From Vicinamibacteria bacterium (GTDB lineage Bacteria > Acidobacteriota > Vicinamibacteria > Fen-336): a stretch of 64,000 nucleotides of DNA. The number at the start of each line of letters is the position of its first letter. Positions within the stretch are counted from its first letter, which is position 1. This document shows, piece by piece, positions 1 through 64,000 of the stretch. The stretch lies in the NCBI GenBank assembly GCA_023701125.1, contig JAMPXO010000009.1, positions 5,264 to 69,263 of the forward strand. Direction: 5' to 3'. The position numbers were made by a program, and so were the translations under genes. The notes under the pieces are model-generated. The model saw only the letters and a list, made by a program, of their open reading frames with translations, was not told where the DNA came from and did not search any database.

Positions 1-1109
1 ACCATCTCGGGCGCATCCTCGCGGTTGGTCAGGTCGTCGGTCGCCAGCAGCGCATCGGCGGCAGGCAGGCCGTTGCGGCCGATGATGTTGTAGTGGTCGA
101 GCTGGAACGTGCCCGTGAAGGTGTCGTTCGGGCTCGGCTGCCAGGTCAGCTTGCTGTTGAAGCGCGGCGACACCTCGTTCAGCCGGGTGATCGCGCTGGC
201 CGGGTCCTGGTCGCGCTCGAAGCGCTGCACGGACAGGAAGTAGAACAGCTCGTCCTTCACCAGCGGGCCCGAGACCTGGCCCGTGAAGTCGAGCAGCTTG
301 TTGAGCTTGGGCGACGCCGCCAGCGACGGGTTCTGGGCGATCTGCGCAGGCGTCACGTTGTCGGTCGCGAGGCTGTCCTCGCTGTAGATGACGTCGAACA
401 GGCCGCCCATGCGGTTGCCGCCCGAGCGGGTGACGGTGTTGACGACCGCACCGGTGAACGAGCCGAACTCGGCGGGTGCGCCGATGCCGCTGACCTGCAC
501 CTCCTCGACGATGTTGAAGTTGAAGAAGGTCCAGGCCGAGCCGCCCTCCGGGTCGCGGGTGTCGACGCCGTCGAGCAGCAGCGCGTTGCCCGTGTCGCCG
601 TCACCGCCGAAGGCCGAGCCGCCGTTGATGCCGGGCAGGAAGTTCATCAGGCCGACCGCCGCATTGGTCGGGCGCACGGGCAGGTTGAACAGCAGGTCCT
701 GGCCGAGCTTCTGGTCGCTCGACGAGCTGCTGGTGTCGACCACCGGCGCCTCGCCGGTGACGGTGATCGTCTCGGCCATCTGGCCGACGCCGAGCACGAA
801 GTCGATCTCCGAGGTCTTGCCGATCGAGACCGGGATCGCCGTGCGACCCTTCGGCGTGAAGCCCGACAGCTCGGCCCGGACCTCGTAGCTGCCCGGGTCG
901 AGGCCGACGAAGCGGTAGGCGCCGGAGCCGTCCGTCGTGGCCTGGCGGCTGCCGGTCTTGCTGACCAGCACGACGGTGGCGCCGGGCAGCGCTCCGCCCT
1001 GCTCGTCCCTCACCAGGCCCGCGATCGATCCGGTCAGCGACTGGGCCAGTCCGGGCCAGGCCGCCGCCAGGATCGCGAGCGCCGCGAGGTATGTCCTCAT
1101 CTTGCGCAT
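1..1109 (-). CDS. TonB-dependent receptor-like outer membrane protein (partial, C-terminus beyond window); signal peptide, carboxypeptidase-regulatory-like domain and plug region
   Basis: Hand translation of the minus strand gives MRKMRTYLAALAILAAAWPGLAQS signal peptide, then SGAYRFVGLDPGSYEV (CarbopepD_reg-like) and ETITVTGEAPVVDT plug-like motifs. Not in the ORF track because it runs off the window edge. The + ORF 93..1181 is its antisense artefact. Confidence 0.7.
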   Translation of the reverse strand, partial: MRKMRTYLAALAILAAAWPGLAQSLTGSIAGLVRDEQGGALPGATVVLVSKTGSRQATTDGSGAYRFVGLDPGSYEVRAELSGFTPKGRTAIPVSIGKTSEIDFVLGVGQMAETITVTGEAPVVDTSSSSSDQKLGQDLLFNLPVRPTNAAVGLMNFLPGINGGSAFGGDGDTGNALLLDGVDTRDPEGGSAWTFFNFNIVEEVQVSGIGAPAEFGSFTGAVVNTVTRSGGNRMGGLFDVIYSEDSLATDNVTPAQIAQNPSLAASPKLNKLLDFTGQVSGPLVKDELFYFLSVQRFERDQDPASAITRLNEVSPRFNSKLTWQPSPNDTFTGTFQLDHYNIIGRNGLPAADALLATDDLTNREDAPEM

Positions 1110-1126
1110 GGGCTCTCCTTCTCTCC

Positions 1127-1459
1127 TCAGTTGCGAATCGGCGACTTGACGCGGTCGTTGTCAGCCGAGTACACGGTGTAGCCGGCGGCCGCGACCAGCA
1201 GGGTCAGCACGGCCACGCCCTTGCCGGACTTGAAGAAGCCCTTCTCCGTGCCGCTGGCCTGGGCCTGGGCCGGCGCCAGCGCGGCGGCGGGCAGCGCCGC
1301 GGCGGCCTTCACGCCCGCGGCGTGGGCCAGGGTCGGGGTTGCGGTTGCGGTTACGGCGACGGGCTCGGGGGCGGGCTCCGCAGCCAGGGCCCGGCTCGGC
1401 CCGACCACGGCGGCGAGCGCCAGCGCGCCCACGACGGCGGATCGCAATGACTTGCGCAT
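1127..1459 (-). CDS. small secreted or membrane-anchored hypothetical protein (about 110 aa)
   Basis: Internal ATG at 1459 is preceded by GGAGGA. N-terminal signal peptide MRKSLRSAVVGALALAAVVGPSRALA. C-terminal hydrophobic helix. Ala/Pro-rich low-complexity middle. Confidence 0.45.
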   Translation of the reverse strand: MRKSLRSAVVGALALAAVVGPSRALAAEPAPEPVAVTATATPTLAHAAGVKAAAALPAAALAPAQAQASGTEKGFFKSGKGVAVLTLLVAAAGYTVYSADNDRVKSPIRN

Positions 1460-1504
1460 TCGTCCTCCAGGACTCTGAACAGACGGCTTGAAAACAGGCA
1501 CGGC

Positions 1505-1978
1505 CTACGACTCCTCGGCCTCCGCGACCGCGACCAGCGCGTCCTGGGCGAGCGGGCGCTTCATCACGTACAGGCCCCACTGGTACAGCGCGCCGACCAC
1601 CGGCTTGAGCGACTCGCCGACGGGCGTCAGCGAGTAGCCGGTGCTTCGGCCCGCCTCGAAGCGCACCTCGCGCCGGACCAGCCCGAGGCGCTCCATCTCG
1701 GCCAGCTCGCGCCGCAGCGTCTTCTTGCTGATGCCGGCCGTCAGCCGCATCAGCTCGCAGAACGGCCGCGCGCCCCAGAACAGGTGCCAGACGATCAGCG
1801 GCTTGTAGCGACCCTCGAGCACGTCGAGCGCGACCTCGACGGGCGTGCGGCCCGCCGCGGCCGGAGCCTCGGCGCGGGGCGACGCGGATGCCGGCCGGCG
1901 CACGGGCGGCACGGCGGCCAGCACGGGCGGGACCCGGGGTGTCGGGTACGGGGGGCGCAGCGCGAATGCAGTCGCCAT
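1505..1978 (-). CDS. HxlR-family winged-helix transcriptional regulator
   Basis: CELMRLTAGISKKTLRRELAEMERLGLVRR HTH typical of HxlR/MarR-like. Start re-set to the internal ATG (MATAFAL). Confidence 0.7.
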   Translation of the reverse strand: MATAFALRPPYPTPRVPPVLAAVPPVRRPASASPRAEAPAAAGRTPVEVALDVLEGRYKPLIVWHLFWGARPFCELMRLTAGISKKTLRRELAEMERLGLVRREVRFEAGRSTGYSLTPVGESLKPVVGALYQWGLYVMKRPLAQDALVAVAEAEES

Positions 1979-2159
1979 CGTCTCTCCTCCGGTTCGCGGT
2001 TCAGCGGTGAACCCACGCTGCGCAACGCAGAGCTCCGCCACCATGAGAGCGGAGTGATCGCGGGATGAGCCGGACCTGAGGCCGGAACCCGCTCGAGGGA
2101 GAAGAGTTAGAAGGGAGGGGCTGGCGCCCCTTCACGTCTTGCTACAACTGCGACGGGGG

Positions 2160-2327
2160 TTCGGGGGCGGAGGAGCGTCCGTCCGCGACGGAGCCCCCGA
2201 GGGCCCGAGCGCCGGGCTCTGCCCGGCCCGAGCCGCCCGATCATCGTTCGGGGGCGGAGGAGCGTCCGTCCGCGACGGAGCCCCCGAGGGCCCGAGCGCC
2301 GGGCTCTGCCCGGCCCGAGCCGCCCGA
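2160..2327. repeat. tandem pair of 81-bp repeat units (period 87 bp), a diverged member of the dispersed REP-like family
   Basis: Units 2160-2240 and 2247-2327 are near-identical (GGGGGCGGAGGAGCGTCCGTCCGCGACGGAGCCCCCGAGGGCCC...). They share the GGGGGCGGAGGAG...GCCCCC core with the other loci. Confidence 0.8.
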
Positions 2328-3731
2328 CGGGTGCTCGAAGTAGTTCAAGCCGCTGGCTTCGCTCGCCCGGCGCAGCATCGACTCCGAGATCGCGTTCGCC
2401 TCGCTGACCAGCGCGCCGACGTCGAGGCCGCGGATCTCGCCGCCTTCGACCCGCACACAGCCGTTGACGATCGCCAGGTCCACGGGCGACGGCCAGGGAG
2501 AGAAGACGAGCGCCGCCAGCGGATCGGAGGACGCGCCGGCGTACGACAGCCGGCGGGTGTCGATGGCGATCAGGTCCGCAGCCTTGCCCGGCTCGAGGCT
2601 GCCGATGTCGTCGCGGCCGAGGCAGCGGGCGCCTCCGCGGGTCGCCATCCACAGCACCTCGCGGGCCGTCACCCACTTCGCCGTGTCCTCGACCAGCCGG
2701 TGGGCCAGCAGTGCCTGGCGCAGTTCGGCCAGCATGTTGGACGCGTCGTTGGAAGCCGAGCCGTCGACGCCGAGGCCGACCGGCACCCCCGCCTGGATCA
2801 TCTTCTTGACCGGCGCGATGCCGGAGCCGAGCCGGAAGTTCGAGGACGGGCAGTGGGCGACGCCCGTGCCGGTCTCGGCGAACAGCACGATCTCCTCGTC
2901 GTTCAGGTGCACGCAGTGAGCCAGCCACACGTCGTCGCCGAGCCAGCCCAGCCGGCGCAGGAACTCGACCGGGCGGCAGCCGTAGACCTCTGCGCAGTAG
3001 ACCTCTTCGTCCCGGGTCTCGGCCATGTGGGTGTGCAGCCGCACGCCGTGCTCGCGGGCCATGTCGAGGGTGCGCCTCATCAGGTCCTCGGAGACCGAGA
3101 ACGGCGCGCACGGCGCCAGCGCGATCCGCGTCATCGCCCGCGGCTTGGGGTCGTGGTGCTCGCGGATCAGCCGCAGGCAGTCGGCGAGGATCGTTTCCTC
3201 GTCCTGGCAGACGTCATCGGGCGGCAAGCCGCCCTGGCTCTGGCCGCGGCTCATCGAGCCGCGCGTCGGCTGGAAGCGCATGCCGACCTCGCGCGCCGCC
3301 TCGATCTCGACGTCGATGAAGCGCTCCTGGCCGCGCGGGAACAGGTAGAGGTGATCGGTCGTCGTCGTGCAGCCGGTCAGCAGCAACTCGGCCCAGCCCA
3401 CCCGCGCCGCGGCCCGCACCGCCTTCTGGTCCCAGTAGCGCCAGACCTGGTACAGCTCGGTCAGCCAGCGGAACAGCGGCGCCTCCTGCACCCGCGGCAC
3501 GTTGCGGGTCAGGATCTGCGGCACGTGGTGGTGGGTGTTGACGAAGCCGGGCAGCAGCACGCGGCCGCGCAGGTCGATCACGCGCGCGCCCGCCAGCCGG
3601 TCGGGCGGCGGCTCGCCTTCGCCCAGCGCCGTGATCGCGTCGCCGTCGACGCGGACCCAGGCGTCCTTCAGCACGCGTTGTGCGTCGTCCATCGTGGCGC
3701 ACAGCAGGGCGTTGCGCAGCAGCAGGCTCAT
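2241..3731 (-). CDS. amidohydrolase superfamily protein, 8-oxoguanine deaminase / guanine-deaminase-like
   Basis: LPGFVNTHHHVPQ metal-binding motif, HTHMAETRDE, GVDGSASND. 496 aa. The last roughly 29 codons are encoded by repeat unit B and the stop lies in the inter-unit spacer. Confidence 0.7.
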   Translation of the reverse strand: MSLLLRNALLCATMDDAQRVLKDAWVRVDGDAITALGEGEPPPDRLAGARVIDLRGRVLLPGFVNTHHHVPQILTRNVPRVQEAPLFRWLTELYQVWRYWDQKAVRAAARVGWAELLLTGCTTTTDHLYLFPRGQERFIDVEIEAAREVGMRFQPTRGSMSRGQSQGGLPPDDVCQDEETILADCLRLIREHHDPKPRAMTRIALAPCAPFSVSEDLMRRTLDMAREHGVRLHTHMAETRDEEVYCAEVYGCRPVEFLRRLGWLGDDVWLAHCVHLNDEEIVLFAETGTGVAHCPSSNFRLGSGIAPVKKMIQAGVPVGLGVDGSASNDASNMLAELRQALLAHRLVEDTAKWVTAREVLWMATRGGARCLGRDDIGSLEPGKAADLIAIDTRRLSYAGASSDPLAALVFSPWPSPVDLAIVNGCVRVEGGEIRGLDVGALVSEANAISESMLRRASEASGLNYFEHPSGGSGRAEPGARALGGSVADGRSSAPER

Positions 3732-3769
3732 CGATCGCTCCAGTGGGGGCGGCGCCCCGGCATCGGCCC

Positions 3770-4570
3770 CTAGCGGCCCTCGAACTTCGGGGCCCGTTTC
3801 TCCACGTGGGCCGCGAGGCCCTCGCGGGCGTCGGCCGAGAGGAACAACTGCTGCTGCAGCTCGCGTTCGAGGGCAAGGCCCTCCGCGAAGCTCGCCTCGC
3901 CGCCGCTGATCACGGCGCGCTTGATCAGGCCGATCGCCTTCGACGAGCGCTTCGGCGGGATCAGCTCGCGCACCCGCTCGTGGACGGCGGCCAGGAACGC
4001 ATCCGCGCTCCCGGCCTCGATCACGTCGTGGACGAGACCGGCCTCGCGGGCCGCGTCGAAGTCCATCAGCCGGCCGTGGGCCATCAGCTCGAACGCGCGG
4101 GCGCGGCCGAGCAGCCGCACCAGGCGCTGGGTGCCGCCGGTGCCGGGCAGCACGCCGAGGGCCACCTCGGGCAGCCCCAGCTTGCCGGCGCCGCGGCGCG
4201 CGATCCGCAGGTCGGCGGCGAGGGCCACCTCGAAGCCGCCGCCGACGGTGTGGCCGTTGAGCGCTGCCACCACCAGCTTGGGCGTCTGCTCCAGCCGCTG
4301 CAGGGTCTCGTTGGCGTGCAGGCAGAACGCGTACTTGAAGCCGGGCGTCGCCTTCTGGAGCATCTTGATGTCGGCGCCCGCGCAGAAGAACTTCTCGCCG
4401 GCCCCGCGCAGCACGATCGCGTGCACCGAGTCGTCCATGCGCGCATCGAGGATCGCCGCGTCCAGGGCCCGCAGCATGTCGTACGAGTAGGTGTTGGCCG
4501 GCGCGTCGTCGAGGGTCAGGGTGAAGATGCCGTCGGCCGTCTGGTCGCGGCGGATGAGGTTGTCGTTCAT
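3770..4570 (-). CDS. enoyl-CoA hydratase/isomerase (crotonase family)
   Basis: FCAGADIK oxyanion-hole motif, GGGFEVALAADLRIA. Start set at MNDNLIRR (ATG 4570). Confidence 0.8.
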   Translation of the reverse strand: MNDNLIRRDQTADGIFTLTLDDAPANTYSYDMLRALDAAILDARMDDSVHAIVLRGAGEKFFCAGADIKMLQKATPGFKYAFCLHANETLQRLEQTPKLVVAALNGHTVGGGFEVALAADLRIARRGAGKLGLPEVALGVLPGTGGTQRLVRLLGRARAFELMAHGRLMDFDAAREAGLVHDVIEAGSADAFLAAVHERVRELIPPKRSSKAIGLIKRAVISGGEASFAEGLALERELQQQLFLSADAREGLAAHVEKRAPKFEGR

Positions 4571-4626
4571 GGTTCGTTTCGATTCTAGCCTCGCGCTAGG
4601 ATCGGGAACTTCGCGGAGGGTTCGAC

Positions 4627-6270
4627 ATGCGCAAGCCGCCGCCAGCCGACGCGCCGCCCCCGGTGTCCACTGCCGGCTCGCTCTCGATCCGCCTCGGCTG
4701 CCCCAAGTGCGGCGCACCGGAGTCGATCGACGACGAGACCGTCAGCCTGCGCTGCGACCACTGCGGCTCGCTGCTGGTCGTCGCGGCCCCCGACCGCACC
4801 GAGGTCTACCTCGCGGAAGGCACGGTCGCCGAGCCCGCGGCGCTGCTGGAGACGCTGATCGAGTACCGCGTGCGGGCCCACCGCGCGGAAGTGATCCACC
4901 GTTACAAGGACAAGGACGGCAACCCGCCCCCGGAGATCTTCATCGCCGCCCAGCTCGCCCGCTTCGAGTCGAAGCTCCGCGAGCGCGCGCGGATGGTCGA
5001 GGCCCACCGCTTCTTCGTGCCCTACTGGCACGTCTCCGGGAAGATCGTGCAGGCCGTGCTCGGCCGCCGTGGCGACGGTCCCAAGTTGACCCGGGTGCGG
5101 GCCTTCGCGGTGGAGCACACCGTGCCCGGCTACGACGTCGCCCGCGCCAACCTGCGCGACAAGGGGCTGCGGCTCGCCCGCTCGCGAGTGAGGCCGCTGC
5201 TGGCCCAGGACGTCGCCGACCTGAAGGCGTTCGTCGAGGACGCGCCGCTCGCCGAGAGCTCGTGGCGCGAGATCGACCGCTACCGCGGGCGCGATCTCGA
5301 GCGCGGCATCGAATCCGTCGCGAAGAGCGGCCAGTTCCTGTTCCAGCACCGCGTGCTCGTCTATCGGCCCTACTGGGTGGCGCTCGCCGAGGCCGACAAG
5401 GGGCCGGAGTGGGTGCTGTTCGACGGCGGCTTCGGCACCGTCGCGGGCTATCCCGACGCGGCCGAGGCGCGCGCGCTGCGGCAGCAGGCCCGCCACGACC
5501 CGCTGGGCGCGGGCGAGGCCGCGTACCGCCGGATCGTCGTCGCCGCCTCGCGCTGTCCCGACTGCGGCCACGAGCAGGCCTTCGACCCGCGCGACCACGT
5601 TTCCGTGTGCCCCAACTGCCACCTCGCGCTGGAGCCGCGGCCCGCGGGCATCGCGGTCACCGGCTACGACCACGTCGTGCCGCAGACCGGGGCTTCGCTC
5701 GACGCCACGTACGTGCCCGTGTGGAGCTTCCCGTTCGAGCTGCGGATCGGCAAGGCCGCGCCGATCACCACTCTGCCCGCGTGGGGCCAGGCCGTGATCG
5801 CCGGTGGCCTGCCCGCGCCTGCCGCGCTGGCGGGCGACCGCCTCCACGTACCGGCGCTGCGGCTGCTCGGCACGGAGCCGGGCGACGAGGTGTTCAAGGC
5901 GATGGCCGAGTGGCTGCACCGCGACCCGCCGCGGGTGGCCGACGGCAAGCTGCCGCTCGGTGGCCGGCCGCGCTTCGTCGGTGCCGCGTTGTCCGAGGCC
6001 GAAGCCCGCGAGTTGGGCCCGTTCGTGCTGCTGGGCGCCTGCGGCAAGGCGGCGGCGGCCCGCCTCAATGCGATGGGCCTGAAGCGCGCGCTGTTCGACG
6101 CGGCGCTGAGCCTGGGCCCCGGCCGTCTCTTGATGCTGCCGTTCGCTCGCAACGCGGAGGGCGACCTCGCGGCCGGCGGCAACGCGGTTCGCGTCCCACG
6201 CCTGCTGCTCGAAGGCGGCGAAGCGCTGGAGCAGATGCGGGCGACGGTCTGGAGCGAGGCCGCGAAGTAG
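4627..6270 (+). CDS. hypothetical protein with two Cys4 zinc-ribbon motifs
   Basis: CPKCG..CDHCG and CPDCG..CPNCH pairs. Coherent codon bias. No recognisable catalytic domain. Confidence 0.6.
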   Translation: MRKPPPADAPPPVSTAGSLSIRLGCPKCGAPESIDDETVSLRCDHCGSLLVVAAPDRTEVYLAEGTVAEPAALLETLIEYRVRAHRAEVIHRYKDKDGNPPPEIFIAAQLARFESKLRERARMVEAHRFFVPYWHVSGKIVQAVLGRRGDGPKLTRVRAFAVEHTVPGYDVARANLRDKGLRLARSRVRPLLAQDVADLKAFVEDAPLAESSWREIDRYRGRDLERGIESVAKSGQFLFQHRVLVYRPYWVALAEADKGPEWVLFDGGFGTVAGYPDAAEARALRQQARHDPLGAGEAAYRRIVVAASRCPDCGHEQAFDPRDHVSVCPNCHLALEPRPAGIAVTGYDHVVPQTGASLDATYVPVWSFPFELRIGKAAPITTLPAWGQAVIAGGLPAPAALAGDRLHVPALRLLGTEPGDEVFKAMAEWLHRDPPRVADGKLPLGGRPRFVGAALSEAEARELGPFVLLGACGKAAAARLNAMGLKRALFDAALSLGPGRLLMLPFARNAEGDLAAGGNAVRVPRLLLEGGEALEQMRATVWSEAAK

Positions 6271-6291
6271 GGCGTCGCGCGCTCGCGTCCT

Positions 6292-7242
6292 CTAGCGAAG
6301 TTCCTTGACCGTCGAGCCGCCCTGGACGCGAGCGGTGAACGACTCGCCGACCGCGAGCTGCTGCCAGCGCTCGCAGCCGAGGTCGGAGCGGTAGGTGCGG
6401 CTGGCGCCCTTCAGCACCGCGATGCACTCTTCCTTGCGCGCGCCCTCGCGCTCGTTCCGGTCCAGGTCGAGCTGCGGCCAGTAGCGTTCTTCGCCGCCCG
6501 GGCCGTCGGCCTTCTCGGTGCGCACCGTGACCCAGCGCTCGACCTCCCACGCCGCGCGCGTGTCCTTCACCTCGCGCTCGTCGTAGACGGGCTGGTCCTC
6601 GTAGACGTCCTCGAAGAAGCCGTTGCCCTTGTCGCGGACGCCGGTCTTGACCCGCTCGGTGCCGACCTGCACGCGCTCGGTCGAGCGTACCGCCTGCCAG
6701 CGGTTCAGGACCCGGGCGCCGCTCGGGCGCTCGTCGAGCCAGCCCTCCTCGCGCACCGTCTGCAGCGCCTCGACGTCGATGCTGCGCGACCACTCGAGGT
6801 TCTCGACGGTGACGGGCTCGTCGCTCTCGCGGAATGCGAAGTAACCGAGGCCGGCGCAGAACGCCAGGCCGAGCAGCAGCAGCCCGACGACCCACTTGAA
6901 GCAGCCCGAGGATGAAGCGGCCGGCGCCGGCATCGCGGGCACCGGGCCTGCCAGCGGGATCTCCTTCACCTCGCGGGCGCGCGCCTGCTCCCGTTCGGCG
7001 CCGCACTGCTTGCACTTCTTCTCGAGCGCCGGGTTGGAGGTGGAGCAGTACTCGCAGAGCCACTCCGCGCCCGCCTCGGCCCGGCGCAGCAGCTCGGCGT
7101 CGGTGACCTCCGCCGCGTCCTCCTCGAGGAAGAACGTGACGTTCTCGTCGCGGGTCGCCCCGCAGCCCAGGCACGCGAGCTGGGAGCCGCGCTCGACCCG
7201 CCCGCAGTTCGTGCAACGCCACTTGCCTTCCCGAATCGCCAT
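6292..7242 (-). CDS. membrane protein with N-terminal double zinc ribbon and a periplasmic charged domain
   Basis: WRCTNCG..CLGCG and CEYCS..CKQCG ribbons, one TM helix (WVVGLLLLGLAFCAGLGYFAF), Glu/Arg-rich C-terminal domain. Confidence 0.6.
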   Translation of the reverse strand: MAIREGKWRCTNCGRVERGSQLACLGCGATRDENVTFFLEEDAAEVTDAELLRRAEAGAEWLCEYCSTSNPALEKKCKQCGAEREQARAREVKEIPLAGPVPAMPAPAASSSGCFKWVVGLLLLGLAFCAGLGYFAFRESDEPVTVENLEWSRSIDVEALQTVREEGWLDERPSGARVLNRWQAVRSTERVQVGTERVKTGVRDKGNGFFEDVYEDQPVYDEREVKDTRAAWEVERWVTVRTEKADGPGGEERYWPQLDLDRNEREGARKEECIAVLKGASRTYRSDLGCERWQQLAVGESFTARVQGGSTVKELR

Positions 7243-7292
7243 ACCGGGGGCGAACGCTACGAGCGGAACGGCCGCGGGTCAAGGCGCCGGCC

Positions 7293-7544
7293 TCAGGCGG
7301 GGCCGGGCTCCAACAGCGCTCGCAACGTGGCCTCGTCGACGCGGTGGCGGGCGAGTTCGTGCCCGTCCCGCATCAGCACGGGGATCTCGAAGATGTAGCG
7401 CCGCTCGAGCTCGGGGTCGTCGGCCACGTCGACCTCCTGCAGCGGCAGCCCCAGCGGACCCGCGACAGCGAGCACGACGGCGCGCATCTCGTCGCAGAGG
7501 TGGCAGCCGGGTCGGCCCACCAGCACGAGCGGGCTCCGGCTCAC
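7293..7544 (-). CDS. glutaredoxin-like protein (DUF836/YruB-type thioredoxin fold)
   Basis: PGCHLCDEM active-site-like CxxC near the N-terminus. 83 aa. Confidence 0.6.
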   Translation of the reverse strand: MSRSPLVLVGRPGCHLCDEMRAVVLAVAGPLGLPLQEVDVADDPELERRYIFEIPVLMRDGHELARHRVDEATLRALLEPGPA

Positions 7545-7725
7545 GACCGCGCCGTCGCCCCAGCCGCGGCCCGGGGCAGGATCCTGGCGCGGACGGGCGA
7601 GAGGATGAAGGGGCTCGCGGCGCGCGGCGCGCCCCCAGGGGCCGAAGCGGTCGCAGCCATGGAGCGATCAGGTTAACAACGCGCGGCCGCGGCGGGCAAG
7701 GCGATCCCCCGACCGAGCGGCTAGA

Positions 7726-9483
7726 ATGCGCCCTTCGATGGCCTGGGGAGTGCAAACCGCGCTCGCCGCCCTGCCGGTGCAGCCGGCGGCGGCGCTCCGA
7801 AGATCGTGGGCCGAAGGCTACGGAGCGCCCCAACTCAAGGCCGACGCGATGGCCGGCGCCGTGGTCGGTATCGTGGCGCTGCCGCTGTCGATGGCGCTGG
7901 CGATCGCCTCCGGCGTCGCCCCCCAGCACGGGCTCTACACCGCGATCGTGTCCGGCTTCCTGATCGCGCTGCTCGGCGGCTCGCGGGTCCAGGTCTCGGG
8001 CCCGACCGCGGCCTTCGTCGTGATCCTGGCCCCGATCGCCACCCGCCACGGCCTCGGCGGCCTGCTGGTGGCCACCGTGCTCGCCGGCCTGATGCTGATG
8101 GCGATGGGCCTCGCCCGCTTCGGCAAGCTGATCGAGTTCGTGCCGTACCCCGTCACCACCGGCTTCACTGCCGGCATCGCAGTCGTGATCGCGACCCTGC
8201 AGGTGCGCGATTTCCTGGGCCTCGACGTGGCGAAGATGCCCGAGCACTTCCCCGAGCGGGTCGCAGCCCTGTTCCACGCGCTGCCGACCGCCCACCTCTC
8301 GGACGTCGTGATCGGCGGGCTGACGCTGGCCATCCTGCTGCTGTGGCCGCAGGCCTTCCGCCAGGTGCCGGCGCCGCTGGTCGCGCTGCCGCTGGCGATC
8401 GTCGCCGCCGCGCTGATCCAGAAGCTGATCCCCGGCATGCACGCGGCGACCATCGCCGACCGATTCGCCTACGACGCCGGCGGCGGCCTGATGGCGCCCG
8501 GCATCCCGCGCCTGCCGCCGCTGCCCGGCCTGCCGTGGAACTTCCCCGGCGGCGACGGCGCGCCGCTCGGCCTCGACTTCGCGCTGATCCGCGACCTCGC
8601 CCCGTCCGCGTTCGCGATCGCGATGCTGGGCGCGATCGAGTCGCTGCTCTCGGCGGTCGTGGCGGACGGCATGACCGGCCACAAGCACGACCCCGACGCC
8701 GAGCTGTTCGCCCAGGGCGTGGGCAACCTGGTCGGCCCGTTCCTGGGCGGCTTCGCGGCCACGGGCGCGATCGCGCGCACCGCGACCAACATCCGCTCCG
8801 GTGCGAAGACCCCCGTCGCCGCCATGATCCACGCGCTGATCGTGCTGGCGGCGGTCGTGCTGCTGGCCCCGCTGCTCGGCATGCTGCCGATGGCCGCGCT
8901 CGCCGCGCTGCTGTTTGTGGTGGCGTGGAACATGAGCGAGGCCAAGCACTTCGGCCACACGCTGCGGGCCGCGCCGCGGGCCGACGTGATCGTGCTGCTG
9001 CTCTGCTTCGGGCTGACCGTGGTCTTCGACATGGTGGTCTCGGTGACGGTCGGCGTGCTGCTCGCCTCGCTGCTGTTCATGAAGCGGATGGCCGAGGTCA
9101 GCGGCGTGCGACTGGTCGAGCCCGACGAGCACCCGCGCGGCGAGCCGCTGCCGCGCGGCGTGCTGCTGTACGAGGTGGCCGGCCCACTGTTCTTCGGCGC
9201 GGCGCAGAAGGCGATGAGCGCGCTGGAGACCGTCAACCCCGGCGTGCGGGTGGTGCTGCTCGACCTGCGCGCCGTGCCGGCGATGGACGCCACCGCGATG
9301 GTCAACCTGGAGTCCGCGTTCGAGCGCCTGCACCGCCACGAGGTGCTGATCGTGCTCGGCGGCGTGCAGCCGCAGCCGCTGCGGGCGATGGCCCGCGCCG
9401 GCTGGAGCGGCCGCAAGGGCCGGCTGCTGATCTACCGCTCGTGGGACAAGGCGGTCGCCGAGGTGCGGCAGGCTTTCGGATGA
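7726..9483 (+). CDS. SulP-family anion (sulfate/bicarbonate) transporter with C-terminal STAS domain
   Basis: Polytopic membrane N-terminus typical of SulP (GLYTAIVSGF..GGSRVQVSGPTAAFVV). C-terminal STAS-like region (VVLLDLRAVPAMDATA). Confidence 0.85.
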   Translation: MRPSMAWGVQTALAALPVQPAAALRRSWAEGYGAPQLKADAMAGAVVGIVALPLSMALAIASGVAPQHGLYTAIVSGFLIALLGGSRVQVSGPTAAFVVILAPIATRHGLGGLLVATVLAGLMLMAMGLARFGKLIEFVPYPVTTGFTAGIAVVIATLQVRDFLGLDVAKMPEHFPERVAALFHALPTAHLSDVVIGGLTLAILLLWPQAFRQVPAPLVALPLAIVAAALIQKLIPGMHAATIADRFAYDAGGGLMAPGIPRLPPLPGLPWNFPGGDGAPLGLDFALIRDLAPSAFAIAMLGAIESLLSAVVADGMTGHKHDPDAELFAQGVGNLVGPFLGGFAATGAIARTATNIRSGAKTPVAAMIHALIVLAAVVLLAPLLGMLPMAALAALLFVVAWNMSEAKHFGHTLRAAPRADVIVLLLCFGLTVVFDMVVSVTVGVLLASLLFMKRMAEVSGVRLVEPDEHPRGEPLPRGVLLYEVAGPLFFGAAQKAMSALETVNPGVRVVLLDLRAVPAMDATAMVNLESAFERLHRHEVLIVLGGVQPQPLRAMARAGWSGRKGRLLIYRSWDKAVAEVRQAFG

Positions 9484-9617
9484 GCGTCCCGCTCCCGCGC
9501 CGCGGCTTCCTGGCCAGCCAGCTCGCGGCTACGCGTGGGAGTCGCGGCTCGATTTCTCGTTCCGGCTGACCGAGATCACGCCCCCGCGCTGACGCCCCGC
9601 GCTACCATCGGCGGCCA

Positions 9618-10628
9618 ATGAGCGAACCCTTCGCCGCCTGGCCCAAGACCGAAGTCCACCTCCACCTCGAGGGCACCGTGTCGCCCGAGACGCTGTGGGA
9701 CCTGGCGACGCGCAACGGTGTCCCACTTCCGGCTGCGTCGCTCGCGGAGCTGAAGGCCCACTACGCGTTCGACGGCTTCGACCGCTTCCTCACGCTGTGG
9801 CTCGCGATGTGCCGCTCGTTGCGTCAGCCGCGCGACTACGAGGAGATGGTCGACGGCTACCTCGCCGAGTGCCGGCGCCAGAACGTGCGCTACGTCGAGG
9901 CCCACTTCACGCCCTACAACCACGAGCGCTTCGGCTTCGGCGGCCGCCGCGCGCTGGACATCGTCTGCGACCGGCTGCGCGCGGCCGAGGCCGCGGGTGG
10001 CCCGGTCACCCGGCTGATCCTCGACATCCCCAGCGAGTCGGTGCCCGAGAGCGGCCCGTACACGATCGAGTTGCTCGAGCAGATCGCCGAGCCGCTGGTG
10101 GTCGCGATCGGCCTCGGCGGCCCCGAGGAGGGCTTCCCGCGGGCGCTGGTCGCCCCGTTCTTCGAGCGCGCGCGGGCGGCCGGCTACCCGTGCGTCGCCC
10201 ACGCGGGCGAGACGGCCGGCGCGTCGTTCGTGCGCGAGGTGGTCGAGCTGCTGAAGGTCCGCCGCGTGCAGCACGGCATCCGCGCGCTGGAAGACCCGGC
10301 GCTGGTGCAGGTGCTGGCCGAGCGCGAGATCTGCTGCGACGTGGCGCTGACCTCGAACTCGCTGCTGACCATCCACCGCGAGATCGCCGCCCACCCGTTG
10401 CCCGCGCTGCTCGCGGCGGGCGTGCCCTGCACGCTGTCCACCGACGACCCGCCGTTCTTCGGCACCGACCTCGACCGCGAGTACGAGCTGGCCCACCACG
10501 TGCTCGGCCTCGACCCCGCCACGCTGTGGCAGCTCAACCTCAACGGCCTCCGCTTCGGCCTCGCCGACGTAGCACTGCGCCGCCGCCTGCTCCTCGAGTT
10601 CGCGGCCTGGCGCCAGGAGAACCCGTGA
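9618..10628 (+). CDS. add: adenosine deaminase
   Basis: EVHLHLEG, AHAGE, STDDP zinc and catalytic motifs. Confidence 0.85.
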   Translation: MSEPFAAWPKTEVHLHLEGTVSPETLWDLATRNGVPLPAASLAELKAHYAFDGFDRFLTLWLAMCRSLRQPRDYEEMVDGYLAECRRQNVRYVEAHFTPYNHERFGFGGRRALDIVCDRLRAAEAAGGPVTRLILDIPSESVPESGPYTIELLEQIAEPLVVAIGLGGPEEGFPRALVAPFFERARAAGYPCVAHAGETAGASFVREVVELLKVRRVQHGIRALEDPALVQVLAEREICCDVALTSNSLLTIHREIAAHPLPALLAAGVPCTLSTDDPPFFGTDLDREYELAHHVLGLDPATLWQLNLNGLRFGLADVALRRRLLLEFAAWRQENP

Positions 10629-12721
10629 CCCGAAACACCCTCGCCGCCTTCGCCCTTGGCGCCCTGCTCGCCCCCGTCGCCACGGCGCAGACGTCGCCAT
10701 TCCTGCCCGACGCCCTGCACCGCGCGCTGGTCAACGAGATCTCGGGCGACCGCGCGTTCGAGCACGTGCGCCACCTGTCCCACTTCCACCGCACGGGCGG
10801 CAGCCACGACTTCTTCGCGGCGACCGAGTACCTGCGCGGCGCGGCGGCCGCGGCCGGCCTGAAGGACGTGGCCCTCGTGCGCCAGAAGTGGCCGGGCGCG
10901 CACGCCTGGAGCGCGACGTCGGGCGAGGCCTGGGTGCGCGGCCCCGAGGAGTGGAAGCTCGCGTCCTACGGCGAGATCGCCCTGTCGGTGGCGGACAACA
11001 GCCGCACGACCCACGTCAAGGCCGCACTGGTCGACGTCGGCGCCGGCGTGACCGACGCGGACTACGAGGGCCGCGACGTGAAGGGCAAGATCGTGCTGGC
11101 CTCCGGCGCACCCGGCAAGGTCACCGAGCTGGCGGTGTGGAAGCGCGGCGCGCTGGGCATCGTCTCATCGGTCACCAACCGCAAGGAGGCGTTCGACGCC
11201 CCCGATCAGGTCGCGTGGGCGCGGGTGCCGTACGAGGCGAAGGGGATCGAGGGCGTGGCGGACGGCACCCCCGGGACCTTCGCGGTCGTGATCTCGCCGC
11301 GCCGCGCGCGCACCCTGCAGAAGCTGGTCGCCGCGGGCCCGGTCGAGGTCGCGGTCGACATCGAGGCGTCGTTCGCCGAGCCCGCCGAGCAGGCCTACGT
11401 CGAGGGCTACATCCGCGGCAGCGAGCCGGGCGAACCGCAGGTGGTGCTGACCGCTCACATCCAGGAGGAGATGACCTCCGCCAACGACGACGGCTCGGGC
11501 TGCGGCAACCTGCTGGAGATCGCCCGCGCGCTCGACGTGCTGATCGCGGAGGGCCGCGTGCCGCGGCCGCGGCGCGACATCCGCTTCTGGTGGGTCAACG
11601 AGTTCTCGAGCGAGGAGCAGTGGTTCCGCGAGAACCCCGAGGCCCCGCGCAAGATGCTGGTGGCGCTCAACCAGGACATGGTCGGCGCCCGCCAGAGCCA
11701 GGGCGGCCGCGTGCAGTACGCCTCGCGGCTGCCGTGGAGCCTGCCCCACGCCCTCGACGACGTGATGGAGAGCGTGCTGACCGCGGTCCGCGACGGCAAC
11801 AACGAGCTGCTGACCATGCGCGGGCAGAAGATCCCACAGCCGTTCTCGAAGGAGATCGTCGCGGTCAAGGGCTCGCGCGAGCCGTTCCACGCGCGGATGG
11901 TTCCCTACTTCGGCAACACCGACCACCACGCGTTCACGCCCGCCCGTATCGGGGTGCCGGCCACGACGCTCACCAACTGGCCCGACGAGTTCATCCACTC
12001 GACGGGCGACGAGCTCGACAACATCGACGCCACCCAGCTCGAGCGCAACGCGGTGGTGATCGCCGCCGTGGCCTGGTACTTCGCCAACGTCGGCGAGGCC
12101 GACGCGCCGCTGCTGGCCACCCAGGTCGCCGCGGGCGCCCGGGCGCGTGCCGCGCTCGACTTGCGCACCGCGCAGGCCCACCTGGCCCAGGCGAAGCCGG
12201 AGGAGCGTGCGGCCGCATTTCGGGCGGCGCGCAACCTGGTCAGCCAGGCGTACGCGAAGGAGTTGAAGGCGCTCGGTTCCGTGCGCCGCTTCGCCGGCAA
12301 GGGCCGCGCCGCCGAACTGGTCGCCGCCTTCTCGCAGCGCTTCGAGGGCGCCCGCGCCGCCGACTTCGAGGCGCTGGAGCGCGCCTTCACCGCCTTCACC
12401 GGTCAGCAGCCGCCGAACGTCGCGCTCTCCGCCGAGGAGCGCAAGATGGCCGAGGAGGTCTACGCCCCGCTCAAGGACCCGGTCGCCTGGGAGTCGGCGA
12501 TGGACAAGGCCAAGCTGCCCTCGGGCCTTCACCCGATCGTGCGCTTCGAGATCCTCAACCTGGCCGACGGCCGGCGCACGACGCTCGAGGTGCACGACGT
12601 CGTCGCCGCCCAGGCGCTTTCGGCCGGCGCCTGGTACTACGGGACTGTGACGCCGGCTCAGGTCAAGGCCGTGCTCGAGGCCGCCGCGACCGCCGGCGCT
12701 TACACCCGCAAGGGTCGCTGA
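10625..12721 (+). CDS. secreted M28-family metallopeptidase with PA domain
   Basis: GTG start overlaps the add stop (GTGA). Signal peptide VTRNTLAAFALGALLAPVATAQ. HIQEEMTSANDDGSGCGNL M28 zinc-ligand region. Confidence 0.75.
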   Translation: MTRNTLAAFALGALLAPVATAQTSPFLPDALHRALVNEISGDRAFEHVRHLSHFHRTGGSHDFFAATEYLRGAAAAAGLKDVALVRQKWPGAHAWSATSGEAWVRGPEEWKLASYGEIALSVADNSRTTHVKAALVDVGAGVTDADYEGRDVKGKIVLASGAPGKVTELAVWKRGALGIVSSVTNRKEAFDAPDQVAWARVPYEAKGIEGVADGTPGTFAVVISPRRARTLQKLVAAGPVEVAVDIEASFAEPAEQAYVEGYIRGSEPGEPQVVLTAHIQEEMTSANDDGSGCGNLLEIARALDVLIAEGRVPRPRRDIRFWWVNEFSSEEQWFRENPEAPRKMLVALNQDMVGARQSQGGRVQYASRLPWSLPHALDDVMESVLTAVRDGNNELLTMRGQKIPQPFSKEIVAVKGSREPFHARMVPYFGNTDHHAFTPARIGVPATTLTNWPDEFIHSTGDELDNIDATQLERNAVVIAAVAWYFANVGEADAPLLATQVAAGARARAALDLRTAQAHLAQAKPEERAAAFRAARNLVSQAYAKELKALGSVRRFAGKGRAAELVAAFSQRFEGARAADFEALERAFTAFTGQQPPNVALSAEERKMAEEVYAPLKDPVAWESAMDKAKLPSGLHPIVRFEILNLADGRRTTLEVHDVVAAQALSAGAWYYGTVTPAQVKAVLEAAATAGAYTRKGR

Positions 12722-12724
12722 GCC

Positions 12725-13702
12725 GTGATGTCCGAAGCGCCAGCCCTGCCCACCTTCGCCGACGTCGAGGCCGCCGCGACCCGACTGAAGGGCCTCGCCC
12801 ACCACACCCCGGTCGCCAGTTCGCGCACGCTGGACGAGCGGCTCGGGGCCCGCGTGTTCCTCAAGTGCGAGAACCTGCAGCGCGCCGGCGCGTTCAAGTT
12901 CCGCGGCGCGGCCAACGCCCTGCTGCAGCTCGACCCCGCCACCCGCGAGCGCGGCGTGCTCGCCTTCTCCTCGGGCAACCACGCCCAGGCGATCGCGCTC
13001 GCCGCGCGCCTGCTCGGCTCGAAGGCGACGGTCGTGATGCCGACCGACGCGCCGGCAGCCAAGCGCCGTGCCACCGAGGGCTACGGCGCCCGGGTCGTGC
13101 CCTACGACCCGGCGACCGAGAACCGCGAGGAGATCGCGCGCGCGATCGCGGAGCGGGAGCGGCCGGCGCTGATCCCACCCTACGACCACCCGCACGTGAT
13201 CGCGGGCGCGGGCACGGCGGCCTGCGAGCTGATCGACGAGGTCGGCGCGCTCGACCTGCTGCTGGTGCCGTGCGGCGGCGGCGGGCTGCTCTCCGGTTCG
13301 TCGCTGTCGGCCCGCGCGCTGGCGCCCGCCTGCCGCGTCGTGGGCGTCGAGCCCGAGGCCGGCGACGACGCCAACCGCTCGTTCCGCAGCAAGACGCTGC
13401 ACACGGTCCACAACCCGCGCACGATCGCGGACGGCGCGCGCACGCCGTCGCTGGGCAAGCTGACCTTCCCGCTGGTGATGGCCAACGTCGACGACATGGC
13501 GACCGCCAGCGACGCGCAACTGGTCGAGGCGATGCGCTTCGTCTGGGAGCGGATGAAGCTGGTGGTCGAGCCGACGGGCGTACTCGGCCTGGCCGCGGCG
13601 CTCGCGGGCACCGTGCCCGTGCGCGGCCTGCGCGTGGGCGTGATTCTCTCCGGCGGCAACGTGGACCTGGCGGATGCGGGAAGGTTGTTCGCGACGGCCT
13701 GA
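12725..13702 (+). CDS. PLP-dependent threonine/serine dehydratase-family enzyme
   Basis: FKFRGA lysine motif, SGNHAQ, GGGGL glycine loop. Confidence 0.8.
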   Translation: MMSEAPALPTFADVEAAATRLKGLAHHTPVASSRTLDERLGARVFLKCENLQRAGAFKFRGAANALLQLDPATRERGVLAFSSGNHAQAIALAARLLGSKATVVMPTDAPAAKRRATEGYGARVVPYDPATENREEIARAIAERERPALIPPYDHPHVIAGAGTAACELIDEVGALDLLLVPCGGGGLLSGSSLSARALAPACRVVGVEPEAGDDANRSFRSKTLHTVHNPRTIADGARTPSLGKLTFPLVMANVDDMATASDAQLVEAMRFVWERMKLVVEPTGVLGLAAALAGTVPVRGLRVGVILSGGNVDLADAGRLFATA

Positions 13703-13717
13703 GCGGCCGTCGGGTGG

Positions 13718-14065
13718 TCAGTCGAGCGGCGACGGCGAGACCAAGGGCGCGACTTGCGATCGCGTCGCTTCGGCCACCGCCACCGCCGCAGCCGCCGTCT
13801 CACGGTCCGGCCAGAACTCCACGTCGTAGCGAGAGTCGACGCCGTGGCTCGTGAGCTCCCCCAACTCCAGGTCAGCTAGCTGGAGCGACAGCTCGAGCCG
13901 CACGGCGCTTTGCGCGAGTTCCTCCAGGTCATGCGTTCTCGGAATCGCGTGGCCGCGAAGCGCCAGCACTGCCTTCAGGTACTTCTCCGCGGCCTGTCGG
14001 GCATGAAAACAGGCGGTGTCGTAAGGCCCCTCACTGGCGAGCGTCCGTCGCGCGTCCGAGATCAC
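13718..14065 (-). CDS. HEPN-domain protein (putative toxin of a HEPN/MNT pair)
   Basis: FHARQAAEKYLKAVL...IPRTHDLEEL HEPN signature. GTG start 46 nt after the MNT stop, same frame. Confidence 0.7.
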   Translation of the reverse strand: MISDARRTLASEGPYDTACFHARQAAEKYLKAVLALRGHAIPRTHDLEELAQSAVRLELSLQLADLELGELTSHGVDSRYDVEFWPDRETAAAAVAVAEATRSQVAPLVSPSPLD

Positions 14066-14110
14066 TGTCGCCCTTGCGGATCCAGCCGTCCGCGAGACCC
14101 CGCTGATCCT

Positions 14111-14449
14111 TCATCGCGGATACAGGGTTCTCCCTGCCGCCAGGATAGACGTGATGAACGCGTTCGGGACGTCTCGCCACTCGGCGATCTCCTGCGGCGT
14201 CCAGACCACGATGTCCTTCGAAGGAAACAGCCCCAGCAGCGCCCGCCGATAGCGGCCCGCCCGCCGATGGCGAGGGAGATCGGAGTCCTCCACGATCAAC
14301 AAGTCGAGGTCGCTGTCAGGGCTCGCGTCCCCGCGCGCGTGGGACCCGAAGAGCACAATGCGGCTCGGGCTGCCCGACGCGACGATGCGGGCGACGGCCT
14401 CGTCGAGGAGAGCCTCCGTCACGGGTGGGTACTCGACAGCAGCGAGCAT
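14111..14449 (-). CDS. minimal nucleotidyltransferase (MNT antitoxin of the HEPN/MNT pair)
   Basis: RIVLFGSHARGDASPDSDLDLL nucleotidyltransferase motif. ATG 14449 is immediately preceded by TACAAT. Confidence 0.75.
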   Translation of the reverse strand: MLAAVEYPPVTEALLDEAVARIVASGSPSRIVLFGSHARGDASPDSDLDLLIVEDSDLPRHRRAGRYRRALLGLFPSKDIVVWTPQEIAEWRDVPNAFITSILAAGRTLYPR

Positions 14450-14474
14450 GGGACATTGTAACGAGGCTATTCGC

Positions 14475-15083
14475 CTAGCGCAGCGCCTCGCGGACGCAGA
14501 TCCGCAGCGCTCTCTCGACCGTCTCCAGCGCCAGGCTGGGAGCGCCGGGCTTCGCGGCCGCCTGCTGCGGCGAGTACGGGATGTGGATGAAGCCCGCGCG
14601 GGTCGACGCACCCTGCTCCGTCAGCCGGTGGCACAGCGCGAACAGCACCGCGTTGCAGACGAACGTGCCGGCCGTGTACGAGACCTCCGTCGGCACGCCC
14701 GCGTCGCGCAGCGCGGCGGCCAGCGCCTTGACCGGCAGCGGCGCGAAGTAGGCCGCGGGCGCATCCTCGACCACCGGCACGTCGACCGGCTGCGCGCCCG
14801 CGTTGTCGCGGATGCGGGCATCGCAGAGGTTGACCGCGACGCGCTCCAGCGAGATGGCGGCCCGCCCCCCTGCCTGGCCGACGCACAACACCAGCGTCGG
14901 CTGGTGACGCGCCATCGCCCGGAACAACGCGCGCGGCGCGCGCGCGAACTCCGTCGGCAGTCGCGCGACAGCCACGGTGTGGCCGGCGATGCGCGCCCCG
15001 CGCAGGCGCTTGACGGCCTCCCATGACGGGTTGACGCGCTCGCCGTCGAACGGGTCGAAGCCCGTCAGCAGCACGGTCTTCAT
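14475..15083 (-). CDS. pcp: pyroglutamyl-peptidase I (peptidase C15)
   Basis: MKTVLLTGFDPFDGERVNPSWEAV N-terminus, catalytic Cys region GTFVCN, IHIPY. GGAGG RBS. Start re-derived at 15083. Confidence 0.85.
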   Translation of the reverse strand: MKTVLLTGFDPFDGERVNPSWEAVKRLRGARIAGHTVAVARLPTEFARAPRALFRAMARHQPTLVLCVGQAGGRAAISLERVAVNLCDARIRDNAGAQPVDVPVVEDAPAAYFAPLPVKALAAALRDAGVPTEVSYTAGTFVCNAVLFALCHRLTEQGASTRAGFIHIPYSPQQAAAKPGAPSLALETVERALRICVREALR

Positions 15084-15094
15084 CGGGCCTCCAC

Positions 15095-16045
15095 TCAGCG
15101 GAAGACGATCACGTACATCAACACGACGTTGACGCCCAGCAGCGCCAGGCCGGTCGGGGCCTGGGCCCGGATCACGGCGTGCGGGTCCTTCAGCTCCAGC
15201 AGCGCGGCCGGCACGATGTTGAAGTTGGCGGCCATCGGCGTCAGCAGCGTGCCGCAGTAGCCGGACAGCATGCCGATCGCCGCCATCGACGCGGGCTCCG
15301 CGCCGTGCATCTTGACCAGCAGCGGCAGGCCGATGCCCGCGGTCATCACCGGGAAGGCGGCGAACGCATTGCCCATCAGCATCGTGAACAGCGCCATCCC
15401 GACCGCGTAGGCGATCACGCACGCCAGCCGGCTCTCGACCGGGATCACGGCCGACACCCCGCGCGCCAAGAGGTCGCCCACGCCCGACACCGCGAACACG
15501 GCGCCCAGCGCCGCCAGCATCAGCGGCAGCACGCAGGCCCAGCTCATCGCCTCCAGCAGCTCGCGCGCCGCGTGGACCGCGTCGCCCGGGCCGCGCCGGG
15601 TCAGCGCCGCCGCCGCGGTGACGGCCAGCGCGCAGGCCAGGGCCAGCGCCCACAGGGTCTGGATCTGCGGCTCGACCAGCGGCCGGCCGTTCCACGTCGC
15701 GTTCCGCAGCACGAGCAGCAGCAGCACGGTCGCGGCCGGGATCGCGAGCGCGGGGCCGAACAGGCGATGGCCGAGTCGAGCCGCGGACGCCACCCGCTCC
15801 GCGGCCGGGTCTTCCTGCCGCGGCCCGCGGGTGACGCCGCCGGAGCCCGCCAGCAGAGCGAGCGCCACCGCGATCGCCCCTGCCGCGTGCGGCCCCATCA
15901 CATCGCCGGCGAGGAACAGCAGCGCCAGCAGGCCCCAGAACGCGCCGCTGGCCTTCCGCCGCGGGTTGCCGGGGTCGCGGCTCACGTGCCAGGCGGCGCC
16001 CGCGAGCAGCGCGCCGATCGCGAGATAGATCGGCAGCAGGGTCAC
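15095..16045 (-). CDS. DUF979 family membrane protein
   Basis: GTG start overlaps the DUF969 stop (GTGA). Polytopic. Always paired with DUF969 and commonly adjacent to pcp and pxpABC. Confidence 0.7.
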   Translation of the reverse strand: MTLLPIYLAIGALLAGAAWHVSRDPGNPRRKASGAFWGLLALLFLAGDVMGPHAAGAIAVALALLAGSGGVTRGPRQEDPAAERVASAARLGHRLFGPALAIPAATVLLLLVLRNATWNGRPLVEPQIQTLWALALACALAVTAAAALTRRGPGDAVHAARELLEAMSWACVLPLMLAALGAVFAVSGVGDLLARGVSAVIPVESRLACVIAYAVGMALFTMLMGNAFAAFPVMTAGIGLPLLVKMHGAEPASMAAIGMLSGYCGTLLTPMAANFNIVPAALLELKDPHAVIRAQAPTGLALLGVNVVLMYVIVFR

Positions 16046-16752
16046 GAGCGCTCCCCCTCGCCGGGGGGCGCGGCGCGTTCGGCCTCGGCCTCGCGGGCGA
16101 GCCGGGCGTCGAGCCGCGACAGCCGGAAGCCGTGGATCAGGAACGCGGCGATCGCGGTCGGCAGGCCCCACAGCGCGATCCGGATCGGCTCGACGACGAT
16201 CCCGTTCGTCTCCAGGAAGCCCTGGATCAGCAGCACGGCACCGAAGGCCACGAACACGTCCTCGCCGAAGAACAGGCCGACGTTGTCGGTGCCGGCGACC
16301 AGGCCCAACAGCCGCTCGCGGGTGCGCGGCGGCAGCGGGCCGCTCCTTTTCGCGGCCGCCGCCTCGGCCATCGGCGCGATCAGCGGCCGCACCGTCTGGG
16401 CGTGGCCCGCGATGTTGGTCAGGCCCAGCATCGACAGCGCCTGGCGCAGCGCGAGGTAGGCCAGCAGCAGCCGGCCCGCGGTCACGGCCCGCAACCGCGC
16501 GATGAAGGCCTGGGCGTGCTCGCGCAGTCCGGAGCGCTCCAGCAGACCGATCACCGGCAGCGTCAACACGAACAACAGCAGGTAGCGGTTCTTGAGCACG
16601 CCCTCGCCGAGCAGCCGCAGCACCTCGTCGGGCGGCAGGCCCGCGAACAGGCCCGTGGCCAGGCCGGCGACTACGACCACCATCAGCGGGTTGAGGCGCA
16701 GCGCGAAGCCGACGACGACCAGCGCGACGCCGAGCAGTGGCCAGGCGTTCAT
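16042..16752 (-). CDS. DUF969 family membrane protein
   Basis: 236 aa polytopic protein. Its start overlaps the pxpA stop (ATGA). Confidence 0.7.
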   Translation of the reverse strand: MNAWPLLGVALVVVGFALRLNPLMVVVVAGLATGLFAGLPPDEVLRLLGEGVLKNRYLLLFVLTLPVIGLLERSGLREHAQAFIARLRAVTAGRLLLAYLALRQALSMLGLTNIAGHAQTVRPLIAPMAEAAAAKRSGPLPPRTRERLLGLVAGTDNVGLFFGEDVFVAFGAVLLIQGFLETNGIVVEPIRIALWGLPTAIAAFLIHGFRLSRLDARLAREAEAERAAPPGEGERS

Positions 16753-17519
16753 GCAGCCTGCCCCGGCGCGGCGACGGCGAGCCCCGCGGCGGCCAGCGCC
16801 TCGCGCAGCGCGCGGGCGAACACCGCGGCATCTGGCCGGTCGCCGTGAACGCAGATCGTGTCGGCGCGCAGGTGCACCACGCCGCCGCCACGGGCCGCAA
16901 CCTCGCCGCGCAGCGCGATCCCCACCGCCTGGGCCGCGGCCTGCACCGGGTCCTCGATCACCGCGCCCGGCCGCGAGCGCGGCGTCAACTGGCCGTCGGG
17001 CTCGTAGCCGCGGTCGGCGAAGGCCTCCTCGGCGACCGCCAGGCCTGCCGCGCGCCCTGCCGTGATCAGCGCGCTGCCGGCCAGCCCGAACAGCACCAGC
17101 CCGCGGTCGAACGCGGCCACGGCCGACGCGATCGCCGCCGCCAGGGCCGCGTCGCGGGCGGCCATGTTGTACAGCGCGCCGTGCGGCTTCACGTGGGCCA
17201 CCCGCGCGTCACAGGCGCGCGCCACGCCGGCGAGCGCGCCCAGCTGGTAGAGCGTGAAGGCGTGGGCCTCGTCGGGCGTCACCTTCATCTCGCGACGGCC
17301 GAAGCCCTGCAGGTCGGGCAGCGCGACGTGGGCGCCGATGCGCACGCCGTGACGGGCCGCGGCGCGCACGGTCGCCAACATCACCTGCGGGTCGCCGGCG
17401 TGGAAGCCGCAGGCGACGTTGGCGGAGGTGACGAACGGCAGCACCGCTTCGTCCTGTCCCATCGTCCACGCCCCGAAGGACTCGCCGAGGTCGCAGTTGA
17501 GATCGATCGTCCCGCTCAT
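16749..17519 (-). CDS. pxpA: 5-oxoprolinase subunit A (LamB/YcsF family)
   Basis: IDLNCDLGES and ANVACGFHAGDP motifs. Confidence 0.85.
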   Translation of the reverse strand: MSGTIDLNCDLGESFGAWTMGQDEAVLPFVTSANVACGFHAGDPQVMLATVRAAARHGVRIGAHVALPDLQGFGRREMKVTPDEAHAFTLYQLGALAGVARACDARVAHVKPHGALYNMAARDAALAAAIASAVAAFDRGLVLFGLAGSALITAGRAAGLAVAEEAFADRGYEPDGQLTPRSRPGAVIEDPVQAAAQAVGIALRGEVAARGGGVVHLRADTICVHGDRPDAAVFARALREALAAAGLAVAAPGQAA

Positions 17520-18520
17520 GCCCCCCTCCGTCGACTGGCGATCGCCGCGCTCCGCTCCTGGAGGGCCCGCTGCCGCGCGTGCCACGCCGCCGCCGCCGCC
17601 TCGGGTTCGACTGGCGTGAGCCGCACCTCGTCACCCGCCCGCAACTGCATCGCGCGATCGAGGTCGGCGCGAATCACGTGGGCGACGATCGGGTACCCGC
17701 CCACGGTCTGGGCGTCGACCCCGAGCAGCACCGGGCGTCCACCCGCCGGCAGTTGCAGGCAACCCGGCAGCACCGGCGCGGAGACCCGGTCGGGCGCCAC
17801 AGCCAAGGTGAGCGCGGGTCCGTCGAGCGTCACGCCCATGCGGTCGGAGTCGGAGCCGACGCTCCACGTCGCCGCGAAGAGCGCAGCGCGGGACGCCGGA
17901 GCCACCGCTGCGAGGTCGGCGCCCGGCAGTACCCGCAAGAGCGCGCGGTCGCCCAGCGCGTCGAGCGGGTGGATCGACCACGGGGCGGCGGACACCGCGG
18001 CATTCTGCCCTGCCGCGCGCCGCGGCGACGGAGTCTTCCCGGCGCTGGAAGCCGACGCCGCCTGCTCGGCCAGCACGTCGCCCGGGCGCAGGGCACGGCC
18101 CGCGAGGCCGCCGAAGCCGCCCCGGCGGTCCGTGCTGCAGCTACCCATCACCTGCAGCACGTCGAGCCCGCCTGCGACGGCCAGGAAGGCGCGCGCGCCG
18201 CGGGTGACGCGACCCAACTCGAGCACGGCGCCCGCGGGCAGCGCGACCGGACGCCATCCCGGCACCGCTCGCCCCGCGCACCGGGCCTCGACCTCGCCGC
18301 CCGTCAGCGCGATCACCGCGGGCGCGCCGAAGCGCAACCGCGGCCCCAGCAGCGTCAGCTCCAGCCCCGCGGCCTCCGGGTCGTTGCCGACGAGGCGCTG
18401 GGCGAGGACGTGCGCGGCCTGGTCGGCGGCCCCCGCGTGGACCACGCCGAGGTGGCGCAGACCGGGGCGCCCGCGGTCCTGCACGGTCGTCAGCAGGCCG
18501 GCCGTGAGCACCTCGATCAC
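17516..18520 (-). CDS. pxpC: 5-oxoprolinase subunit C (KipA / allophanate hydrolase subunit 2 family)
   Basis: GLLTTVQDRGRPG N-terminal motif. GTG start overlaps the pxpB stop, and its own stop overlaps the pxpA start. Confidence 0.8.
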   Translation of the reverse strand: MIEVLTAGLLTTVQDRGRPGLRHLGVVHAGAADQAAHVLAQRLVGNDPEAAGLELTLLGPRLRFGAPAVIALTGGEVEARCAGRAVPGWRPVALPAGAVLELGRVTRGARAFLAVAGGLDVLQVMGSCSTDRRGGFGGLAGRALRPGDVLAEQAASASSAGKTPSPRRAAGQNAAVSAAPWSIHPLDALGDRALLRVLPGADLAAVAPASRAALFAATWSVGSDSDRMGVTLDGPALTLAVAPDRVSAPVLPGCLQLPAGGRPVLLGVDAQTVGGYPIVAHVIRADLDRAMQLRAGDEVRLTPVEPEAAAAAWHARQRALQERSAAIASRRRGA

Positions 18521-19197
18521 GGCGCGACCTCGACCAGAGCCGTGTCCAGCTCCGCCGCAGCGGTCGCGCGGAAGCGCACGTGGTCGCCGGGCAGCAGCAG
18601 CGAAGGCGGCTCGCGGTGCGGCTCGAACAGCACGGCGGAGGTGCGCCCGATCAGCCGCCAGCCACCCGGCGAGTCGCGCGGGTAGATGCCGGCCTGGGCC
18701 CCGCCGATCGCCACCGCGCCACGCGGCACGAGCGGGCGTGGCGCAGCGCGGCGCGGCATCGCCAGCGCGGGATCGAGGCCCAGCAGATATGGGAAGCCCG
18801 GCTGGAAACCGAGCAGGGCCACCGTGTAGACGCCGCCAGCATGGCGAGCGATCACCTCGTCGACCGACAGGCCCGCGTGGGCGGCCAGCTCGGCGAGGTC
18901 CGGGCCGTCGTAGCAGCACGGCAGCGTGACCGTGCGCACGGCGCCGGCGGCGCGGGCGGCGTGCGGACCCGGGACCGCCACCCGCACGAGCTCCGCGAGG
19001 ACCGCCTCCGGATTGCCCGCGGGCGCCAGCGCGACGGCGACGCTCGCATACGCGGGCACGACGTCGGCCACGCCCGGGATCGCGGCGGCCCGCACGGCTG
19101 CGGCCAGCGCGTGGGCCCGCGCGTTGGCCACGGCGTCGAGCGTGGTGGCGAAGACGAAGACGAACCCGGAGTCCCCGAGCGGCTGCCAGCGGCCCAT
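18517..19197 (-). CDS. pxpB: 5-oxoprolinase subunit B (KipI / allophanate hydrolase subunit 1 family)
   Basis: Carboxyltransferase-like domain (DSGFVFVFATTLD..., GFQPGFPYLLGLD). Confidence 0.8.
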   Translation of the reverse strand: MGRWQPLGDSGFVFVFATTLDAVANARAHALAAAVRAAAIPGVADVVPAYASVAVALAPAGNPEAVLAELVRVAVPGPHAARAAGAVRTVTLPCCYDGPDLAELAAHAGLSVDEVIARHAGGVYTVALLGFQPGFPYLLGLDPALAMPRRAAPRPLVPRGAVAIGGAQAGIYPRDSPGGWRLIGRTSAVLFEPHREPPSLLLPGDHVRFRATAAAELDTALVEVAP

Positions 19198-19304
19198 TGC
19201 GCGCGAGTCTAGTGCGCTCCCCGCCCGCGACGCGAAATCCCGTGCTTCGCCCTGCTGACGAGCGTACGATCCGCGCACCCACTCGACCAAGAAAGCGTGA
19301 GCCC

Positions 19305-20480
19305 ATGAGCGATGCCTGGTGGTACGCCGAAGGGGAGAACCGCATGGGCCCGGTGCGAACCCGGGACCTCGGCGCCCTGCTCCGGGGCTCGCTGCCCGCG
19401 GGCACGCTCGTCTGGCGCGAGGGCTTCCCCGACTGGAAGCCGGCGGACCAGGTGCCCGAGTTCCGCGCCTGGCTGGCGCCGCCGCTCGCGGCCGCGGCGT
19501 CTCACGCGGCCGGCGAGGAGGCCCCCACCTGGAACCCGATCCGGCTGGTCAGCCGATCCCTGGCCACGGGAGGTCGTTTCGACCGCAACGAGTACCTGCT
19601 CGCGAACCTGACCGCCATGGCGCCCGCGCTGCTGATCGAAGGCCTGGCCTTCTGGAAGACGCTGTCCGGCGAGCCGGCGCTCGTCGCCCATTGGCAGACC
19701 GTCGTCCGGCTGGTCTGGATTCTGACCGCCCCGATCTGGTTCTTCGTCGGGATCGGCAGCATCCTGCGCCGACTGAACGACCTCGGGAAACCGGGTTGGT
19801 GGCTGGTCGGCGCGTTCCTGCCTGGCGTCAACGCGATCGTCGGGTTGTACCTGCTGTTCACCCCGGGTGAGCCCTGGACTCCCGGCAGCGCCCGGTCGCC
19901 TGGAGGGCCCGCGCCACCGGCCGCCGGCCGCTCGGTCGCCTCGACGGTCGTGCTGGTGGGCGGCCTCGGCTGCCTCGGCGTGATGGGCCTCGGCATCGTC
20001 GCCGCGATCGTCGTCCCTTCGCTCGCGCGAGCCCGGCAAGCCGCCAACGAGGCGGGCGCGCTCGGCGACCTGCGCGCCATGGTCGCCGCGCAGAAAGCCT
20101 ACGCGCTCGTCAACGGCAGCTTCTTCGAGGGCGACGGAGCGTGCCTGAGCGCTCCGACCAGGTGCCTGGCGGGCTACAAGGGCGCGCCGCTGCTGGACCC
20201 GGCCGTGGTCGACTCCGCACGTAACGGCTATCGGTGGGAGATCTATCGTGGCCAGGTGTTCGCCCCCGGCACGGCGCCCCTGGGGCGCTCGCCGTCGAGC
20301 ACCAACGCCTTCGCCTTCGTCGGCGTGCCGCTCTCGGACCTCCACGGCCGCCGCCTGTTCTGCGCCGACTCCTGGGGGGCCCTCTGCGCCGCCGACACCG
20401 GACCACCGGCGCAGCTCGTCGAACAACTCCCGAGCACGCCCTGGGTGCGCTGCGCGAGCCGCTGTCAGCCGCTCCCGTAG
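19305..20480 (+). CDS. fusion membrane protein: N-terminal DUF4339 (GYF-like) plus DUF805 membrane core plus pilin-like C-terminal helix domain
   Basis: WWYAEGENRMGPV..TLVWREGFPDW (DUF4339). ILRRLNDLGKPGWW (DUF805). AAIVVPSLARARQAANEAGALGDL pilin-like helix. Confidence 0.6.
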   Translation: MSDAWWYAEGENRMGPVRTRDLGALLRGSLPAGTLVWREGFPDWKPADQVPEFRAWLAPPLAAAASHAAGEEAPTWNPIRLVSRSLATGGRFDRNEYLLANLTAMAPALLIEGLAFWKTLSGEPALVAHWQTVVRLVWILTAPIWFFVGIGSILRRLNDLGKPGWWLVGAFLPGVNAIVGLYLLFTPGEPWTPGSARSPGGPAPPAAGRSVASTVVLVGGLGCLGVMGLGIVAAIVVPSLARARQAANEAGALGDLRAMVAAQKAYALVNGSFFEGDGACLSAPTRCLAGYKGAPLLDPAVVDSARNGYRWEIYRGQVFAPGTAPLGRSPSSTNAFAFVGVPLSDLHGRRLFCADSWGALCAADTGPPAQLVEQLPSTPWVRCASRCQPLP

Positions 20481-20492
20481 CCATCGGAACGC

Positions 20493-21401
20493 CTACCGCG
20501 CGGGCATCGGGCGCTCGGCCGCCGCCGCGGCCAGTTCCGCGAGCAGTCCGGTGCCCGCGGGCACGATCGTGACCCGCAAGTCCGGGCTCTCCAGCAGTTG
20601 CTGGGTCTCCAGCACGTCGAACAACGCGCCGGCGACCTCCGGGTCGCGACTGACCTCGGCCAGTGCCGCGCCGACGATGCGCGGGCGCATCGCGCCGGCC
20701 TTCGCGAACTCGACCGCCGCTTCGCGCTCCGCCGTCGAGCGGATCACGTTGACGCGGTTGGAGCCGTCCTGCTGGATCGCCGCGGTCACCTGGCGCAGCC
20801 TGTTGACGACCTTCTGCTCGATCTGCGAGATCATGCCGTGGTCGCGGAAGTGGACCTTGCGGATGTAGACGCTGCCGAGCTTGTAGCCCCACTCCTGCGA
20901 CTTGGCCGAGACCTCCTCGCGCACCGTGCGGCTCATGGTGTGGCGGTCCTCCAGCATGCGCTCGAGCTGCATGTTGCTCAGGCTGCGCACGGTCGCGTTC
21001 GACACGTTGGCACGCAGCGAGCCGGCGGGGTCCGCGTTCTTGTACAGCAGCGCCTGCGGGTCGGAGACGACCATCTCGTACCAGACGCCGATGCCCATCG
21101 GCGCGCCTTCTTCGGAGTTGACCGGCTGGCTGCGCAGGTAGGCCTGGTCGAGCCGCAGGTCGACCCAGTGCTTGCGGCCGAAGAACGGGATCAGCGCCGC
21201 GAACGGCCCGATCCGCAACCACGGGAAGTACAGACCCGGCTCGGAGATCACGTCGCGTACCGTGCCGAACAGCTCGAACACGATGCACTGGCGTTCGCGG
21301 ACGATCACGTACATGCCGAAGGCGCGGGCCAGGCCGAGCAGGATCGGCACGCCGACGAAGCTGACGAAGAACGTGGCGAGGGCAGCGGTCAGGAAGCTCA
21401 C
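20493..21401 (-). CDS. SPFH/Band-7 (stomatin/prohibitin-like) domain protein
   Basis: GTG start overlaps the upstream SPFH stop. N-terminal TM then a band-7 domain. Confidence 0.7.
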   Translation of the reverse strand: MSFLTAALATFFVSFVGVPILLGLARAFGMYVIVRERQCIVFELFGTVRDVISEPGLYFPWLRIGPFAALIPFFGRKHWVDLRLDQAYLRSQPVNSEEGAPMGIGVWYEMVVSDPQALLYKNADPAGSLRANVSNATVRSLSNMQLERMLEDRHTMSRTVREEVSAKSQEWGYKLGSVYIRKVHFRDHGMISQIEQKVVNRLRQVTAAIQQDGSNRVNVIRSTAEREAAVEFAKAGAMRPRIVGAALAEVSRDPEVAGALFDVLETQQLLESPDLRVTIVPAGTGLLAELAAAAAERPMPAR

Positions 21402-22399
21402 GAGCGCACCCCCTCCGCCTGCACGGCGATCAGCGAGCGGCTGCGCGACAGCAGCTTCAACCGCGTGTTCCGCACGTAGGCCTGAAGCGCCCCGGCGCCC
21501 TGGGCCTTCAGCTCGCCGAGCTGCGCCGCCAGCGCCAGCAGCGGTTCGACCTCGGCCTGGGCGTTCAGGGTCTCGATCTCGACCGCCCGCTTCGACTGCA
21601 CGATCTTCTGGTCGGCCGCGGCCTGGGCCAGCGAGATCTCCGACGAGACCTGGTTGTGGGCGGTGTTGATCGCCGCCAGCGCCGAGTCGATCTCCGCAGG
21701 CGGGTCGATGCCCGTGATCAGCGCCGCGTCCAGGATGATGCCGTAGCGCGCCGCGGCCGAGGCGCACTCGTCGTCCATCCGCTCGTTGAGGTTGCGCAGG
21801 TTCTTGCGCAGGTCGTTGATCGAGATGCCCTGGGCGACGCCGAGGTCGGAGCCGCCGGCGGCTTCGATCGCGGCGGTGCGGTCCGGTGCCTCGAAGTTGG
21901 CAATGCGGTCGCGCAGGATCGAGACGAAGTAGCCCATCACGTGCGAGACCGGGTTCTTGACGCCGAACAGGTAGGCGTACAGGTTGCGCTCCGAGACGGT
22001 GTAGCGCAGCTGACCGGTGAGGCCGGTGTTGAGCTGGTCCTTGGTCACGGCCTCGAGCACCTGGCCGTGCTGGTTGGCGTCGGGCTGGTCGGGGTCGTGG
22101 GCGATCGACACCGTCACCGTCGCCACCGAGACCTTGTACACGTCCTGCCACGGGAACTTCCAGGAGAAGCCCGGCCCGATCACCCGCACCTGGGGGTACG
22201 CGTAACGCTCGACTTCTTCGGGGCGCAGGCCGTGGGCCACCGGGTCCTCGAGCGTCGTGTGATCGCCCAGCCGCTGGGCGCGGCCGAACGTCGTGATCAC
22301 CGCCCGCTCGTTGGGGCCGATCGTGTAGAAGCCACCCAGCCCGTACCGGACGAAGAACCAGGCCAGGAACCCGAACGCCACGCCCAACAAAGTCGCCAT
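21398..22399 (-). CDS. SPFH/Band-7 domain protein (HflK/C-like paralog)
   Basis: N-terminal TM, then NERAVITTFGR..., C-terminal coiled-coil. Confidence 0.75.
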   Translation of the reverse strand: MATLLGVAFGFLAWFFVRYGLGGFYTIGPNERAVITTFGRAQRLGDHTTLEDPVAHGLRPEEVERYAYPQVRVIGPGFSWKFPWQDVYKVSVATVTVSIAHDPDQPDANQHGQVLEAVTKDQLNTGLTGQLRYTVSERNLYAYLFGVKNPVSHVMGYFVSILRDRIANFEAPDRTAAIEAAGGSDLGVAQGISINDLRKNLRNLNERMDDECASAAARYGIILDAALITGIDPPAEIDSALAAINTAHNQVSSEISLAQAAADQKIVQSKRAVEIETLNAQAEVEPLLALAAQLGELKAQGAGALQAYVRNTRLKLLSRSRSLIAVQAEGVRS

Positions 22400-22459
22400 G
22401 GGGGGAAACCTCCGTGCCGGGAAGGTAGCAGACCCCGCGCGGCGCGGGTGTGACGGCCG

Positions 22460-23290
22460 CTACCCCAGCGCGGTGTCGAGCACCATCATCAGGGCGAAGC
22501 CGATCATCAGGCCCAGCGTGGCCGCGGTCTGGTGGCCGTTGCGGTGGGTCTCCGGGATCACCTCGTGGGAGACGACGAAGATCATCGCGCCGGCAGACAG
22601 GCCGAGGCCGATTGGATAAGCGAGGGCGAGACCGCTCGACAGCGACACGCCCAGCAGCGCGCCGGCGGGCTCCAGCAGGCCGGTGCCAGCCGCGACCGCC
22701 ACCGACAGCAGCGGGCGGAAGCCCGCGCTGCGCAGGGCCAGCGCGACGGCCAGCCCTTCCGGCACGTCCTGCAAGGCGATGGCGGTGGTCAGCGGCAGGC
22801 CCACGGCGAGGTCGGCCTGGGCGAAGCTGACGCCGATCGCCATGCCCTCGGGCAGGTTGTGCAGGGCGATCGCGAACACGAACAGCCACAGCCGGCCGCA
22901 GTGCTCGTGGCCCGGCCCGCAGGGGCCGGCGCTCTCGTGCTCGTGCGGCGTGAAGCGGTCGAGGCCGAGCATCAGCAGCACCCCGAGCGTCATCCCCAGC
23001 ACCACCACCGCGGAGCCGCGCGGGGCGGACCCCGTCAGGGCGGTGGCGGCCTCCAGGCCCGGCAGCAGCAGCGAGAACGCGCTGGCCGCCAGCATCATCC
23101 CCGCCGCCCAGCCCAGCAGCATGTCTTCGATCCGCTGCGGCAACCCGCGCAGGACCAGCGCCGGAGCGGCGCCCAGCGCGGTCGCCCCGAACGCCACGAA
23201 CCCGCCCATCAGCGCCAGCCGCACGGCCGCCGCGTTGGATGCGACGACGTGGGCGAGGCCCTGAACGAGCAGGCCGAGCACCACCAGCAA
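22460..23290 (-). CDS. ZIP-family divalent metal transporter (ZupT-like)
   Basis: HNLPEG and HEVIPE signature motifs, His-rich loop HEHESAGPCGPGHEHCG. The track ORF runs upstream into a repeat copy (ATGs at 23395/23404 are repeat-encoded). Start provisionally placed at TTG 23290 (or GTG 23284) downstream of the repeat. Confidence 0.65.
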   Translation of the reverse strand: MLVVLGLLVQGLAHVVASNAAAVRLALMGGFVAFGATALGAAPALVLRGLPQRIEDMLLGWAAGMMLAASAFSLLLPGLEAATALTGSAPRGSAVVVLGMTLGVLLMLGLDRFTPHEHESAGPCGPGHEHCGRLWLFVFAIALHNLPEGMAIGVSFAQADLAVGLPLTTAIALQDVPEGLAVALALRSAGFRPLLSVAVAAGTGLLEPAGALLGVSLSSGLALAYPIGLGLSAGAMIFVVSHEVIPETHRNGHQTAATLGLMIGFALMMVLDTALG

Positions 23291-23366
23291 CGCGACCCCG
23301 GAGGCCGCCGCCGCCCACGCGTTGCGGCGGGCGTGGTCGCGCAGCAGCGCCCCCCAGCCCACCGTC

Positions 23367-23447
23367 GGGTTCCGATGTCGGGCAGAGCCCGCCATCGGTC
23401 CCATGGGGGCTACGTCGCGAACGGAGCTCCTCCGCCCCCAAGCCCCG
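23367..23447. repeat. single 81-bp copy of the dispersed REP-like element (reverse orientation)
   Basis: GGGTTCCGATGTCGGGCAGAGCCCGCCATCGGTCCCATGGGGGCTACGTCGCGAACGGAGCTCCTCCGCCCCCAAGCCCCG is near-identical to the 31.4 kb and 56.5 kb copies. Confidence 0.85.
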
Positions 23448-23481
23448 TCGTGCTCGCCGTGCCGGTCGCCATGCTGCCGGG

Positions 23482-24390
23482 CTACCGCTTCTTCTTCGCG
23501 GCCTTGCCGCCGCCCTCGGCCTCGAGCAACGCGCGGGCCTCGGCGAAACCACGCCGCTGCTCTTCGCCCACCCTGGGGAAGTGCAGGTCGAGGCCCTCGA
23601 GTGTGTCGACGACAGCACGCGCGACCGCCAGCCGCGTGAACCACTTGTTGTCCGCGGGGATCACGTACCAGGGCGCGTCCTTCGTCGCAGTGCGGCGGAT
23701 GGCGTCCTCGTAGGCCGCCTGGTACTCGTCCCAGTGGCCGCGCTCGCGCACGTCGCCCGCCGAAAACTTCCAGTTCTTCTCCGGCTCGTCGAGCCGGGAC
23801 AGGAAGCGCCGCTTCTGCTCCGCCTTCGACACGTGCAGGAAGAACTTGACGATCTTCACGCCGTTGCGGGACAGGTAGCGCTCGTGGGCGGCGATGTCCT
23901 CGCAGCGCTGTTCCCAGATGCGCTTCGTCACCAGCTCCTCCGGCAGGTGCTGGCCCTTCAGGTACTCGGGGTGGACGCGGACGACCAGTACCTCCTCGTA
24001 GTACGAGCGGTTGAAGATGCCGATCCGCCCGCGCTCCGGCAGGCAGCGCGCGGTGCGCCACAGGAAGTCGTGGTCGAGCTCCTCGGGCGAGGGCGACTTG
24101 AACGAGAAGACCTGCACGCCCTGCGGGTTGACGCCGGACATCACGTGCTCAACCGCGCCGTCCTTGCCCGCCGCGTCCATCGCCTGGAACACGAGCAGCA
24201 CGGCCCAGCGGTCCTGGGCGTAGAGCTTCTCCTGCAGCGCAGCCAGTTGCTCGACACCCGCGGCCAACGACTCCCTGGCCTTGTCCTTGCTCTTGAGCCC
24301 GCCGGTGTCGCCGGGGTCGATGTCACGCAGCCGGAAGCGGCGACCGTCGGTGATGCGGTACGGGGCGGCGAAGTCCTTGTCCTGCGGCAT
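23482..24390 (-). CDS. polyphosphate kinase 2 (PPK2) family phosphotransferase
   Basis: Walker-A-like FQAMDAAGKDG, lid region. Start re-set to MPQDKDF, preceded by GGAGGGAG. Confidence 0.85.
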   Translation of the reverse strand: MPQDKDFAAPYRITDGRRFRLRDIDPGDTGGLKSKDKARESLAAGVEQLAALQEKLYAQDRWAVLLVFQAMDAAGKDGAVEHVMSGVNPQGVQVFSFKSPSPEELDHDFLWRTARCLPERGRIGIFNRSYYEEVLVVRVHPEYLKGQHLPEELVTKRIWEQRCEDIAAHERYLSRNGVKIVKFFLHVSKAEQKRRFLSRLDEPEKNWKFSAGDVRERGHWDEYQAAYEDAIRRTATKDAPWYVIPADNKWFTRLAVARAVVDTLEGLDLHFPRVGEEQRRGFAEARALLEAEGGGKAAKKKR

Positions 24391-24491
24391 CGGTCTCCCT
24401 CCGGGATCGGCGGCGCGGCAAGCATCCCATGGGTTGTATGCTGATCGCCTGCCGTTTCGCCCTCGCTCGCGGGCGACTCCAGCAAGAGGCC

Positions 24492-25814
24492 ATGCTCTCC
24501 ACCCGGGACGCGGAACTCGCACATGCGTTCGTCGAGGCGTCGTCGGACGCCCTGATCGTCGCCGACGATCGCGGGCGGATCCTGTTCGCGAACGCGTCCG
24601 CCGAGGCCCTGCTGGGCCACGAGCCCGGGTCGCTGCGCAGCCACGAGGTCGACGAGCTGGTGCCCGCGCGCTTCCACCAGCATCGGCAGCAGCGCGAGGA
24701 GTTCGCTGCCGATCCCCACCCGCGCCCGATGGGCCGCGGCCTGGAGCTGTTCGCGCGCCACGCCGCCGGCCACGAGATCCCGGTGGACATCGCGCTGACG
24801 CCGATCGTGGTGGGCGGGCGGCGGCTGATCGGCTGCGCGCTGCGCGACCTGCGCGGCCGCAGCCAGGGGCCTGATGCCCTGCGCATCCAGGCCACCGCCC
24901 TGCGCTCCGCCGCCAACGGCATCGTGATCACCGACAAGCAGGGCTACATCACGTGGGTCAATCCCGCCGCCTGCACGATCACCGGCTACCGCGCGTTCGA
25001 GCTGATCGGCCAGCACACCCGCATCCTCAAGTCCGGGCACCACGACCCCGCCTTCTACAAGGCGATCTGGGAGACGATCACGCGCGGCGAGACGTGGTCG
25101 GGGACGATCGTCAACCGCCGCAAGGACGGCACCCTGTGCGACGAACAGCAGACGATCGCGCCCGTCTCCGACGACCAGGGCTGGGTCACCCACTTCATCG
25201 CCATCAAGCAGGACGTGACCGAGCAGCGGCGGACCCAGTCCGCGCTGGCCGCGGCCCACGCGGAGTTGGCCGCGCGGCTGGTGGAGATCGAGAGCCTCAA
25301 CTCCATGCTGCGCGAGCAGGCGGTCCGTGACCCGCTGACCGGCCTGCACAACCGCCGCTTCCTGCACGAGTCGATCGAGCGCGAGATCGCCCGCGCGGCG
25401 CGCAGCGGCCAGCCGATGGCGGTCGTCGCCCTGGACCTCGATCACTTCAAGGCGGTCAACGACGTCCACGGCCACGCCGCCGGGGACGCCGTGCTGCGAC
25501 ACGTCGGCCTGCTGCTGCGCAGCCACGTGCGGGCCTCGGATCTGGCCTGCCGCACCGGCGGCGAGGAGTTCGCGGTCGTGTTGCCGGGCAGCCCGCTGCC
25601 GATCGCGCTCGACCGCGCGGAGGCCTGGCGCACCGCGCTGGCGGCGGCCCCGGTCGAGACCGCCGGCACCGCCGTCGCCTGCACGATGTCCGTCGGCGTC
25701 GCCCTGCTGCACGCCGAGGGCGAGACCTTCGAGCAGTGCTGGGCGCGCGCGGACGGCGCGCTCTACCGCGCGAAGCAGCAGGGCCGCAACCGCGTGGTCT
25801 GCGCGGAGGACTGA
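24492..25814 (+). CDS. PAS-PAS-GGDEF diguanylate cyclase
   Basis: Two PAS-like blocks and RTGGEEF with DLDHFKAVND. Confidence 0.8.
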   Translation: MLSTRDAELAHAFVEASSDALIVADDRGRILFANASAEALLGHEPGSLRSHEVDELVPARFHQHRQQREEFAADPHPRPMGRGLELFARHAAGHEIPVDIALTPIVVGGRRLIGCALRDLRGRSQGPDALRIQATALRSAANGIVITDKQGYITWVNPAACTITGYRAFELIGQHTRILKSGHHDPAFYKAIWETITRGETWSGTIVNRRKDGTLCDEQQTIAPVSDDQGWVTHFIAIKQDVTEQRRTQSALAAAHAELAARLVEIESLNSMLREQAVRDPLTGLHNRRFLHESIEREIARAARSGQPMAVVALDLDHFKAVNDVHGHAAGDAVLRHVGLLLRSHVRASDLACRTGGEEFAVVLPGSPLPIALDRAEAWRTALAAAPVETAGTAVACTMSVGVALLHAEGETFEQCWARADGALYRAKQQGRNRVVCAED

Positions 25815-25878
25815 GGCCGCCTCTGGCCCGCGGCCATCCAGTTGTACGCACCAGAACGCGGCGCTAGGCTCGGCCCGC

Positions 25879-26316
25879 ATGAAGGTCACCCGCGCTTCGT
25901 CCGGTTCCACGTGGGAACGCACGTTCGGCTACGCGCGCGCGGCGCGGGCGGGCGACACGATCGTCGTGTCCGGCACCGTCGGCGCCGACGCCCTCGGCCG
26001 GCCGGCGACGCCCGACGCCCACGGCCAGACGCGGGCGGCGCTGGCGATCGTCGACGAGGCGCTGCGCAAGCTGGGCGGCTCGCTCGACGGCGTGCTGCGG
26101 CTGCGCGTCCATTTCGTCGACCCCGAGGTCGGGCCCGGCGTGATGGCGGCGCTGCACGAGGCCTTCGGCGAATCGCTTCCCGCGCTGACGACGCTCCGGG
26201 TCGCAGGGCTGGCCGATCCCGGGTTCCTGGTGGAGCTGGAAGTCGACGCGGTCGCGCTCGACGACGACCCGCGGACGACGCGCCTTCGCCCGGCGTGGGA
26301 CGAAGAAGCGGACTAG
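25879..26316 (+). CDS. RidA/YjgF-family protein
   Basis: 145 aa. TIVVSGTVG..., size and fold consistent with the Rid family. Confidence 0.65.
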   Translation: MKVTRASSGSTWERTFGYARAARAGDTIVVSGTVGADALGRPATPDAHGQTRAALAIVDEALRKLGGSLDGVLRLRVHFVDPEVGPGVMAALHEAFGESLPALTTLRVAGLADPGFLVELEVDAVALDDDPRTTRLRPAWDEEAD

Positions 26317-26331
26317 CAAGGAAGGCACAGC

Positions 26332-27405
26332 ATGGGACTGCACCTCGTCACCGGCTTTCCGGGATTCCTCGGCGCGCGCCTGCTGCCCCGGCTGCTGGAG
26401 CTGGCCCCGGAAGACCGCGTCGTCTGCCTCGTCCAGCCCAAGTTCGCGGACTTCGCGAAGGCCGAGGTCGCGCGGCTGGAGGCCGCCCACCCGCACGTGC
26501 GCGGGCGCATGGAGCTGACGGAGGGCGACATCGTCGCGGCGGACCTCGGCCTGCGCGATGCCACCCTGAAGGACCGCGTCACCAGCGCCTTCCACCTCGC
26601 CGCCGTCTACGATCTCGCAGTGGGCCGCGACTTCGCCATCAAGGTCAACGTCGAGGGCACCCGCAACGTGTTGCGCTTCCTCGCCAGCTGTCGGCAGCTC
26701 GAGCGCCACCACTACATCTCGACCTGCTACGTCTCCGGCGACCACAAGGGCGTGTTCAGGGAGACGGACCTCGAGCTGGGCCAGGGCTTCAAGAACTTCT
26801 ACGAGGAGACCAAGTACCTGGCCGAGGTCGAGGTCGCACGCTCCGGCCTGCCGACGACCGTCTACCGGCCCGGGATCGTCGTCGGCGACTCGCGCACCGG
26901 CGAGACCGCCAAGTTCGACGGCCCGTACTTCGTGATGACCGCGATGGAGCGGCTGCCCTCGCCCGGCGTGTTCCTGCGCGTGGGCAGCGGCCGCTCGCCG
27001 GCGGGCATCGTGCCGGTCGACTACGTGATCGAGGGCATCGCCCGCCTCGCCACCTCGTCCGTCAGCCTGGGCAAGACCTACCAGCTCACCGACCCCGAGC
27101 CGCTCACGGCCTTCGAGTTGTCGAAGGTGGTCGCTGCGGCGCTGGGCCGCTCGTTCGTCTACCTGCCGGTACCCGCGGGCTTCGCGCGCGCGCTGTTCCA
27201 GCCGAAGTTCGTGCAGCGGCTGCTGGGCCTGCCGCTGCAGTCGCTCGACTACTTCGACCACGACTGCGCGTACGACACGACCCGGGCCGTCGCCGACCTC
27301 GGCGCGATGGGCGTGCGCTGCCCGCGCTTCGCCGACTACGTCGGGACGCTGGTCGCCTTCTACCGGAAGGAGCGCGACCGGGTGCGCCGCACCGCGATGG
27401 TGTAG
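26332..27405 (+). CDS. NAD(P)-binding SDR-family oxidoreductase (thioester-reductase / male-sterility-like domain)
   Basis: TGFPGFLG Rossmann motif, YxxxK-like region. Confidence 0.7.
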   Translation: MGLHLVTGFPGFLGARLLPRLLELAPEDRVVCLVQPKFADFAKAEVARLEAAHPHVRGRMELTEGDIVAADLGLRDATLKDRVTSAFHLAAVYDLAVGRDFAIKVNVEGTRNVLRFLASCRQLERHHYISTCYVSGDHKGVFRETDLELGQGFKNFYEETKYLAEVEVARSGLPTTVYRPGIVVGDSRTGETAKFDGPYFVMTAMERLPSPGVFLRVGSGRSPAGIVPVDYVIEGIARLATSSVSLGKTYQLTDPEPLTAFELSKVVAAALGRSFVYLPVPAGFARALFQPKFVQRLLGLPLQSLDYFDHDCAYDTTRAVADLGAMGVRCPRFADYVGTLVAFYRKERDRVRRTAMV

Positions 27406-29265
27406 GTGCCGGCCCTCGCCTGGTCGACCTGGGCGGCCTGCGCCGCCGCGGGCCTGCTGCTGACGCTCGCCTGGGACCGCACCCCCGGCCGCCTCGCCGA
27501 GCGCGCGGCCGCCGGGGTGGCCATCGGGGTGACCCTGCTCGGCCTCGGCTCCGCCGCGCTGGCCCCGTTGCTCGGCTTCGCCGCCGCTTCAGCGAGCACG
27601 CTCACGCTGCTGCTGCTCGCCGCGATGACTGTGGCGGCGCGGGCGGGCCTCGTCGCCCTGAAGCCGCGGCGCTCGGCTTCCGCCGCGCTCGCCCTCGGCC
27701 TCGTCGGCGCCGTCGCCATCGCGGTCCCGCTCTCGCGCGCCGTGTGGGTCGAGCCCGCGGGGCTGTACACGGGCGGCGACCACAACCTGGGCGACCTGCC
27801 GTTCCACCTCGGCATCGTCCACGCCTTCCTGCACGGCGACGGCAGCCGCCCCGAACACCCCGAGCTGTCCGGCGTCGCCCTCACCTACTCGTGGGCGATC
27901 GATGCGGCGGCCGCGGCGGCTGCGGCGCTCGGGGCCGAGCCCGCGAGCGCCCTGAACAGCCAGGGCATCGCGCTCGGCATCGCACTGGTCGGGCTGCTGT
28001 GGGCATGGGGTCATGCGCTCACGGGCTCGCGCGCGGCGGCGTGCCTGGTGCCGGCACTGGTGCTGCTCAACGGCGGCCTCGGCGTGTTCCGGCTGGCGGC
28101 CGAGGCGGGCGGCGTGGAGGCGGCGTGGGCCGCGCTCGTCCGCGCGTCGCACGACGTCACCATCCACGACCCGTGGGGCCTGCGCTGGGGCAACGCGTTG
28201 GCGGTGCTGCTGATCCCGCAGCGCGCGTTCCTGCTCGGCCTGCCGCTCGGGCTCTACGCCTCGCTGCTGGCGTGGCGCGCCCTCGAAGCCGAACCCGGTT
28301 CGGCCGAGGAGCGGAGGACGATGCTCGGCGCGGGCGCCGTGCTGGGCCTGATGCCGCTCGCCCACGCCCACAGCTTCGCCGCGACGGGCCTGCTGCTGGC
28401 GGTCGCCGCCCTGCTCTTCCGCCGCCTCTCGTTCTGGCGGCTGTTCGCGCTGGCGGCGGCACTCGCCCTGCCACAGGCGCTCGCGCTGGCCGCGGGCAGC
28501 GGCACCGGGCTCGGACGCTTCGTCGCCTTCCACGTCGGCTGGGACCGCGGCGAGCGCGGCGTGCTGGCATTCTGGCTGCAGAACGCGGCGCCCTACCTGC
28601 CGCTGGCGCTGCTCGCCTTCGCCCTGCTGTGGCGCGAACGCGTGACCCGCTTCCTGGCCGCGTCGGCGCTGCTGTTCGTCGTCCCCAACCTGCTGCGGCT
28701 GTCGCCGTGGATCTGGGACAACGTCAAGCTGCTGTACTGGGCCCACGTCGCCGCCGCCCCGCTGGTCGCGCTGCTGCTGGTCCGTCTCGCGCGCCGCGGA
28801 CGGACGAGCGCCGTGGGTGCCGCGCTGCTGCTGCTGGCCAGCGTCGCCTCGGGTGCCAGCGACGGGTGGCGACTCGCCCGCGGCGGCCGCGCCCACCGCG
28901 TGTTCGACGCCGACGCGCTCGCCTTCGGCGCGGAAGTCGCGCGCGTCACGCGGCCCGGCGAGCGCCTGCTGACGGCGCCGACGTACGACCACCCCGCGCT
29001 GCTGTCCGGGCGCGCACAGTACCTCGGCTACGAGGGCCACATCTGGTCGCAGGGCCTCGACGCGAGCGGACGCCGCGAGCGGGTCGCGGCCGCCTACGCG
29101 GGAGACCCCGCCGCGTGGCGCGAGTTGCGGGCCGCGGGCCTGACGGCGGCGGTCGTCGGCCCCCACGAGCGGGCGGCCTTCGCCGGGGCGGAGGCCGCCT
29201 TCGGCGGCCGGCGCTTGCTCGCGCGGCGCGGACCGTGGAGCCTGTACGCTCTGGAACTCGAATGA
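27406..29265 (+). CDS. polytopic integral membrane protein, possible GT-C-like glycosyltransferase
   Basis: More than 10 predicted TM segments, with conserved-looking loop GDHNLGDLPFHLGIVHAFLHGDG. GTG start right after the SDR stop. Confidence 0.5.
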   Translation: MPALAWSTWAACAAAGLLLTLAWDRTPGRLAERAAAGVAIGVTLLGLGSAALAPLLGFAAASASTLTLLLLAAMTVAARAGLVALKPRRSASAALALGLVGAVAIAVPLSRAVWVEPAGLYTGGDHNLGDLPFHLGIVHAFLHGDGSRPEHPELSGVALTYSWAIDAAAAAAAALGAEPASALNSQGIALGIALVGLLWAWGHALTGSRAAACLVPALVLLNGGLGVFRLAAEAGGVEAAWAALVRASHDVTIHDPWGLRWGNALAVLLIPQRAFLLGLPLGLYASLLAWRALEAEPGSAEERRTMLGAGAVLGLMPLAHAHSFAATGLLLAVAALLFRRLSFWRLFALAAALALPQALALAAGSGTGLGRFVAFHVGWDRGERGVLAFWLQNAAPYLPLALLAFALLWRERVTRFLAASALLFVVPNLLRLSPWIWDNVKLLYWAHVAAAPLVALLLVRLARRGRTSAVGAALLLLASVASGASDGWRLARGGRAHRVFDADALAFGAEVARVTRPGERLLTAPTYDHPALLSGRAQYLGYEGHIWSQGLDASGRRERVAAAYAGDPAAWRELRAAGLTAAVVGPHERAAFAGAEAAFGGRRLLARRGPWSLYALELE

Positions 29266-30731
29266 ACAAGCGACTCCTCGCCAGCCTGCTGGTCCTCGCC
29301 ACGGCGGCCGCGCTGCGCTTCCACGACCTGCCTGCCCGCCCCTTCCACCACGACGAGGGCGTCAACGGCTTCTTCCTGCAGCGGCTGCACGAGTTCGGCG
29401 AGTACAAGTACGACCCCGCCAACTATCACGGCCCGACGCTCTACTTCCTGACCCTGCCGCTGACGAAGCTCTTCGGCCTGCGCGACGAGGCGCTGCGCGG
29501 CCTGACCGCCCTCGCCGGCCTCGGCGCCGTGCTGATCGCGCTCTCGATGCGCGGTGTGCTCGGCCGCACCGGCGCGCTCGTGGCGGCCGCCCTGCTCGCG
29601 GTCTCGAATTCCGCCGTCTATTACTCGCGCTACTACATTCACGAGTCACTGGTCGTGCTGTTCGGCCTCGGCGCGGCGGCTGCGGCGCTGCGCTACCTGC
29701 GCACCGGGCGCCCGCTGTTCCTGTACCTGGGTGGCGCCAGCCTCGGCCTGCTGCTGGCGACCAAGGAGACGACGGTCGTCCACATCGCGGTGGCGCTGAT
29801 CGCCGCCGCGCTCGCGATGCTGACGCGGCCCGGGCGCGCGCTGCCGCGGCCGTCGCCTGCACAGCTCGGGTCGGCCTTCGGCGTCCTGCTCGGTGTCGCC
29901 GCGGTCTTCTACTCCTCGTTCGGGCGCGACCCGCAGGGTCTCGAGGGCGCGCTGAAGACCCTCGCGATCTGGGCCAAGACCGGCCGCGAGGCCCACGTGA
30001 ACCCCTGGTACCAGCACGCGCTGTGGCTGTGGGAGGGCGACCCCGCGCTGCTCGTCGCGGGCTCGATCGGCCTGCTGCTGGTGCTGGTCCCGACCGTGAT
30101 CGGGTTGCCCGCGCGCTGGCGCGAGCTGCGCGGCGGCGCCACCGAGCTGGCGGGCCGCCCCGGCCGTGCCGACGTCGCCCTCGCCGCGGGCGCGATCGGC
30201 ATCCTCTGCGCCTACTCGCTGGTCGCCTACAAGACGCCGTGGCTCGCGCTCAACGTGTCGGTGCCGCTGGCGCTGCTCGGCGGCCTCGCCGTCGACCGCG
30301 TCGGCAGCCGCAGCCGGCTGGCCGCGGCGCTGCTGCTGGTCGCGGCGCTCGGCTTCAGCGCGCGCACGACGATGGTCCAGTCCTTCGAGCGGCCCGCGGA
30401 CGAGACCCTGCCCTGGGCCTACGCCCACACCGACCCGCGCTATCCGGAGCTGGTGCGCGCGATCCGGAGCTTCGCGGAGCGCAGCGGCGCCGGCACTTCC
30501 CAGGCCGTCACGGTCACCTCGCCGGACTACTGGCCGCTGCCGTGGACGCTGCACGACTACCCCGCGATCGGCTATTGGGGCAAGGTCCCGGAGAACATCC
30601 CGAAGGGCCTGATCCTGGCCACCGCGGTGCAGCTCGAGGAGATCGGGCGCGGGGCCGCGGCCGCGCCGCGCGAGATCAGCCGCTTTCCGCTGCGGCCCGG
30701 CGTGGAGCTGGTGCTGCTGGAGAAGCCGTAG
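29262..30731 (+). CDS. GT39/ArnT-like membrane glycosyltransferase-family protein (TIGR03663-like)
   Basis: ATG overlaps the upstream stop (ATGA). RFHDLPARPFHHDEGVNGFF N-terminal motif typical of PMT/ArnT-like GT-C enzymes. Confidence 0.65.
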   Translation: MNKRLLASLLVLATAAALRFHDLPARPFHHDEGVNGFFLQRLHEFGEYKYDPANYHGPTLYFLTLPLTKLFGLRDEALRGLTALAGLGAVLIALSMRGVLGRTGALVAAALLAVSNSAVYYSRYYIHESLVVLFGLGAAAAALRYLRTGRPLFLYLGGASLGLLLATKETTVVHIAVALIAAALAMLTRPGRALPRPSPAQLGSAFGVLLGVAAVFYSSFGRDPQGLEGALKTLAIWAKTGREAHVNPWYQHALWLWEGDPALLVAGSIGLLLVLVPTVIGLPARWRELRGGATELAGRPGRADVALAAGAIGILCAYSLVAYKTPWLALNVSVPLALLGGLAVDRVGSRSRLAAALLLVAALGFSARTTMVQSFERPADETLPWAYAHTDPRYPELVRAIRSFAERSGAGTSQAVTVTSPDYWPLPWTLHDYPAIGYWGKVPENIPKGLILATAVQLEEIGRGAAAAPREISRFPLRPGVELVLLEKP

Positions 30732-30734
30732 CGC

Positions 30735-30884
30735 TCAGGCCCGTTCGATACGGCCGTTGTAGCAGCCGGGGCGGGCGTTGTGCAGGTGCAGGTAGCGGAC
30801 CTCGGGGTCCTCGAACGGGCGCTCGATCGCGGCCTCGAGCTCCACGCCTTCCACCACCTCCGCGCCCACCATCATCGCGGCCAC
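30735..30884 (-). CDS. possible small ORF (about 49 aa) or gene remnant
   Basis: Strong GC3 codon bias over VAAMMVGAEVVEGVELEAAIERPFEDPEVRYLHLHNARPGCYNGRIERA. No recognisable family. Upstream region is AT-richer. Confidence 0.25.
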   Translation of the reverse strand: MAAMMVGAEVVEGVELEAAIERPFEDPEVRYLHLHNARPGCYNGRIERA

Positions 30885-31022
30885 GAAGCGGAAGCAAGGG
30901 GGGGCCTGACCCCGGAGATTAGGACGGGACGCCGGCTGGGGGCGAGCATTTCGTGCCGGCCTCGGGTAGTTTCGGAGGATGCGTCCCGGCAGGGGGCCGG
31001 GCGCAGAGGAGGTCGACCAAGG

Positions 31023-31385
31023 ATGAAGAGGCAGAAGCTGGTGCTGGCCGCGGTGGCTGGCCTGGTCGCCGGTGTCGGTGCCGGGGCGCAGTCCCCGGCC
31101 GCCAAGCCGGAGAACGTTCAGTGCTGGGGCGTCAACAGCTGCGGCGGGCAGGCGAAGTGTTCGGTCACCACCGAGGACCTGGCGGCCGTCAAGAAGCTGA
31201 TGGGCGACGCCGAGTACCAGAAGAAGTTCGGCAAGTCCGAGGTCCACTCCTGCTCGGGCAAGGCCAAGTGTGGCGGCACGATGGGCGTCCTCAACTGGAT
31301 GGAACTCCCCGGCGACGTCTGCAAGGCCCGCGGCGGCCTGCTGCTCGAGGGCAAGCCCGGCGCGCGCGTCGCCCGCAAGGCGTAA
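31023..31385 (+). CDS. small secreted Cys-rich protein, DUF2282/bufferin-precursor-like
   Basis: GAGGAGG RBS. Signal peptide MKRQKLVLAAVAGLVAGVGAGAQS. Core with CWGVNSC, HSCSGKAKCGG and NWMELPGDVC, resembling the DUF2282 pattern (C-Y/W-G ... SC-A/S-G ... W..VP.G.C). Confidence 0.6.
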   Translation: MKRQKLVLAAVAGLVAGVGAGAQSPAAKPENVQCWGVNSCGGQAKCSVTTEDLAAVKKLMGDAEYQKKFGKSEVHSCSGKAKCGGTMGVLNWMELPGDVCKARGGLLLEGKPGARVARKA

Positions 31386-31390
31386 CCTCC

Positions 31391-31575
31391 CGGCGCCGGA
31401 ACCCACCGGGGGTTTGGGGGCGGAGGAGTTCCGTTTGCGACGTAGCCCCCATGGGACCGGCGCCGGGTTCATCCCGGCGTCGGAACCCACCGGGGGTTTG
31501 GGGGCGGAGGAGTTCCGTTTGCGACGTAGCCCCCATGGGACCGGCGCCGGGTTCATCCCGGCGTCGGAACCCGAC
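31391..31575. repeat. tandem pair (plus a partial) of 84-bp REP-like units
   Basis: GGAACCCACCGGGGGTTTGGGGGCGGAGGAGTTCCGTTTGCGACGTAGCCCCCATGGGACCGGCGCCGGGTTCATCCCGGCGTC occurs twice head-to-tail. It has internal palindromes CCCATGGG and CGCCGGG-ttcat-CCCGGCG. Confidence 0.9.
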
Positions 31576-31635
31576 GGGCGGCCCTCCCTGGCGAGTGGCC
31601 GCCCCGCGTCGTTTCTGCGCCGCGCCGGAGGACGA

Positions 31636-32871
31636 ATGAGAACCCGCACCGTGGCCTTCACCCTCGCGAGCCTGCTGCTGCCGGCCGCGGCATCCGCAGC
31701 GGAGGCGCCCGACGTGCTCGACCAGATCCTGCGCGGGCGGCCGGAGCTCGCCACCGTGCTGCAGCAGGCCGAGCGGCACCGGCTGCAGATCCTCTACACC
31801 CAGATCGACCGCGACGCGGCCAACAAGCCGACCTTCCGCTCGTACGGCTACCGGCTCGACGACCCGCGCTACTTCTACCCCGCGAGCACGGTGAAGCTGC
31901 CCGCCGCAGTGCTGGCGCTCGAGAAGCTGCACGACCTGAAGGTCCCGGGCCTGACCCGCGACACGCCGCTGCGGATCGAGGCCGGCACGCCGCGCCAGAC
32001 GGCCGTCGACCGCGACGAGAGCAAGGCCGACGGCCTGCCGACGATCGCCCACTTCGTGAAGAAGATCTTCCTGGTCAGCGACAACGACGCCTTCAATCGG
32101 CTGTTCGAGTTCCTCGGCCAGCGCGGGCTCAACGAGCGATTGTGGGAGCTTGGCCACCAGGACGCCCGCATCCTGCGCCGACTGGAGGCCGGGATGGACG
32201 ACGCGGAGAACCGCGTCACCAACCCGTTCGTGTTCTTCCAGGGGCCGAAGGAGATCCACCGCCAGCCGCTCGCCCGCAACGACGCGGAGTGGACGATCGA
32301 CAGGCCCGACGTGCGCCAGGGTCGCGGCTACATCAAGGACGGCGCGCTGGTCGAGCAGCCGATGGACTTCAGCCGTTCCAACTTCCTGTCGCTGAAGACG
32401 CTGCAGGACGTGCTCAAGGCCGTCGTGTTCCCCGAGGCGATGCCGCAGGAGAAGCGCCTCCGGTTGAGCGAGGACGACCGCCGCTTCCTGCTGCGCGCGA
32501 TGTCGACGCTGCCCCGCGAGAGCACCGAGCCCGCCTACCCGAACCGCGACGAGTTCCCCGACGCGTACGTGAAGTACTTCCTGTACGCCGGCTCGAAGCA
32601 GCCGATCCCCGCCAACATCCGCATCTACAACAAGGTGGGCCAGGCCTACGGCTACCTGCTCGACGACGCCTACGTGGTCGACTTCGACAACGGCGTCGAG
32701 TTCCTGCTGACCGCGGTGCTGCAGGTCAACGACGACCAGGTCTACAACGACGACAAGTACGAGTACGACACCGTCGGCTTCCCGTTCCTGGCCCAGCTCG
32801 GCCGCGCGGTGTACGAGCACGAGCTGAAGCGCCCCCGCCCCCGCCGCCCGGACCTGTCCCACCTGCGTTGA
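31636..32871 (+). CDS. class-A beta-lactamase-like serine hydrolase (secreted)
   Basis: Signal peptide. STVK (SxxK), SDN, and a K-V-G (KTG-like) motif. GGAGGA RBS. The track ORF start at 31270 is an artefact of translating through the repeats. Confidence 0.7.
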   Translation: MRTRTVAFTLASLLLPAAASAAEAPDVLDQILRGRPELATVLQQAERHRLQILYTQIDRDAANKPTFRSYGYRLDDPRYFYPASTVKLPAAVLALEKLHDLKVPGLTRDTPLRIEAGTPRQTAVDRDESKADGLPTIAHFVKKIFLVSDNDAFNRLFEFLGQRGLNERLWELGHQDARILRRLEAGMDDAENRVTNPFVFFQGPKEIHRQPLARNDAEWTIDRPDVRQGRGYIKDGALVEQPMDFSRSNFLSLKTLQDVLKAVVFPEAMPQEKRLRLSEDDRRFLLRAMSTLPRESTEPAYPNRDEFPDAYVKYFLYAGSKQPIPANIRIYNKVGQAYGYLLDDAYVVDFDNGVEFLLTAVLQVNDDQVYNDDKYEYDTVGFPFLAQLGRAVYEHELKRPRPRRPDLSHLR

Positions 32872-32896
32872 GGCTTGTGCCGGGCGCCCGCCCGCC

Positions 32897-32980
32897 GACG
32901 GGGTTTGGGGGTGGAGGCCCTCCGTTCGGGCCGGAGCCCCCATGGGACCGGCGACGGGTTCATCCCGGCGCCGGAACCCA
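32897..32980. repeat. single diverged copy of the REP-like element
   Basis: GGGGTTTGGGGGTGGAGGCCCTCCGTTCGGGCCGGAGCCCCCATGGGACCGGCGACGGGTTCATCCCGGCGCCGGAACCC. Confidence 0.85.
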
Positions 32981-32997
32981 TCCCGATGCGACGACGC

Positions 32998-33417
32998 TCA
33001 GCGCCAGAGCTTCACGCCGGCGCGGCGGGCGGCCTCGCGCAGCGGACCGTCCTTGCAGGCGAGCTCCAGCCTTCGCCGCTGCGCCAGCTCGAGATAGGCC
33101 GCGTCGTAGACGGAGATCTCGTGCGTCATCGCCAACTCGGCCAGCCGCGAGAAGGCCAGCGCGGCCATCTCGTGGTCCACGCGAAGCGCGAGGCCGCCCA
33201 GCCAGCCGAGTGCCTGCTGCCGCTCCTCGGCGGTGAGCTTCTTCCTGCGGACCAGCACCGTCAGCGCGTTCGCGACCTCCAACGGCCACAGCGCCGGCAC
33301 CTCGACGGCCGCACCTTGGACCAGGGCGTCGAGCATCGACTCGGTCGCCGACGTCGCCTGTCCCGGATGTACCCAGGCCACGGCGACTGATGCGTCTGCC
33401 ACGAAGGCGGGTTTCAA
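32998..33417 (-). CDS. vapC: PIN-domain toxin VapC
   Basis: PIN fold: acidic residues (FVADASV ... YDAAYLELA). 139 aa. Confidence 0.8.
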   Translation of the reverse strand: MKPAFVADASVAVAWVHPGQATSATESMLDALVQGAAVEVPALWPLEVANALTVLVRRKKLTAEERQQALGWLGGLALRVDHEMAALAFSRLAELAMTHEISVYDAAYLELAQRRRLELACKDGPLREAARRAGVKLWR

Positions 33418-33671
33418 GCGCGCCCGTCGTCGATGGCCGCCCGGACCTCGCGGTCACTGAGGCCGGCCTTGCTCCGCCGCCGGATCTGCTGCTGCAAGCC
33501 ACGCAGGCCAGCGACGGCGCGACCCACCGCCTCCAGCCGTTGGCCTCCCTCCGGGATCACGCGAGCGACGGGCTTGTCGTGGCGGGTGATGACGATCTCC
33601 TCGCCGCGGGCCACCCGGCCCAGCAGCGCGCCGAAGTGGGTCTTGGCCTCCAGGGCCGTCACTCTGGCCAC
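33414..33671 (-). CDS. vapB: Phd/YefM-type antitoxin VapB
   Basis: 85 aa. GTG start with GGGAGGGAA RBS. ATGA overlap with vapC. TGATCA-N5-TGATCA inverted boxes in its promoter. Confidence 0.8.
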   Translation of the reverse strand: MARVTALEAKTHFGALLGRVARGEEIVITRHDKPVARVIPEGGQRLEAVGRAVAGLRGLQQQIRRRSKAGLSDREVRAAIDDGRA

Positions 33672-33747
33672 AAATTCCCTCCCGTTCGATATTGATCAGT
33701 CGATGATCATTCTAGCCGGTCGCGAGGTCCGGTAAGCTCGCGGCTCC

Positions 33748-35430
33748 ATGGCCGCCCTCGCCCTGTTCGTGATGATCGTGCTCGCCGCCGGGTACCGCCT
33801 GTACGGCGGCTGGGTGGCGGCGCAGTTCTCCCTCGACGACGGCCGCACCACGCCCGCCGTCTCGCGCGAAGACGGGGTCGATTTCGTGCCCACCCGTCCG
33901 TTCTACCTGATGGGCCAGCACTTCAGCGCGATCGCCGCCGCCGGCCCGATCGCCGGCCCGATCCTCGCCGCGCAACAGTTCGGCTGGCTGCCGTGCATCC
34001 TCTGGATCGGGCTCGGCGTGATCTTCATCGGCGCAGTGCACGATTTCTCCGCGCTGGTCGCCTCCGTGCGCCACGAGGCGCGCTCGATCGCGGAGATCGT
34101 GCGCATCCACCTCGGCACGCGGGCGTGGAAGGCGATCATGGCCTTCATCTGGCTGGCCCTCGTCTACGTGATCCTGGCCTTCACGGACATCACCGCCGCC
34201 ACGTTCGTGGGCGTGACGGAGGACATCGCGGGTCTCTCCTTCTCCTTCAATCCCGGCGGCGCGGTCGCGCTGGCGTCGGTGCTCTACCTGGTGCTGTCGA
34301 TGCTGCTCGGCCTCGCCGAGCGCTACCTGCACCCGCCGCTGTGGCTGACGACGGTGATCGGCGTGCCGGCCACGCTGCTGTGCGTCTGGCTCGGCACCCA
34401 GTACTCGACGCTGCTGGTCGCGGACGCCCGCACCTGGGGCGTGATCATCCTGCTCTATTGCCTGGTCGCCTCGCTGACCCCCGTGTGGCTGCTGCTTCAG
34501 CCGCGCGGATATCTCGGCGGCTTCGTGCTCTACATGGCGATCGCGGTCGGCCTGATCGGCATCTTCTTCGGCGGCTTCGAGATCCAGCAGGACGCGTTCA
34601 AGACCTGGCACGCGCCCGGCGCCACCGGCGCGCTGTTCCCGTTCCTGTTCGTGACCATCGCCTGCGGCGCCTGCTCCGGCTTCCACGGCCTCGTCTGCTC
34701 GGGCACCACGTCGAAGCAGATCGCCCACGAATCGGACACGCGGCCCGTCGGCTACGGCGCGATGCTGCTCGAGGGCTTCGTGGCGCTGATCGCGCTGTCG
34801 ACCGTGATGATCGCGGTGCCGGCCGAGCTCGCCGGCAAGGGCCCGGGGGCCATCTACGGCGCCGGCCTCGGCCGCTACCTGACCGTGTTGATCGGCGAAC
34901 AGCACCTGCTGTTCGCCACGACCTTCGGCGCGATGGCGTTCTCGACCTTCGTCTTCGACACCCTCGACGTCACCACCCGGCTCGGCCGCTACATCGTCCA
35001 GGAGCTGTTCGGGGCGACCAGCCGCACGGGCGCCTGGATCGGCACCGCGGTCACCGTGCTGGTGCCGCTCGCGCTGCTGCTGCTGGCCGGCGAGGGCGCG
35101 TACCGCTCGTTCTGGGTCCTGTTCGGCACCTCGAACCAGTTGCTGGCGGCGCTGAGCCTGCTCGGCATCTCGGTGTGGCTGCGGCGAACCGGGCGGCGCA
35201 GTCTCTTCACGCTGCTGCCGATGGCGTTCGTGCTGACGATCACGCTGGCCTCGCTGGTGATCCAGATCCGGGCCGCGGCGGCCCAGGTCGCGGCCCGCGG
35301 CGTCGCCTTCGATGTGGGGGATCTCAACGGTTTCGTCTCCGTGCTGCTCTTCGGGCTGGCGCTGGTCCAGGTCGTGGAGGCCGTGCGGGCCTGGAAGCGC
35401 CCCCTGGACGCTGCCGGGGCCATCGCGTAA
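33748..35430 (+). CDS. cstA: carbon starvation protein A (peptide transporter family)
   Basis: Strong CstA-like N-terminus (FYLMGQHFSAIAAAGPIAGPILAAQ..) and length. Confidence 0.85.
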   Translation: MAALALFVMIVLAAGYRLYGGWVAAQFSLDDGRTTPAVSREDGVDFVPTRPFYLMGQHFSAIAAAGPIAGPILAAQQFGWLPCILWIGLGVIFIGAVHDFSALVASVRHEARSIAEIVRIHLGTRAWKAIMAFIWLALVYVILAFTDITAATFVGVTEDIAGLSFSFNPGGAVALASVLYLVLSMLLGLAERYLHPPLWLTTVIGVPATLLCVWLGTQYSTLLVADARTWGVIILLYCLVASLTPVWLLLQPRGYLGGFVLYMAIAVGLIGIFFGGFEIQQDAFKTWHAPGATGALFPFLFVTIACGACSGFHGLVCSGTTSKQIAHESDTRPVGYGAMLLEGFVALIALSTVMIAVPAELAGKGPGAIYGAGLGRYLTVLIGEQHLLFATTFGAMAFSTFVFDTLDVTTRLGRYIVQELFGATSRTGAWIGTAVTVLVPLALLLLAGEGAYRSFWVLFGTSNQLLAALSLLGISVWLRRTGRRSLFTLLPMAFVLTITLASLVIQIRAAAAQVAARGVAFDVGDLNGFVSVLLFGLALVQVVEAVRAWKRPLDAAGAIA

Positions 35431-35438
35431 CTGCCCGT

Positions 35439-35522
35439 CGGTTCCGTCGCCGGGGGAACCCGGCGCCGGTCCCATGGGGCCTACGTCGCCAACGGCGGCT
35501 CCTCCGCCCCAAACCCCCGTCG
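35439..35522. repeat. single copy of the REP-like element (reverse orientation)
   Basis: CGGGGGAACCCGGCGCCGGTCCCATGGGGCCTACGTCGCCAACGGCGGCTCCTCCGCCCCAAACCCCCG, starting 9 bp after the cstA stop. Confidence 0.85.
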
Positions 35523-35692
35523 AAGTTCGCGAAACCGGGCTCCTCATGGGCGCCTCATCGACGGCTCGGCAACAACATTCAATTTTCACGAAACCCCCGC
35601 GTCGCTGCCGGCGTCTTACTCGGCAGTCCAGCACATTCGACGCGGGCGCCCGAGGGGGGCTTCGGAGCGGCCTGCGAGGAGCACAGCACGCG

Positions 35693-35947
35693 ATGAAGCG
35701 GATCCTGCCCACCCCGGACGGTCGCCCCGGCCTGCGCCACCTGCTCGACGCATACGAGCGCCAGATCATCGAGGCCGCGCTGCGCACCCGCCACGGCAAC
35801 CAGCGCCGCGCCGCGGCCGATCTCGGGCTGCTGCCGACGACGCTGCACGAGAAGATGAAGCGGCTGGGCCTGCTGCGGCGCGAGCGGGCGGCCGCGGTGC
35901 CGGCAGCGAGCGCGAGCGGCGTGGCGGGCTGGGCCCAGGCCAGCTGA
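35693..35947 (+). CDS. small Fis-family HTH DNA-binding protein
   Basis: 84 aa. QRRAAADLGLLPTTLHEKMKRLGL is a Fis-type C-terminal HTH. Confidence 0.55.
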   Translation: MKRILPTPDGRPGLRHLLDAYERQIIEAALRTRHGNQRRAAADLGLLPTTLHEKMKRLGLLRRERAAAVPAASASGVAGWAQAS

Positions 35948-35954
35948 CCGCGGG

Positions 35955-37340
35955 TCAGGCGCGCGCGGTCTCGTCGAGCCGGCGGCATCCCTCCAGCAGG
36001 AGCTGCGCGAAGTTCTCGCCCAGCGCGGCACCGCGCGCGGCGGGCCCCGGCCGGAACTCGAAGTCGCCGCGGGTCAGGCCGATCACCCCGTAGACCGCGG
36101 CCTCGGCCTCGAGCCCCGGGCCGCGTGCGCCGACGATCTCGCCAAGGGCGAAGTCCACGTCCCACGACTGCTGGCCCGAGCGCAGCTCGAGCCGGCCCGT
36201 CATGCGGCCGAGGTGACACATCTGCAGTGCGCCGGGCGCGCCGACCGCTTCCAGCCGGCCCTCGACCCCGGTGCCAGGCGCGCGGCGCTCGCGGCGGCCG
36301 AGGTCGGAGAAGCGCTTGAGGATCAGCCGCACGCGGATCAGCAACTCGCGCACCGGCGTGTCCTTGGAGAGGAACTCGTCCGCGCCGGCCTCCAGGCCCT
36401 CGTAGCGCTGCTCGTAGCCGTCCCAGCCCGAGAGGAAGATGAGCGGCACGTGGCGAGTCAGGCTGTGGGCGCGGATCTCGCGGCACAGGGCGAGGCCGTC
36501 CATGCCACTCATCGCGACGTCGGTGAGGATCAGCCACGGCCGCCGCTCCAGCGCGACGTGGACCGCCTCTTCGCCGCCCGAGGCCTCCAGCACCTCGAAG
36601 CCCTGGGCCAGGAACAGGCTCTTCAGGAAGCTGCGGAACGTGAGGTTGTCGTCGACCAGCAGCACGCTGCGCAGTGGCTGCGGGATGTCGTCGAAGCTCG
36701 GCAGCTCGGGCAGCGAGCCCGGCAGCCGGCTCGGCTCCGGCGTGGCGACGACCTCGCGGGTGGGATCGAGCTCGCGGAACAGGACGCGGGCCCCGGGTGC
36801 CGCCTGGACCGCGCCCGCGACCACCGCCCCGGCGTGGACGAGGGCCGTGCCGCCGCCCTCGACCGAGACGAGCCCGCTGCGCTGCTCGCGGCCGACCTCT
36901 TCGAGCAGCTCGCGAGCGCCGTCGGGGCCGGCGGTCTCGGCGACGGTGCCGCTGCGGTCTGCGAGCGACTCCAGGATGCGAGCGATGCGGCGCAGCAGCA
37001 GCTCGCGGGTGAACGGCTTGGTCATGTAGTCGACGACACCGTAGCGGAAGGCCTCGACCCGCGAGGTGAACTCGCGGTGAGCGGTCAGGAAGACGACGGG
37101 GCGATCGACGGTCTCGGGGTCGGCCTGCAGCGCGCGCAGCACACCGTAGCCGTCGAGGCCGGGCATCGAGATGTCGCACAGCACGAGGTCGGGCTGCTCG
37201 CGGCGCACGATCGGCAGCGCGTCGTGGGGATCGCCGGTCGAGACGACCCGGTAGCCGGCCGACCCGAGCAATGCCTCGAGCAGCTCCCGGATCGCGGGCT
37301 CGTCCTCGACGACGACGATGGAGCGCTGGCGATCGGGCAC
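35955..37340 (-). CDS. dual receiver-domain response regulator with C-terminal DUF4388-like domain
   Basis: Two REC domains (IVVVEDEPAIRELL..DLVLCDISMPGLDG and VLLVDDNLTFRSFL..LILTDVAMSGMDG). C-terminal domain GRMTGRLELRSGQQSWDVDFALGEIV. Confidence 0.75.
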   Translation of the reverse strand: MPDRQRSIVVVEDEPAIRELLEALLGSAGYRVVSTGDPHDALPIVRREQPDLVLCDISMPGLDGYGVLRALQADPETVDRPVVFLTAHREFTSRVEAFRYGVVDYMTKPFTRELLLRRIARILESLADRSGTVAETAGPDGARELLEEVGREQRSGLVSVEGGGTALVHAGAVVAGAVQAAPGARVLFRELDPTREVVATPEPSRLPGSLPELPSFDDIPQPLRSVLLVDDNLTFRSFLKSLFLAQGFEVLEASGGEEAVHVALERRPWLILTDVAMSGMDGLALCREIRAHSLTRHVPLIFLSGWDGYEQRYEGLEAGADEFLSKDTPVRELLIRVRLILKRFSDLGRRERRAPGTGVEGRLEAVGAPGALQMCHLGRMTGRLELRSGQQSWDVDFALGEIVGARGPGLEAEAAVYGVIGLTRGDFEFRPGPAARGAALGENFAQLLLEGCRRLDETARA

Positions 37341-37408
37341 GGGGGGCTAGGGTACACGAAGCGCTACCATCGCGGCAGGGCGGGCGGTTCCGTGCGCGAG
37401 GAGACCAG

Positions 37409-37738
37409 GTGGCGATCGAAGCCGTGCCGTTCACGACGACGGACTGGGCGAAGGTACCGGTGACCGAGCACCCGGGCACCACCGGTGTGGCTCGCTGGCG
37501 CACCGTCCTGCAGGGCAACGTCCGGGTCAGGATGGTCGAGTACAGCCCGGGGTACGTGGCCGACCACTGGTGCGAGCGCGGTCACGTGCTGCTGGTGCTG
37601 GAGGGCGAGCTGGTCACGGAGCTGGCGGACGGCCGCGAGGTCCGCCTGCGGCCCGGCACCAGCTACCAGGTCGGCGACGGCGTGATGGCGCACCGCTCAC
37701 GAACCGCCGGCGGCGCCCGGCTGTTCATCGTGGATTGA
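37409..37738 (+). CDS. small cupin-fold protein (DHCW-motif type)
   Basis: GTG start after GAGGAG. GYVADHWCERGHVLLVLEGEL. Confidence 0.55.
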   Translation: MAIEAVPFTTTDWAKVPVTEHPGTTGVARWRTVLQGNVRVRMVEYSPGYVADHWCERGHVLLVLEGELVTELADGREVRLRPGTSYQVGDGVMAHRSRTAGGARLFIVD

Positions 37739-37750
37739 GGCGACGCCGGG

Positions 37751-38662
37751 CTAGAGGCGGACCCAGCGGCCCGTGCGCTTCTTGTCCGCGAGCCAGGCGC
37801 CGAGCCACGGGGCGTCATCGCCCGAGGTGGCCGCCGGCCAGGTGACGCGCGCGATCACGTCGTGCTCCGGTTCGCCCGGGCGGCCCACGACGACGCCATC
37901 GTCGAGCACGCGCCAGCCCGCGACCGGGTGGACCTCGAAGGCCCCGTCCGCGAGGCTCTCGACCACCAGCGCCTTGCCGGCACGGGGCCCGGCGCAGGCC
38001 GGCAGCAGTGCGTCGTGCTCCGGGGGCGCCGCGAGCCGCGCGGCCACGCTCGCGGCGCGCGCGCGGTAGGTCGTTTCAGCCTCGCGGGCAAGGCAGGGCG
38101 CCGCGCAGGTGCGGACCTGGGCGTAGACGCAGCGCAGGCCCGTCGGCCACGCGGGGTCCGGTGCGAAGTCGAAGTCGCAGGGGCGCAGCAGGTGCTGCTT
38201 CTGCAGCGCGTCGCGGGCGCGCGTCGCCGTCTTCGCATCGCGGAACGGGCCGAAAACGTCGCCGCCGAAAGCACCGTGGGCGAGCAGCCGCGGGAAGCGC
38301 TCCGCCGTCAGCCACAGCCAGCCCGGGGGCCGCAGGTCGCGGCGGCGGGAGAGCGGCACGAGCGGGGCCATCAGCCGCTCGAAGAGCAGCCGCTCGTGGA
38401 ACGGCGAGCGGGCAAGCGCGAAGCGAATCGAGGCCGCCAGCTTCGACAGGTCGACGCGGGGTCGCGCACCCGGCTTCGGGCTCGGCCGGGCGCGGCCGAG
38501 CTGGCCGCGGGCCCAGGATCGGATCGAGGCGCCGCGGCCGACGACCAGGCTCTCGCCACGGGCGTCCAGCAACTGGGCCACGCCGCGCGCCGCCGGCAGT
38601 GCGAGCAACGCGGCAGCGAGATCCCCGGCGAGCGGCCGAAGGACGAAATCCGGAGCCGTCAC
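37751..38662 (-). CDS. UvrC N-terminal-half homolog (Cho-like) with degenerate GIY-YIG motif
   Basis: GVAQLLDARGESLVVGRGASIRSWARGQL aligns to GIY-YIG but the Tyr positions are replaced by A/V. FGPF...LRPCDFDF...CVYAQVRTCAAPCL matches the UvrC Cys-rich region. Confidence 0.6.
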   Translation of the reverse strand: MTAPDFVLRPLAGDLAAALLALPAARGVAQLLDARGESLVVGRGASIRSWARGQLGRARPSPKPGARPRVDLSKLAASIRFALARSPFHERLLFERLMAPLVPLSRRRDLRPPGWLWLTAERFPRLLAHGAFGGDVFGPFRDAKTATRARDALQKQHLLRPCDFDFAPDPAWPTGLRCVYAQVRTCAAPCLAREAETTYRARAASVAARLAAPPEHDALLPACAGPRAGKALVVESLADGAFEVHPVAGWRVLDDGVVVGRPGEPEHDVIARVTWPAATSGDDAPWLGAWLADKKRTGRWVRL

Positions 38663-38682
38663 CCGCGCGGGGCCTTCGCGGA

Positions 38683-39150
38683 CTAGACCTGGTCGTGGAT
38701 GGTGACGAGCTTGACGATCTCGAAGTGGCGAGTGCCGGACGGGACCTTGGCCTCGATCTCGTCGCCCTCTTCGCGACCCAGGAAGGCCTTGCCGATCGGC
38801 GAGCCGGGCGAGATGCGGCCCAGGGTCGGGTCCGCCTCCTCCGGGGTCACGATCGCGTAGACCACCTCGTCACCGCTCTGCACGTCGCGCACGGTGACCG
38901 TGGAACCGAGGCCGACCTTGTCGCGCGGGATCTTGTCGAGGTTGACCATCGAGAGCGCGGCGACGCGGCCCTGGAGCTGGCTGATCCGGGCCTGGATGAA
39001 GCTCTGGCGCTCCTTCGCGGACTTGTACTCCGCGTTCTCGCGCAGGTCGCCGTACTCGCGGGCGCGCTGGATCTCTTTCGGCAGGACGACCTTCAGCTCG
39101 TAGTCGAGCGTCTTGATCTCCTCTTCCAGGCGCTTCTTGATATCGTTCAT
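38683..39150 (-). CDS. greA: transcription elongation factor GreA
   Basis: [20 protein letters not shown]...[11 protein letters not shown] hallmark. Confidence 0.9.
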
Positions 39151-39199
39151 CGGTCGACCGTCCCCAAAAGTCCATCCTAGCGGAAAACGCCCGAAAGCA

Positions 39200-39999
39200 A
39201 TGGCCGTCGAGACCATCCGCAGCCGCAGCAACCCGCTGTTCCGTCGCCTCCGCGAGCTGCGCGAGCACGCCGCGGACGACGGCCTCGCGCTGCTCGAGGG
39301 GCCGAAGCTGATCGAGGAGGCGCTGCTGTCCGGCGTCACGGTGCTGGAAGTGGCGGCATCGCCGCGCGCCGAACGCTCCCAGCGCGGCGCGCGGGTGCTG
39401 CGCGAGCTGGCGGCGCGGGGCGTGACCGTGCGCGCGATGAGCGACGAGCTGGTGGCCTCGCTGTCCGAGGCCGAGTCGAGCCAGGGCCTGCTGGCGCTGG
39501 CGGCACGGCCGGCCTTCGACGAGGCGGCGCTGTTCGCGGGCGTGCCGCTGATCGCCGTCGCGGTCGGCGTGCAGGACCCGGGCAACCTCGGTGGCCTGCT
39601 GCGCACGGCGGAGGCCGCGGGCGCCACCGGCGCCTACCTCACGCCCGGCTGCGCCGACCCGTTCGGCTGGAAGGCGTTGCGCGGCTCGATGGGCAGCGCG
39701 CTGCGCCTGCCTCACGTGCGCGGCGTCGAGGCTGCCCTGGTCGTGTCGCGACTCAAGGCGCGCGGGGTGCGGGTGGCCGCGACCGCCACGGATGCGGCCC
39801 AGGCCTACGACGAGGCCGACCTGAAGCGGCCCGTCGCGATCCTGCTCGGCAACGAGGGCGCGGGGCTGCCGGACGAGTTGCTGCGGGCAGCGGACATCAC
39901 GGTGCGCATCCCGCTGGCCGGCCACGCCGAGAGCCTCAACGTCGGTGTCGCGGCCGGCGTCGTGTTGTTCGAGGCCGCCCGACAGCGGCGGCAGCGGCC

Positions 40000-40003
<4 letters not shown>
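39200..40003 (+). CDS. TrmH/SpoU-family RNA 2'-O-methyltransferase
   Basis: SPOUT motifs ([44 protein letters not shown]). Confidence 0.8.
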
Positions 40004-41411
<1,408 letters not shown>

Positions 41412-41415
<4 letters not shown>

Positions 41416-42947
41416 GAGGCCCTCGACTGGTCGAGCGCCGGGGGCGGCGCGGGCAGCGGCGTCGCCGGCGCAAGGGTCGGCGCCACCGCCCGGATCGGCA
41501 GCGCCATCCGCGCCCGGGTGCCGTGGCCGAGCGCACTCTCGAGCGTCAGCCGGCCGCCGTGGTCTTCGACGATCTTGTGGGTCAGCGCCAGGCCCAGCCC
41601 CAGCCCCGCCTCCTTGGTCGAGAAGTAGGGCTCGAAGGCCTGCGCCACCTGCTCCTCGCTCATGCCCGCGCCGGTGTCGGCGACCATGATCACCGCCAGC
41701 TCGCCCTCGCGCGCCAGCGAGACGCCGAGCTGGCCGCCCGAGCCCATCGCGTCGAGCGCGTTGATCGTCAGGTTCAGCAGGCAGGTCTTGAGCAGCTCGG
41801 GGTCGACGCGCACGTCGGGCAGCCCGGCCTCGACGTCGAGCGACATGACGACGCCCTGGGCGCGGGCCTTGGGCTCGACCAGCCCCGCCACGTCGCGGAC
41901 CAGGCTGTCGAGCGCGCACTCGCGGACGTGGAGCTGCATCGGCTTGCCGAAGCGCAGGAACTCGGCGACCAGGCGGTTGATGCGGCTGATCTCGCCCTTC
42001 ACGCTCTGCAGCACGCGCTGGAACTCCTCGCGCCGGCTCTCGTCGTCGGGGCCGAGCCGGCTGCGCACGTGGTCGATCGACAGGTTGATGAAGTTGAGCG
42101 GGTTGCGCACCTCGTGGGCGACGGCCGAAGCCAGCCGGCCGAGCGCCGTCGAGCGCTCGGCGAAGTGCAGCCGCTCCTCGAGCGCCCTGTTCTCGCGCAG
42201 GCGCACGACCATCTCGTTGAAGGCGCGGCCCAGCGACGCCAGCTCGTCGGTGCCCCGCACCGCGACCTGGACCGAGAGGTCGCCGCCCGCGACCCGGCCG
42301 GCGGCTTCCGACAGCTCGGACAGGGGCCGGGTGAACGAGACGGACAGGTAGAGCGCCAGCAGGATGCCGAGCGCGAACACCGCGAGGGTGGCGGCCAGGC
42401 GCGAGAACAGGCCGCGCTGCGACAGCATCTCGAAGTCGTCGAGGTAGCGGGTGACCAGCAGCGAGCCGATGCGCTGGTCGCCGACGACGATCGGGATCGC
42501 CAGCGTCGACGTGCGCTGCGAGCCGGGCGGCCCCGACTCCTCGCCGAGCACGCCGCGCACGACGTACCGGGTCGGGCCCTTGCGTCGCACCAGCCGCTTG
42601 CCGACGATCTTGGGGTTGGTCGAGGCCTGCACGACCTCCTCGGAGGCGTCGGCCAGGGTGACGTCCTTCACGCCGAGCTGGCGCAGCTTGTCGGCGTAGG
42701 CCTCGAGCGCCTCGGTGGGGCTGCGAGCGCCGGCCGCCGGCTGCTCCTGGGCGATCTCCAGCGTGGTCGACAGCTCGTCCGTGTAGTCGCGGATCTGGTT
42801 GAGCAGCTCGCGCTCGGAGTACAGGTGGATGTTGAACAGCGACACCACCGACAGCACCAGCAGCGACACCAGCATCAGCAGCAGCCGGGTGCGCAGCGAG
42901 AGGTGGCGCAGCCCGGCGCCGGCTGCGGCCAGCGCGCGCTGAATCAC
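41412..42947 (-). CDS. sensor histidine kinase (TM, HAMP, HisKA, HATPase)
   Basis: HEVRNPL H-box, DTGAGM G-box, HAMP (RPLSELSEAAGRVAGGDLS). GTG start overlaps the clpA stop. Confidence 0.8.
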
Positions 42948-45295
42948 GGCTCGGGCTTGGACGGACCGGGCGCGTCGGCGCCTGGGGCTGCGGGGGCGGC
43001 TGCGCCGTCCGACGGGTCGGTCCCTTCGGTGGGAGGCAGCGGCGCGAACGAGAAGTGGAGGACCTCCTCGACCACGCTCAGCGTCACCTCGCCGCCGTGC
43101 TCGAGGGCGCCGAACAGGATCTCGTCGGTCAGCCGGTCGCGGACCTCGGACTGGATCACGCGGGCCAGCGGGCGCGCGCCCATCCGCGGGTCGAAGCCCT
43201 TCTGCGCGAGCCAGGCGCGGGCGTCGGGCTGCAAGGTGATCGCCACCTTGCGCTCGCGCAACTGCGACTCCAGCTCCAGCACGAACTTCTCGACGATCGT
43301 CTCCATCGCCGCGGGCGACAGCGAGTCGAAGGTGACGATCGCGTCGAGCCGGTTGCGGAACTCGGGCGAGAACAGCCGCTCGACCGCGTGCTTGCCGCGC
43401 GCGCCCTGCTCCTTGGCGTCGTCGCGGCCGATGCCGATCAGCTTCTGCGCCATCTCGCGCGAGCCGGCATTGCTGGTCATGATCAGGATCACCTGGCGGA
43501 AGTCCGCCTTGCGGCCGCTGTTGTCGGTCAGCGTCGCGTGGTCCATCACCTGCAGCAGGATGTTGTAGATGTCGGGGTGGGCCTTCTCGATCTCGTCGAG
43601 CAGCACGACCGCGTACGGATGCTGGCGCACGGCGTCGACGAGCTGGCCACCCTGCTCGAAGCCGACATAGCCGGGCGGCGCGCCGATCAGCCGCGCGACC
43701 GCGTGCTTCTCCATGTACTCGGACATGTCGAAGCGCAGGAACTCGTTGCCGAGGTGGCGGGCGAGCTGCTTGGCGAGCTCGGTCTTGCCGACGCCCGTGG
43801 GGCCGGTGAACAGGAAGCAGCCAGCGGGGCGCTCGGGCGCGGCGAGGCCGGCGCGCGAGCGCTTGATGGCGCGCGCGACCTGGGCGACCGCGGGCTCCTG
43901 GCCGAACACCACCCGCTGCAGCGACTCCTCGAGCGTGCGCAGCCGCTCCTTGTCGGAGGTCGTGGCCTGCTTCTCGGGGATGCGCGCCATGTGCGCGATC
44001 ACGCGCTCGATTTCGGGCACGTCGACGCTCATCGGCGAGCCGGGCGCCGCCGCCAGCCGTAGCTTGGCGCCGGCCTCGTCGAGCACGTCGATCGCGCCGT
44101 CGGGCAGCCGGAAATCGCGCAGGTGGCGCTGGGCCAGCTTGGCCGCGGCCTCCAGCGCGCCCTTGGTGTAGGTCACGCCGTGGTGCTTCTCGTACCGCGT
44201 GCGCAGCCCTTCCAGGATGCGCACGGATTCCTCGAGCGACGGCTCCTCCACCGCGATCTTCTGCACCCGGCGGAACAGCGCGCGGTCCTTCTCGATGTGC
44301 TTGAACTCCTCGAACGTGGTGGCGCCGAGCAGCCGGATCTCGCCTTCCGTCAGGATCGGCTTGATCAGGTTGGCGAGGTCCATCGTGCCGCCCGTGGTGG
44401 CGCCCGCGCCGACCATCGTGTGCAACTCGTCCACGAACAGGATCGGCTTGCCGCGCTTCTTGAGCGCCGCGATCAGCGCCTTGAAGCGCTCCTCGAAGTC
44501 GCCACGGTAGCGGGTGCCGGCCAGCAGCGAGCCGGTGTCGAGCGCGAACACCTCGACCCCCTTCAGCACGTCCGGCACGTCGTCCTGCAGCAGGCGCTGG
44601 GCCAGGCCCTCGACCAGCGCGGTCTTGCCGACGCCGGGGTCGCCGACGAAGACCGGGTTGTTCTTGCGCCGCCGGCACAGGATCTCCATCGCCCGCGTCA
44701 GCTCGCGGGCGCGGCCGATCAGCGGGTCGAGCTGGCCGGCCCGCGCCTTCTCGGTCAGGTTGACCGCGTAGGCGACCAGCGGTTCGCGGGAGGCCCCGGG
44801 GCCCTCCTCGCCGTCCCCCGCGGGCGCGCCGCCGCCGGGCTCGGGCTCGACAGGCGTCGGCATCCGCGAGATGCCGTGGGAGATGAAGTTCAGCACGTCG
44901 AGCCGGCTGACGCCCTGCTGGCCGAGCAGGTCCGCGGCGTGCGAGCGCGGCTGCGCCAGCAGCGCCGCCAGGATGTCGCCGAGGTCGGCCTCGGTCTTGC
45001 CCGCGCTCTGCACGTGCAGCACCGCGGTCTGCAGTGCGCGGCGGAACGCCACGGTCTGCTCGGGTGGCTTGCGGCGGCCGCCGTCGGGCTGGCGCTCCAC
45101 GTGCTCCTCGAGGAAGGCCTTGAGGTCGCGGCGCAGGCGCTCGACGTCCGCGCCGGAGCTGCCGAGGATGCGCTCGCCGCCGGGGTCGTTGGCGAGCGCG
45201 TAGAGCAGGTGCTCGAGGGTGAGGTAGGCGTGGCGCCGCGCGACCGCCTCGCGCGAGGCGACCACCAGCACCCGTTCGAGGGCCGCGCTGAACAC
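42944..45295 (-). CDS. clpA: ATP-dependent Clp protease ATP-binding subunit ClpA
   Basis: ClpA N-domain, two AAA+ modules (GDPGVGKT, GPTGVGKT). Confidence 0.9.
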   Translation of the reverse strand: MFSAALERVLVVASREAVARRHAYLTLEHLLYALANDPGGERILGSSGADVERLRRDLKAFLEEHVERQPDGGRRKPPEQTVAFRRALQTAVLHVQSAGKTEADLGDILAALLAQPRSHAADLLGQQGVSRLDVLNFISHGISRMPTPVEPEPGGGAPAGDGEEGPGASREPLVAYAVNLTEKARAGQLDPLIGRARELTRAMEILCRRRKNNPVFVGDPGVGKTALVEGLAQRLLQDDVPDVLKGVEVFALDTGSLLAGTRYRGDFEERFKALIAALKKRGKPILFVDELHTMVGAGATTGGTMDLANLIKPILTEGEIRLLGATTFEEFKHIEKDRALFRRVQKIAVEEPSLEESVRILEGLRTRYEKHHGVTYTKGALEAAAKLAQRHLRDFRLPDGAIDVLDEAGAKLRLAAAPGSPMSVDVPEIERVIAHMARIPEKQATTSDKERLRTLEESLQRVVFGQEPAVAQVARAIKRSRAGLAAPERPAGCFLFTGPTGVGKTELAKQLARHLGNEFLRFDMSEYMEKHAVARLIGAPPGYVGFEQGGQLVDAVRQHPYAVVLLDEIEKAHPDIYNILLQVMDHATLTDNSGRKADFRQVILIMTSNAGSREMAQKLIGIGRDDAKEQGARGKHAVERLFSPEFRNRLDAIVTFDSLSPAAMETIVEKFVLELESQLRERKVAITLQPDARAWLAQKGFDPRMGARPLARVIQSEVRDRLTDEILFGALEHGGEVTLSVVEEVLHFSFAPLPPTEGTDPSDGAAAPAAPGADAPGPSKPEP

Positions 45296-45607
45296 CTACT
45301 CCTCCTCCAGGGTCGCGCGCAGCGGGTAGCCGGCCTCGCGCGCCTCGTCGTGGACGCGGTCGACCTTGGTCTCCGCGATCTCGTGAGTATAGGTGCCGCA
45401 GACACCGACGCCCTGCGTGTGGACGAACATCATGACGCGGTGGGCCTCGGCCGGCGACTTGTCGAAGATGTTCTCCAGCACGTGGATCACGAACTCCATC
45501 GTCGTGTAGTCGTCGTTGTGCAGGAGCACCCGGAAGAGCGGCGGCTTCGCCGTCTTCGTGCGGGTCTTCTCCTGGACGTTCCCCTGCCGGTCCGGGCTGC
45601 GTGCCAT
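45296..45607 (-). CDS. clpS: ClpS adaptor protein
   Basis: FRVLLHNDDYTTMEFVIHVL... Confidence 0.85.
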   Translation of the reverse strand: MARSPDRQGNVQEKTRTKTAKPPLFRVLLHNDDYTTMEFVIHVLENIFDKSPAEAHRVMMFVHTQGVGVCGTYTHEIAETKVDRVHDEAREAGYPLRATLEEE

Positions 45608-45649
45608 TCGATTCGATTGTAGTCCCCGCCCCGCGCGGCGAAATCGGGC

Positions 45650-45678
45650 TTGACAGATATTTTAGTTATAACTAAATT
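45650..45678 (+). promoter_or_regulatory. sigma70-like promoter in an AT-rich island (TTGACA -35 with -10 candidates TATAAC / TAAATT)
   Basis: CTTGACAGATATTTTAGTTATAACTAAATTG in an otherwise 72% GC context. The track's TTG start at 45650 is the -35 hexamer itself. Confidence 0.5.
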
Positions 45679-45685
45679 GCTGCCC

Positions 45686-46054
45686 GTGGGCCTGGAAACG
45701 GCAGCGCTGGCGGCGATCGCCAGCCCGCGACGGCGCGAGATCCTGCGCCTCGTGTGGCGCGAGGAACGGGCGGCGGGCGAGATCCATCGCGCGATGGGAG
45801 ACGTCACGTTCGGTGCGGTGTCGCAGCAGTTGCGAGCGCTCTGCGAATCGGGACTGCTCGAGGCGCGGGCCGACGGGCGGCAGCGCTTCTACAAGGCACG
45901 ACGGGAGGCCATGGGCCCGGTCGGCGAGCTGCTGGAACGGATGTGGGACGACGCGCTGTGGCAACTGAAACAGCGCGCCGAGCTGGCGGAGCGGCGCCGG
46001 GGGCCGAGGGCCGCGCGCCCGCGCGGCAGCCGGCGCAAGAAAGGAACGGCATGA
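45686..46054 (+). CDS. ArsR/SmtB-family transcriptional regulator
   Basis: ETAALAAIASPRRREILRLV HTH start. GTG 45686 (or TTG 45677) is in frame and lies directly downstream of the promoter, so possibly leaderless. Confidence 0.7.
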   Translation: MGLETAALAAIASPRRREILRLVWREERAAGEIHRAMGDVTFGAVSQQLRALCESGLLEARADGRQRFYKARREAMGPVGELLERMWDDALWQLKQRAELAERRRGPRAARPRGSRRKKGTA

Positions 46055-46827
46055 GCGGACGTGAGCACTCCCTCGAACGCGAGCTGGTGATCGAGGCCCG
46101 GCCGGAGACCGTGTTCTCCTTCTTCACCGACAGCGCCCGCTGGGCGTCCTGGTGGGGCGCCGGCTCGACCATCGAACCGTCCGTCGGCGGCGCGATGCTG
46201 ATCCGCCATCCCAACGGGCTCGAGGTCGTGGGCGAGGTGGTGGCATTCGAGCCGCCGCGTGCGATCGCGTTCACCTACGGCTACGCCTCGGGCGCGCCGA
46301 TCGCGCCGGGCGGCTCACTCGTGCGCATCGAGCTCGCGCCCGAGCCGAGCGGCACCCGCCTGCGCCTCCACCACGAGTTCGACGCGGCCGCGCCGCGCGA
46401 CCTGCACGTCCAGGGCTGGCGCTTCCAGCTCTCGCTGTTCGCGAACCTCGTCGCGGACCGGGTGGCGTCCACGGCGGCGGAGACCGTCGACGCCTGGTTC
46501 GCGGCCTGGGCCGAGCCCGAGGCCGCGGCTCGCCAGGCGGCTTTCGTTCGCCTCGCCACCGCCGACGTCCGCTTCCGCGACCGCTTCAGCCGCCTGGACG
46601 GCCTCGCCGAGGTGCTGCCCCACGTCGAGGCCGCGCAGCGCTTCATGCCCGGGATGCGCCTCGCCCGCCGCGGCGAGCTGCGCCACTGCCAGGGCACCGT
46701 GCTCGCCGACTGGACCGCGACCGGCCCCGATGGCGCGGAGCGCGGCCGCGGCACCAACGTCTTCACGCTCGACGCCGACGGCCGGATCGCGACGGCGACG
46801 GGCCTGTGGGAGGGCCCCGACCACTGA
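46051..46827 (+). CDS. SRPBCC (Aha1/polyketide-cyclase-like) domain protein with C-terminal SnoaL/NTF2-like domain
   Basis: ATGA overlap with arsR. ETVFSFFTDSARWASWWG SRPBCC start. Classic ArsR plus Aha1-domain pair. Confidence 0.7.
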   Translation: MSGREHSLERELVIEARPETVFSFFTDSARWASWWGAGSTIEPSVGGAMLIRHPNGLEVVGEVVAFEPPRAIAFTYGYASGAPIAPGGSLVRIELAPEPSGTRLRLHHEFDAAAPRDLHVQGWRFQLSLFANLVADRVASTAAETVDAWFAAWAEPEAAARQAAFVRLATADVRFRDRFSRLDGLAEVLPHVEAAQRFMPGMRLARRGELRHCQGTVLADWTATGPDGAERGRGTNVFTLDADGRIATATGLWEGPDH

Positions 46828-46924
46828 GCAGGCGGGGTGCTAGCATCCGACATCCAACGCAAGATTCTGCCCCGGGGCCGCTGTTTTCCGTCCTGGGGCC
46901 GAGGGGCTCGAGGGGAGGTGCTGG

Positions 46925-47503
46925 ATGCGCGCGCCCAAGCCACGCCCGGCGACACGACGGGCCGCGGGCCTGCTCTCACCCCGCGAGGGCTTCCTTCGCG
47001 GTGCGGCGCCCGACGCCCAGCAGGTGCGCAGCGATTGGCTGCCGCACCAGGCCGCGATTGAGGGCGTCTCGGTACGCGAGACCCGCAACGTCTCCAAGGG
47101 CAGGGGTTACCTGACGGAGATGTGGCGGTCCGAGTGGCAGCTCGGCGGCAGCGTCGAGCAGGTGTTCCAGGCCCTGCTGGGGCCCCACGAGATCTCTGCC
47201 TGGCACGTCCATCAAACGACCTGCGACCGGCTGTTCGTCAACCACGGGTCGGTCCGGGTGGTGCTCTACGACGCGCGGCGCGGCGGCTCCAGCTTCGGGG
47301 TCGTGAACACGTTCCGTTTCGGCGCCCATCGCCCCGCGCTGTTGATCGTGCCTGCCGGGGTCTGGCACGGGCTGCAGAACCTGCTGGACACGCCGAGCAG
47401 CGTGATCAACATCGTCGACCACGCCTACTCGTACGAGGCGCCGGATCACTGGCGGCTGCCGGCGGACTCGCGGCGCATCCCGTATCGTTTCCCGGCCCCT
47501 TGA
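46925..47503 (+). CDS. RmlC-like cupin (dTDP-sugar epimerase-like)
   Basis: Cupin with GVWHG-type motif (LIVPAGVWHGLQNL). Confidence 0.55.
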   Translation: MRAPKPRPATRRAAGLLSPREGFLRGAAPDAQQVRSDWLPHQAAIEGVSVRETRNVSKGRGYLTEMWRSEWQLGGSVEQVFQALLGPHEISAWHVHQTTCDRLFVNHGSVRVVLYDARRGGSSFGVVNTFRFGAHRPALLIVPAGVWHGLQNLLDTPSSVINIVDHAYSYEAPDHWRLPADSRRIPYRFPAP

Positions 47504-48375
47504 GCGCGACGAGGCCTGCGGCTGATCGCCGGGTCGACGTGCTGCTGGCCACCTACTGCCGGCCACACACGATCCGATACGCGATCGAGGCCGTGCTGCA
47601 GCAGACCCACGCCGACTTCACCCTGCACGTGGTCGGCGACGGTTGCGACGACGAGACGGAGCGGATCGTGCGTTCGTTCGCCGATCCGCGCCTTCGCTTC
47701 TACCGCTTCCCGAAGGCGATGGGCTTCGGCTACGTCCACCGCAACACGGTGCTGCGCCAGTGCGACGCGCCGTTCGTCGCCTACATGACGGACGACGACC
47801 TCTGGTTCCCGGACCACCTGCAGCGCGGCGTCGAAACGCTCGTCGAACGCGAGCTGGGCCTGGTCGCCTTCCGCTCGATCCAGGTCCGCTACCCGAACCT
47901 GCTCGACCCGTACTTCTTCGCCTTCGACTGGCGGCTGGGGCCATGGTCGCGCTGGCTCCGCAACTGGTTCATGGGCGCCGTCGGCTGCGTCCACCGGCGC
48001 GAGGTCTTCACCGCGGTCGGTTACTGGGACGAATCGCTGTTCCGCTTCGGCGACCGCGACTTCTACCACCGCGTGCGGGTCTCGCCGGTGCCCTCGAGCT
48101 ACGAGGACCGGGTGACCGTGCTGCGCTTCTACGCCCAACACTGGGACCCGTGCTACGCGCTGGTCGCGGAGCCGCCGCAGAAGGCCTGGGTGGGGCGCCT
48201 GCGCGAGCCCGGCTTCCGGGCCGAGGTCGAGGCCGCGCTGGCGGGACCGCGCGACCTGCTGGCCCGCTGGCGACAGGCCGACGACTTCGTGGCCTTCGCG
48301 GTGCGCTCGGGGCCGAGGTTCTTGCGGTTCCTGTTCCACAAGGCGCGGGCATGGGCGACCGGGTCCAGGCGCTGA
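47500..48375 (+). CDS. family-2 glycosyltransferase (polyprenyl-phosphate sugar transferase-like)
   Basis: VDVLLATYCRPHT..., VVGDGCDDET, DDD motif region. In-frame TTG 47500 overlaps the cupin stop (TTGA). Start uncertain. Confidence 0.65.
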   Translation: MSATRPAADRRVDVLLATYCRPHTIRYAIEAVLQQTHADFTLHVVGDGCDDETERIVRSFADPRLRFYRFPKAMGFGYVHRNTVLRQCDAPFVAYMTDDDLWFPDHLQRGVETLVERELGLVAFRSIQVRYPNLLDPYFFAFDWRLGPWSRWLRNWFMGAVGCVHRREVFTAVGYWDESLFRFGDRDFYHRVRVSPVPSSYEDRVTVLRFYAQHWDPCYALVAEPPQKAWVGRLREPGFRAEVEAALAGPRDLLARWRQADDFVAFAVRSGPRFLRFLFHKARAWATGSRR

Positions 48376-49631
48376 GCCGGCGCCAGGCGTGGCTCGTGCT
48401 CGGCGTCGCGCTGGCCGCCCGGCTGACGACAGCCGGCTTCGCCTGGGCGCGCGATCCGGGCGCGCTGATCGCGAGCGACTCCGAAGGCTACGTCGCGCTG
48501 GCCCACGGGCTGCTCGACCAGGGGCGCTTCCAGGCGCCCGGGGAGACCCTCGGCCACACCCGGCGTACCCCCGGCCTGCCGCTGCTGATCGCGGCCGTCT
48601 ACGCGCTGTGCGGTGAGCGCCCCGAGGCGGCGGTGCTCGTCGGCGTGCTGCTGAGCGCGGCGACCGCCTGGCTCACGGCGGCGACCGCGGCCGCGCTGGC
48701 TGGCCCGGTGGCCGGCCTGGCCGCAGGGCTGCTGCTGGCGCTGGACACGGCCTCGATCGTCGGTTGTCACCAGTTGCTGACCGAGCCGGCCTTCACGTTC
48801 CTGCTCGCCGCCGCCACGCTGTGCGCCGTGCGCGGACCGCAGCCCGGCCTGGGCAGCGCCGGGGGCTCGGGCCTGTTGCTGGCCGCCGCCGTGCTGACGC
48901 GCCCGGTGGGGCTGGTGCTGATCCTGCCGTTCGCCGCCTGGGTCGCGGCGCTCGCCGCGCCGGGCCGGCGGGCCCGCACGCTCGGCGCGTTCGTCATCCC
49001 GTTCGTGGTGCTGGTCGGCGGCTGGCAGGTGCGCAACGGACTGGTGGCCGGGGCCTACACTCCCTCGCACGGGCCGGCGAAGTTCTTGCTGCTGAGCCGC
49101 GGCTCGGACATCGTGTCGCAGCGCGACGGCCTCCCCTTCCGGGCGGCCCGGACGCGTCTCGAGACCGAGGTCGAGACCGCTCCTTTGCCCTCCGGCCGCC
49201 GGCGCGAGTCGCTCTACCTCGACCGCGCCCTGGAGCTGTTCACGGCCCACCCAGGGCTGCTGCTGTGGACCCAGGTGCGCTGGTTGCCCGAGCTGATGCT
49301 CGGCACCGGCGCGGCGGGACTCACCGCGCGGCTGGGACTCGCCGAGCCCGGCGGGCAGACGGTATCGTCCATGACGTTGTCGGCCGCTGCTGCCATGCAC
49401 CTGCTGTTGCTCTACGTCGGCACGGGGCTGGCCCTGCGCGACCGGCTGTGGAGTTCGGGCCGCACGCAGCGGACCGTTGCGGGCCTGGCGGCGCTCATCC
49501 TCGCGCTGGTGCTTGCGTCCACCGGGCCCCAGGGCTACTCGCGACTCCGCGTCCCGTTCGCACCGCTGCTCGCGGTCCTGGCCGGCGTGGGACTCTCCCC
49601 GCTCGTGCAGCGTCCGCCGGAGCGACAATGA
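48351..49631 (+). CDS. GT39/PMT_2 (ArnT-like) membrane glycosyltransferase-family protein
   Basis: Polytopic, with conserved loop ASDSEGYVALAHGL. Begins 25 bp before the GT2 stop. Confidence 0.65.
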   Translation: MGDRVQALSRRQAWLVLGVALAARLTTAGFAWARDPGALIASDSEGYVALAHGLLDQGRFQAPGETLGHTRRTPGLPLLIAAVYALCGERPEAAVLVGVLLSAATAWLTAATAAALAGPVAGLAAGLLLALDTASIVGCHQLLTEPAFTFLLAAATLCAVRGPQPGLGSAGGSGLLLAAAVLTRPVGLVLILPFAAWVAALAAPGRRARTLGAFVIPFVVLVGGWQVRNGLVAGAYTPSHGPAKFLLLSRGSDIVSQRDGLPFRAARTRLETEVETAPLPSGRRRESLYLDRALELFTAHPGLLLWTQVRWLPELMLGTGAAGLTARLGLAEPGGQTVSSMTLSAAAAMHLLLLYVGTGLALRDRLWSSGRTQRTVAGLAALILALVLASTGPQGYSRLRVPFAPLLAVLAGVGLSPLVQRPPERQ

Positions 49632-49634
49632 GGC

Positions 49635-50648
49635 GTGGCGCGCCGCCCCGAGCAGATGGATCTCTTCGGCCCCGACCCCGCCCCGGTTCCGCCACGGCCT
49701 GCCGGCCCGACACCCCGACCGGCCGAGTTGCCCGACCTCGCCGGCCTGCGCGCGCTCGCCGCCCGAGTGCCCCCCGGGCTGCACTTCGGCACCTGCTCCT
49801 GGGCCTTCCCGGGCTGGGCCGGCCTCGTCTATGCCGAGCAGCGCAAGGCCAGCGACCTCGCCCACGACGGCCTCGCGGAGTACGCGCGCCACCCGCTGCT
49901 GCGCACGGTGGAGATCGATCGTTCGTACTACGCACCGGTACCCGAGGCCGACTTCGAGCGCTACGCCTTCCAGCTGCCGCCCGGCTTCCGCTGCGCGCTC
50001 AAGGCGCCGGCCGCGGTGACCTCTCTTCAACTCCCCCACAAGCGCGAGGTCCGCCCCAACCCCGATTTCCTGAGCGCCGCCCGGCTCGAGCGGGAGTTGC
50101 TGGAGCCCGCCCATCGCGCCTTCGCGTCTCACCTCGGGCCCGTGATCCTCGAGTTCCCCGCCCCGCGATTTCCGCTCGCCCTGCCGCCGCGGGTCTTCGC
50201 CGAGCAACTCGACGAGTTCCTGTGCCGGCTTCCGACCGGCTTCGACTACGCCATCGAGTTGCGGGACGCGAGTTGGCTGTCGCCGCTCTACCGCCAGGTA
50301 CTGGCCCGCCACCGGGTCGCCCACGTCTACAGCTACTGGAGCCACATGCCGCGCCCCGTTGCGCAGGAGCGCCTGGTGCCGATGGCGGGCGCACGGTTCC
50401 TGCTGTTGCGGCTGTTGTTGCCACCGGGTGCGCGCTACGACGACAAGAAGGACGCCTTCGCCCCTTTCGACCGACTCGAGGCACCCGACCCGGCGATGCG
50501 GCGCGAGGTGGTCGCGTTGTGTCGGGCGGCGCTCGCGCGCGGGATGCCGGCCTTCGTGCTGGTCAACAACAAGGCCGAGGGCTCGTCACCGCTGACGGTG
50601 CGCGCGCTGGCGGAGGCGCTGGCGGTGGACCTCGACAGCGGGGACTGA
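49635..50648 (+). CDS. DUF72 family protein
   Basis: GTCSWAFPGW.GLVY and characteristic YSYW.HMP motifs. Confidence 0.75.
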   Translation: MARRPEQMDLFGPDPAPVPPRPAGPTPRPAELPDLAGLRALAARVPPGLHFGTCSWAFPGWAGLVYAEQRKASDLAHDGLAEYARHPLLRTVEIDRSYYAPVPEADFERYAFQLPPGFRCALKAPAAVTSLQLPHKREVRPNPDFLSAARLERELLEPAHRAFASHLGPVILEFPAPRFPLALPPRVFAEQLDEFLCRLPTGFDYAIELRDASWLSPLYRQVLARHRVAHVYSYWSHMPRPVAQERLVPMAGARFLLLRLLLPPGARYDDKKDAFAPFDRLEAPDPAMRREVVALCRAALARGMPAFVLVNNKAEGSSPLTVRALAEALAVDLDSGD

Positions 50649-50650
50649 CG

Positions 50651-52564
50651 ATGTGCGGGATCTGCGGCTACGCGGGCTTCGAGGCAGCCCCGGGCCTGCT
50701 CGATCGCATGGCGGACTCGATCCGCCACCGGGGCCCGGACAGCCAGGGTCGCTTCCGCGGCGTCGCGTCGGGCCTGGCCGTCGAGCGCCTCGCCATGGTG
50801 GACCTCGCCCGTGGCGAGCAGCCGATCCGGAACGAGGATGGGTCCGTGGTCCTCGTGCTCAATGGCGAGATCTACAACCACGCCGAGCTGAGGGCCGGAC
50901 TGGAGGCGCGCGGGCACCGCCTGCGCTCGGGGTCGGACGCGGAGGTGGTGGTCCACCTCTACGAAGAGCAGGGCATCGCCTGCCTGAACAGGCTGCGCGG
51001 CATGTTCGCCCTCGGCTTGCACGACCTGCGCCGCGGCGAGACCTTTCTGGCCCGCGACCGCCTGGGCCTCAAGCCTCTCTACTACTGGTCGCAGGGCGGT
51101 CGGCTGCTCTTCGCTTCCGAGACCAAGGCCCTGCTCGAGTCCGGCCTGGTGTCCCGCGAGGTGCGCCTCGAGGCGGTCGACGCCTACCTGCGGCTGCGCT
51201 TCGTGCCTGGCCCGGCCACCATGATCCAGGGCGTGAACAGGCTGCCGGCGGGACACTGGCTGTGTCACCGTGGTCACGAGGTCCGCATCGAGCGCTACTG
51301 GCAGCTCCCGATCGACGACGGCGGTCGCGAGCAGACCGACCGCGAGTGGGTCGAGCAGTTCGAGCACCTCTTCGACGAGACCGTGCGGCTCCACATGCGC
51401 GGCGACGTCGCGGTCGGCGCGTACCTGAGCGGCGGCCTCGACTCGAGTCTCGTGGTGGCCGCGGCGGCACGCGTGGACGATCGCCTCCACACGTTCTCGA
51501 TCGGCTTCGCCGGCGAGGCCGACGAGGGCTCCGCGGCGCGCGCGATGGCCGCCCATGCAGGCACGGTGCACCACCGGTCCGCCTGCGACGCCGATGCGCT
51601 TCGCTTCTTGCCCCAGGTCGTCTGGCATGCGGACGAGCCGCCAGCGGCCGTGGCGTTGCCTCTCTTCCTGCTCGCCCGTGACGCCCGGCCGCACGTGAAA
51701 GCGGTGCTCAGCGGTGAAGGGGCCGACGAGGTGCTGGCCGGCTACGCGGCCCATCGTGCCCTCGAGGCGCTCCGCCGGACCCGCTCCCTGGCGGCACCCG
51801 CCGTGCTGCGCGGAGCGGCCTGGTTGGCTTCCCTTGCGAGTCGCAGCGGCATCGACCTGCGCCTCGACCATCCCGCGCCGCTCGGCCGCAGCGGCTGGCA
51901 GCGGATCGAGCACGTGCTGAAGGCCGCCCGCGGATCGCTCGCCGCGACCTGGGAGGCGGCCATCTCGCTGTTCGCCGACGTCGAACTCGAGAGGCTGTAT
52001 CGGCGGGGCGGACCGCTCGTTCACCTCGCCCGCCGCCTGCACCCGGTGGCGGGGCCGGACGCTGCGCCGGGCAGCCTGGACGCCGTGCTCGCGCAGCAGT
52101 TCGACACCTGGCTGCCCGACAACGTGCTCTCCCGCCAGGACAAGATGTCGATGGCCCACTCGGTCGAAGTCCGCCTGCCCTACCTCGATCACGTCCTCGT
52201 CGAGTTCCTCTTCACCGTGCCGCCGCACCTGAAGCTGAGGCTGCTCCCGCCCGGCGGCAAGATCCTGTCCCGGCGCCTGGCTCGACACCGGCTTCCGGCG
52301 GCGTTGGCCAGCCGCCGAAAGCAATCGCTGACGGTGCCCCTGGAGGCGCACCTGGACAGCGCCACCTTCGGCGAACTGCTGGCATCCACGCTGAACGAAG
52401 CCCGGGTTCGGCGCCGGGGCTACTTCGAACCGGCCGCCGTTCGCGACCTCGTCCAGCGCGCGCGGCAGACGCGCGAGTTCGTGCTCGCCAAGCAGGTGCT
52501 GGCCCTCGTCCTGTTGGAGCTCTGGCACGAGCAGTTCGTCGACGGCGTCCGCCGATCGGCCTGA
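50651..52564 (+). CDS. asnB: asparagine synthase (glutamine-hydrolysing)
   Basis: MCGICG Ntn-glutaminase start, SGGLDSS PP-loop. Confidence 0.85.
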   Translation: MCGICGYAGFEAAPGLLDRMADSIRHRGPDSQGRFRGVASGLAVERLAMVDLARGEQPIRNEDGSVVLVLNGEIYNHAELRAGLEARGHRLRSGSDAEVVVHLYEEQGIACLNRLRGMFALGLHDLRRGETFLARDRLGLKPLYYWSQGGRLLFASETKALLESGLVSREVRLEAVDAYLRLRFVPGPATMIQGVNRLPAGHWLCHRGHEVRIERYWQLPIDDGGREQTDREWVEQFEHLFDETVRLHMRGDVAVGAYLSGGLDSSLVVAAAARVDDRLHTFSIGFAGEADEGSAARAMAAHAGTVHHRSACDADALRFLPQVVWHADEPPAAVALPLFLLARDARPHVKAVLSGEGADEVLAGYAAHRALEALRRTRSLAAPAVLRGAAWLASLASRSGIDLRLDHPAPLGRSGWQRIEHVLKAARGSLAATWEAAISLFADVELERLYRRGGPLVHLARRLHPVAGPDAAPGSLDAVLAQQFDTWLPDNVLSRQDKMSMAHSVEVRLPYLDHVLVEFLFTVPPHLKLRLLPPGGKILSRRLARHRLPAALASRRKQSLTVPLEAHLDSATFGELLASTLNEARVRRRGYFEPAAVRDLVQRARQTREFVLAKQVLALVLLELWHEQFVDGVRRSA

Positions 52565-52594
52565 GCTGGTCCCGGGCCCTAGAATGCACACGTC

Positions 52595-52837
52595 ATGAGC
52601 ACGATCTTCGTGATGGTGAAGTGCGAGCTCGGTCGCGCCTACGAGGTGGCCGCCGCGATCGCGGACCGGGTCGAGGAGGCGTCCGAGGTGTGGTCCACCT
52701 CGGGCCAGTACGACCTGCTCGTGAAGTGCGTGCTGGCGCCGGGGCGCGACGCCGGCCACTTCGTGACGGAGTCGCTGCAGCGCCTGCCCGGCGTGCGCGA
52801 CACCTTCACCCTGATCGCGTTCCAGGCCTTTCGCTAG
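52595..52837 (+). CDS. stand-alone Lrp/AsnC-type RAM (ligand-binding) domain protein
   Basis: 80 aa. VMVKCELGRAYEVAAAIA..VWSTSGQYDLLVKCVLA is a RAM-domain pattern without an HTH. Confidence 0.6.
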   Translation: MSTIFVMVKCELGRAYEVAAAIADRVEEASEVWSTSGQYDLLVKCVLAPGRDAGHFVTESLQRLPGVRDTFTLIAFQAFR

Positions 52838-53496
52838 GAGATCGAGCCCCCAGGCTTGCGGCCACCCGGCTTGCGCGGGCGTGCGTCCGACCACGGCGTC
52901 AGCGGCGCGCGCGCCCAGGCGGGCGCGGGCTGTGGATCGGGGGCCAGGTCGCGGAAGTCGGCGATCTCCCGGATGCGCCCTGCGCGGGTGCGGAACAGCC
53001 GGCCCTCGCGGGTGAACACGATGTCGCCCGCGTGGTCGCGGCCGGCCCACTCCTCGGAGCGGAACGTCGCGGGCCGCCAGCCGGTCGCCACTTCGAGGCC
53101 GATGGCCGGGTGGTCGGGATGGGTGCGGAGATCGCCGCCGAAGACGACGACCTGGCGGCGACCGGCGAAGTAGCCGCCGCCGCCCCAGGTGCTGCCGTGC
53201 GGCCACAGCGCCAGCGCGTGCAGCCAGGGCGCGCGGCTGACCGCCGTCCACGACCCGGTGTACGAGGTCCCGAACTTCCGCCCCTGCAGCGCGAAGTACA
53301 GGAACAGCTTGCCGTCCGGCGAGAGGTCGCAGCGCTCCTCGTAGAGGCGGCCCCGGAACCACGCACCCGGCTCCAGGGCGTCGGTGTCGGTGTGCCAGCG
53401 GATCAAGTGGTACCACTGGGTGGGCCCGCGGCGCAGGATCAGCCCGATCGGCGTGTCGCGGGCGAGCAGCACGTGGAGTCGCGGCGGGGAGGCCAT
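52834..53496 (-). CDS. hypothetical protein
   Basis: 220 aa. Coherent composition (WYHLIRWHTDTDALEPGAWFRGRLYEERCDLSPDGKLFLYF...). Divergent from padR. Confidence 0.45.
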   Translation of the reverse strand: MASPPRLHVLLARDTPIGLILRRGPTQWYHLIRWHTDTDALEPGAWFRGRLYEERCDLSPDGKLFLYFALQGRKFGTSYTGSWTAVSRAPWLHALALWPHGSTWGGGGYFAGRRQVVVFGGDLRTHPDHPAIGLEVATGWRPATFRSEEWAGRDHAGDIVFTREGRLFRTRAGRIREIADFRDLAPDPQPAPAWARAPLTPWSDARPRKPGGRKPGGSIS

Positions 53497-53519
53497 GCGC
53501 CCGCCATGGTAATCGTCCC

Positions 53520-53547
53520 TTGACATTGTGTGCGTCACGCATATATT
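53520..53547 (+). promoter_or_regulatory. strong sigma70-like promoter: TTGACA, 16-bp spacer, TATATT
   Basis: CCTTGACATTGTGTGCGTCACGCATATATTCCACGCGTG. The GTG at 53554 lies 7 nt after the -10. The track's GTG start 53530 sits inside the spacer. Confidence 0.6.
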
Positions 53548-53553
53548 CCACGC

Positions 53554-53913
53554 GTGACTATCGAACGCGACGCCGCGGCCCTGCTGCCGCTGCCTGAGGT
53601 GACCTTCCACGTGCTCGTCGCGCTGGCGGATGGCGAGCGGCACGGCTACGCCATCCTGCAGGATGTCGAGGCGCGCACGGACGGCGCCGTGCGCCTCTCC
53701 GCAGGCACCCTGTACCGGGCGATCCACCGCATGCTCGAGCAGGGCCTCGTCGTGGAGAGCGACGACCGCCCCGCCCGCAGCGAGGACGACGAGCGTCGGC
53801 GCTACTACCGCATCACGGTGCTGGGGGCTGCGGCCGTGCGCGCCGAGTCCGCGCGCCTGTCGCGGCTGGTCGAGCTGGCCCGGGCCAAGGGGCTGGCGCC
53901 GCGCCGGAGCTGA
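53554..53913 (+). CDS. PadR-family transcriptional regulator
   Basis: HVLVALADGERHGYAILQDVE winged-helix. Likely leaderless GTG start. Confidence 0.75.
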   Translation: MTIERDAAALLPLPEVTFHVLVALADGERHGYAILQDVEARTDGAVRLSAGTLYRAIHRMLEQGLVVESDDRPARSEDDERRRYYRITVLGAAAVRAESARLSRLVELARAKGLAPRRS

Positions 53914-53915
53914 CG

Positions 53916-56504
53916 ATGCGACTGCACCGCCTGCTGCTGCTGCTGTTCCCCGCCGCGTTCCGCGCCGAGTACGGGGCCGAGCTGCTGCGCGACCTCGCGG
54001 CGCGCCACCGCGAGCGCGAGGGGCTGGCCCGCGCGGCATTGCTGGTGCACGACGTGCCCGAGCTGCTGCTGGACGCCATCGCCGCGCAGTGGGACGTGCT
54101 GACCCAGGACCTGCGCCAGGCGCGGCGCTCGCTGCGCCGACAGCCGGGCTTCTGCGCGGCGGTCGTGACGGTGGCGGCGCTCGGCATCGGCGCCAACACC
54201 GCCGTGTTCTCGGCCCTCGACCGCACGCTGCTGCGGCCGCTGCCCTATCCCGAGCCCGATCGGCTCGTGCGCCTGTTCGAGCGCGAGCCCGGTTACGGCC
54301 GGCTGGAGACCTCGCCTGCCAACTACCGCGACTGGAAGGCGCAGGTGGGCTCGTTCACCTCGATCGCCGCCCACCACACGCAGTGGGTGAACCTCGTCGG
54401 CCGCGGCGAGCCGCAGCGGCTGGCGGCGACCGCGACGGAGGCCGCGCTGTTCCCGATGCTCGGCGTGGAACCACTGCTGGGGCGGCTGATCGACGCCGCG
54501 GACGACGTGGTCGGGGCGCCGGGCGTGCTGCTGCTGAGCCACGCGCTGTGGGTCCGCGAGTTCGGCGCCGATCCGGCCGCGATCGGGGCGCAGGTGAGGC
54601 TGGACGACGAGCCGTTCACGATCGTCGGCGTGCTGCCGCCCGCGTTCAGCTACCCGACCCGCGACACCCCGCTCTGGGTGCCGCTGCGGCTGGGCACAGG
54701 CGGCTCGTTCGACGACCGCGAGAACCACTACCTGTGGACCCTGGCGCGGCTCCGGCCCGGCGTTTCGCACGAGCAGGCGCAGGCCGAGATGGACGTGATC
54801 GCCGCCCGCCTCGCCGCCGCGTACCCGGAGCCGATGGCCCGCAAGGGCGTGAGCGTCCGCGCGCTGGCCGACGAGGTGCCGGTGCAGGCCCGCCAGCTCC
54901 TGCTCGGGCTGGCCGCGGCCGCGGGCCTCGTGCTGCTGGTCGCCTGCGCCAACCTCGCCAACCTGCTCCTGGCGCGGACGCTGTCGCGGGTGCGCGAGCT
55001 GTCGGTGCGCGCCGCGCTGGGCGCCGGCCGCGAGCGCCTGCTGCGCCAGATCCTGGCCGAGTCGCTGCTGCTGGCAGCCTGCGGCGGCCTGGGCGGCCTC
55101 GCCCTCGCCGCCGCCCTGCTGCCGGTCGCCGCGAGCCTGGTGCCGACGCTGCTGCCGGTACCGGCGCCGGTTGCGCTCGACCTGCGCGTGCTGGCGCTGG
55201 GCGCAGGGCTGACGCTCGTCACCGGCCTCGGCTTCGGCGTGCTGCCGGCGCTGCGCCTGGGCGCGCGGCCGGACCTGCGCACGCTGCGCGAGACGTCGCA
55301 GACGAGCCGCGGCAGCAGCCGCGCTGGCGTGCGCCAGGCACTGGTCGTCGCGGAGGTGGGCGCCGCGGTGGCACTGATGTTCGCGGGTGGCCTGCTGCAC
55401 GCGGCGCTGCAGCGGGTGGAGGCCGTCGATCCCGGGTTCGAGGCGCGCGGCACCCTCGCGCTGCAGACTCCGCCGCCGTTTCCGCGATATGCCGAGGTTG
55501 GCCGCCGCGAAGCGCTCTACGCGAGCGTGCTCGACGACGTGCGGGCGCGGCCCGGGGTGACGGCGGCGGGCTACGGCAGCTTCCTGCCGATGACGATGCG
55601 CGGCGGCGTGTGGCCGGTGCGCGAGGCTGGCGGCGCGGCGCAGGACGGCGAGCGCCCGACGGCGCTGCTGCGCCTCGTCACGCCGGGCTTCCTGGAGGCG
55701 CTGGGGGTGCCGCTGCAGCGCGGACGCACGATCGCCCGCGAAGACGTGCGCGAGGCGCAGGCCGTCGCCGTGGTCAGCGAGTCGTTCGCGCTCCGGCACT
55801 GGCCCGGCCAGGACCCGCTCGGCCGCTCGTTCGCGATCGCGTTCTCCGAGCCCGTCGTCGTGGGCGTCGTCGGCGACGTCCGGGTGCGCGGCCTGGAGCG
55901 CGAGAGCGAACCCCAGGTCTACCTGTCGAGCGCTCAGGTCGCGGACGGCTCGCTCGTCTTCTACGTGCCGAAGGAGCTGCTGATCCGTTTCGAGGGCAAC
56001 CCCGCGGCGCTGGCCACTGCCGCCCGCGCGGCCGTGCATCGCGCCGATCCGGACCTGCCGATCGCCGAGGTGCGCGGGCTCGACGACATCGTCGCCGCCG
56101 ACTCCGGACAGCGGCGGCTGCAGGCGCAGATGATCGCGGCGTTCGGCGCGCTCGCGGTGCTGCTGGCCGCGGTCGGCCTGCACGGCCTGCTGGCGTTCAC
56201 GGTGACCCAGCGACTGCCGGAGTTCGGCCTGCGCCGCGCGCTGGGAGCCAGTTCGTGCCAGCTCCTGCAACTCGTGCTCGGCGACGGCTTGCGGCTGGCG
56301 ATGCTCGGTTGCGTCGTCGGTGCCCTGCTCGGCTGGGGCGCCTCGCGCGTGCTCGAGTCGCTGCTGTTCGGCGTGCCGCCGAGCGAGCCGACGGTGGCGC
56401 TGGTCGCGTTCGCCGTCGGCATCGGCATGACGCTCGCTGGCAGCCTCGGCCCCGCCCTGCGAGCGCTGCGAGCCGACCCGCTGCTGGTGCTGCGCGCCGA
56501 CTGA
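53916..56504 (+). CDS. ADOP-type (MacB/FtsX-like duplicated) ABC permease
   Basis: 862 aa with two FtsX-like 4-TM modules and large periplasmic domains. PadR plus ADOP pairing is typical of Acidobacteria. Confidence 0.8.
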   Translation: MRLHRLLLLLFPAAFRAEYGAELLRDLAARHREREGLARAALLVHDVPELLLDAIAAQWDVLTQDLRQARRSLRRQPGFCAAVVTVAALGIGANTAVFSALDRTLLRPLPYPEPDRLVRLFEREPGYGRLETSPANYRDWKAQVGSFTSIAAHHTQWVNLVGRGEPQRLAATATEAALFPMLGVEPLLGRLIDAADDVVGAPGVLLLSHALWVREFGADPAAIGAQVRLDDEPFTIVGVLPPAFSYPTRDTPLWVPLRLGTGGSFDDRENHYLWTLARLRPGVSHEQAQAEMDVIAARLAAAYPEPMARKGVSVRALADEVPVQARQLLLGLAAAAGLVLLVACANLANLLLARTLSRVRELSVRAALGAGRERLLRQILAESLLLAACGGLGGLALAAALLPVAASLVPTLLPVPAPVALDLRVLALGAGLTLVTGLGFGVLPALRLGARPDLRTLRETSQTSRGSSRAGVRQALVVAEVGAAVALMFAGGLLHAALQRVEAVDPGFEARGTLALQTPPPFPRYAEVGRREALYASVLDDVRARPGVTAAGYGSFLPMTMRGGVWPVREAGGAAQDGERPTALLRLVTPGFLEALGVPLQRGRTIAREDVREAQAVAVVSESFALRHWPGQDPLGRSFAIAFSEPVVVGVVGDVRVRGLERESEPQVYLSSAQVADGSLVFYVPKELLIRFEGNPAALATAARAAVHRADPDLPIAEVRGLDDIVAADSGQRRLQAQMIAAFGALAVLLAAVGLHGLLAFTVTQRLPEFGLRRALGASSCQLLQLVLGDGLRLAMLGCVVGALLGWGASRVLESLLFGVPPSEPTVALVAFAVGIGMTLAGSLGPALRALRADPLLVLRAD

Positions 56505-56506
56505 CG

Positions 56507-56703
56507 GCGCGCGGGGGTTTACTGGGTTCCGTTGCCGGGCAAAGCCCGTCACCGGTCCCATGGGGGCTACGTCGCAAACGGAAGCTCCTCCGCCCCCAAA
56601 CCCCAGCCGGGTTCCGTTGCCGGGCAAAGCCCGTCACCGGTCCCATGGGGGCTACGTCGCAAACGGAAGCTCCTCCGCCCCCAAACCCCAGCCGGGTTCC
56701 GTT
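56507..56703. repeat. tandem array of REP-like units (2 full 85-bp units plus an 11-bp partial, reverse orientation)
   Basis: GGGTTCCGTTGCCGGGCAAAGCCCGTCACCGGTCCCATGGGGGCTACGTCGCAAACGGAAGCTCCTCCGCCCCCAAACCCCAGCC repeated at 56524 and 56609. Fills the whole gap between the permease stop (56504) and the DinB-like stop (56704). Confidence 0.9.
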
Positions 56704-57192
56704 CTAGGACGAAGCCGAGTCCGCCGACGGACCGTAGATCGACGGCACCTTGCCGCCCATCGGGCGCAGGTAGGTGCTGAGCTGGCCGCGGTGGTGGATC
56801 GCGTCGAACAGGAAGCCCCACACGAACTCGGCCAGCGAGTCGGTCCACGGCTCGGGCATGCCCTCGACGACGAAGCTGACCTTGCGCTCCCACGCGGCGT
56901 CGTCGAGCTTCGCCAGCCGCTCGTTGACCGCCTCGAACGACTTCTCGTAGTGGGCGACGACCGCGTCGTAGCGGGCCGGCGGCGGCGTCTCCTTCCACTC
57001 GATGCGGCCGGTGTCGATCAGCGTCACCAGCGACGCTTCCTCTTCCGCCAGCAGCCAGGTCAGGGCCGCGGCGGTGCGCGCCTTCGGGTCCGGCTTGTAG
57101 TCCAGCCGGTTCGTCGGGACGGCCTTCAGCACGCGCTGGAAGGCCGGGAACTCCGCCTTGCGGCGGGACAGACAGAACTCGCGGTTGTTCAT
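56704..57192 (-). CDS. DinB/YfiT-like four-helix-bundle protein
   Basis: FDAIHHRGQLSTYLR motif. GGGGAGCGAGG RBS. Confidence 0.65.
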   Translation of the reverse strand: MNNREFCLSRRKAEFPAFQRVLKAVPTNRLDYKPDPKARTAAALTWLLAEEEASLVTLIDTGRIEWKETPPPARYDAVVAHYEKSFEAVNERLAKLDDAAWERKVSFVVEGMPEPWTDSLAEFVWGFLFDAIHHRGQLSTYLRPMGGKVPSIYGPSADSASS

Positions 57193-57331
57193 GACGCCTC
57201 GCTCCCCCGTGTTTCGGATGGAAGAAAGATAGGCGAACGAAAAGCGAAGGTCAAGGTGTTTCTGTAGGCCGAATTCAAATCGAGTGCACCGCCGTGGCGC
57301 GGGGCGTAGGCTCCCGCCGGAGTTCCAGCGA

Positions 57332-58984
57332 ATGGCGACCACGTGCGCGGCTTGCGGCAGCCCGCTCGACGCCTCGGCGCGCTTCTGCCCGGGCTGCGGC
57401 GAGCGGGTCCGCGTCGTGGAACCGCCCGTCGATCCGACCCGCCACCTGCTCGAGCGGGCGCTCGGCACTCACTACCGCATCGAGCGCGAACTGGGCCGCG
57501 GCGGAATGGGGGTCGTCTACTTCGCCCACGAGGGCGGCCTCGACCGCGACGTGGCCATCAAGGTACTGCCGCCCGACAAGGCCGAGTCGGAGCTGCACCG
57601 CGAGCGCTTCCGGCGCGAGGCGCGCACGGCCGCCCGACTGAGTCACCCGAACGTCGTACCGCTCCACGCGTTCGGCGAGCACCAGGGAATGCTCTATTAC
57701 GTGATGGGGTACGTCGACGGCGAGTCGCTCGCCGAGCGGATGCAGCGCGAGGGGCCCATGTCCGAGCCCGAGACCCGGCGCATCCTGACCGCCATCGCCG
57801 ACGCGCTCCACCATGCCCACCAGCAGGGCATCGTCCATCGCGACGTGAAGCCGCAGAACGTCCTGCTCGAGGCGGGCTCGGGTCGACCGATGCTGACCGA
57901 CTTCGGCATCTCCAAGCTCGCCGCCGAAGGCAGCGCGCTGACCGCGGCGGGCCTCGTCATCGGCACGCCCGACTACCTGTCGCCCGAGCAGGCCTCGGGC
58001 AGCACCGAGGTCGGACCGCTGGCGGACATCTACTCGCTCGGCGTGGTCGGCTACGCGATGCTCTCGGGCCGGTTGCCGTTCGCGAGCCGCACCGCGGGCG
58101 AGGCGATCGTCAAGCGGTTGACGACCGCGGCGCCACCGCTGGCCGCCGTCGCGCCGGCCACGAGCCCCGCGATGGTCGAGGCCGTGATGCGGTGCCTCGC
58201 GAAGGACCCCGCGCAGCGCTGGCCCGACGCTGCGGCCTTCGCCCGCGCGATCGCCGCACCGGGAGATGAGGAGCAGGGACAGTTCGAGAGCGTCGGCCTG
58301 CTGACTCTCGCCCTGGTGTACTACGCGCTGGTGTCGCGACTGATCTGGGCGGTCGCCGAGCAGGCCGGGCCCGTGATCGAGATCGCCAGCCAGGCGTTGC
58401 CTGCGCTGGCCACGCTCGGGCTGCTGGTGATGGCCGGCAGCTTCGTTCACCTCCGGCGCCAGGGCCACTCGCTGTCGGCCTGGGCCCACGAGATGTTCCG
58501 CGAGCCGCCGGTCTGGATCCTGTGGTACCCGCGCCCGCTGCGCCGCGCCGGCAACGTGTGGGACCAGCTTCCTCGCGACGTGCGCTGGCTGCGGGCGGGT
58601 TTCAGCGCCTTCGTCGCCGGAACGCTCCTCGTCCTCGTTCCGCTGCTGGTGGTGGTGGCCGTGACCCCGAGCGGGCCGGGCCGCTGGCTGAGCACCTGGC
58701 CGCGTTCCGTACGCGTCGCGAGCGGACTGGGCACCACCGCGGCGTTCCTCGCGTGGCTCGTCGCCGCCTGGCGGGTCCCGGAGCGCCTGCGTCGGCGTGG
58801 ACTCAGCCATTGGGAGGCAGAGAGTGTCGCTGTCGGCTCGCCCCTGGCGCGCGCGGCGTTCTGGTCGCGGCCGGCCGTCGCGGTTTTGCTCGGCGCGGCG
58901 AAACAGCCGCGCTCCACGACCGCCGCCGCTGGCCCCTCGACCCACGACGACACCCGCACGATGGGCGGTGGTGGGCCGTGCTAG
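57332..58984 (+). CDS. Ser/Thr protein kinase with N-terminal zinc ribbon and C-terminal membrane region
   Basis: CAACG..CPGCG ribbon. GRGGMGVVY, VAIKVL, HRDVKPQNVLL, DFGISK, GTPDYLSPE. Confidence 0.8.
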   Translation: MATTCAACGSPLDASARFCPGCGERVRVVEPPVDPTRHLLERALGTHYRIERELGRGGMGVVYFAHEGGLDRDVAIKVLPPDKAESELHRERFRREARTAARLSHPNVVPLHAFGEHQGMLYYVMGYVDGESLAERMQREGPMSEPETRRILTAIADALHHAHQQGIVHRDVKPQNVLLEAGSGRPMLTDFGISKLAAEGSALTAAGLVIGTPDYLSPEQASGSTEVGPLADIYSLGVVGYAMLSGRLPFASRTAGEAIVKRLTTAAPPLAAVAPATSPAMVEAVMRCLAKDPAQRWPDAAAFARAIAAPGDEEQGQFESVGLLTLALVYYALVSRLIWAVAEQAGPVIEIASQALPALATLGLLVMAGSFVHLRRQGHSLSAWAHEMFREPPVWILWYPRPLRRAGNVWDQLPRDVRWLRAGFSAFVAGTLLVLVPLLVVVAVTPSGPGRWLSTWPRSVRVASGLGTTAAFLAWLVAAWRVPERLRRRGLSHWEAESVAVGSPLARAAFWSRPAVAVLLGAAKQPRSTTAAAGPSTHDDTRTMGGGGPC

Positions 58985-59020
58985 GGTGCGCGTTCCCAAA
59001 TTCCCTGGAGTGAGAACGAG

Positions 59021-59527
59021 ATGGTGTTGACGAAGGCCGAGTTGATCGCATCCCTGCAGAACGAAGTCCGCATCCTGCTGCACCTCGCCGGCAAGATCGA
59101 TTCGGCGAAGCTCGACTACCGGCCGACGCCGAAGCAGCGCAGCACGTTCGAACTGCTCAAGTACCTGAGCATGATGGGCCCGGCCCTGGTGCGGGCCGCG
59201 AAGACGGGCGCGTTCGACGAGGCCGCGTGGACGGCGGAGGAGAAGTCGGCCGCGGCGCGCAGCTTCGACGAGACGCTGAAGGCGATCGCGAACCAGTCCG
59301 ACGCCTACGCGAGCCTGCTCGCGGACGTCTCGGACGCCGACCTGCGCGCGGAGGTCGACCCGTTCGGCATGGGCAAGACCTCGCGCGGGGCGTTCATCGT
59401 CAACGTGGTGCTCTGCGGCTGCGCCGCCTACCGCACCCAGCTCTTCCTTTACCTCAAGGCCTGCGGCCGCGAGGAGCTGAGCACGATGAACCTGTGGGGC
59501 GGAGTCGACGCGCCAGCCGAGGGCTAG
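59021..59527 (+). CDS. hypothetical helical protein (DinB_2-like)
   Basis: 168 aa, coherent composition. No firm family call. Confidence 0.5.
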   Translation: MVLTKAELIASLQNEVRILLHLAGKIDSAKLDYRPTPKQRSTFELLKYLSMMGPALVRAAKTGAFDEAAWTAEEKSAAARSFDETLKAIANQSDAYASLLADVSDADLRAEVDPFGMGKTSRGAFIVNVVLCGCAAYRTQLFLYLKACGREELSTMNLWGGVDAPAEG

Positions 59528-59556
59528 CCGAGCGTTCCGGCCACCGGGCCAGAAGC

Positions 59557-59585
59557 GCGAGGGGAGGCGCCGGCCCTCCCCTCGC
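59557..59585. terminator. GC-rich hairpin between convergent genes (11-bp stem, 7-nt loop)
   Basis: GCGAGGGGAGG-cgccggc-CCTCCCCTCGC. No T-tract, as is usual for high-GC genomes. Confidence 0.4.
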
Positions 59586-59608
59586 TCACGTCGCTCGCGA
59601 CGAGCCGA

Positions 59609-60973
59609 CTACTGGACGGCGCGCCCCGCGTTCACGAAGCCCTTGCCGTAGACGGGGTCGGTCCCCTTCTTGCCCTCGTCGTCCGCGCTCTGCGCGAGCT
59701 TCGCCTTCAGCTCGCCGAGCGAGATGCCGGGGTTCTTCTGCTTGATCAGCGCCGCCACGGCCGAAGCGGCCGGGGCCGCCATGCTGGTGCCAGCCGTCCA
59801 GGTGTACGAGCTGATGCTGGCGCCCGAGCCGCGGCTCGTGCTGATCACCATGTCGAACGCCCAGCAGGGGATCGTCGCGCTGCCCGATCCGGTCGAGAAC
59901 GGCAGGGTGCAGCCGGCGTTGCCCGGCAGGGCGAAGTCGCCGCCGGGCGCCGCCACGTGGATCACCGAGGTGCCGATGTTCGTGTAGGAGGCCTGGCGCC
60001 GGAAGTTCGTCGCGCCGAGGGCGAACCCGACCGGTCCGGTCGACGAGACCGCGATGCCGCTGCCCGACTCGGCCGGCACGGAGATCAGCGACGCCGACTG
60101 GTCGAGATCGAGCCCGTCGTTGCCCGCCGCCGAGACGACCAGCACGCCGTGACGGTCGGCGTAGTTCACCGCCTTGGCCATCGCCGCGACCAGCGGACCG
60201 GCGCCCGTGTTGCCGCCGCCCCGCGGGAAGACCGCACCCAGGCTCATGTTGATGATGTCCGCTCCACCGCCGCCCTCGGCCAGCGGCGTGGCCGCGTAGA
60301 GGATGCCGGCGATCACCCAGCCGAAGCTGCCGGAGCCGCTGTGCAGGACCTTGACGCCGACGAGCGTCGCGTCGGGCGCGATGCCGACCGAGCCGATGCT
60401 GTTGTTGGCCGCCGCCACGATGCCCGCGACGTGGGTGCCGTGCCACAGCGTCCCGGTGTCCTGGTTGAAGGCGAAGCCCGGCACGAACGAGCGCGACGCC
60501 GCGACGTCGAGATTGGTCCGCAGGTCGATGTGGGTCGAGTGGATGCCGCCGTCGACGATCGCGACGCGCACGCCGCGGCCCGTGTAGCCGGCATCCCAGG
60601 CCGCCGGCGCGTCGACCGCCTGCGGCGCCCACTGGATGTAGCGGTAGTAGTGGTCGTTCGGGGTGACGGCCAGTTCTTCGAGCGCCACCGTCTGCGTCGG
60701 CTTCTGCCACTCGACGACCATGTCCTCGTCCACCGACGAGAACGCCCCGCTCGCCCTCAGGCGTGCGGCGAAGTCGTCCGCCTCGGACGAGACGACGGCG
60801 AGGCCGGCGCCGTCATGCGAAAAATCGACGCTGCCGCCGGCCGCGGCCACGGCCGCCGCCTGATCCTGCCCCCAGTGGGGCGCGTTCACGACATAAGTCC
60901 GAGGCGTGGCCTGGGCCGACACGGCGCCGACGGCCACCACGACTGAGAAAACGAGCGTTCTGCGGAGGTCCAA
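59609..60973 (-). CDS. secreted S8-family subtilisin-like serine protease
   Basis: Signal peptide. D/H/S triad regions (VAIVDGG, HGTHVAGIVAA, GTSMAAP). Confidence 0.85.
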   Translation of the reverse strand: MDLRRTLVFSVVVAVGAVSAQATPRTYVVNAPHWGQDQAAAVAAAGGSVDFSHDGAGLAVVSSEADDFAARLRASGAFSSVDEDMVVEWQKPTQTVALEELAVTPNDHYYRYIQWAPQAVDAPAAWDAGYTGRGVRVAIVDGGIHSTHIDLRTNLDVAASRSFVPGFAFNQDTGTLWHGTHVAGIVAAANNSIGSVGIAPDATLVGVKVLHSGSGSFGWVIAGILYAATPLAEGGGGADIINMSLGAVFPRGGGNTGAGPLVAAMAKAVNYADRHGVLVVSAAGNDGLDLDQSASLISVPAESGSGIAVSSTGPVGFALGATNFRRQASYTNIGTSVIHVAAPGGDFALPGNAGCTLPFSTGSGSATIPCWAFDMVISTSRGSGASISSYTWTAGTSMAAPAASAVAALIKQKNPGISLGELKAKLAQSADDEGKKGTDPVYGKGFVNAGRAVQ

Positions 60974-61121
60974 GCTGGGGTACTCCTCTGAGCTTGCGAC
61001 TCGGGTCTCGCCACCGGCCGAGAAGGCCTTGGCATACAGGGGGTTGGACGGAAGGTTCGTACCATGGGCCGAGCGCCGCAGTCAAGGACTTTGGGACGGG
61101 GTCGACGCGCCCGCCGAGGTT

Positions 61122-61697
61122 CTAGGCCAGCGTCCCCAGCCACCAGGCGTGGAGATCGTCGGCGCCGGTGATCTCCGGGTGGAAGGTCGCGGCGACCACA
61201 CGGCCCTCGCGGACGAGGACCGGGGCGTCGGCGTGGGCGGCGAGCACCTCCACGCCGGCGCCCAGTTGCACGAAGCGCGGCGCGCGGATGAACGCCACGC
61301 CCAGCGGGGCGGCCAGCACGCTGACCGCGAGGTCCGTCTCGAACGAGTCGACCTGGCGGCCGTACGCGTTGCGTTCGATCGTGGCGTCGAGCAGGGCCAG
61401 GCTCTCCTGCGCGGGGTGGCGCACCTCGCGCGAGAGCAGGATCGCGCCAGCGCACGTGCCGAACAGGCTCGCGCCGCGGGCATGGAACGCGCGCAGCGCC
61501 TCGAACCACGGCTCGTCGCGCATCAGGTTGAGCAGCGTGCTGCTCTCGCCGCCCGGGATGACCAGCCCCGCGAGGCCGTCGAGCTGCGCCACGCGGCGGA
61601 TCTCGAGGGGCGCGGCGCCGCAGCGCGCCAGCGCCTTCGCGTGCGCGTCGTAGTCGCCCTGCAGGGCCAGGACGCCGACGGGTGGCATTGCGCTCAT
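61122..61697 (-). CDS. pdxT: pyridoxal 5'-phosphate synthase glutaminase subunit PdxT
   Basis: VGVLALQGD, GTCAG catalytic Cys. Start 61697 gives an ATGA overlap with the PhzF stop. ATG 61688 is the alternative. Confidence 0.85.
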   Translation of the reverse strand: MSAMPPVGVLALQGDYDAHAKALARCGAAPLEIRRVAQLDGLAGLVIPGGESSTLLNLMRDEPWFEALRAFHARGASLFGTCAGAILLSREVRHPAQESLALLDATIERNAYGRQVDSFETDLAVSVLAAPLGVAFIRAPRFVQLGAGVEVLAAHADAPVLVREGRVVAATFHPEITGADDLHAWWLGTLA

Positions 61698-62599
61698 TCC
61701 GGACATTCCATCTCGCCGGAGGACACGCGCACCGCGGTGCCGCCGACTCGGGTCGCCACCACTTCCCCGCCATGCTTGACGGCCTCGATCTCGAGCCGCG
61801 ACGGGCGGCCCATCTCGGTCCCCTGCAGCAGGGTCCAGGCCAGCACGCCGTCGGGCCGCGGGTCGAGGGCGCCGAGCAGGCCCGCGAACGCGACCGCCGC
61901 CGCGCCCGTCGCCGGGTCCTCCGGGATGCCGATCCCGGGCCCGAACATCCGCACCCGCAGCGGCTGCGAAGAATCCGGATCGCCCGCGACGACGTACACC
62001 TGCGGCGACCACTCGGCGGCCAGCGTGCGCTGCCACTCGGCCATCTGCAGCCGCGCGCGGCCGAGGGCGTCGACGTCGCGCAGCGGGACCACCAGGAAGC
62101 GCCCGCCCGCCGAGATGAACGTGGGGCCGAGCGTCGGGTGGTCGAGATCGTCGTCGCTCAGCCCGAGCATCGCGGCCAGCGCGGGCACGCGCGGTGGCCG
62201 CGGGCCGAGCTCGGTCGCCCGCGCCTCGAGTTGCGCGAACTGCAGCACGCCTCCACTGCCGCGCAGGCGGACCTTGATCGGCCCCACTCCTTCTTCGAAC
62301 ACGATTTCGGCTTGGGGGTCGGGCGTCGGCACCAGGCCGAGCGCCGCCAGCAGGAACGCGGTGCCGATCGTCGGGTGGCCCGCGAACGGCAGCTCCGCGC
62401 CAGGCGTGAAGATGCGCAGCTTCGCCAGCCCGCCCTGCTCCGGCGGACGCACGAACACGGTCTCCGACAGGTTCAACTCGCGGGCGATCGTCTGCATCTG
62501 CGCGTCGGACAGCGCCGGTGCGTCCGGAAAAACCGCGAGCGGGTTGCCGGTGAAGGGCTTGTCGGTGAAGACGTCGAGCGTGTGGAAGGCGAGCTTCAT
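61694..62599 (-). CDS. PhzF-family (phenazine-biosynthesis-like) isomerase
   Basis: MKLAFHTLDVFTDKPFTGNPLAVF..., two-domain DAP-epimerase-like architecture. Confidence 0.8.
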   Translation of the reverse strand: MKLAFHTLDVFTDKPFTGNPLAVFPDAPALSDAQMQTIARELNLSETVFVRPPEQGGLAKLRIFTPGAELPFAGHPTIGTAFLLAALGLVPTPDPQAEIVFEEGVGPIKVRLRGSGGVLQFAQLEARATELGPRPPRVPALAAMLGLSDDDLDHPTLGPTFISAGGRFLVVPLRDVDALGRARLQMAEWQRTLAAEWSPQVYVVAGDPDSSQPLRVRMFGPGIGIPEDPATGAAAVAFAGLLGALDPRPDGVLAWTLLQGTEMGRPSRLEIEAVKHGGEVVATRVGGTAVRVSSGEMECPE

Positions 62600-62612
62600 C
62601 TCGGATCGGGGG

Positions 62613-63266
62613 TCAGAGGATCGCGAACGCGCGCACCGTGAACGTGCCGAGGCCGCGGATCGGCGGCGGCACGGCGAAGAAGCGGAAACCGCTGGCCGGC
62701 AGTTGGTCGAGGCCGGTCAGGTGCTCGCAGACCGGGATGCCCGCGGCGAGCAGGTGCGTGTGGGCGGGCCGGCGCAGGTCGGCGGTGTCGTCGATGTTGA
62801 AGGAGTCGATGCCGACCAGCGCGGCTCCGGCCGCGACCAGCGCCTGCGCCGCGTCCTCGGCGACAAAGGGGTGGCCCTCGGCGTAGGCGTCGGTCGCGAA
62901 GTGGCGCGACCAGCCGGTGCGGAACAGCACGGCGCAGCCGCGCAGGTCGCGACCGGTCACGGCCGCGGCGGTGATCGCGCGAGCGTCGATGCCGGCGTCG
63001 ACCACCACGCCCGGCAGGTCGGCGACGCTCGCCAGCGGCAGCGCCGACACATCGGGCCGGCCCTCGAAGCGATGCGCCGGCGCGTCCACGTAGGTGCCCG
63101 TGTTGGCGATCATGTCGATGCGGCCGATGTGGAACGTCGTCCCGGGGGCGTAGCGCCCCGACGCGTCGGCGTAACCGAGGTACTCGGAGAGCCGCGGCGC
63201 GGGCAGGCCCTTGTAGGTGACGAGGCCGTCGTGGACGACGTGCGACAGGTCGACGAGCCGGCTCAC
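62613..63266 (-). CDS. cyclase-family protein (kynurenine-formamidase-like, PF04199-type)
   Basis: GTG start overlaps the pdxS stop. Motif region [13 protein letters not shown] resembles HxGTHxDxPxH but with two His positions substituted. Confidence 0.7.
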
Positions 63267-64000
63267 CAGCCCCGGCCCTGGAGCCGCTCGGCCTCGGGGA
63301 TCGTGCTGATCTCGATGCCCTTCATCGGGTCGCCCAGGCCCTTCGAGACCTCGAGCACGATCTTCGCGTCCTGCCAGTGGGTGGTGGCGCGCACGATCGC
63401 CTTGGCCACCAGCGCGGGGTTCTGCGACTTGAAGATGCCCGAGCCGACGAAGTTGGCCTCGGCGCCCAGCGCGCGCATCAGCGCGGCGTCGGCCGGGGTG
63501 GCGATGCCGCCCGCCGAGAAGTTCGGCACCGGCAGCTTGCCGTCGCGGGCGACCATCCGCACCAGCTCGTACGGCGCGCCTAGGTTCTTGGCCTCGGCCA
63601 TCAGCTCCTCGGGACCGAGGATGGTCAGCCGCCGGATGCCGCCCATCAGCGCGCGCATGTGGCGCACGGCCTCGACCACGTTGCCGGTGCCCGCCTCGCC
63701 CTTGGTGCGGATCATCGCGGCGCCTTCGCCGATCCGGCGCAGCGCCTCGCCCAGGTTGCGGCAGCCGCACACGAACGGGACCGTGAAGGCGTGCTTGTCG
63801 ACGTGGAACTCCTCGTCGGCCGGGGTCAGCACCTCGGACTCGTCGATGTAGTCGACGCCCATCGCCTCCAGCACCCGGGCCTCGGTGAAGTGGCCGATCC
63901 GGCACTTCGCCATCACCGGGATGGAGACGGTCTCCATGATCTGCTCGATGATCCGCGGGTCGGTCATGCGGGCGACGCCGCCGTCCCTGCGGATGTCGGA
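63263..64000 (-). CDS. pdxS: pyridoxal 5'-phosphate synthase lyase subunit PdxS (partial, N-terminus beyond window)
   Basis: [28 protein letters not shown], and a C-terminus typical of PdxS. The true start lies past 64000 (the track's M at 63967 is internal). Confidence 0.85.

Follow-up and report, generated by a model that had tools for sequence, protein, structure and literature searches.

By the working definition used for prokaryotes, MITEs are shorter than 500 bp, end in inverted repeats of 4-30 bp and show direct repeats flanking the younger copies; typically, both the elements and their targets are AT-rich (PMC10969869). Rickettsia palindromic elements (RPE) are small palindromic repeats that insert recurrently in frame and add a peptide to unrelated proteins (PMC10969869). 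REPs are single hairpins (imperfect palindromes) of 20-40 nt that carry an unpaired GTAG or CGTC at their end; they form inverted dimers and owe their movement to a RAYT, itself flanked by the repeats, which does not duplicate the target (PMC3733652, PMC3116915). Here we describe a repeat that is probably a non-autonomous transposable element of MITE type, specific to its lineage and carried by soil Vicinamibacteria. The family is real and apparently unnamed, and its kind is well known; no description of the element was found in the literature on its core sequence or on the repeat families of Acidobacteria and Vicinamibacter.

The window, that is, the whole 64-kb stretch of DNA that was analysed, belongs to a MAG of the Vicinamibacteria (Acidobacteriota) and contains nine full units and two 5'-truncated fragments at six loci (Table 1). 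All nine full units were detected by each of three independent methods, namely a gapless repeat finder, an nhmmer profile and a covariance model run with its filters off. The covariance model recovers nine units in the window at E <= 6e-8, the next best match having E = 0.09, and the core patterns match the window 3 and 5 times versus 0.00 expected from dinucleotide shuffles. The original prediction of a dispersed family with nine units at six loci is thus confirmed by three methods against a chance expectation of 0, and the variant that it had recognised as diverged at the first locus proves to be a distinct subfamily (2152-2332). Identity is 100% among the units of one array and 64-90% between units of different loci. 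Nor is the repeat confined to the window: units with 85-92% identity are present in a few related Vicinamibacteria-type MAGs and in metagenome contigs, the rest of those loci being unalignable to the window. With a strict pattern, no more than 2 copies are found in ACD1 (GCA_025994075.1) and 6 in ACD2 (WYBL01), both related MAGs, and every pattern match has the size of a unit; the hundreds of copies per genome foreseen earlier are an extrapolation from the density in the window.

Table 1. Repeat units and fragments in the window. Orientation + means that the GGGGGCGGAGGAG strand lies on the + strand of the window.
Feature	Coordinates	Orientation	Description and context	Evidence includes
u1	2152..2244	+	Subfamily 2; repeat copy 2159-2240; first of head-to-tail pair u1/u2, period 87	Repeat finder, nhmmer, covariance model
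u2	2246..2332	+	100% identical to u1	Repeat finder, covariance model
u3	23360..23450	-		Covariance model
5'-truncated fragment	~31388..31404	+	3' end of a unit, opens array; 3-5 nt past TAA at 31383-31385	
u4	31405..31488	+	Period 84	Repeat finder, nhmmer, covariance model
u5	31489..31579	+	77-nt core identical to u4; 3' of it a native hairpin, then ATG of beta-lactamase-like gene 60 nt downstream	Repeat finder, nhmmer, covariance model
u6	32896..32986	+	Between convergent genes: beta-lactamase-like stop 32869-71, vapC stop 32998-33000	Covariance model
u7	35432..35522	-	Element proper 35441-35514 (74 nt)	Covariance model
u8	56517..56608	-	Period 85; 13-16 nt past MacB-like stop codon (56502-04)	Repeat finder, covariance model
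u9	56609..56693	-	100% identical to u8	Repeat finder, covariance model
5'-truncated fragment	56690..56703	-	AACGGAACCCGGCT; opens array in unit orientation; abuts DinB-family stop codon at 56704-06	

The core measures about 74-77 bp; with one copy of a flanking direct repeat included, the unit was first described as 82-87 bp long. It consists of two hairpins and is GC-rich (66-83% GC), as is its target. The 45-nt 5' hairpin module is conserved in sequence (92% across species), whereas in the 3' hairpin only the structure is kept, with compensatory changes at 11 of its 15 pairs; by halves, conservation is 92.5% (5') versus 79.7% (3'). The extensive folding that had been foreseen is hence backed by covariation. 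The interior of hairpin 1 (24 nt, including GGAGGAG) is near-invariant and free of covariation, and the 5' module also has G-tracts. One pairing in this interior, GCGTC with GACGT, was dropped from the structure model because it shows no covariation. The tetranucleotide at the foot of hairpin 1 is internal and variable, being GTAG in 16 of 26 copies, GGAG in 8 and GCAG in 2. Judging by the boundaries of u7 and by the alignment, the putative inverted repeat at the termini comprises no more than 4-5 bp, GGTT(Y)...(R)AACC, and could be due to chance.

The stable and conserved fold is the point in favour of a small RNA gene family, a self-cleaving ribozyme or a tRNA-derived SINE. However, a search of the whole window with Rfam 15 gives 0 matches at the gathering score and only spurious microRNA models at E <= 10, and ARAGORN detects 0 tRNA or tmRNA in the window. 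Furthermore, promoter space is absent, no promoters were found, and copies lie in both orientations and inside ORFs. A known ncRNA family or tRNA-derived SINE, which had been put forward as the identity that would overturn the repeat interpretation, therefore has no Rfam, tRNA or tmRNA support, and we regard explanations of this class as highly improbable.

The insertion itself can be read from empty and filled sites. On the near-isogenic contig L030, where CstA is 98% identical and the flanks are nearly identical to the window at the u7 site, the sequence downstream of cstA is TAACT-CCGCGTCG-ACGTTCGCG, an empty site with a single CCGCGTCG. The window has TAACT-GCCCGTCG-(74 nt)-CCCCGTCG-AAGTTCGCG in this place, the direct repeats of u7 being located at 35433-35440 (GCCCGTCG) and 35515-35522 (CCCCGTCG); the three 8-mer copies at this clean site are alike except for 1-2 positions. 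In ACD1, PPK2 and ZIP overlap (ATGA), while in the window u3 occupies the junction of these genes and is flanked by CaCGACGG and CcCGACGG, the same direct-repeat pattern. Among 20 independent copies, the 5' flank agrees better with the 3' flank of the same copy than with those of other copies (permutation p = 0.00045), and the repeats are copy-specific, with CCCTACTT present twice in L013 and GCCCGTCGG twice in L009. Insertion duplicates about 8 bp of GC-rich target, roughly CCCGNCGG, a length estimated from a single clean pair of empty and filled sites, a further pair that is diverged, and a statistical test. Empty or different sites in L024, L025, L029, L030 and L032 mark the dispersed copies as insertion-polymorphic: the gap between a 120-aa gene and the beta-lactamase-like gene holds 2.25 units in the window, one internally deleted unit in L024 and no unit in L025 (ACD1) or L029, and the u6 site is without a unit in L030 and L032. 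The non-autonomous mobility that was originally proposed thus finds support in empty orthologous sites and the 8-bp target duplication, and the accompanying statement that no transposase is present agrees with a Pfam search, in which none of the ~60 window ORFs matched a transposase, integrase or HUH family.

Two larger vehicles were considered and rejected. The 2.8-kb segment u6-vapC-vapB-cstA-u7 is absent from ACD1 and is seemingly bounded by inverted units, like a composite transposon. In the closer relatives L030 and L032, cstA directly follows the beta-lactamase-like gene, without units and without vapBC, and u6 and u7 are only 77% identical; together, these observations indicate separate events and not a composite transposon. 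Carriage as phage or plasmid cargo was discarded as well, since viral contigs, plasmids and phages yielded no match.

A REP-like element could instead have been moved as ssDNA by a Y1 HUH enzyme (RAYT or the TnpA of IS200/IS605), which would recognise the folded hairpins and insert beside a short motif resembling the 3' end of the element. A motif of this description, ~CCGNCGG, is common to the 5' flank of the unit and its 3' end; GTAG stands at the foot of hairpin 1 in the majority of copies, and the hairpins are kept by compensatory change with no strand bias, as G-U and A-C counts of 11 vs 7 do not single out an acting strand. Y1 transposases with associated repeats are, moreover, known in Acidobacteria (PMC3733652). 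Nevertheless, GTAG is neither terminal nor conserved, hairpins 1 and 2 are dissimilar, the arrays contain no inverted REPIN/BIME doublets, and there is no Y1 gene in the window and no RAYT in the annotated locus L025. The copy-specific flanking repeats and the single 8-mer at the empty L030 site, moreover, signify a duplication, which is not a product of Y1 transposition. Overall, we consider this route improbable. The units do resemble REPs, BIMEs and REPINs in that they are GC-rich extragenic hairpins past stop codons, persist for a long time in their lineage and keep to a conserved 'master' sequence. However, two hairpins in ~80 nt make the unit twice as large as a REP, no GTAG or CGTC tag is terminal, and inverted dimers are absent, which together disfavour a REP/RAYT system. 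The element had been likened to either a REP/BIME or a RUP/Correia type; the evidence favours the second, MITE-type half of that comparison, on account of the direct repeats and head-to-tail arrays, and speaks against the first.

Arrays are head-to-tail throughout, in the window (2152, 31405 and 56517) as well as in L003 and L010, and their period equals the element plus one direct repeat. They may have arisen when the two copies of the direct repeat underwent slippage or unequal exchange or, alternatively, when the element re-inserted into the regenerated target; either route would give both this period and the identity within arrays. Head-to-tail arrays are also formed by the mycobacterial interspersed repetitive units (MIRU), which measure 46-101 bp, occupy many intergenic loci of a GC-rich genome, are oriented as the flanking operon genes and contain short ORFs overlapping the neighbouring stop and start codons. 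The family described here shares with MIRU its tandem arrays, dispersed loci, GC-rich genome and some periods that are multiples of three. It differs in its mixed orientation, in its frequent single copies, and in the target duplications and empty sites that indicate transposition.

With respect to genes, the units in the window lie 0 to 31 nt from the nearest stop codon, so that their reported placement within 10 bp of gene ends holds approximately. Their description as intergenic fails for two of them, which overlap coding sequence (2246-2327 and 23360-23450). On the - strand, an amidohydrolase ORF (2241-3731) runs into u2, which provides its final 28 codons (PSGGSGRAEPGARALGGSVADGRSSAPER), and the amidohydrolase stop codon (2241-2243) falls in the u1/u2 junction. 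Unit u3 is located 31 nt past the PPK2 stop, in what was ancestrally the 5' coding part of the ZIP transporter gene, and the ancestral ZIP ATG (23472-23470) now starts a 20-codon ORF that is terminated by a TAG of u3. Outside the window, in-frame insertions are found in at least six genes. The hosts include the activation loop of a Ser/Thr kinase, a BNR-type protein, a lipase-like protein and a HIT/PLD-like protein; an exhaustive protein search with the unit-encoded peptide adds only three true hosts to those four, and a word-indexed protein search with the peptide as query gave no significant match. In-frame copies were seen in L001, L005, L008, L009, P0242, P0243 and P0245, besides the C-terminus of the amidohydrolase in the window. 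Recurrent in-frame insertion into unrelated ORFs is thus a behaviour in common with RPE; it does not amount to membership, because taxon and sequence differ, and kinship in sequence is not expected. RPE are ~100-150 bp, AT-rich and found in Rickettsia, whereas the units here are ~80 bp, GC-rich, mostly intergenic and found in Acidobacteriota.

The favoured site directly past stop codons invites a functional reading, in which the repeat would be a structured element of use to the host, either an RNA that acts as an insulator or stabilises 3'-UTRs or a DNA/protein-binding site (like the REP/BIME sites for gyrase or IHF), with its sequence under purifying selection and its spread secondary. The greater conservation of the 5' half and the near-invariant interior of hairpin 1 are in line with this. 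So are the orthologous copies in ACD1 and ACD2: an in-frame copy is identical at 86/86 positions versus 82.6% in its flanks, and another at 82/87 (94%) versus 84%. On the basis of these alignments, the stronger conservation of orthologous copies than of flanking coding DNA points to a constraint beyond selfish spread. On the other hand, the units are in sense with the upstream gene at 3 loci and antisense at 3, with 3 loci lying between convergent genes. The occurrence in both orientations noted earlier is hence mixed and without bias relative to transcription, and no single RNA sense is in use. The unit ends in GGAACCCGACGG in one sense and in AAACCCCC in the other; since its hairpins have no trailing T-run, the intrinsic terminator role that had been suggested is unsupported, and in a scan of 22000-36500 no terminator-like site coincides with any unit. 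In addition, a native hairpin persists 3' of the units at locus C, the genes neighbouring the units are unrelated to one another, the same sites lack the element in close relatives, and copies also reside in frame inside proteins. A host function of this sort is therefore unlikely in our estimation.

The MITE-type reading that we favour agrees with the known prokaryotic examples (Correia/NEMIS of Neisseria, RUP of pneumococcus, ERIC, and QMITE of Coxiella) in many respects. These are likewise small (under 100-500 bp), non-coding and dispersed, form stable stem-loops, carry direct repeats from target duplication (7-9 bp in QMITE2), and are polymorphic for presence and absence; most copies lie at gene ends, with occasional in-frame intragenic ones. 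The element described here, with its core far below 500 bp, codes for no transposase, and its flanking direct repeats are evident from the L030 empty site, the flank test and the ZIP site. A transposase encoded elsewhere in the genome would mobilise it in trans, presumably by recognising the short termini, GGTT...AACC, together with the conserved 5' module. Copies survive at places of low harm: just past stop codons in either orientation, or in frame in tolerant parts of proteins.

Several observations count against the MITE reading. For a MITE, an inverted repeat of 4-5 bp is about as short as the definition allows, element and target are both GC-rich, and the related MAGs have few copies. 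Head-to-tail arrays, compensatory evolution of an internal hairpin and cross-species conservation of the 5' module are also unlike MITEs, and neither the compensatory change nor the 5' conservation is needed by a double-strand DDE mechanism. The superior conservation of orthologous copies over flanking coding DNA belongs here as well. There is a slim chance that the 5' module has been recruited as a structural switch, or as a site bound by a protein of the host or the element, or that an undescribed enzyme requiring ssDNA makes the 8-bp duplication. To our knowledge, no characterised class of prokaryotic transposase combines a requirement for a folded single strand with an 8-bp target duplication.

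Taken together, our results add a MITE-like family in which element and target are both GC-rich, hosted by the Vicinamibacteria, a soil lineage that is poorly studied and mostly uncultured. They also extend 'peptide-adding' in-frame insertions of the RPE type from Rickettsia to free-living Acidobacteriota. For work with MAGs, the element matters in that it breaks short-read assemblies, lengthens or shortens called ORFs and can give rise to spurious start codons, while strains might be told apart by its insertion polymorphism. Finally, the strongly conserved 5' module provides a defined sequence with which a candidate binding partner may be tested.

The repeat family that the original prediction had read from the window is real. 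The repeats can be seen by direct reading where they had been placed, a gapless repeat finder recovers the families with no other repeat in the window coming near them, and searches with core patterns give 3 and 5 matches where dinucleotide-preserving shuffles of the window (G+C 72.6%) predict 0.00. With an nhmmer profile made from the nine units, the window yields nine full copies and no more, also when filters are off. A calibrated covariance model, run there with filters off, gives nine matches with E <= 6e-8; all weaker matches are noise or echoes of the palindromic 3′ hairpin on the reverse strand. Units of one array are 100% identical, and identity between loci is 64-90%; the pair at the first locus, previously regarded as a diverged variant, forms a distinct subfamily. 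The other two arrays each open with a 5′-truncated fragment, the 3′ end of a further unit.

The neighbouring genes, identified by a GC3-based gene call and Pfam, have nothing in common among the six loci. Each locus has at least one stop codon at a distance of 0-31 nt, a looser fit than the 10 bp from gene ends first proposed; three loci occupy the gap of a convergent gene pair, and no locus separates divergent genes. The units run in the sense of the upstream gene at three loci and against it at the other three, in keeping with the two orientations already noted. Pfam scans of the ~60 window ORFs likewise agree that no transposase is present, and find no integrase or HUH protein. The suggested terminator role is not upheld: no T-run follows the hairpins, and a terminator scan of 22000-36500 finds nothing at the units.

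Repeat loci (units u1-u9) and other features; coordinates are those of the window unless a contig is named, and units are described by their neighbouring genes
Feature	Coordinates	Strand	Description
u1/u2	2152-2332 (u2, 2246-2332)	+ (u2)	amidohydrolase and HxlR
Gene pair	13718-14422	-	small nucleotidyltransferase (NTP_transf_2, MNT-like; 14111-14422) and adjoining uncharacterised ORF
ZIP gene	22460-23472	-	first nine ancestral codons lost to u3; predicted start would have to be GTG at 23362, directly after u3
u3	23360-23450	-	PPK2 and ZIP
DUF1203 remnant	30735-30884	-	49 residues, matching only the C-terminal end (profile positions 71-116 of 116)
u4/u5	at 31388		hypothetical protein and beta-lactamase-like serine hydrolase
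u6	32896-32986	+	beta-lactamase-like serine hydrolase and VapC
VapC (PIN), Phd/YefM antitoxin	32998-33662	-	between beta-lactamase-like gene and cstA
Hydrolase 3′ end and spacer remnant	~33715-33750		GGTAAGCTCGCGGCTCCATG, just upstream of cstA
cstA	33748-35430		protein 100% identical to MCM2254707.1
u7	35432-35522	-	CstA and Fis-type HTH gene
HTH_8 leader	35570-35692		~120 nt, non-coding, upstream of small Fis-type HTH_8 gene; TTCAATTTTCACGAAACC ... GGCGTCTTACYCGGCAGTCCAGCACATTGACGCGGGCGGCCCGAGGGGGGCTTCGGAGCGGC
u8/u9	at 56703		MacB-like permease and DinB-family protein
Unit remnant	L025 (ACD1) 21134-21175		5′-truncated; gives the called ATG of a DUF72 gene

Across 26 distinct copies aligned, the 5′ half of the unit reads GGGGGTTTGGGGGCGGAGGAGCGTCCGTTCGCGACGTAGCCCCC(ATG)GGG and is 92.5% identical to the consensus, versus 79.7% for the 3′ half. 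Standard pairs fill 86.9-89.6% of the cells of a two-hairpin structure, compared with only 37-52% in a control with the 3′ partners slid by 1-3 columns; thirteen pairs show changes on both sides, a count reached by 0 of 500 shuffles. Next to the G5/C5 stem of hairpin 1, 17 copies have a U-A pair and all the other 9 a C-G pair, and 11 of the 15 pairs of hairpin 2 show compensatory changes, over about nine stem variants. The 24-nt interior of hairpin 1, including GGAGGAG, is conserved in sequence and gives no covariation signal. Given 11 G-U and 7 A-C pairs, no strand preference is readable. Single-sequence folds are stable, though only moderately more so than shuffles (z -0.9 to -3.4), and an array folded as DNA has z = -3.7. 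The extensive folding predicted for the element is backed by this covariation.

Syntenic contigs were reached through homologues of the beta-lactamase-like protein and CstA, at protein identities of 98% (L030, L031), 94% (L024), 91% (L032) and 83-84% (L029 and L025, the latter from the related MAG ACD1). Before the beta-lactamase-like gene, the window has 2.25 units, L024 a single unit with an internal deletion, and L030 a unit at the contig edge, this Logan contig beginning inside the unit (L030 1-27); L025 and L029 have no unit, and an ordinary hairpin with TTTT stands in its place. At the PPK2/ZIP junction of ACD1, the PPK2 stop overlaps the ZIP start (ATGA). In the window, u3 follows codon 9 of the ancestral ZIP frame, between CaCGACGG and CcCGACGG, and its insertion leaves a stub of 20 codons, with GTG as the new ZIP start. 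Downstream of cstA, L030, whose flanks are nearly identical to those of the window, reads TAACT-CCGCGTCG-ACGTTCGCG, and the window TAACT-GCCCGTCG-[74 nt]-CCCCGTCG-AAGTTCGCG; the target is thus duplicated over 8 bp.

When 20 independent copies are compared, the 5′ and 3′ flanks of a given copy resemble each other more than flanks from different copies do (mean 5.85 vs 5.21 of 8; permutation p = 0.00045), and clear direct repeats are CCCTACTT at L013 and GCCCGTCGG at L009, each present twice. Flanks from different copies nevertheless match well, which points to a shared target preference, about CCCGNCGG. The array period of 84-87 nt is the sum of the element (74-77 nt) and one direct repeat, as would be expected if slippage or unequal exchange had taken place between the direct repeats on either side of one insertion or, alternatively, if the element had re-inserted into the regenerated target.

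Other features of the window also vary among these contigs. The gene cstA is shared at this position by the window, L030, L031 and L032, whereas L024, ACD1 and L029 lack it. The vapC/antitoxin pair is found here in the window only, the flanking genes being 12 nt apart in L030 and L032; together with the hydrolase remnant, this suggests that the toxin-antitoxin module came, with u6, by recombination. The HTH_8 leader is almost invariant in six genomes (window, L024, L025, L029, L030, L032), the adjacent coding DNA being only 81-92% identical; it has no Rfam match at gathering and could be a conserved promoter, operator or 5′-UTR structure. Since L029 has an intact 156-residue DUF1203 gene at the corresponding place, the window remnant is probably a pseudogene fragment. 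The nucleotidyltransferase gene and its neighbour may be a HEPN/MNT-type toxin-antitoxin pair.

Pattern scans of species genomes and metagenomes find copies in ACD1, ACD2 (a second related MAG) and elsewhere. A degenerate pattern of the conserved core matches only 10 stretches in one genome per species from 185,579 species: 2 in ACD1 and 6 in ACD2, both Vicinamibacteria/Acidobacteria MAGs, and the remainder on single contigs assigned to Armatimonadetes and Actinomycetota, possibly through mis-binning. The short contigs L003 (JACPDV010000033.1) and L010 (JBQTIP010000202.1), binned to these phyla, carry typical units, among them a heterogeneous head-to-tail pair, and represent either mis-binned Vicinamibacteria contigs or cross-phylum transfer. 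A looser core pattern matches 13 stretches in the metagenome collection, mostly from the same organisms as in the species-genome scan, and 0 in viral contigs; plasmids and phages give no BLAST match to the repeat. Between the window and all these outside loci, the repeat alone aligns (85-92% identity). Furthermore, when 1.84 billion protein representatives are searched exhaustively with HMMER, the unit-encoded peptide is found in only three genuine host proteins. Given so few pattern stretches and protein hosts, we conclude that the family is real but rare and lineage-restricted.

Some units in ACD1, ACD2 and further contigs are spanned by an unbroken coding phase, with no stop codon. Translation gives four proteins with an in-frame insert of 29-30 residues: a Ser/Thr kinase, in its activation loop (L001), a BNR-repeat protein (L008), a lipase-like protein (L009) and a HIT/PLD-like protein (L005). 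One of the three hosts from the protein search has two arrays in opposite orientation, and one was placed on a contig, L033. In the window, the amidohydrolase owes its final 28 residues and its stop codon to u2. Such in-frame intragenic copies are described for Rickettsia palindromic elements and some other MITEs (PMC10969869).

Two insertions are common to ACD1 and ACD2. The kinase copy is identical at 86/86 positions, with flanks at 82.6%, and the L006/L007 copy at 82/87, the differences lying at its edges, with flanks at 84.3%. Thus, copies persist through speciation and evolve more slowly than the coding DNA beside them, which could reflect cis-requirements of a mobilising enzyme, concerted evolution or a host function.

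No Rfam family matches the repeat, it is without tRNA features, and full-text literature searches on the core sequence and on Acidobacteria or Vicinamibacter repeat families gave no account of it. REP/REPIN-RAYT elements carry a GTAG/CGTC tag at the terminus, consist of one hairpin of 20-40 nt and form inverted dimers (PMC3733652); the repeat shows none of these traits. It agrees with the working definition of MITEs in being small, non-coding, polymorphic and flanked by direct repeats (PMC10969869), although the inverted repeat at its termini, GGTT/AACC, is marginal and so GC-rich a sequence is unusual for MITEs (PMC10969869). Taken together, the findings are best explained by a small, mobile, non-autonomous repeat of MITE type with intragenic copies like those of Rickettsia palindromic elements, a new family of a known kind; as the L025 remnant and the L030 contig edge illustrate, it disturbs gene calling and breaks short-read assemblies.

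Follow-up and report, generated by a model that had tools for sequence, protein, structure and literature searches.

Rickettsia palindromic elements (RPEs) are short, hairpin-forming dispersed repeats that lie in-frame within unrelated genes, adding a conserved peptide to their products while leaving the reading frame unbroken (PMC10969869). Here we describe a repeat family detected in a 64,000-nt window (i.e., the whole stretch of DNA that was analysed, part of a contig of a MAG), where its sites include the 3′ end of a gene for 8-oxoguanine deaminase. The family resembles RPEs in having in-frame copies in a kinase, a hydrolase, a sortilin-like protein, a HIT-PLD protein, and the tail of the deaminase, but differs in its host (Acidobacteriota, 72.6% G+C), in its unit length (about 77–87 nt versus about 100–150 nt for RPEs), in that many copies are intergenic, located at gene ends and in direct tandem arrays, and in that the deaminase case is a C-terminal extension rather than an internal insert. 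By its behaviour the repeat may be likened to RPEs; because the host is an acidobacterium, membership in the RPE sequence family is not claimed here.

Bacterial MITEs with copies in genes or at gene ends (e.g., ERIC/RU-1-3 of enterobacteria, Correia, and the Coxiella QMITE) are characterized as small, non-coding, multi-copy, and insertion-polymorphic elements that have complementary termini and are bordered by direct repeats; some copies fuse to ORFs and give new termini (PMC2759123, PMC3184786, PMC5896051, PMC10969869). Our family is likewise short, multi-copy, non-coding, polymorphic at orthologous sites, and flanked by direct repeats, but its terminal inverted repeats extend over only 6–11 nt and are weak, its flanks are always CGACGG-like and variable in length, and no parent IS is assigned. 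Mycobacterial MIRUs are 40–100 bp units that form short head-to-tail arrays near gene ends, are frame-compatible, and vary in copy number among strains. The family shares with them a scattering of short arrays, oriented head-to-tail and close to the ends of genes, but belongs to another lineage and sequence, with single copies common, some copies intragenic, and both orientations represented. REP/BIME and REPIN-RAYT systems have in common with it the G+C-rich palindromes at gene 3′ ends and, in subtype A, the GTAG by the stem (compare PMC3733652). Its unit, however, is 2–4 times longer (77–87 nt versus a 20–40-nt palindrome) and contains two hairpins, its arrays are direct rather than inverted doublets, and GTAG, present in subtype A only, becomes GGAG in subtype B, so membership as defined by a GTAG/CGTC-headed palindrome was rejected. 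Integron attC sites were rejected as well, as GTTTGGG/GTTCGGG and GGAACCC do not fit the RYYYAAC ... GTTRRRY cores, and an attC cassette array was ruled out by the loci being ordinary chromosomal genes in mixed orientation; a CRISPR-like reading was ruled out on anatomy. The repeat family is previously undescribed, though of an RPE/MITE-like kind that is already known.

A repeat dimer at the 3′ end of a deaminase gene

The product MCM2254675.1 scored 632.9 bits against the NCBIfam NF006055 8-oxoguanine deaminase equivalog (exceeding its cut-off of 532), with residues 2–455 aligned to profile positions 5–453 of 455, and also contained Pfam Amidohydro_1 (E = 9.5e-64). Following Pro468 (codon at 2328–2330), a Gly/Ser/Ala/Arg-rich tail of 28 residues starts exactly at the boundary of a tandem repeat (Table 1). 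The two repeat units are 82 nt each and separated by a 5-nt spacer (start-to-start distance 87 nt, TRF score 338), and a 42-nt piece of the unit has a chance expectation of 0 in the window. The first-pass annotation had described a minus-strand ORF that crosses unit B and ends with a TGA located between the two units, which the coordinates bear out, as they do its two tandem units with a period of 87; its sizes of 81 and 6 nt for unit and spacer, on the other hand, needed correction. That the repeat supplies the tail also stands, but the stop codon, attributed in its heading to the repeat element, comes from the junction rather than from the unit itself; this junction contributes the TGA (2241–2243, read on the minus strand) along with two bases of the final codon, and the tail has 28 rather than about 29 residues. 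This junction departs from the usual one of the family (TCATC versus CGGGG), and with 82 of 87 positions repeated, the array is not an exact 87-nt tandem duplication.

Table 1 Features of the deaminase locus and further repeat copies in the window
Feature	Position	Strand	Remarks
HxlR-family regulator gene	1505–1978	-	Downstream of deaminase; start set by ortholog comparison
Left flanking direct repeat CGACGGG	2151–2157	+	7-mer recurs 174 nt (2 x 87) further on, at 2325–2331
Repeat unit A, subtype B	2159–2240	+	3′ of deaminase stop, outside deaminase translation; 100% identical to unit B
5-nt junction between units	2241–2245	.	TCATC on plus, GATGA on minus strand; non-canonical
8-oxoguanine deaminase gene	2241–3731	-	496 aa; NCBI MCM2254675.1
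New C-terminal tail SGGSGRAEPGARALGGSVADGRSSAPER	2244–2327	-	Codons 469–496; absent from 10/12 close orthologs
Repeat unit B	2246–2327	+	Deaminase ORF reads its antisense strand
Right flanking direct repeat CGACGGG	2325–2331	+	Overlaps Pro468 and Ser469 codons (CCG TCG on minus strand)
Single subtype-A copy	23362–23444	-	83-nt insert incl. one CGACGG; codon 9–10 of Zip transporter gene, start codon cut off
2.2-unit subtype-A tandem array	31388–31572	+	Period 84, 99% identical; begins 2 nt past stop codon; syntenic L016 without array
Single subtype-A copy	32900–32981	+	Between convergent genes; one edge of 2.7-kb block missing from L016
Single subtype-A copy	35440–35523	-	10 nt past CstA stop; other edge of 2.7-kb block, inverted relative to 32.9k copy
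2.1-unit subtype-A tandem array	56521–56698	-	Period 85, 100% identical; convergent genes; 5 nt past DinB-family stop

Our data suggest that a short, structured, non-autonomous mobile repeat very probably replaced the deaminase stop codon and thereby yielded the 28-residue tail. Mechanistically, a direct dimer of the 82-nt unit ("subtype B", 87 nt) would have taken the place of the stop codon, and, since the frame in which the unit is read has no stop, translation would continue past Pro468 through antisense unit B to the TGA in the atypical junction. The tail is presumably translated. In an AF2 model whose overall quality was mediocre, it had a pLDDT of about 27–32 and no secondary structure, consistent with a tail that is probably disordered, and this disorder, together with the C-terminal position, may explain why it is tolerated.

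The 169-nt array is known from the assembly, and either the dimer or the whole insertion could in principle be an artefact of MAG assembly, with the real gene ending at Pro468. The window is part of a MAG contig, short reads are poorly suited to assembling exact 82-nt tandem copies, and the exact dimer junction had no match in JGI metagenome contigs. Such an artefact is nevertheless very unlikely, as L026, assembled independently from a different sample, contains both the left junction (CACCCG followed by TCGGGCGG) and the right flank (CAGT followed by TGTAGC), two further arrays in the window show the two-unit architecture, contigs crossing the junctions require junction k-mers in the reads, and the 496-aa product appears in the NCBI annotation. 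A metagenome search with the general subtype-B dimer junction returned two chance matches only; by eye, these lie in a putative seryl-tRNA synthetase gene.

Deaminase alleles with and without the repeat

The 90%-identity cluster of the window deaminase comprised 12 members, 10 of which (at least 94% identity) were 468 aa long and ended in ...DYF(S/T/Q/E)(H/R)P followed by the stop. At the position where the window has the repeat, P0247 (99% identical protein, 96.5–98% DNA identity) reads CAC CCC TGA, and P0251 (97% identical, 481 aa) has a 13-aa tail and a 33-nt repeat remnant with the same left junction as the window. Outgroups at 94–95% identity and the wider deaminase family (72–77% identity) end directly after residue 467–468, and blastn homology of the window to L001 ends at 2329, the edge of the repeat. 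The earlier statement that typical family members lack the tail is thus confirmed, with the amendment that members of this deaminase subfamily have 467–468 aa rather than about 450. The ancestral stop, which an ortholog alignment had been expected to reveal, follows ...HP/RP in near-identical repeat-free alleles. No repeat-free ortholog shares the tail, which the first-pass annotation had named as the finding that would count against its proposal; the only other extended allele carries the repeat remnant. Its proposal of a mobile repeat inserted at the deaminase 3′ end, creating a neo-C-terminus, is supported, the element being multi-copy and insertion-polymorphic.

The insertion at the deaminase is derived and polymorphic. 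It is extremely improbable that the tail is instead ancestral in the lineage, with the 468-aa forms representing losses and the repeat-like DNA an old part of the gene. Within the small clade, loss in L024 is indeed most parsimonious (L024 empty, the more distant L026 filled), but the outgroups and the wider family argue against an ancestral tail, as does the tail DNA being a copy of a dispersed repeat that other genomes and unrelated loci also carry, and the insertion is derived for the gene even if L024 lost the element.

The allele history of this locus is not one clean insertion. The closest relative, L024, is empty and the more distant L026 (93% DNA identity) has the element with both junctions, so that secondary loss, repeated gain, or recombination is needed. 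Compared to the empty allele, CTGA (4 bases including the stop) is replaced by 182 nt with no clean duplication, and the deaminase-HxlR intergenic gap is 262 nt in the window versus 168 nt. A simple target-duplication model fails here because the CGACGGG flanks predict ...HPSQL followed by a stop, whereas the sequence actually present in the empty allele is CAC CCC TGA TGT AGC. Overall, three deaminase alleles (no tail, 13-aa tail, and 28-aa tail) coexist among genomes at 93–98% DNA identity. The locus appears to offer a snapshot of selfish DNA reshaping a protein terminus in natural populations.

Distribution of the repeat family

Nine units of about 82–93 nt were identified at six loci in the window (nhmmer, E-values 1e-15 to 1e-27). 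Across the family the unit is about 77–87 nt (87 nt in subtype B), and copies are single or in head-to-tail arrays with units identical within a locus; a heterodimer in L004 consists of subtype B then subtype A. Most copies are a few nt from gene ends, and some are within coding sequence. Among the MAGs in which an exact-pattern scan detected the family core were ACD1 and ACD2, both from Vicinamibacteria; the viral contigs and plasmids searched contained no copies.

Presence/absence was observed at four window loci, namely the deaminase 3′ end, the PPK2-Zip junction, the 31k array, and the 32.9k/35k copies: syntenic stretches of 21–26 kb (L001 and L016–L021) contain no copy, and the window has those at 2.2k, 23k, 31k, 32.9k, and 35k. 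The ACD2 genome (L017) has no 23k copy, yet carries the family at other loci. At 23k, the Zip N-terminus MATGTASTTVGWG, for which the ortholog has MATGTAGATVGWG, reappears once 83 nt with one CGACGG among them are deleted. The 2.7-kb block bounded by the 32.9k and 35k copies contains PIN, Phd/YefM, and CstA genes and no transposase, which rules out a mobilising gene within this two-copy block. With its empty and filled sites, the family may serve as a tractable set for studying how such elements move.

Conserved hairpins and a possible RNA function

Each unit contains two hairpins, a conserved structure supported by covariation: 84% of cells were paired versus 38–50% with partners slid, compensatory changes occurred in 11 pairs versus 0–3 in the slid controls, and none of 500 shuffles matched the observed values. 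Several copies folded with z-scores of about −3.2 to −3.7; the subtype-B unit from the window (z about −1) and the dimer folded as mRNA (z = −0.75) showed no advantage over shuffled sequences. The unit ends are complementary over 6–11 nt (GGGTTY ... GGAACCC; in subtype B GGGGGTTCGGG ... CCCGAGCCGCCC), and, since these terminal columns never vary, covariation is uninformative on this complementarity.

Such conservation might indicate that the repeat serves mainly as a functional RNA or regulatory element under selection (e.g., a 3′-end stabiliser, a terminator, or a small RNA), with the deaminase read-through being incidental and not a trace of selfish mobile DNA. Consistent with this, none of the six window loci lies more than about 35 nt from the end of a gene, five of the six are co-oriented with the gene ending just upstream, G-U pairs are commoner on the GGGGGCGGAGGAG strand (11 versus 5 A-C cells, which equal G-U on the opposite strand), and outgroups have a covarying hairpin just past the deaminase stop whose place the repeat takes in the window. 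We nevertheless consider this explanation unlikely, because copies occur in both orientations and in coding sequences, break genes (the Zip start and a ResIII helicase), and are missing from orthologous sites of close relatives, and because a transposase or recombinase recognising folded DNA predicts hairpin conservation equally. Rfam, searched over the whole window, gave no match at the gathering threshold; sub-threshold matches to sRNA and eukaryotic miRNA models at laxer settings were taken as chance.

Flanking repeats and mode of spread

(C)CCGACGG-type direct repeats of 6–9 nt or more flank the copies, reading CGACGG at 23k and GCCCGACGG or GCCCGTCGG in subtype B, with a spacing of 87 nt in the four subtype-B copies outside the window. 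All flanks are similar to a single motif and their length varies, which is a poor fit to a classical target duplication of fixed length. We infer that the family spreads through transposition or a related copying process.

A specific form of the latter, in which copies stem from multi-round copying of a unit template (rolling-circle or template-switch) with no classical TIR transposase, would leave terminal redundancy and identical multimers, unlike TIR/TSD transposition. The arrays of 2.1–2.2 units, which are 99–100% identical within a locus and differ between loci, are consistent with it, as are the partial extra 3′ ends (6 to 22 nt) at the 5′ side of many single copies (L015, L009, L005, 31k, and 56k), the rare variant GCCCGTCGG in both flanking repeats of L014, and the varying length of the direct repeats. 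Still, a concatemer would not yield the non-canonical junction of the deaminase dimer, the L004 heterodimer does not fit, slippage between the direct repeats at the flanks is an equally good account of the identical tandem units, and no replication or transposition protein is assigned to the family, all of which make this form of copying quite improbable.

In-frame copies within other genes

Subtype-B copies in other MAGs were 87 nt long (29 codons) and stop-free, with one shared antisense frame, and are therefore carried as in-frame peptide inserts. The antisense frame encodes SGGSRQAQPGARALGGSVANGRSSAPEPP within the activation loop of a Ser/Thr kinase (L002) and TGGSRQAEPDARALGGSVANGRSSAPDPP within an LCAT-like hydrolase (L014), such that frame and peptide are common to the kinase, the hydrolase, and the tail of the window deaminase. 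A phmmer search with the 29-aa module against 1.84 billion representatives gave no matches, and a doubled-module profile gave 991 word-sharing candidates with none at E <= 0.001, both searches having low sensitivity for such a short, low-complexity query.

One could envisage an acidobacterial counterpart of RPEs, namely a 29-codon stop-free module frame-locked by its insertion motif and spread by unit copying. The motif CCG-NCG-GGC (antisense) would lock the module into one reading frame, and the same flexible peptide would therefore be added repeatedly to unrelated proteins; we regard this scenario as a doubtful one that probably does not apply. Selfish DNA in protein-coding genes, best known from Rickettsia, in any case seems to extend to free-living, high-G+C soil Acidobacteria. 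The repeat inflates ORFs, makes low-complexity inserts (in kinases and hydrolases), and once removes a start codon, giving annotators reason to recognise it. The intragenic copies that persist are stop-free, and sense-frame copies were found inside a sortilin/BNR protein (L013) and a HIT-PLD-ResIII protein (L006).

Repeat DNA at the end of the deaminase gene

The minus-strand ORF at 2241–3731 encodes a 496-aa protein that matched the NCBIfam 8-oxoguanine deaminase equivalog over residues 2–455 with 632.9 bits (cut-off 532 bits) and also hit Pfam Amidohydro_1. NCBI lists it as MCM2254675.1, with the annotation 8-oxoguanine deaminase, on a 70,285-bp contig of a Vicinamibacteria MAG. Two 82-nt repeat units (A, 2159–2240; B, 2246–2327) lie at its 3′ end, 100% identical and set at a period of 87 by the 5-nt spacer TCATC (plus strand) between them; the chance expectation for a 42-nt piece of this unit is 0. 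The first-pass annotation had the ORF reading through unit B and stopping in the spacer, with a period of 87, all of which stands, whereas its sizes of 81 and 6 nt are corrected to 82 and 5 nt. The gene strand reads ...TTC GAG CAC CCG / TCG GGC GGC ... GAA CGA TGA, and since the frame entered from CAC CCG meets no stop within the repeat unit, translation would run on past Pro468. Read from the sequence, a junction of the family's canonical form (gene strand, CCCCG) would let the ORF cross unit A to a TAG at 2142–2144 and carry a 61-aa tail; the atypical junction GATGA gives an in-frame TGA after 28 tail residues. AlphaFold2 assigned residues 467–496 a pLDDT of about 27–32 and zero secondary structure, in a model built on a shallow alignment and mediocre overall (mean pLDDT 64.8), which is consistent with the predicted tail being a disordered appendage.

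The GATGA dimer junction was not found elsewhere in junction pattern scans of metagenome contigs, and exact tandem duplication, which would repeat all 87 positions and not 82, was rejected as its source. GATGA also makes a stop and a start codon overlap (ATGA). From that ATG, a frame of 45 codons (2107–2244, minus strand; MIGRLGPGRARRSGPRG...) crosses unit A and ends at TAA 2107–2109; its status as a gene has no support.

Features of the deaminase locus, the repeat family and genes carrying repeat copies (coordinates without a prefix are those of the window)
Feature	Location	Strand	Remark
Pro468 codon	2328–2330	-	repeat begins at the very next codon
Tail, residues 469–496		-	SGGSGRAEPGARALGGSVADGRSSAPER; antisense reading of unit B
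Deaminase stop TGA	2241–2243	-	inside the 5-nt junction between units
Empty allele	L024, L025	gene strand	CACCC/CTGA/TGTAGCAAGACG
Remnant allele	L026	gene strand	CACCC/G TCGGGCGGCTCGCGCCCGGCAGAGCCCGGCGCT CAGT/TGTAGCAAGACG
Window allele	window	gene strand	CACCC/G [82] GATGA [82] CCCCGTCGCAGT/TGTAGCAAGACG
Family locus	2151–2327		two units, profile match
Family locus	23364–23446	-	single unit, profile match; in Zip codon 9–10, next to PPK2
Family locus	31400–31575		two-unit array, period 84, 2.2 copies, profile match
Family locus	32900–32981	+	single unit, profile match
Family locus	35440–35523	-	single unit, profile match
Family locus	56521–56698		two-unit array, period 85, 2.1 copies, profile match
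PPK2	23482–24390		
Zip	22460–about 23340		
Ser/Thr kinase copy	L002:2772–2863	ORF +	ORF 994–5064; subtype B, antisense, in-frame
LCAT-like hydrolase copy	L014:3680–3769	ORF +	ORF 2284–4488; subtype B, antisense, in-frame
Sortilin/BNR-repeat protein copy	L013:2909–2997	ORF +	ORF 1954–5415; subtype A without TAG, sense-frame
HIT-PLD-ResIII protein, region with copies	L006:6191–7365	ORF -	ORF 6332–7795; includes a sense-frame copy in the linker

Deaminase alleles and the origin of the tail

Homologs at 72–77% identity were 454–486 aa long (mostly 467), and in an aligned sample of them the C-terminus fell at or near the Pro468 position. The 90%-identity cluster holding the window protein (n = 12) contained ten members of 468 aa ending in ...DYF(S/T/Q/E)(H/R)P; its ortholog P0247 has 468 aa and is 99% identical to the window protein, and P0251 (481 aa, 97% identical) ends in ...HPSGGSRPAEPGAQL. 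The earlier statement that the family lacks the tail therefore holds, with 28 residues in place of about 29 and the homolog lengths above in place of about 450 aa.

At the DNA level, the cluster carried three alleles of the locus (see table). In outgroups at 94–95% identity (contigs L001 and L027–L030), the gene ends in CAC CC(C/G) TAG, followed by a variable 47–62-nt spacer with a hairpin (ctccag...ctggag) and then a conserved TGTCAGAAGACG block, and blastn homology between L001, the closest long syntenic contig, and the window ends at 2329. Together, the short orthologs, the empty and remnant alleles and this homology break indicate that the tail arose recently, in this lineage, from repeat DNA. 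The first-pass proposal of a recently inserted mobile repeat creating a new C-terminus is thus borne out by the ten 468-aa orthologs and the repeat-free empty alleles, and the comparison with repeat-free orthologs that it suggested placed the ancestral stop directly after residue 468 (L024, L025 and the outgroups' TAG).

By DNA identity, the tree was ((window, L024), L026). The element and both flanks are common to the window and L026, L024 is empty, and one deletion from the dimer cannot produce the L024 allele, in which the stop within CTGA and the TAG of the outgroups fall at one codon position. TGAT occurs both in the stop region of L024 and at the dimer junction, from which we conjecture that an original TGA of the clade may survive as the window stop, trapped between two units.

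Compensatory stem changes were seen in the outgroups' post-stop hairpin (L001:11408–11450, L027:2908–2970, L030:1555–1615), with stems ctccagc-ggg-ctggag, ctccag-gccg-ctggag and ccagcg-cgctgg. The window, L024 and L026 lack this hairpin, which is probably the native deaminase terminator. L001 also carries extra genes (1866–5741 and 9243–9976, against window 7284–7588 and 3755–3761) for a TPR protein, a beta-lactamase-family protein, DUF4287 and a second enoyl-CoA hydratase, and their absence from the window points to rapid gene-content turnover in the deaminase neighbourhood.

Repeat family and its structure

A profile built from three arrays found nine units at six window loci. Tandem units were 99–100% identical within a locus and different between loci, the 31k and 56k arrays included. 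The arrays at 31388–31572 and 56521–56698 begin 2–5 nt past stop codons, with a partial first unit in both. Among the matches listed from a scan for the exact pattern, covering one genome per species, the family core occurred in the Vicinamibacteria/Acidobacteria MAGs ACD1 and ACD2 and on a single contig of a MAG labelled Armatimonadetes (L004, JACPDV010000033.1) and of one labelled Actinomycetota (L015, JBQTIP010000202.1); the family may span phyla, or these two may be binning errors holding Vicinamibacteria DNA. The viral contigs and plasmids scanned held zero copies, the repeat had no Rfam family match in the window, and a literature search turned up no publication about repeats from this class; the family appears undescribed.

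An alignment of 21 units (A3) showed a near-invariant core, GGGGGCGGAGGAG-N-CCGTTCGCGACG(T/G)AGCCCCC, followed by a variable hairpin. Subtype A ends (3′) in ...CGGAACCC(GACGG) and subtype B, the form at the deaminase, in ...GAGCCGCCCGACGG; L004 has a B-A heterodimer, joined by the canonical junction CGACGGGGG. Covariation in these sequences supported a two-hairpin structure: 84% of cells were paired versus 38–50% with partners slid by 1–3 columns, compensatory changes affected 11 pairs versus 0–3 in the slid controls, and 0 of 500 shuffles matched the observed values. The pair beside the GGGGGC/GCCCCC stem is T-A in some units and C-G in others. Several units, on either strand, folded better than shuffles (z about -3.2 to -3.7), and the window subtype-B unit folded no better (z about -1).

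In-frame repeats inside genes have been described for Rickettsia palindromic elements (RPEs) and some intragenic MITEs (PMC10969869), a residence that the Vicinamibacteria repeat shares. Small repeats fused in-frame to genes are a known mechanism class, comprising RPEs, intragenic ERIC/RU elements and Coxiella MITEs, from which the present repeat differs in host, size, constrained flanking motif and direct arrays. By analogy, it would work like an RPE or MITE, a likeness of behaviour and not membership of a named family.

Evidence of mobility

No copy was present in syntenic L001 (about 82–91% DNA identity) or L016–L021 (about 80–87%), and the window copies at 2.2k, 23k, 31.4k, 32.9k and 35.4k lie within stretches that are empty in these relatives. 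ACD2 lacks the 23k copy (L017) and has the family at other loci. The 23k site is the cleanest empty/filled pair: the stop codon of PPK2 and the start codon of Zip overlap in relatives (TGATG), and the window has an 83-nt insert at 23362–23444 on the minus strand, in Zip codon 9–10 with CGACGG on both sides, removal of which together with one CGACGG restores MATGTASTTVGWG (ortholog, MATGTAGATVGWG). An in-frame TAG within the insert cuts off the original Zip start codon, so the window Zip must start downstream, possibly at the GTG directly after the insert. Subtype-B copies are flanked by 9-nt repeats, GCCCGACGG, at a spacing of 87 nt; in L014 both read GCCCGTCGG. Several copies begin, on the 5′ side, with a longer partial 3′ end.

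A 2.7-kb block (32871–35578) encoding a PIN toxin, a Phd/YefM antitoxin and a CstA carbon-starvation protein is absent from syntenic L016 and edged by the inverted 32.9k (+) and 35.4k (-) copies, 5′ ends outward, an arrangement that may resemble a composite transposon or be coincidental.

In-frame copies in other genes

Subtype B has no stops in most frames, and most subtype-A units have a TAG in one sense frame. Loci touching coding sequence made up 4 of 5 for subtype B versus about 3 of 13 for subtype A, a small sample in which the higher frequency for subtype B is suggestive only. Unexpectedly, ACD2 carried subtype B antisense, in the deaminase-tail frame, within two long ORFs. The kinase (L002) reads ...DFGLAKAFSADPMAT[SGGSRQAQPGARALGGSVANGRSSAPEPP]AGSHD...GTAAYMSPEQ; Pfam gave its kinase domain as two stretches, and its activation loop has about 45 extra residues relative to PknA (4OW8). 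The hydrolase (L014) reads ...GVDP[TGGSRQAEPDARALGGSVANGRSSAPDPP]TGPVTW.... Sense-frame copies lie in a sortilin/BNR-repeat protein and in a HIT-PLD-ResIII protein; in the latter, the helicase part seems to be interrupted by another two copies, and the gene may be decaying.

What the first reader, a model, noticed from the sequence alone, without database searches (positions are those of the whole stretch)
14475..19197. Complete translationally coupled pyroglutamate-handling operon: pxpB-pxpC-pxpA-DUF969-DUF979-pcp
Six co-directional genes with 4-nt overlaps at four of the five junctions (the DUF979-pcp junction has an 11-bp gap) encode the ATP-dependent 5-oxoprolinase (PxpABC), the DUF969/DUF979 membrane pair (proposed but unproven 5-oxoproline transporter) and pyroglutamyl-peptidase I.

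The tight coupling argues that all six act as one functional unit: release, import or export, then ring opening of 5-oxoproline. It is a clean natural test case for assigning function to DUF969/DUF979.
Basis: partly seen in the sequence, partly recalled or inferred. Interest (0 to 1): 0.6.

Follow-up and report, generated by a model that had tools for sequence, protein, structure and literature searches.

The report
Known pyroglutamate-utilisation operon, compact copy
The six genes are real and form a tightly packed operon for taking up and opening the ring of pyroglutamate (5-oxoproline), but the same operon is widespread in bacteria and its logic was published in 2017, so this copy is ordinary.

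Summary
On the minus strand, 19197 to 14475, lie pxpB, pxpC, pxpA, DUF969, DUF979 and pcp. Four junctions are 4-nt start/stop overlaps, and an 11-nt gap containing GGAGG precedes pcp. All six proteins match their Pfam families far above the cut-offs.

The interpretation, one unit for 5-oxoproline handling, is supported by comparative genomics done here. I analysed 61 genome loci that had at least 5 kb on both sides of DUF979:
- DUF969 sits directly upstream of DUF979 in 61 of 61.
- pxpABC is present in 50 of 61 and pcp in 37 of 61.
- The identical six-gene order is the commonest arrangement (25 of 61). It occurs in Lysobacter, Cupriavidus, the Bacillus cereus group, Undibacterium and a syntenic Vicinamibacteria genome.
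- Natural DUF969-DUF979 fusion proteins exist in the same context.

None of this is new. The association goes back to Niehaus et al. 2017. A 2024 paper placed DUF979 in the ion-transporter superfamily as a heterodimer with DUF969. A 2026 Campylobacter jejuni mutant lost growth on 5-oxoproline.

The window adds only a very compact copy in an uncultured acidobacterium, flanked by two lineage-specific insertions. My own fold searches were inconclusive. Low interest.

The parts
18517..19197 (-). pxpB, 5-oxoprolinase subunit B (226 aa, ATG start, first gene)
   Evidence: PF02682 CT_C_D at 225 bits. TIGR00370 PxpB equivalog at 165 bits, above its 145.55 cut-off. Closest solved structures include E. 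coli YbgJ, 5dud_B. There is no Shine-Dalgarno sequence. A -10-like TAGACT lies 8 nt before the ATG.
17516..18520 (-). pxpC, 5-oxoprolinase subunit C (334 aa, GTG start overlapping the pxpB stop as GTGA)
   Evidence: PF02626 CT_A_B at 270 bits. TIGR00724 at 259.8 bits, above its 230.2 cut-off. The narrow PxpC equivalog NF045499 gives only 232 bits against a 500 cut-off. Best solved structure is E. coli YbgK, 5dud_A, E 1e-53.
16749..17519 (-). pxpA, 5-oxoprolinase subunit A (256 aa, ATGA overlap, GGAGGGGGG upstream)
   Evidence: PF03746 LamB_YcsF at 337 bits. NF003814 PxpA at 354 bits, above its 226 cut-off. Solved relatives are 1v6t, 2dfa and E. coli YbgL 1xw8.
16042..16752 (-). DUF969 membrane protein, small subunit of the putative 5-oxoproline carrier (236 aa, ATGA overlap)
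   Evidence: PF06149 at 284 bits and no NCBIfam name. It lies directly upstream of DUF979 in 80 of 80 loci. Natural fusions to DUF979 exist.
15095..16045 (-). DUF979 membrane protein, large subunit of the putative 5-oxoproline carrier (316 aa, GTGA overlap, GAGGGGGAG upstream)
   Evidence: PF06166 at 356 bits. About 10 hydrophobic segments. The invariant motifs MGNAFAAFP and GYCGTLLTPMAANFN fall in the low-confidence loops of the model.
14475..15083 (-). pcp, pyroglutamyl-peptidase I (202 aa, 11-nt gap with GGAGG, TAG stop)
   Evidence: PF01470 at 249 bits. TIGR00504 at 257.7 bits, above its 201.75 cut-off. Best solved structure is 4gxh_A at E 6.5e-65, and 1aug_A also matches. E80, C143 and H167 align with the catalytic Glu/Cys/His. 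No signal peptide or transmembrane segment is present.
19198..19301 (.). 104-bp divergent intergenic region, the presumed promoter region of the operon
   Evidence: No sigma-70 consensus, no Rfam hit and no operator-like inverted repeat were found. Homology to the syntenic relative L001 ends 15 nt upstream of the pxpB ATG. Both genomes keep a TAnACT hexamer 6-8 nt before the ATG.

Best explanation
This is an intact copy of the widespread bacterial operon for using and salvaging 5-oxoproline (L-pyroglutamate). It sits in a high-GC Vicinamibacteria-like acidobacterium.

Proposed mechanism:
1. DUF969 and DUF979 form one heteromeric secondary carrier in the inner membrane that takes up free 5-oxoproline. 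According to the literature each subunit is a single-repeat half of an ion-transporter-superfamily, DASS-like carrier.
2. Cytoplasmic Pcp, a Glu-Cys-His cysteine peptidase, removes N-terminal pyroglutamate from peptides and adds to the same intracellular pool.
3. PxpA with the PxpB-PxpC complex opens the lactam ring at the cost of ATP, giving L-glutamate for carbon and nitrogen metabolism.

The six genes are probably made from one transcript that starts at or just before the pxpB ATG, with downstream genes translated by coupling or re-initiation.

Shown here: gene identities, intact catalytic residues of Pcp, the overlaps, and conservation of the gene order. Inferred: substrate, direction of transport, stoichiometry, single transcript and leaderless start.
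For: - Gene model and overlaps.
- Family assignments are far above cut-offs, and the solved relatives are YbgJ/YbgK/YbgL and Pcp.
- Co-occurrence in 61 loci with at least 5 kb on both sides: DUF969 next to DUF979 in 61 of 61, pxpABC in 50 of 61, pcp in 37 of 61, both in 34 of 61, identical order in 25 of 61.
- Two of the seven loci lacking pxp and pcp instead carry a fused Hydantoinase_A/B ATP-dependent lactamase (oxoprolinase family) directly upstream of DUF969.
- The B>C and 969>979 junctions are the ones conserved as overlaps, with median -4 nt in 28 loci. This fits two obligate complexes.
- Natural DUF969-DUF979 fusions of 551-572 aa lie in the same pxpBCA-fusion-pcp context.
- Literature: PMC11467057 reports ion-transporter-superfamily similarity and a predicted heterodimer with ipTM about 0.9. 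PMC12795558 reports that a C. jejuni cj0552-4 mutant loses growth on 5-oxoproline as nitrogen source.
- No internal terminators beyond chance.
Against: - No transcript, transport or enzyme data exist for this organism.
- My monomer models were only moderate (pLDDT 62.6 and 76.2). Fold searches gave only weak DASS, TRAP and AbgT hits mixed with generic helix bundles.
- The co-occurrence sample is the best 80 of at least 597 matches, so it is biased towards relatives of the query.
- PxpC misses the narrow NCBIfam equivalog cut-off.
- PxpABC paralogues can prefer other lactams, such as butyrolactam in P. putida (10.1101/2021.12.09.472016).
- The C. jejuni mutant also deleted DUF2891 and was described by its authors as preliminary.
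- No regulator is adjacent.
Confidence: 0.78

Rival explanations
1. DUF969/DUF979 carries pyroglutamyl-peptides or another small carboxylate or lactam rather than free 5-oxoproline, feeding Pcp first.
For: Some loci have only DUF969-DUF979-pcp within 10 kb (5 of 80). Others have neither pxp nor pcp and instead carry DUF2891, a PfkB kinase, PdxA or an M20 peptidase nearby. There is no biochemical proof of the substrate.
Against: The pair is linked more often to pxpABC (50 of 61) than to pcp (37 of 61), and 13 loci have pxpBCA-969-979 without pcp. The C. jejuni mutant fails on free 5-oxoproline (PMC12795558). A carrier of about 550 aa in total, related to dicarboxylate carriers, fits a small anion better than a peptide.
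Confidence: 0.08
2. The membrane pair exports 5-oxoproline as detoxification rather than importing it.
For: 5-Oxoproline is an unavoidable and toxic by-product of glutamate and glutamine (10.1101/2024.05.01.592088). The direction of transport cannot be read from sequence.
Against: An exporter co-translated with the enzyme that consumes the same compound at the cost of ATP is wasteful. The loss-of-growth phenotype on external 5-oxoproline indicates uptake (PMC12795558). Analogous operons pair PxpABC with an importer, PxpT/YcsG (PMC13274462).
Confidence: 0.04
3. This PxpABC is a paralogue acting on a different lactam, and the operon handles that compound.
For: P. putida has PxpABC paralogues with different lactam specificities (10.1101/2021.12.09.472016). 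PxpC scores below the PxpC equivalog cut-off. PxpB and PxpC diverge faster than the other four proteins from the closest relative, at 72% and 69% identity against 81-90%.
Against: Pcp, whose only known product is 5-oxoproline, is in the same tightly coupled operon. PxpB passes the equivalog cut-off and PxpA passes the subfamily cut-off. Best solved relatives are the E. coli YbgJKL proteins, which belong to the characterised 5-oxoprolinase.
Confidence: 0.06
4. The six genes are not one transcription unit: internal promoters split them, or transcription reads through into the downstream toxin-antitoxin pair.
For: In other genomes the pxpC>pxpA, pxpA>DUF969 and DUF979>pcp junctions are often loose or interrupted, with gaps above 100 nt in 8, 5 and 4 of 28 loci. 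Only 25 nt separate pcp from the next co-directional gene, with no terminator.
Against: Here four junctions overlap and the fifth is 11 nt, leaving no room for intergenic promoters. No terminator-like site beyond chance was found.
Confidence: 0.12

Closest known systems
PxpABC 5-oxoprolinase cluster of E. coli (ybgJ-ybgK-ybgL) and B. subtilis (Niehaus et al. 2017, J Biol Chem 292:16360; cited from PMC12795558 and PMC11467057, as the paper itself was not readable here)
   Same: The same three protein families in the same B-C-A order as E. coli. Best solved relatives are YbgK, YbgJ and YbgL. Enterobacterial relatives even carry the DUF969-DUF979 genes and pcp inserted after ybgL.
   Different: E. 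coli K-12 itself lacks the membrane pair and pcp at this locus (my recollection of ybgIJKL-nei, not tested). The window's PxpC is 334 aa against 310 for YbgK and matches it in two separate stretches.
C. jejuni cj0552-cj0554 (DUF969, DUF979, DUF2891), PMC12795558
   Same: The same membrane pair, and the only reported genetic link to growth on 5-oxoproline.
   Different: The C. jejuni cluster has DUF2891 and no adjacent pxpABC or pcp. The window has no DUF2891. The DUF2891 arrangement was seen here in L028, L080 and L084.
C. glutamicum pxpR-pxpTABC (PMC13274462) and B. subtilis ycsG
   Same: The same logic: an uptake carrier co-expressed with PxpABC to grow on 5-oxoproline.
   Different: The carrier there is an NRAMP/APC-type protein (PxpT/YcsG), unrelated to DUF969/DUF979. 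That system has a dedicated GntR repressor, PxpR, that senses 5-oxoproline. The window has no adjacent regulator and adds pcp.
Ion-transporter superfamily carriers (Pfam clan CL0182: DASS/VcINDY, TRAP DctM, AbgT), as proposed for DUF979 in PMC11467057
   Different: The window's carrier is split into two genes, one repeat each, instead of two repeats in one chain. Similarity was not significant in my own tests.

Membership tests
PxpABC ATP-dependent 5-oxoprolinase | Three subunits of families LamB/YcsF (PxpA), CT_C_D (PxpB) and CT_A_B (PxpC), encoded together | tested here: met
   PF03746, PF02682 and PF02626 all match at E < 1e-66, in adjacent overlapping genes.
PxpABC ATP-dependent 5-oxoprolinase | Scores above the curated NCBIfam cut-offs for PxpA, PxpB and PxpC | tested here: inconclusive
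   PxpB equivalog TIGR00370 is met (165 > 145.55). PxpA subfamily NF003814 is met (354 > 226). PxpC passes only the domain-level model TIGR00724 (259.8 > 230.2), and the PxpC equivalog NF045499 is not met (232 < 500).
PxpABC ATP-dependent 5-oxoprolinase | ATP-dependent hydrolysis of 5-oxo-L-proline to L-glutamate | not testable with these tools
   Needs an enzyme assay. Paralogues with other lactam specificities exist (10.1101/2021.12.09.472016).
Pyroglutamyl-peptidase I (peptidase C15) | Family match above the curated cut-off, with the Glu-Cys-His catalytic triad | tested here: met
   TIGR00504 scores 257.7 against a 201.75 cut-off. E80 (LERVA), C143 (FVCN) and H167 (IHIP) align with the same motifs in 4gxh. 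Numbering is offset by one from B. amyloliquefaciens Glu81/Cys144/His168, which I recall from memory.
DUF969/DUF979 two-gene membrane pair (putative 5-oxoproline carrier) | A PF06149 gene immediately upstream of a PF06166 gene, both polytopic membrane proteins | tested here: met
   284 and 356 bits. The two genes overlap by 4 nt. Hydrophobic segments are present. The same adjacency is seen in 80 of 80 loci.
DUF969/DUF979 two-gene membrane pair (putative 5-oxoproline carrier) | Genomic association with 5-oxoproline enzymes | tested here: met
   pxpABC and/or pcp lie within 10 kb in 54 of 61 loci, and an oxoprolinase-family Hydantoinase_A/B fusion in 2 more. The sample is biased towards relatives of the query.
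Ion-transporter superfamily (CL0182), single-repeat heterodimer | Fold similarity to DASS, TRAP or AbgT carriers and a DUF969-DUF979 heterodimer | tested here: inconclusive
Translationally coupled operon | Stop/start overlaps or very short gaps with internal ribosome-binding sites, and no internal terminators | tested here: met
   Four 4-nt overlaps and one 11-nt gap. GGAGG-like sequences precede pxpA, DUF979 and pcp. Terminator-like sites do not exceed chance.
Translationally coupled operon | A single polycistronic transcript | not testable with these tools
   No transcript data are available.

The most novel reading that the evidence does not exclude
DUF969 and DUF979 together are a 'split' elevator-type carrier of the ion-transporter superfamily, with one hairpin-bearing repeat per gene. 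It would be dedicated to uptake of free 5-oxoproline, and the fused forms found here would be the evolutionary intermediates towards ordinary two-repeat carriers. This compact operon would then be one more natural example, not the discovery itself. A more unusual variant, that the pair carries pyroglutamyl-peptides for Pcp, is not excluded but is unlikely (about 0.08).
Probability: 0.6. Interest if true: 0.35.

Novelty: already known. Interest (0 to 1): 0.15.

Why it matters
5-Oxoproline forms spontaneously from glutamate and glutamine in every cell and in amino-acid-rich habitats. Operons like this one explain how bacteria recover it as glutamate. The one open point is direct biochemical proof that DUF969/DUF979 is the carrier.

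This window does not make that proof more accessible. The same operon exists in cultured, tractable bacteria. The source here is an uncultured acidobacterium, whose closest relative in my searches is a metagenome-assembled genome.

The useful by-products of this check are:
- a quantified co-occurrence table;
- the observation that only the pxpB>pxpC and DUF969>DUF979 junctions are universally tight;
- natural DUF969-DUF979 fusions that could serve as single-chain targets for structure and transport work.

Tried and rejected
- **Plus-strand reading.** The long plus-strand ORFs across the region have the wrong codon-position GC pattern, so the genes are on the minus strand.
- **Longer starts for pxpB** (GTG 19278, TTG 19290). 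Rejected, because the Pfam model already aligns from residue 3 of the ATG-19197 protein.
- **Riboswitch or other RNA element.** No Rfam hit except a chance microRNA match at E 0.88.
- **Sigma-70 consensus promoters.** None anywhere, as expected for 74% GC.
- **Operator-like inverted repeat upstream of pxpB.** None.
- **Sequence similarity between DUF969 and DUF979.** hhalign found none.
- **Sequence relatives with solved structures for either membrane protein.** None.
- **Weak Pfam hits of DUF979 to ion-transporter families.** None.
- **Fold searches with monomer models.** Inconclusive.
- **Niehaus 2017.** The paper could not be read, by DOI or by PMC id, so its content is cited second-hand.
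- **Fused Hydantoinase_A/B neighbours in L049 and L072.** They cannot be called 5-oxoprolinases with certainty. The best solved relative is annotated N-methylhydantoinase, and the NCBIfam equivalogs (caprolactamase, acetophenone carboxylase) are far below cut-off.


Full report
**1. Observation**

The window has about 74% GC, so raw ORF lists are full of shadow ORFs. Codon-position GC and a frame plot show six consecutive coding frames between 14475 and 19197, all on the minus strand. Start-codon inspection gives:

| Gene | Coordinates | Start | Length |
|---|---|---|---|
| pxpB | 19197..18517 | ATG | 226 aa |
| pxpC | 18520..17516 | GTG | 334 aa |
| pxpA | 17519..16749 | ATG | 256 aa |
| DUF969 | 16752..16042 | ATG | 236 aa |
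| DUF979 | 16045..15095 | GTG | 316 aa |
| pcp | 15083..14475 | ATG | 202 aa |

Four junctions are 4-nt overlaps (GTGA, ATGA, ATGA, GTGA). The last junction is an 11-nt gap, GTGGAGGCCCG, which carries a ribosome-binding site. In my rough gene calls for the whole window, 6 of 35 other co-directional junctions are 4-nt overlaps, against 4 of 5 here. The packing is tighter than the local background.

**2. Identities**

- All six proteins match their Pfam families end to end at E-values from 1e-66 to 1e-106.
- NCBIfam names PxpB (equivalog cut-off met), PxpA (subfamily cut-off met) and Pcp (equivalog cut-off met).
- PxpC passes the domain-level model but not the narrow PxpC equivalog. DUF969 and DUF979 have no NCBIfam name.
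- The best solved relatives are E. coli YbgK, YbgJ and YbgL and bacterial pyrrolidone-carboxylate peptidases.
- Pcp keeps the catalytic Glu80, Cys143 and His167. It has no signal peptide or membrane segment, so it works in the cytoplasm.
- DUF969 and DUF979 are polytopic membrane proteins.

**3. Surroundings and source**

The closest genome locus is L001, a Vicinamibacteria (Acidobacteriota) metagenome-assembled genome. It shows 69-90% protein identity across the operon and full synteny on both sides: GGDEF, PPK2, ZIP and two Band-7 genes, then the operon, then a PALP enzyme, an M28 peptidase, adenosine deaminase and SulP.

Two things present in the window are absent from L001:
- A divergent gene for a GYF_2/DUF805 membrane protein (19302..20480, plus strand) lies between the Band-7 genes and pxpB.
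- A lower-GC MNT/HEPN toxin-antitoxin pair (14449..14111 and 14065..13718, minus strand) starts only 25 nt after the pcp stop.

A still closer relative, L081 (96% identity), has a sulfatase gene after pcp instead. The flanks are therefore variable while the operon is stable. No regulator gene is adjacent.

pxpB has no Shine-Dalgarno sequence. A -10-like TAGACT lies 8 nt before its ATG, and L001 has TACACT 6 nt before its ATG. This suggests a leaderless or very short-leader transcript, which is an inference. The consensus scans found no promoters, no terminators beyond chance and no Rfam element.

**4. Comparative genomics**

A pattern scan of one genome per GTDB species with a DUF979 alignment gave at least 597 loci, of which the best 80 were kept. 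I located the six window proteins in them by tblastn.

- DUF969 is directly upstream of DUF979 in all 80 loci.
- Among the 61 loci with at least 5 kb on both sides, pxpABC is present in 50, pcp in 37 and both in 34.
- The exact order pxpB-pxpC-pxpA-DUF969-DUF979-pcp is the commonest arrangement (25 of 61; 28 of 80).
- That order occurs in Lysobacter, Luteimonas, Pseudoxanthomonas, Cupriavidus, Undibacterium, Mycetohabitans, Paenibacillus, the Bacillus cereus group and Vicinamibacteria.
- Other orders of the same genes also occur, for example DUF969-DUF979-pcp-pxpA-pxpB-pxpC in Comamonadaceae.

Seven loci have neither pxp nor pcp:
- Two carry a 1213-aa or 1251-aa fused Hydantoinase_A/B protein directly upstream of DUF969. 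This is the other, unrelated family of ATP-dependent lactam hydrolases, to which eukaryote-type 5-oxoprolinase belongs. Its exact substrate cannot be named.
- Two carry DUF2891, as in C. jejuni.

In the 28 six-gene loci only two junctions are nearly always tight: pxpB>pxpC (median -4 nt) and DUF969>DUF979 (median -4 nt, 27 of 28 at 20 nt or less). This fits two obligate complexes. The other junctions are looser and sometimes interrupted. The window, L001 and L034 are the fully compacted versions.

A search with the two membrane proteins joined end to end found natural single-chain DUF969-DUF979 proteins of 551-572 aa in several independent clusters. Two of them lie in an enterobacterial ybgI-pxpB-pxpC-pxpA-fusion-pcp-nei-gltA context, and one lies next to DUF2891. 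Assembly frameshifts cannot be wholly excluded, but a roughly 20-aa linker and recurrence in separate clusters argue for real fusions.

Caveat: the 80 loci are those most similar to the query, so the percentages describe this branch of the family and not all of it.

**5. Structure**

- AlphaFold2 monomer models reached only pLDDT 62.6 for DUF979 and 76.2 for DUF969.
- The least confident part of DUF979 is the stretch with its invariant motifs, MGNAFAAFP and GYCGTLLTPMAANFN. That is what one would expect of re-entrant loops that need the partner subunit, which is an inference.
- Foldseek found nothing significant.
- Profile comparison of the two families, profile searches of the PDB and permissive Pfam scans were also negative.

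My own test of the ion-transporter-superfamily fold is therefore inconclusive. The claim rests on PMC11467057, which reports embedding-based and structural similarity of DUF979 to DASS carriers, a single repeat per protein and a confident predicted DUF969-DUF979 heterodimer.

**6. What is already known**

- PMC11467057 and PMC12795558 both attribute the DUF969/DUF979 link to 5-oxoproline to Niehaus et al. 2017. I could not read that paper itself.
- PMC6904757 used the pair as the pyroglutamate uptake reaction in a Bacillus megaterium metabolic model.
- PMC12795558 reports that C. jejuni grows on 5-oxoproline as nitrogen source and that a cj0552-4 mutant (DUF969, DUF979, DUF2891) does not. The authors call the experiment preliminary.
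- Other bacteria use unrelated carriers with PxpABC: the NRAMP-like PxpT/YcsG with the 5-oxoproline-sensing repressor PxpR in C. glutamicum, and a TRAP system in Bordetella.
- PxpABC paralogues in P. putida differ in lactam specificity. This is the main reason for caution about substrate, although the presence of pcp in the same operon points to 5-oxoproline here.

**7. Mechanism and verdict**

The best explanation has three steps. The DUF969/DUF979 heteromer imports free 5-oxoproline. Cytoplasmic Pcp releases more of it from N-terminally blocked peptides. PxpABC converts it to glutamate using ATP. All six genes would be expressed from one transcript with translational coupling.

Import is favoured over export for three reasons:
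- the pairing with a catabolic enzyme;
- the analogous PxpT systems;
- the C. jejuni phenotype.

Free 5-oxoproline is favoured over pGlu-peptides because the pair is linked more often to pxpABC than to pcp.

The finding is real and correctly interpreted, but it is a further copy of a known, widespread operon in an organism that cannot readily be manipulated. I rate novelty as 'already known' and interest as low.

Noticed in passing
window 13718-14449 (minus strand): An MNT nucleotidyltransferase (14449..14111, PF01909) and a HEPN protein (14065..13718, PF05168) form a toxin-antitoxin-type pair with lower GC (about 0.67). The pair starts 25 nt after the pcp stop on the same strand and is absent from the syntenic relative L001. 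A TACAAT hexamer lies 5 nt before the MNT ATG.
   Followed up: partly
window 19302-20480 (plus strand): The gene divergent from pxpB encodes a GYF_2 + DUF805 membrane protein. Its C-terminal part begins with a pilin-like hydrophobic segment (…IVVPSLARARQAANEAGALGDLR…). It is absent from L001, where the Band-7 genes directly precede pxpB, so it looks like an insertion that replaced the upstream region of the operon.
   Followed up: partly
window 19198-19212; L001 6869-6881: pxpB has no Shine-Dalgarno sequence. A -10-like TAGACT (window) or TACACT (L001) lies 6-8 nt before the ATG, suggesting a leaderless or near-leaderless first gene. In L001 a perfect 15-bp GC hairpin, probably the terminator of the Band-7 operon, lies just upstream.
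   Followed up: partly
P0241, P0242, P0243, P0245, P0247, P0249; loci L082, L083, L084: Natural single-chain DUF969-DUF979 fusions of 529-572 aa. Two of them lie in an enterobacterial ybgI-pxpBCA-fusion-pcp-nei-gltA context. They are good single-chain targets for structure prediction or transport assays. In L082 pxpA is called as only 140 aa, so that assembly may contain frameshifts.
   Followed up: partly
L049 5650-9291; L072 3477-7232: In Nitrospirillum and a Paraburkholderia genome the DUF969/DUF979 pair directly follows a fused Hydantoinase_A/B protein (1213 and 1251 aa) of the other ATP-dependent lactamase/oxoprolinase family. This is a possible non-homologous replacement of PxpABC.
   Followed up: partly
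L028 10948-11997; L080 10911-11930; L084 9736-10653: DUF2891 follows DUF979 in loci that lack pxpABC and pcp, as in C. jejuni cj0552-4. The role of DUF2891 is unknown, and it has no NCBIfam name.
   Followed up: no
window 17516-18520 (PxpC), roughly residues 150-185: PxpC is 334 aa against 310 for E. coli YbgK and matches it in two separate stretches, with an Ala/Ser-rich segment (…AEQAASASSAGKTPSPRRAAGQNAAVSAAP…) in between. PxpB and PxpC are also the least conserved proteins against L001 (72% and 69%, against 81-90% for the other four).
   Followed up: no
L008 (contig DASQNU010000058.1): A contig binned as a Bathyarchaeia archaeon carries pxpA-DUF969-DUF979-pcp-pxpB-pxpC with 35-59% identity to the window proteins. 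This could be horizontal transfer or a binning error.
   Followed up: no
L002 3548-7942: A Negativicutes genome has two successive pxpB-pxpC pairs around one pxpA, upstream of DUF969-DUF979.
   Followed up: no
window 10625-12721 (plus strand): A 698-aa protein with an M28 peptidase domain is a conserved neighbour of the operon in both the window and L001, separated from it by the PALP gene and on the opposite strand. The M28 fold also includes glutaminyl cyclases (from memory), so a link to pyroglutamate formation is conceivable but untested.
   Followed up: no
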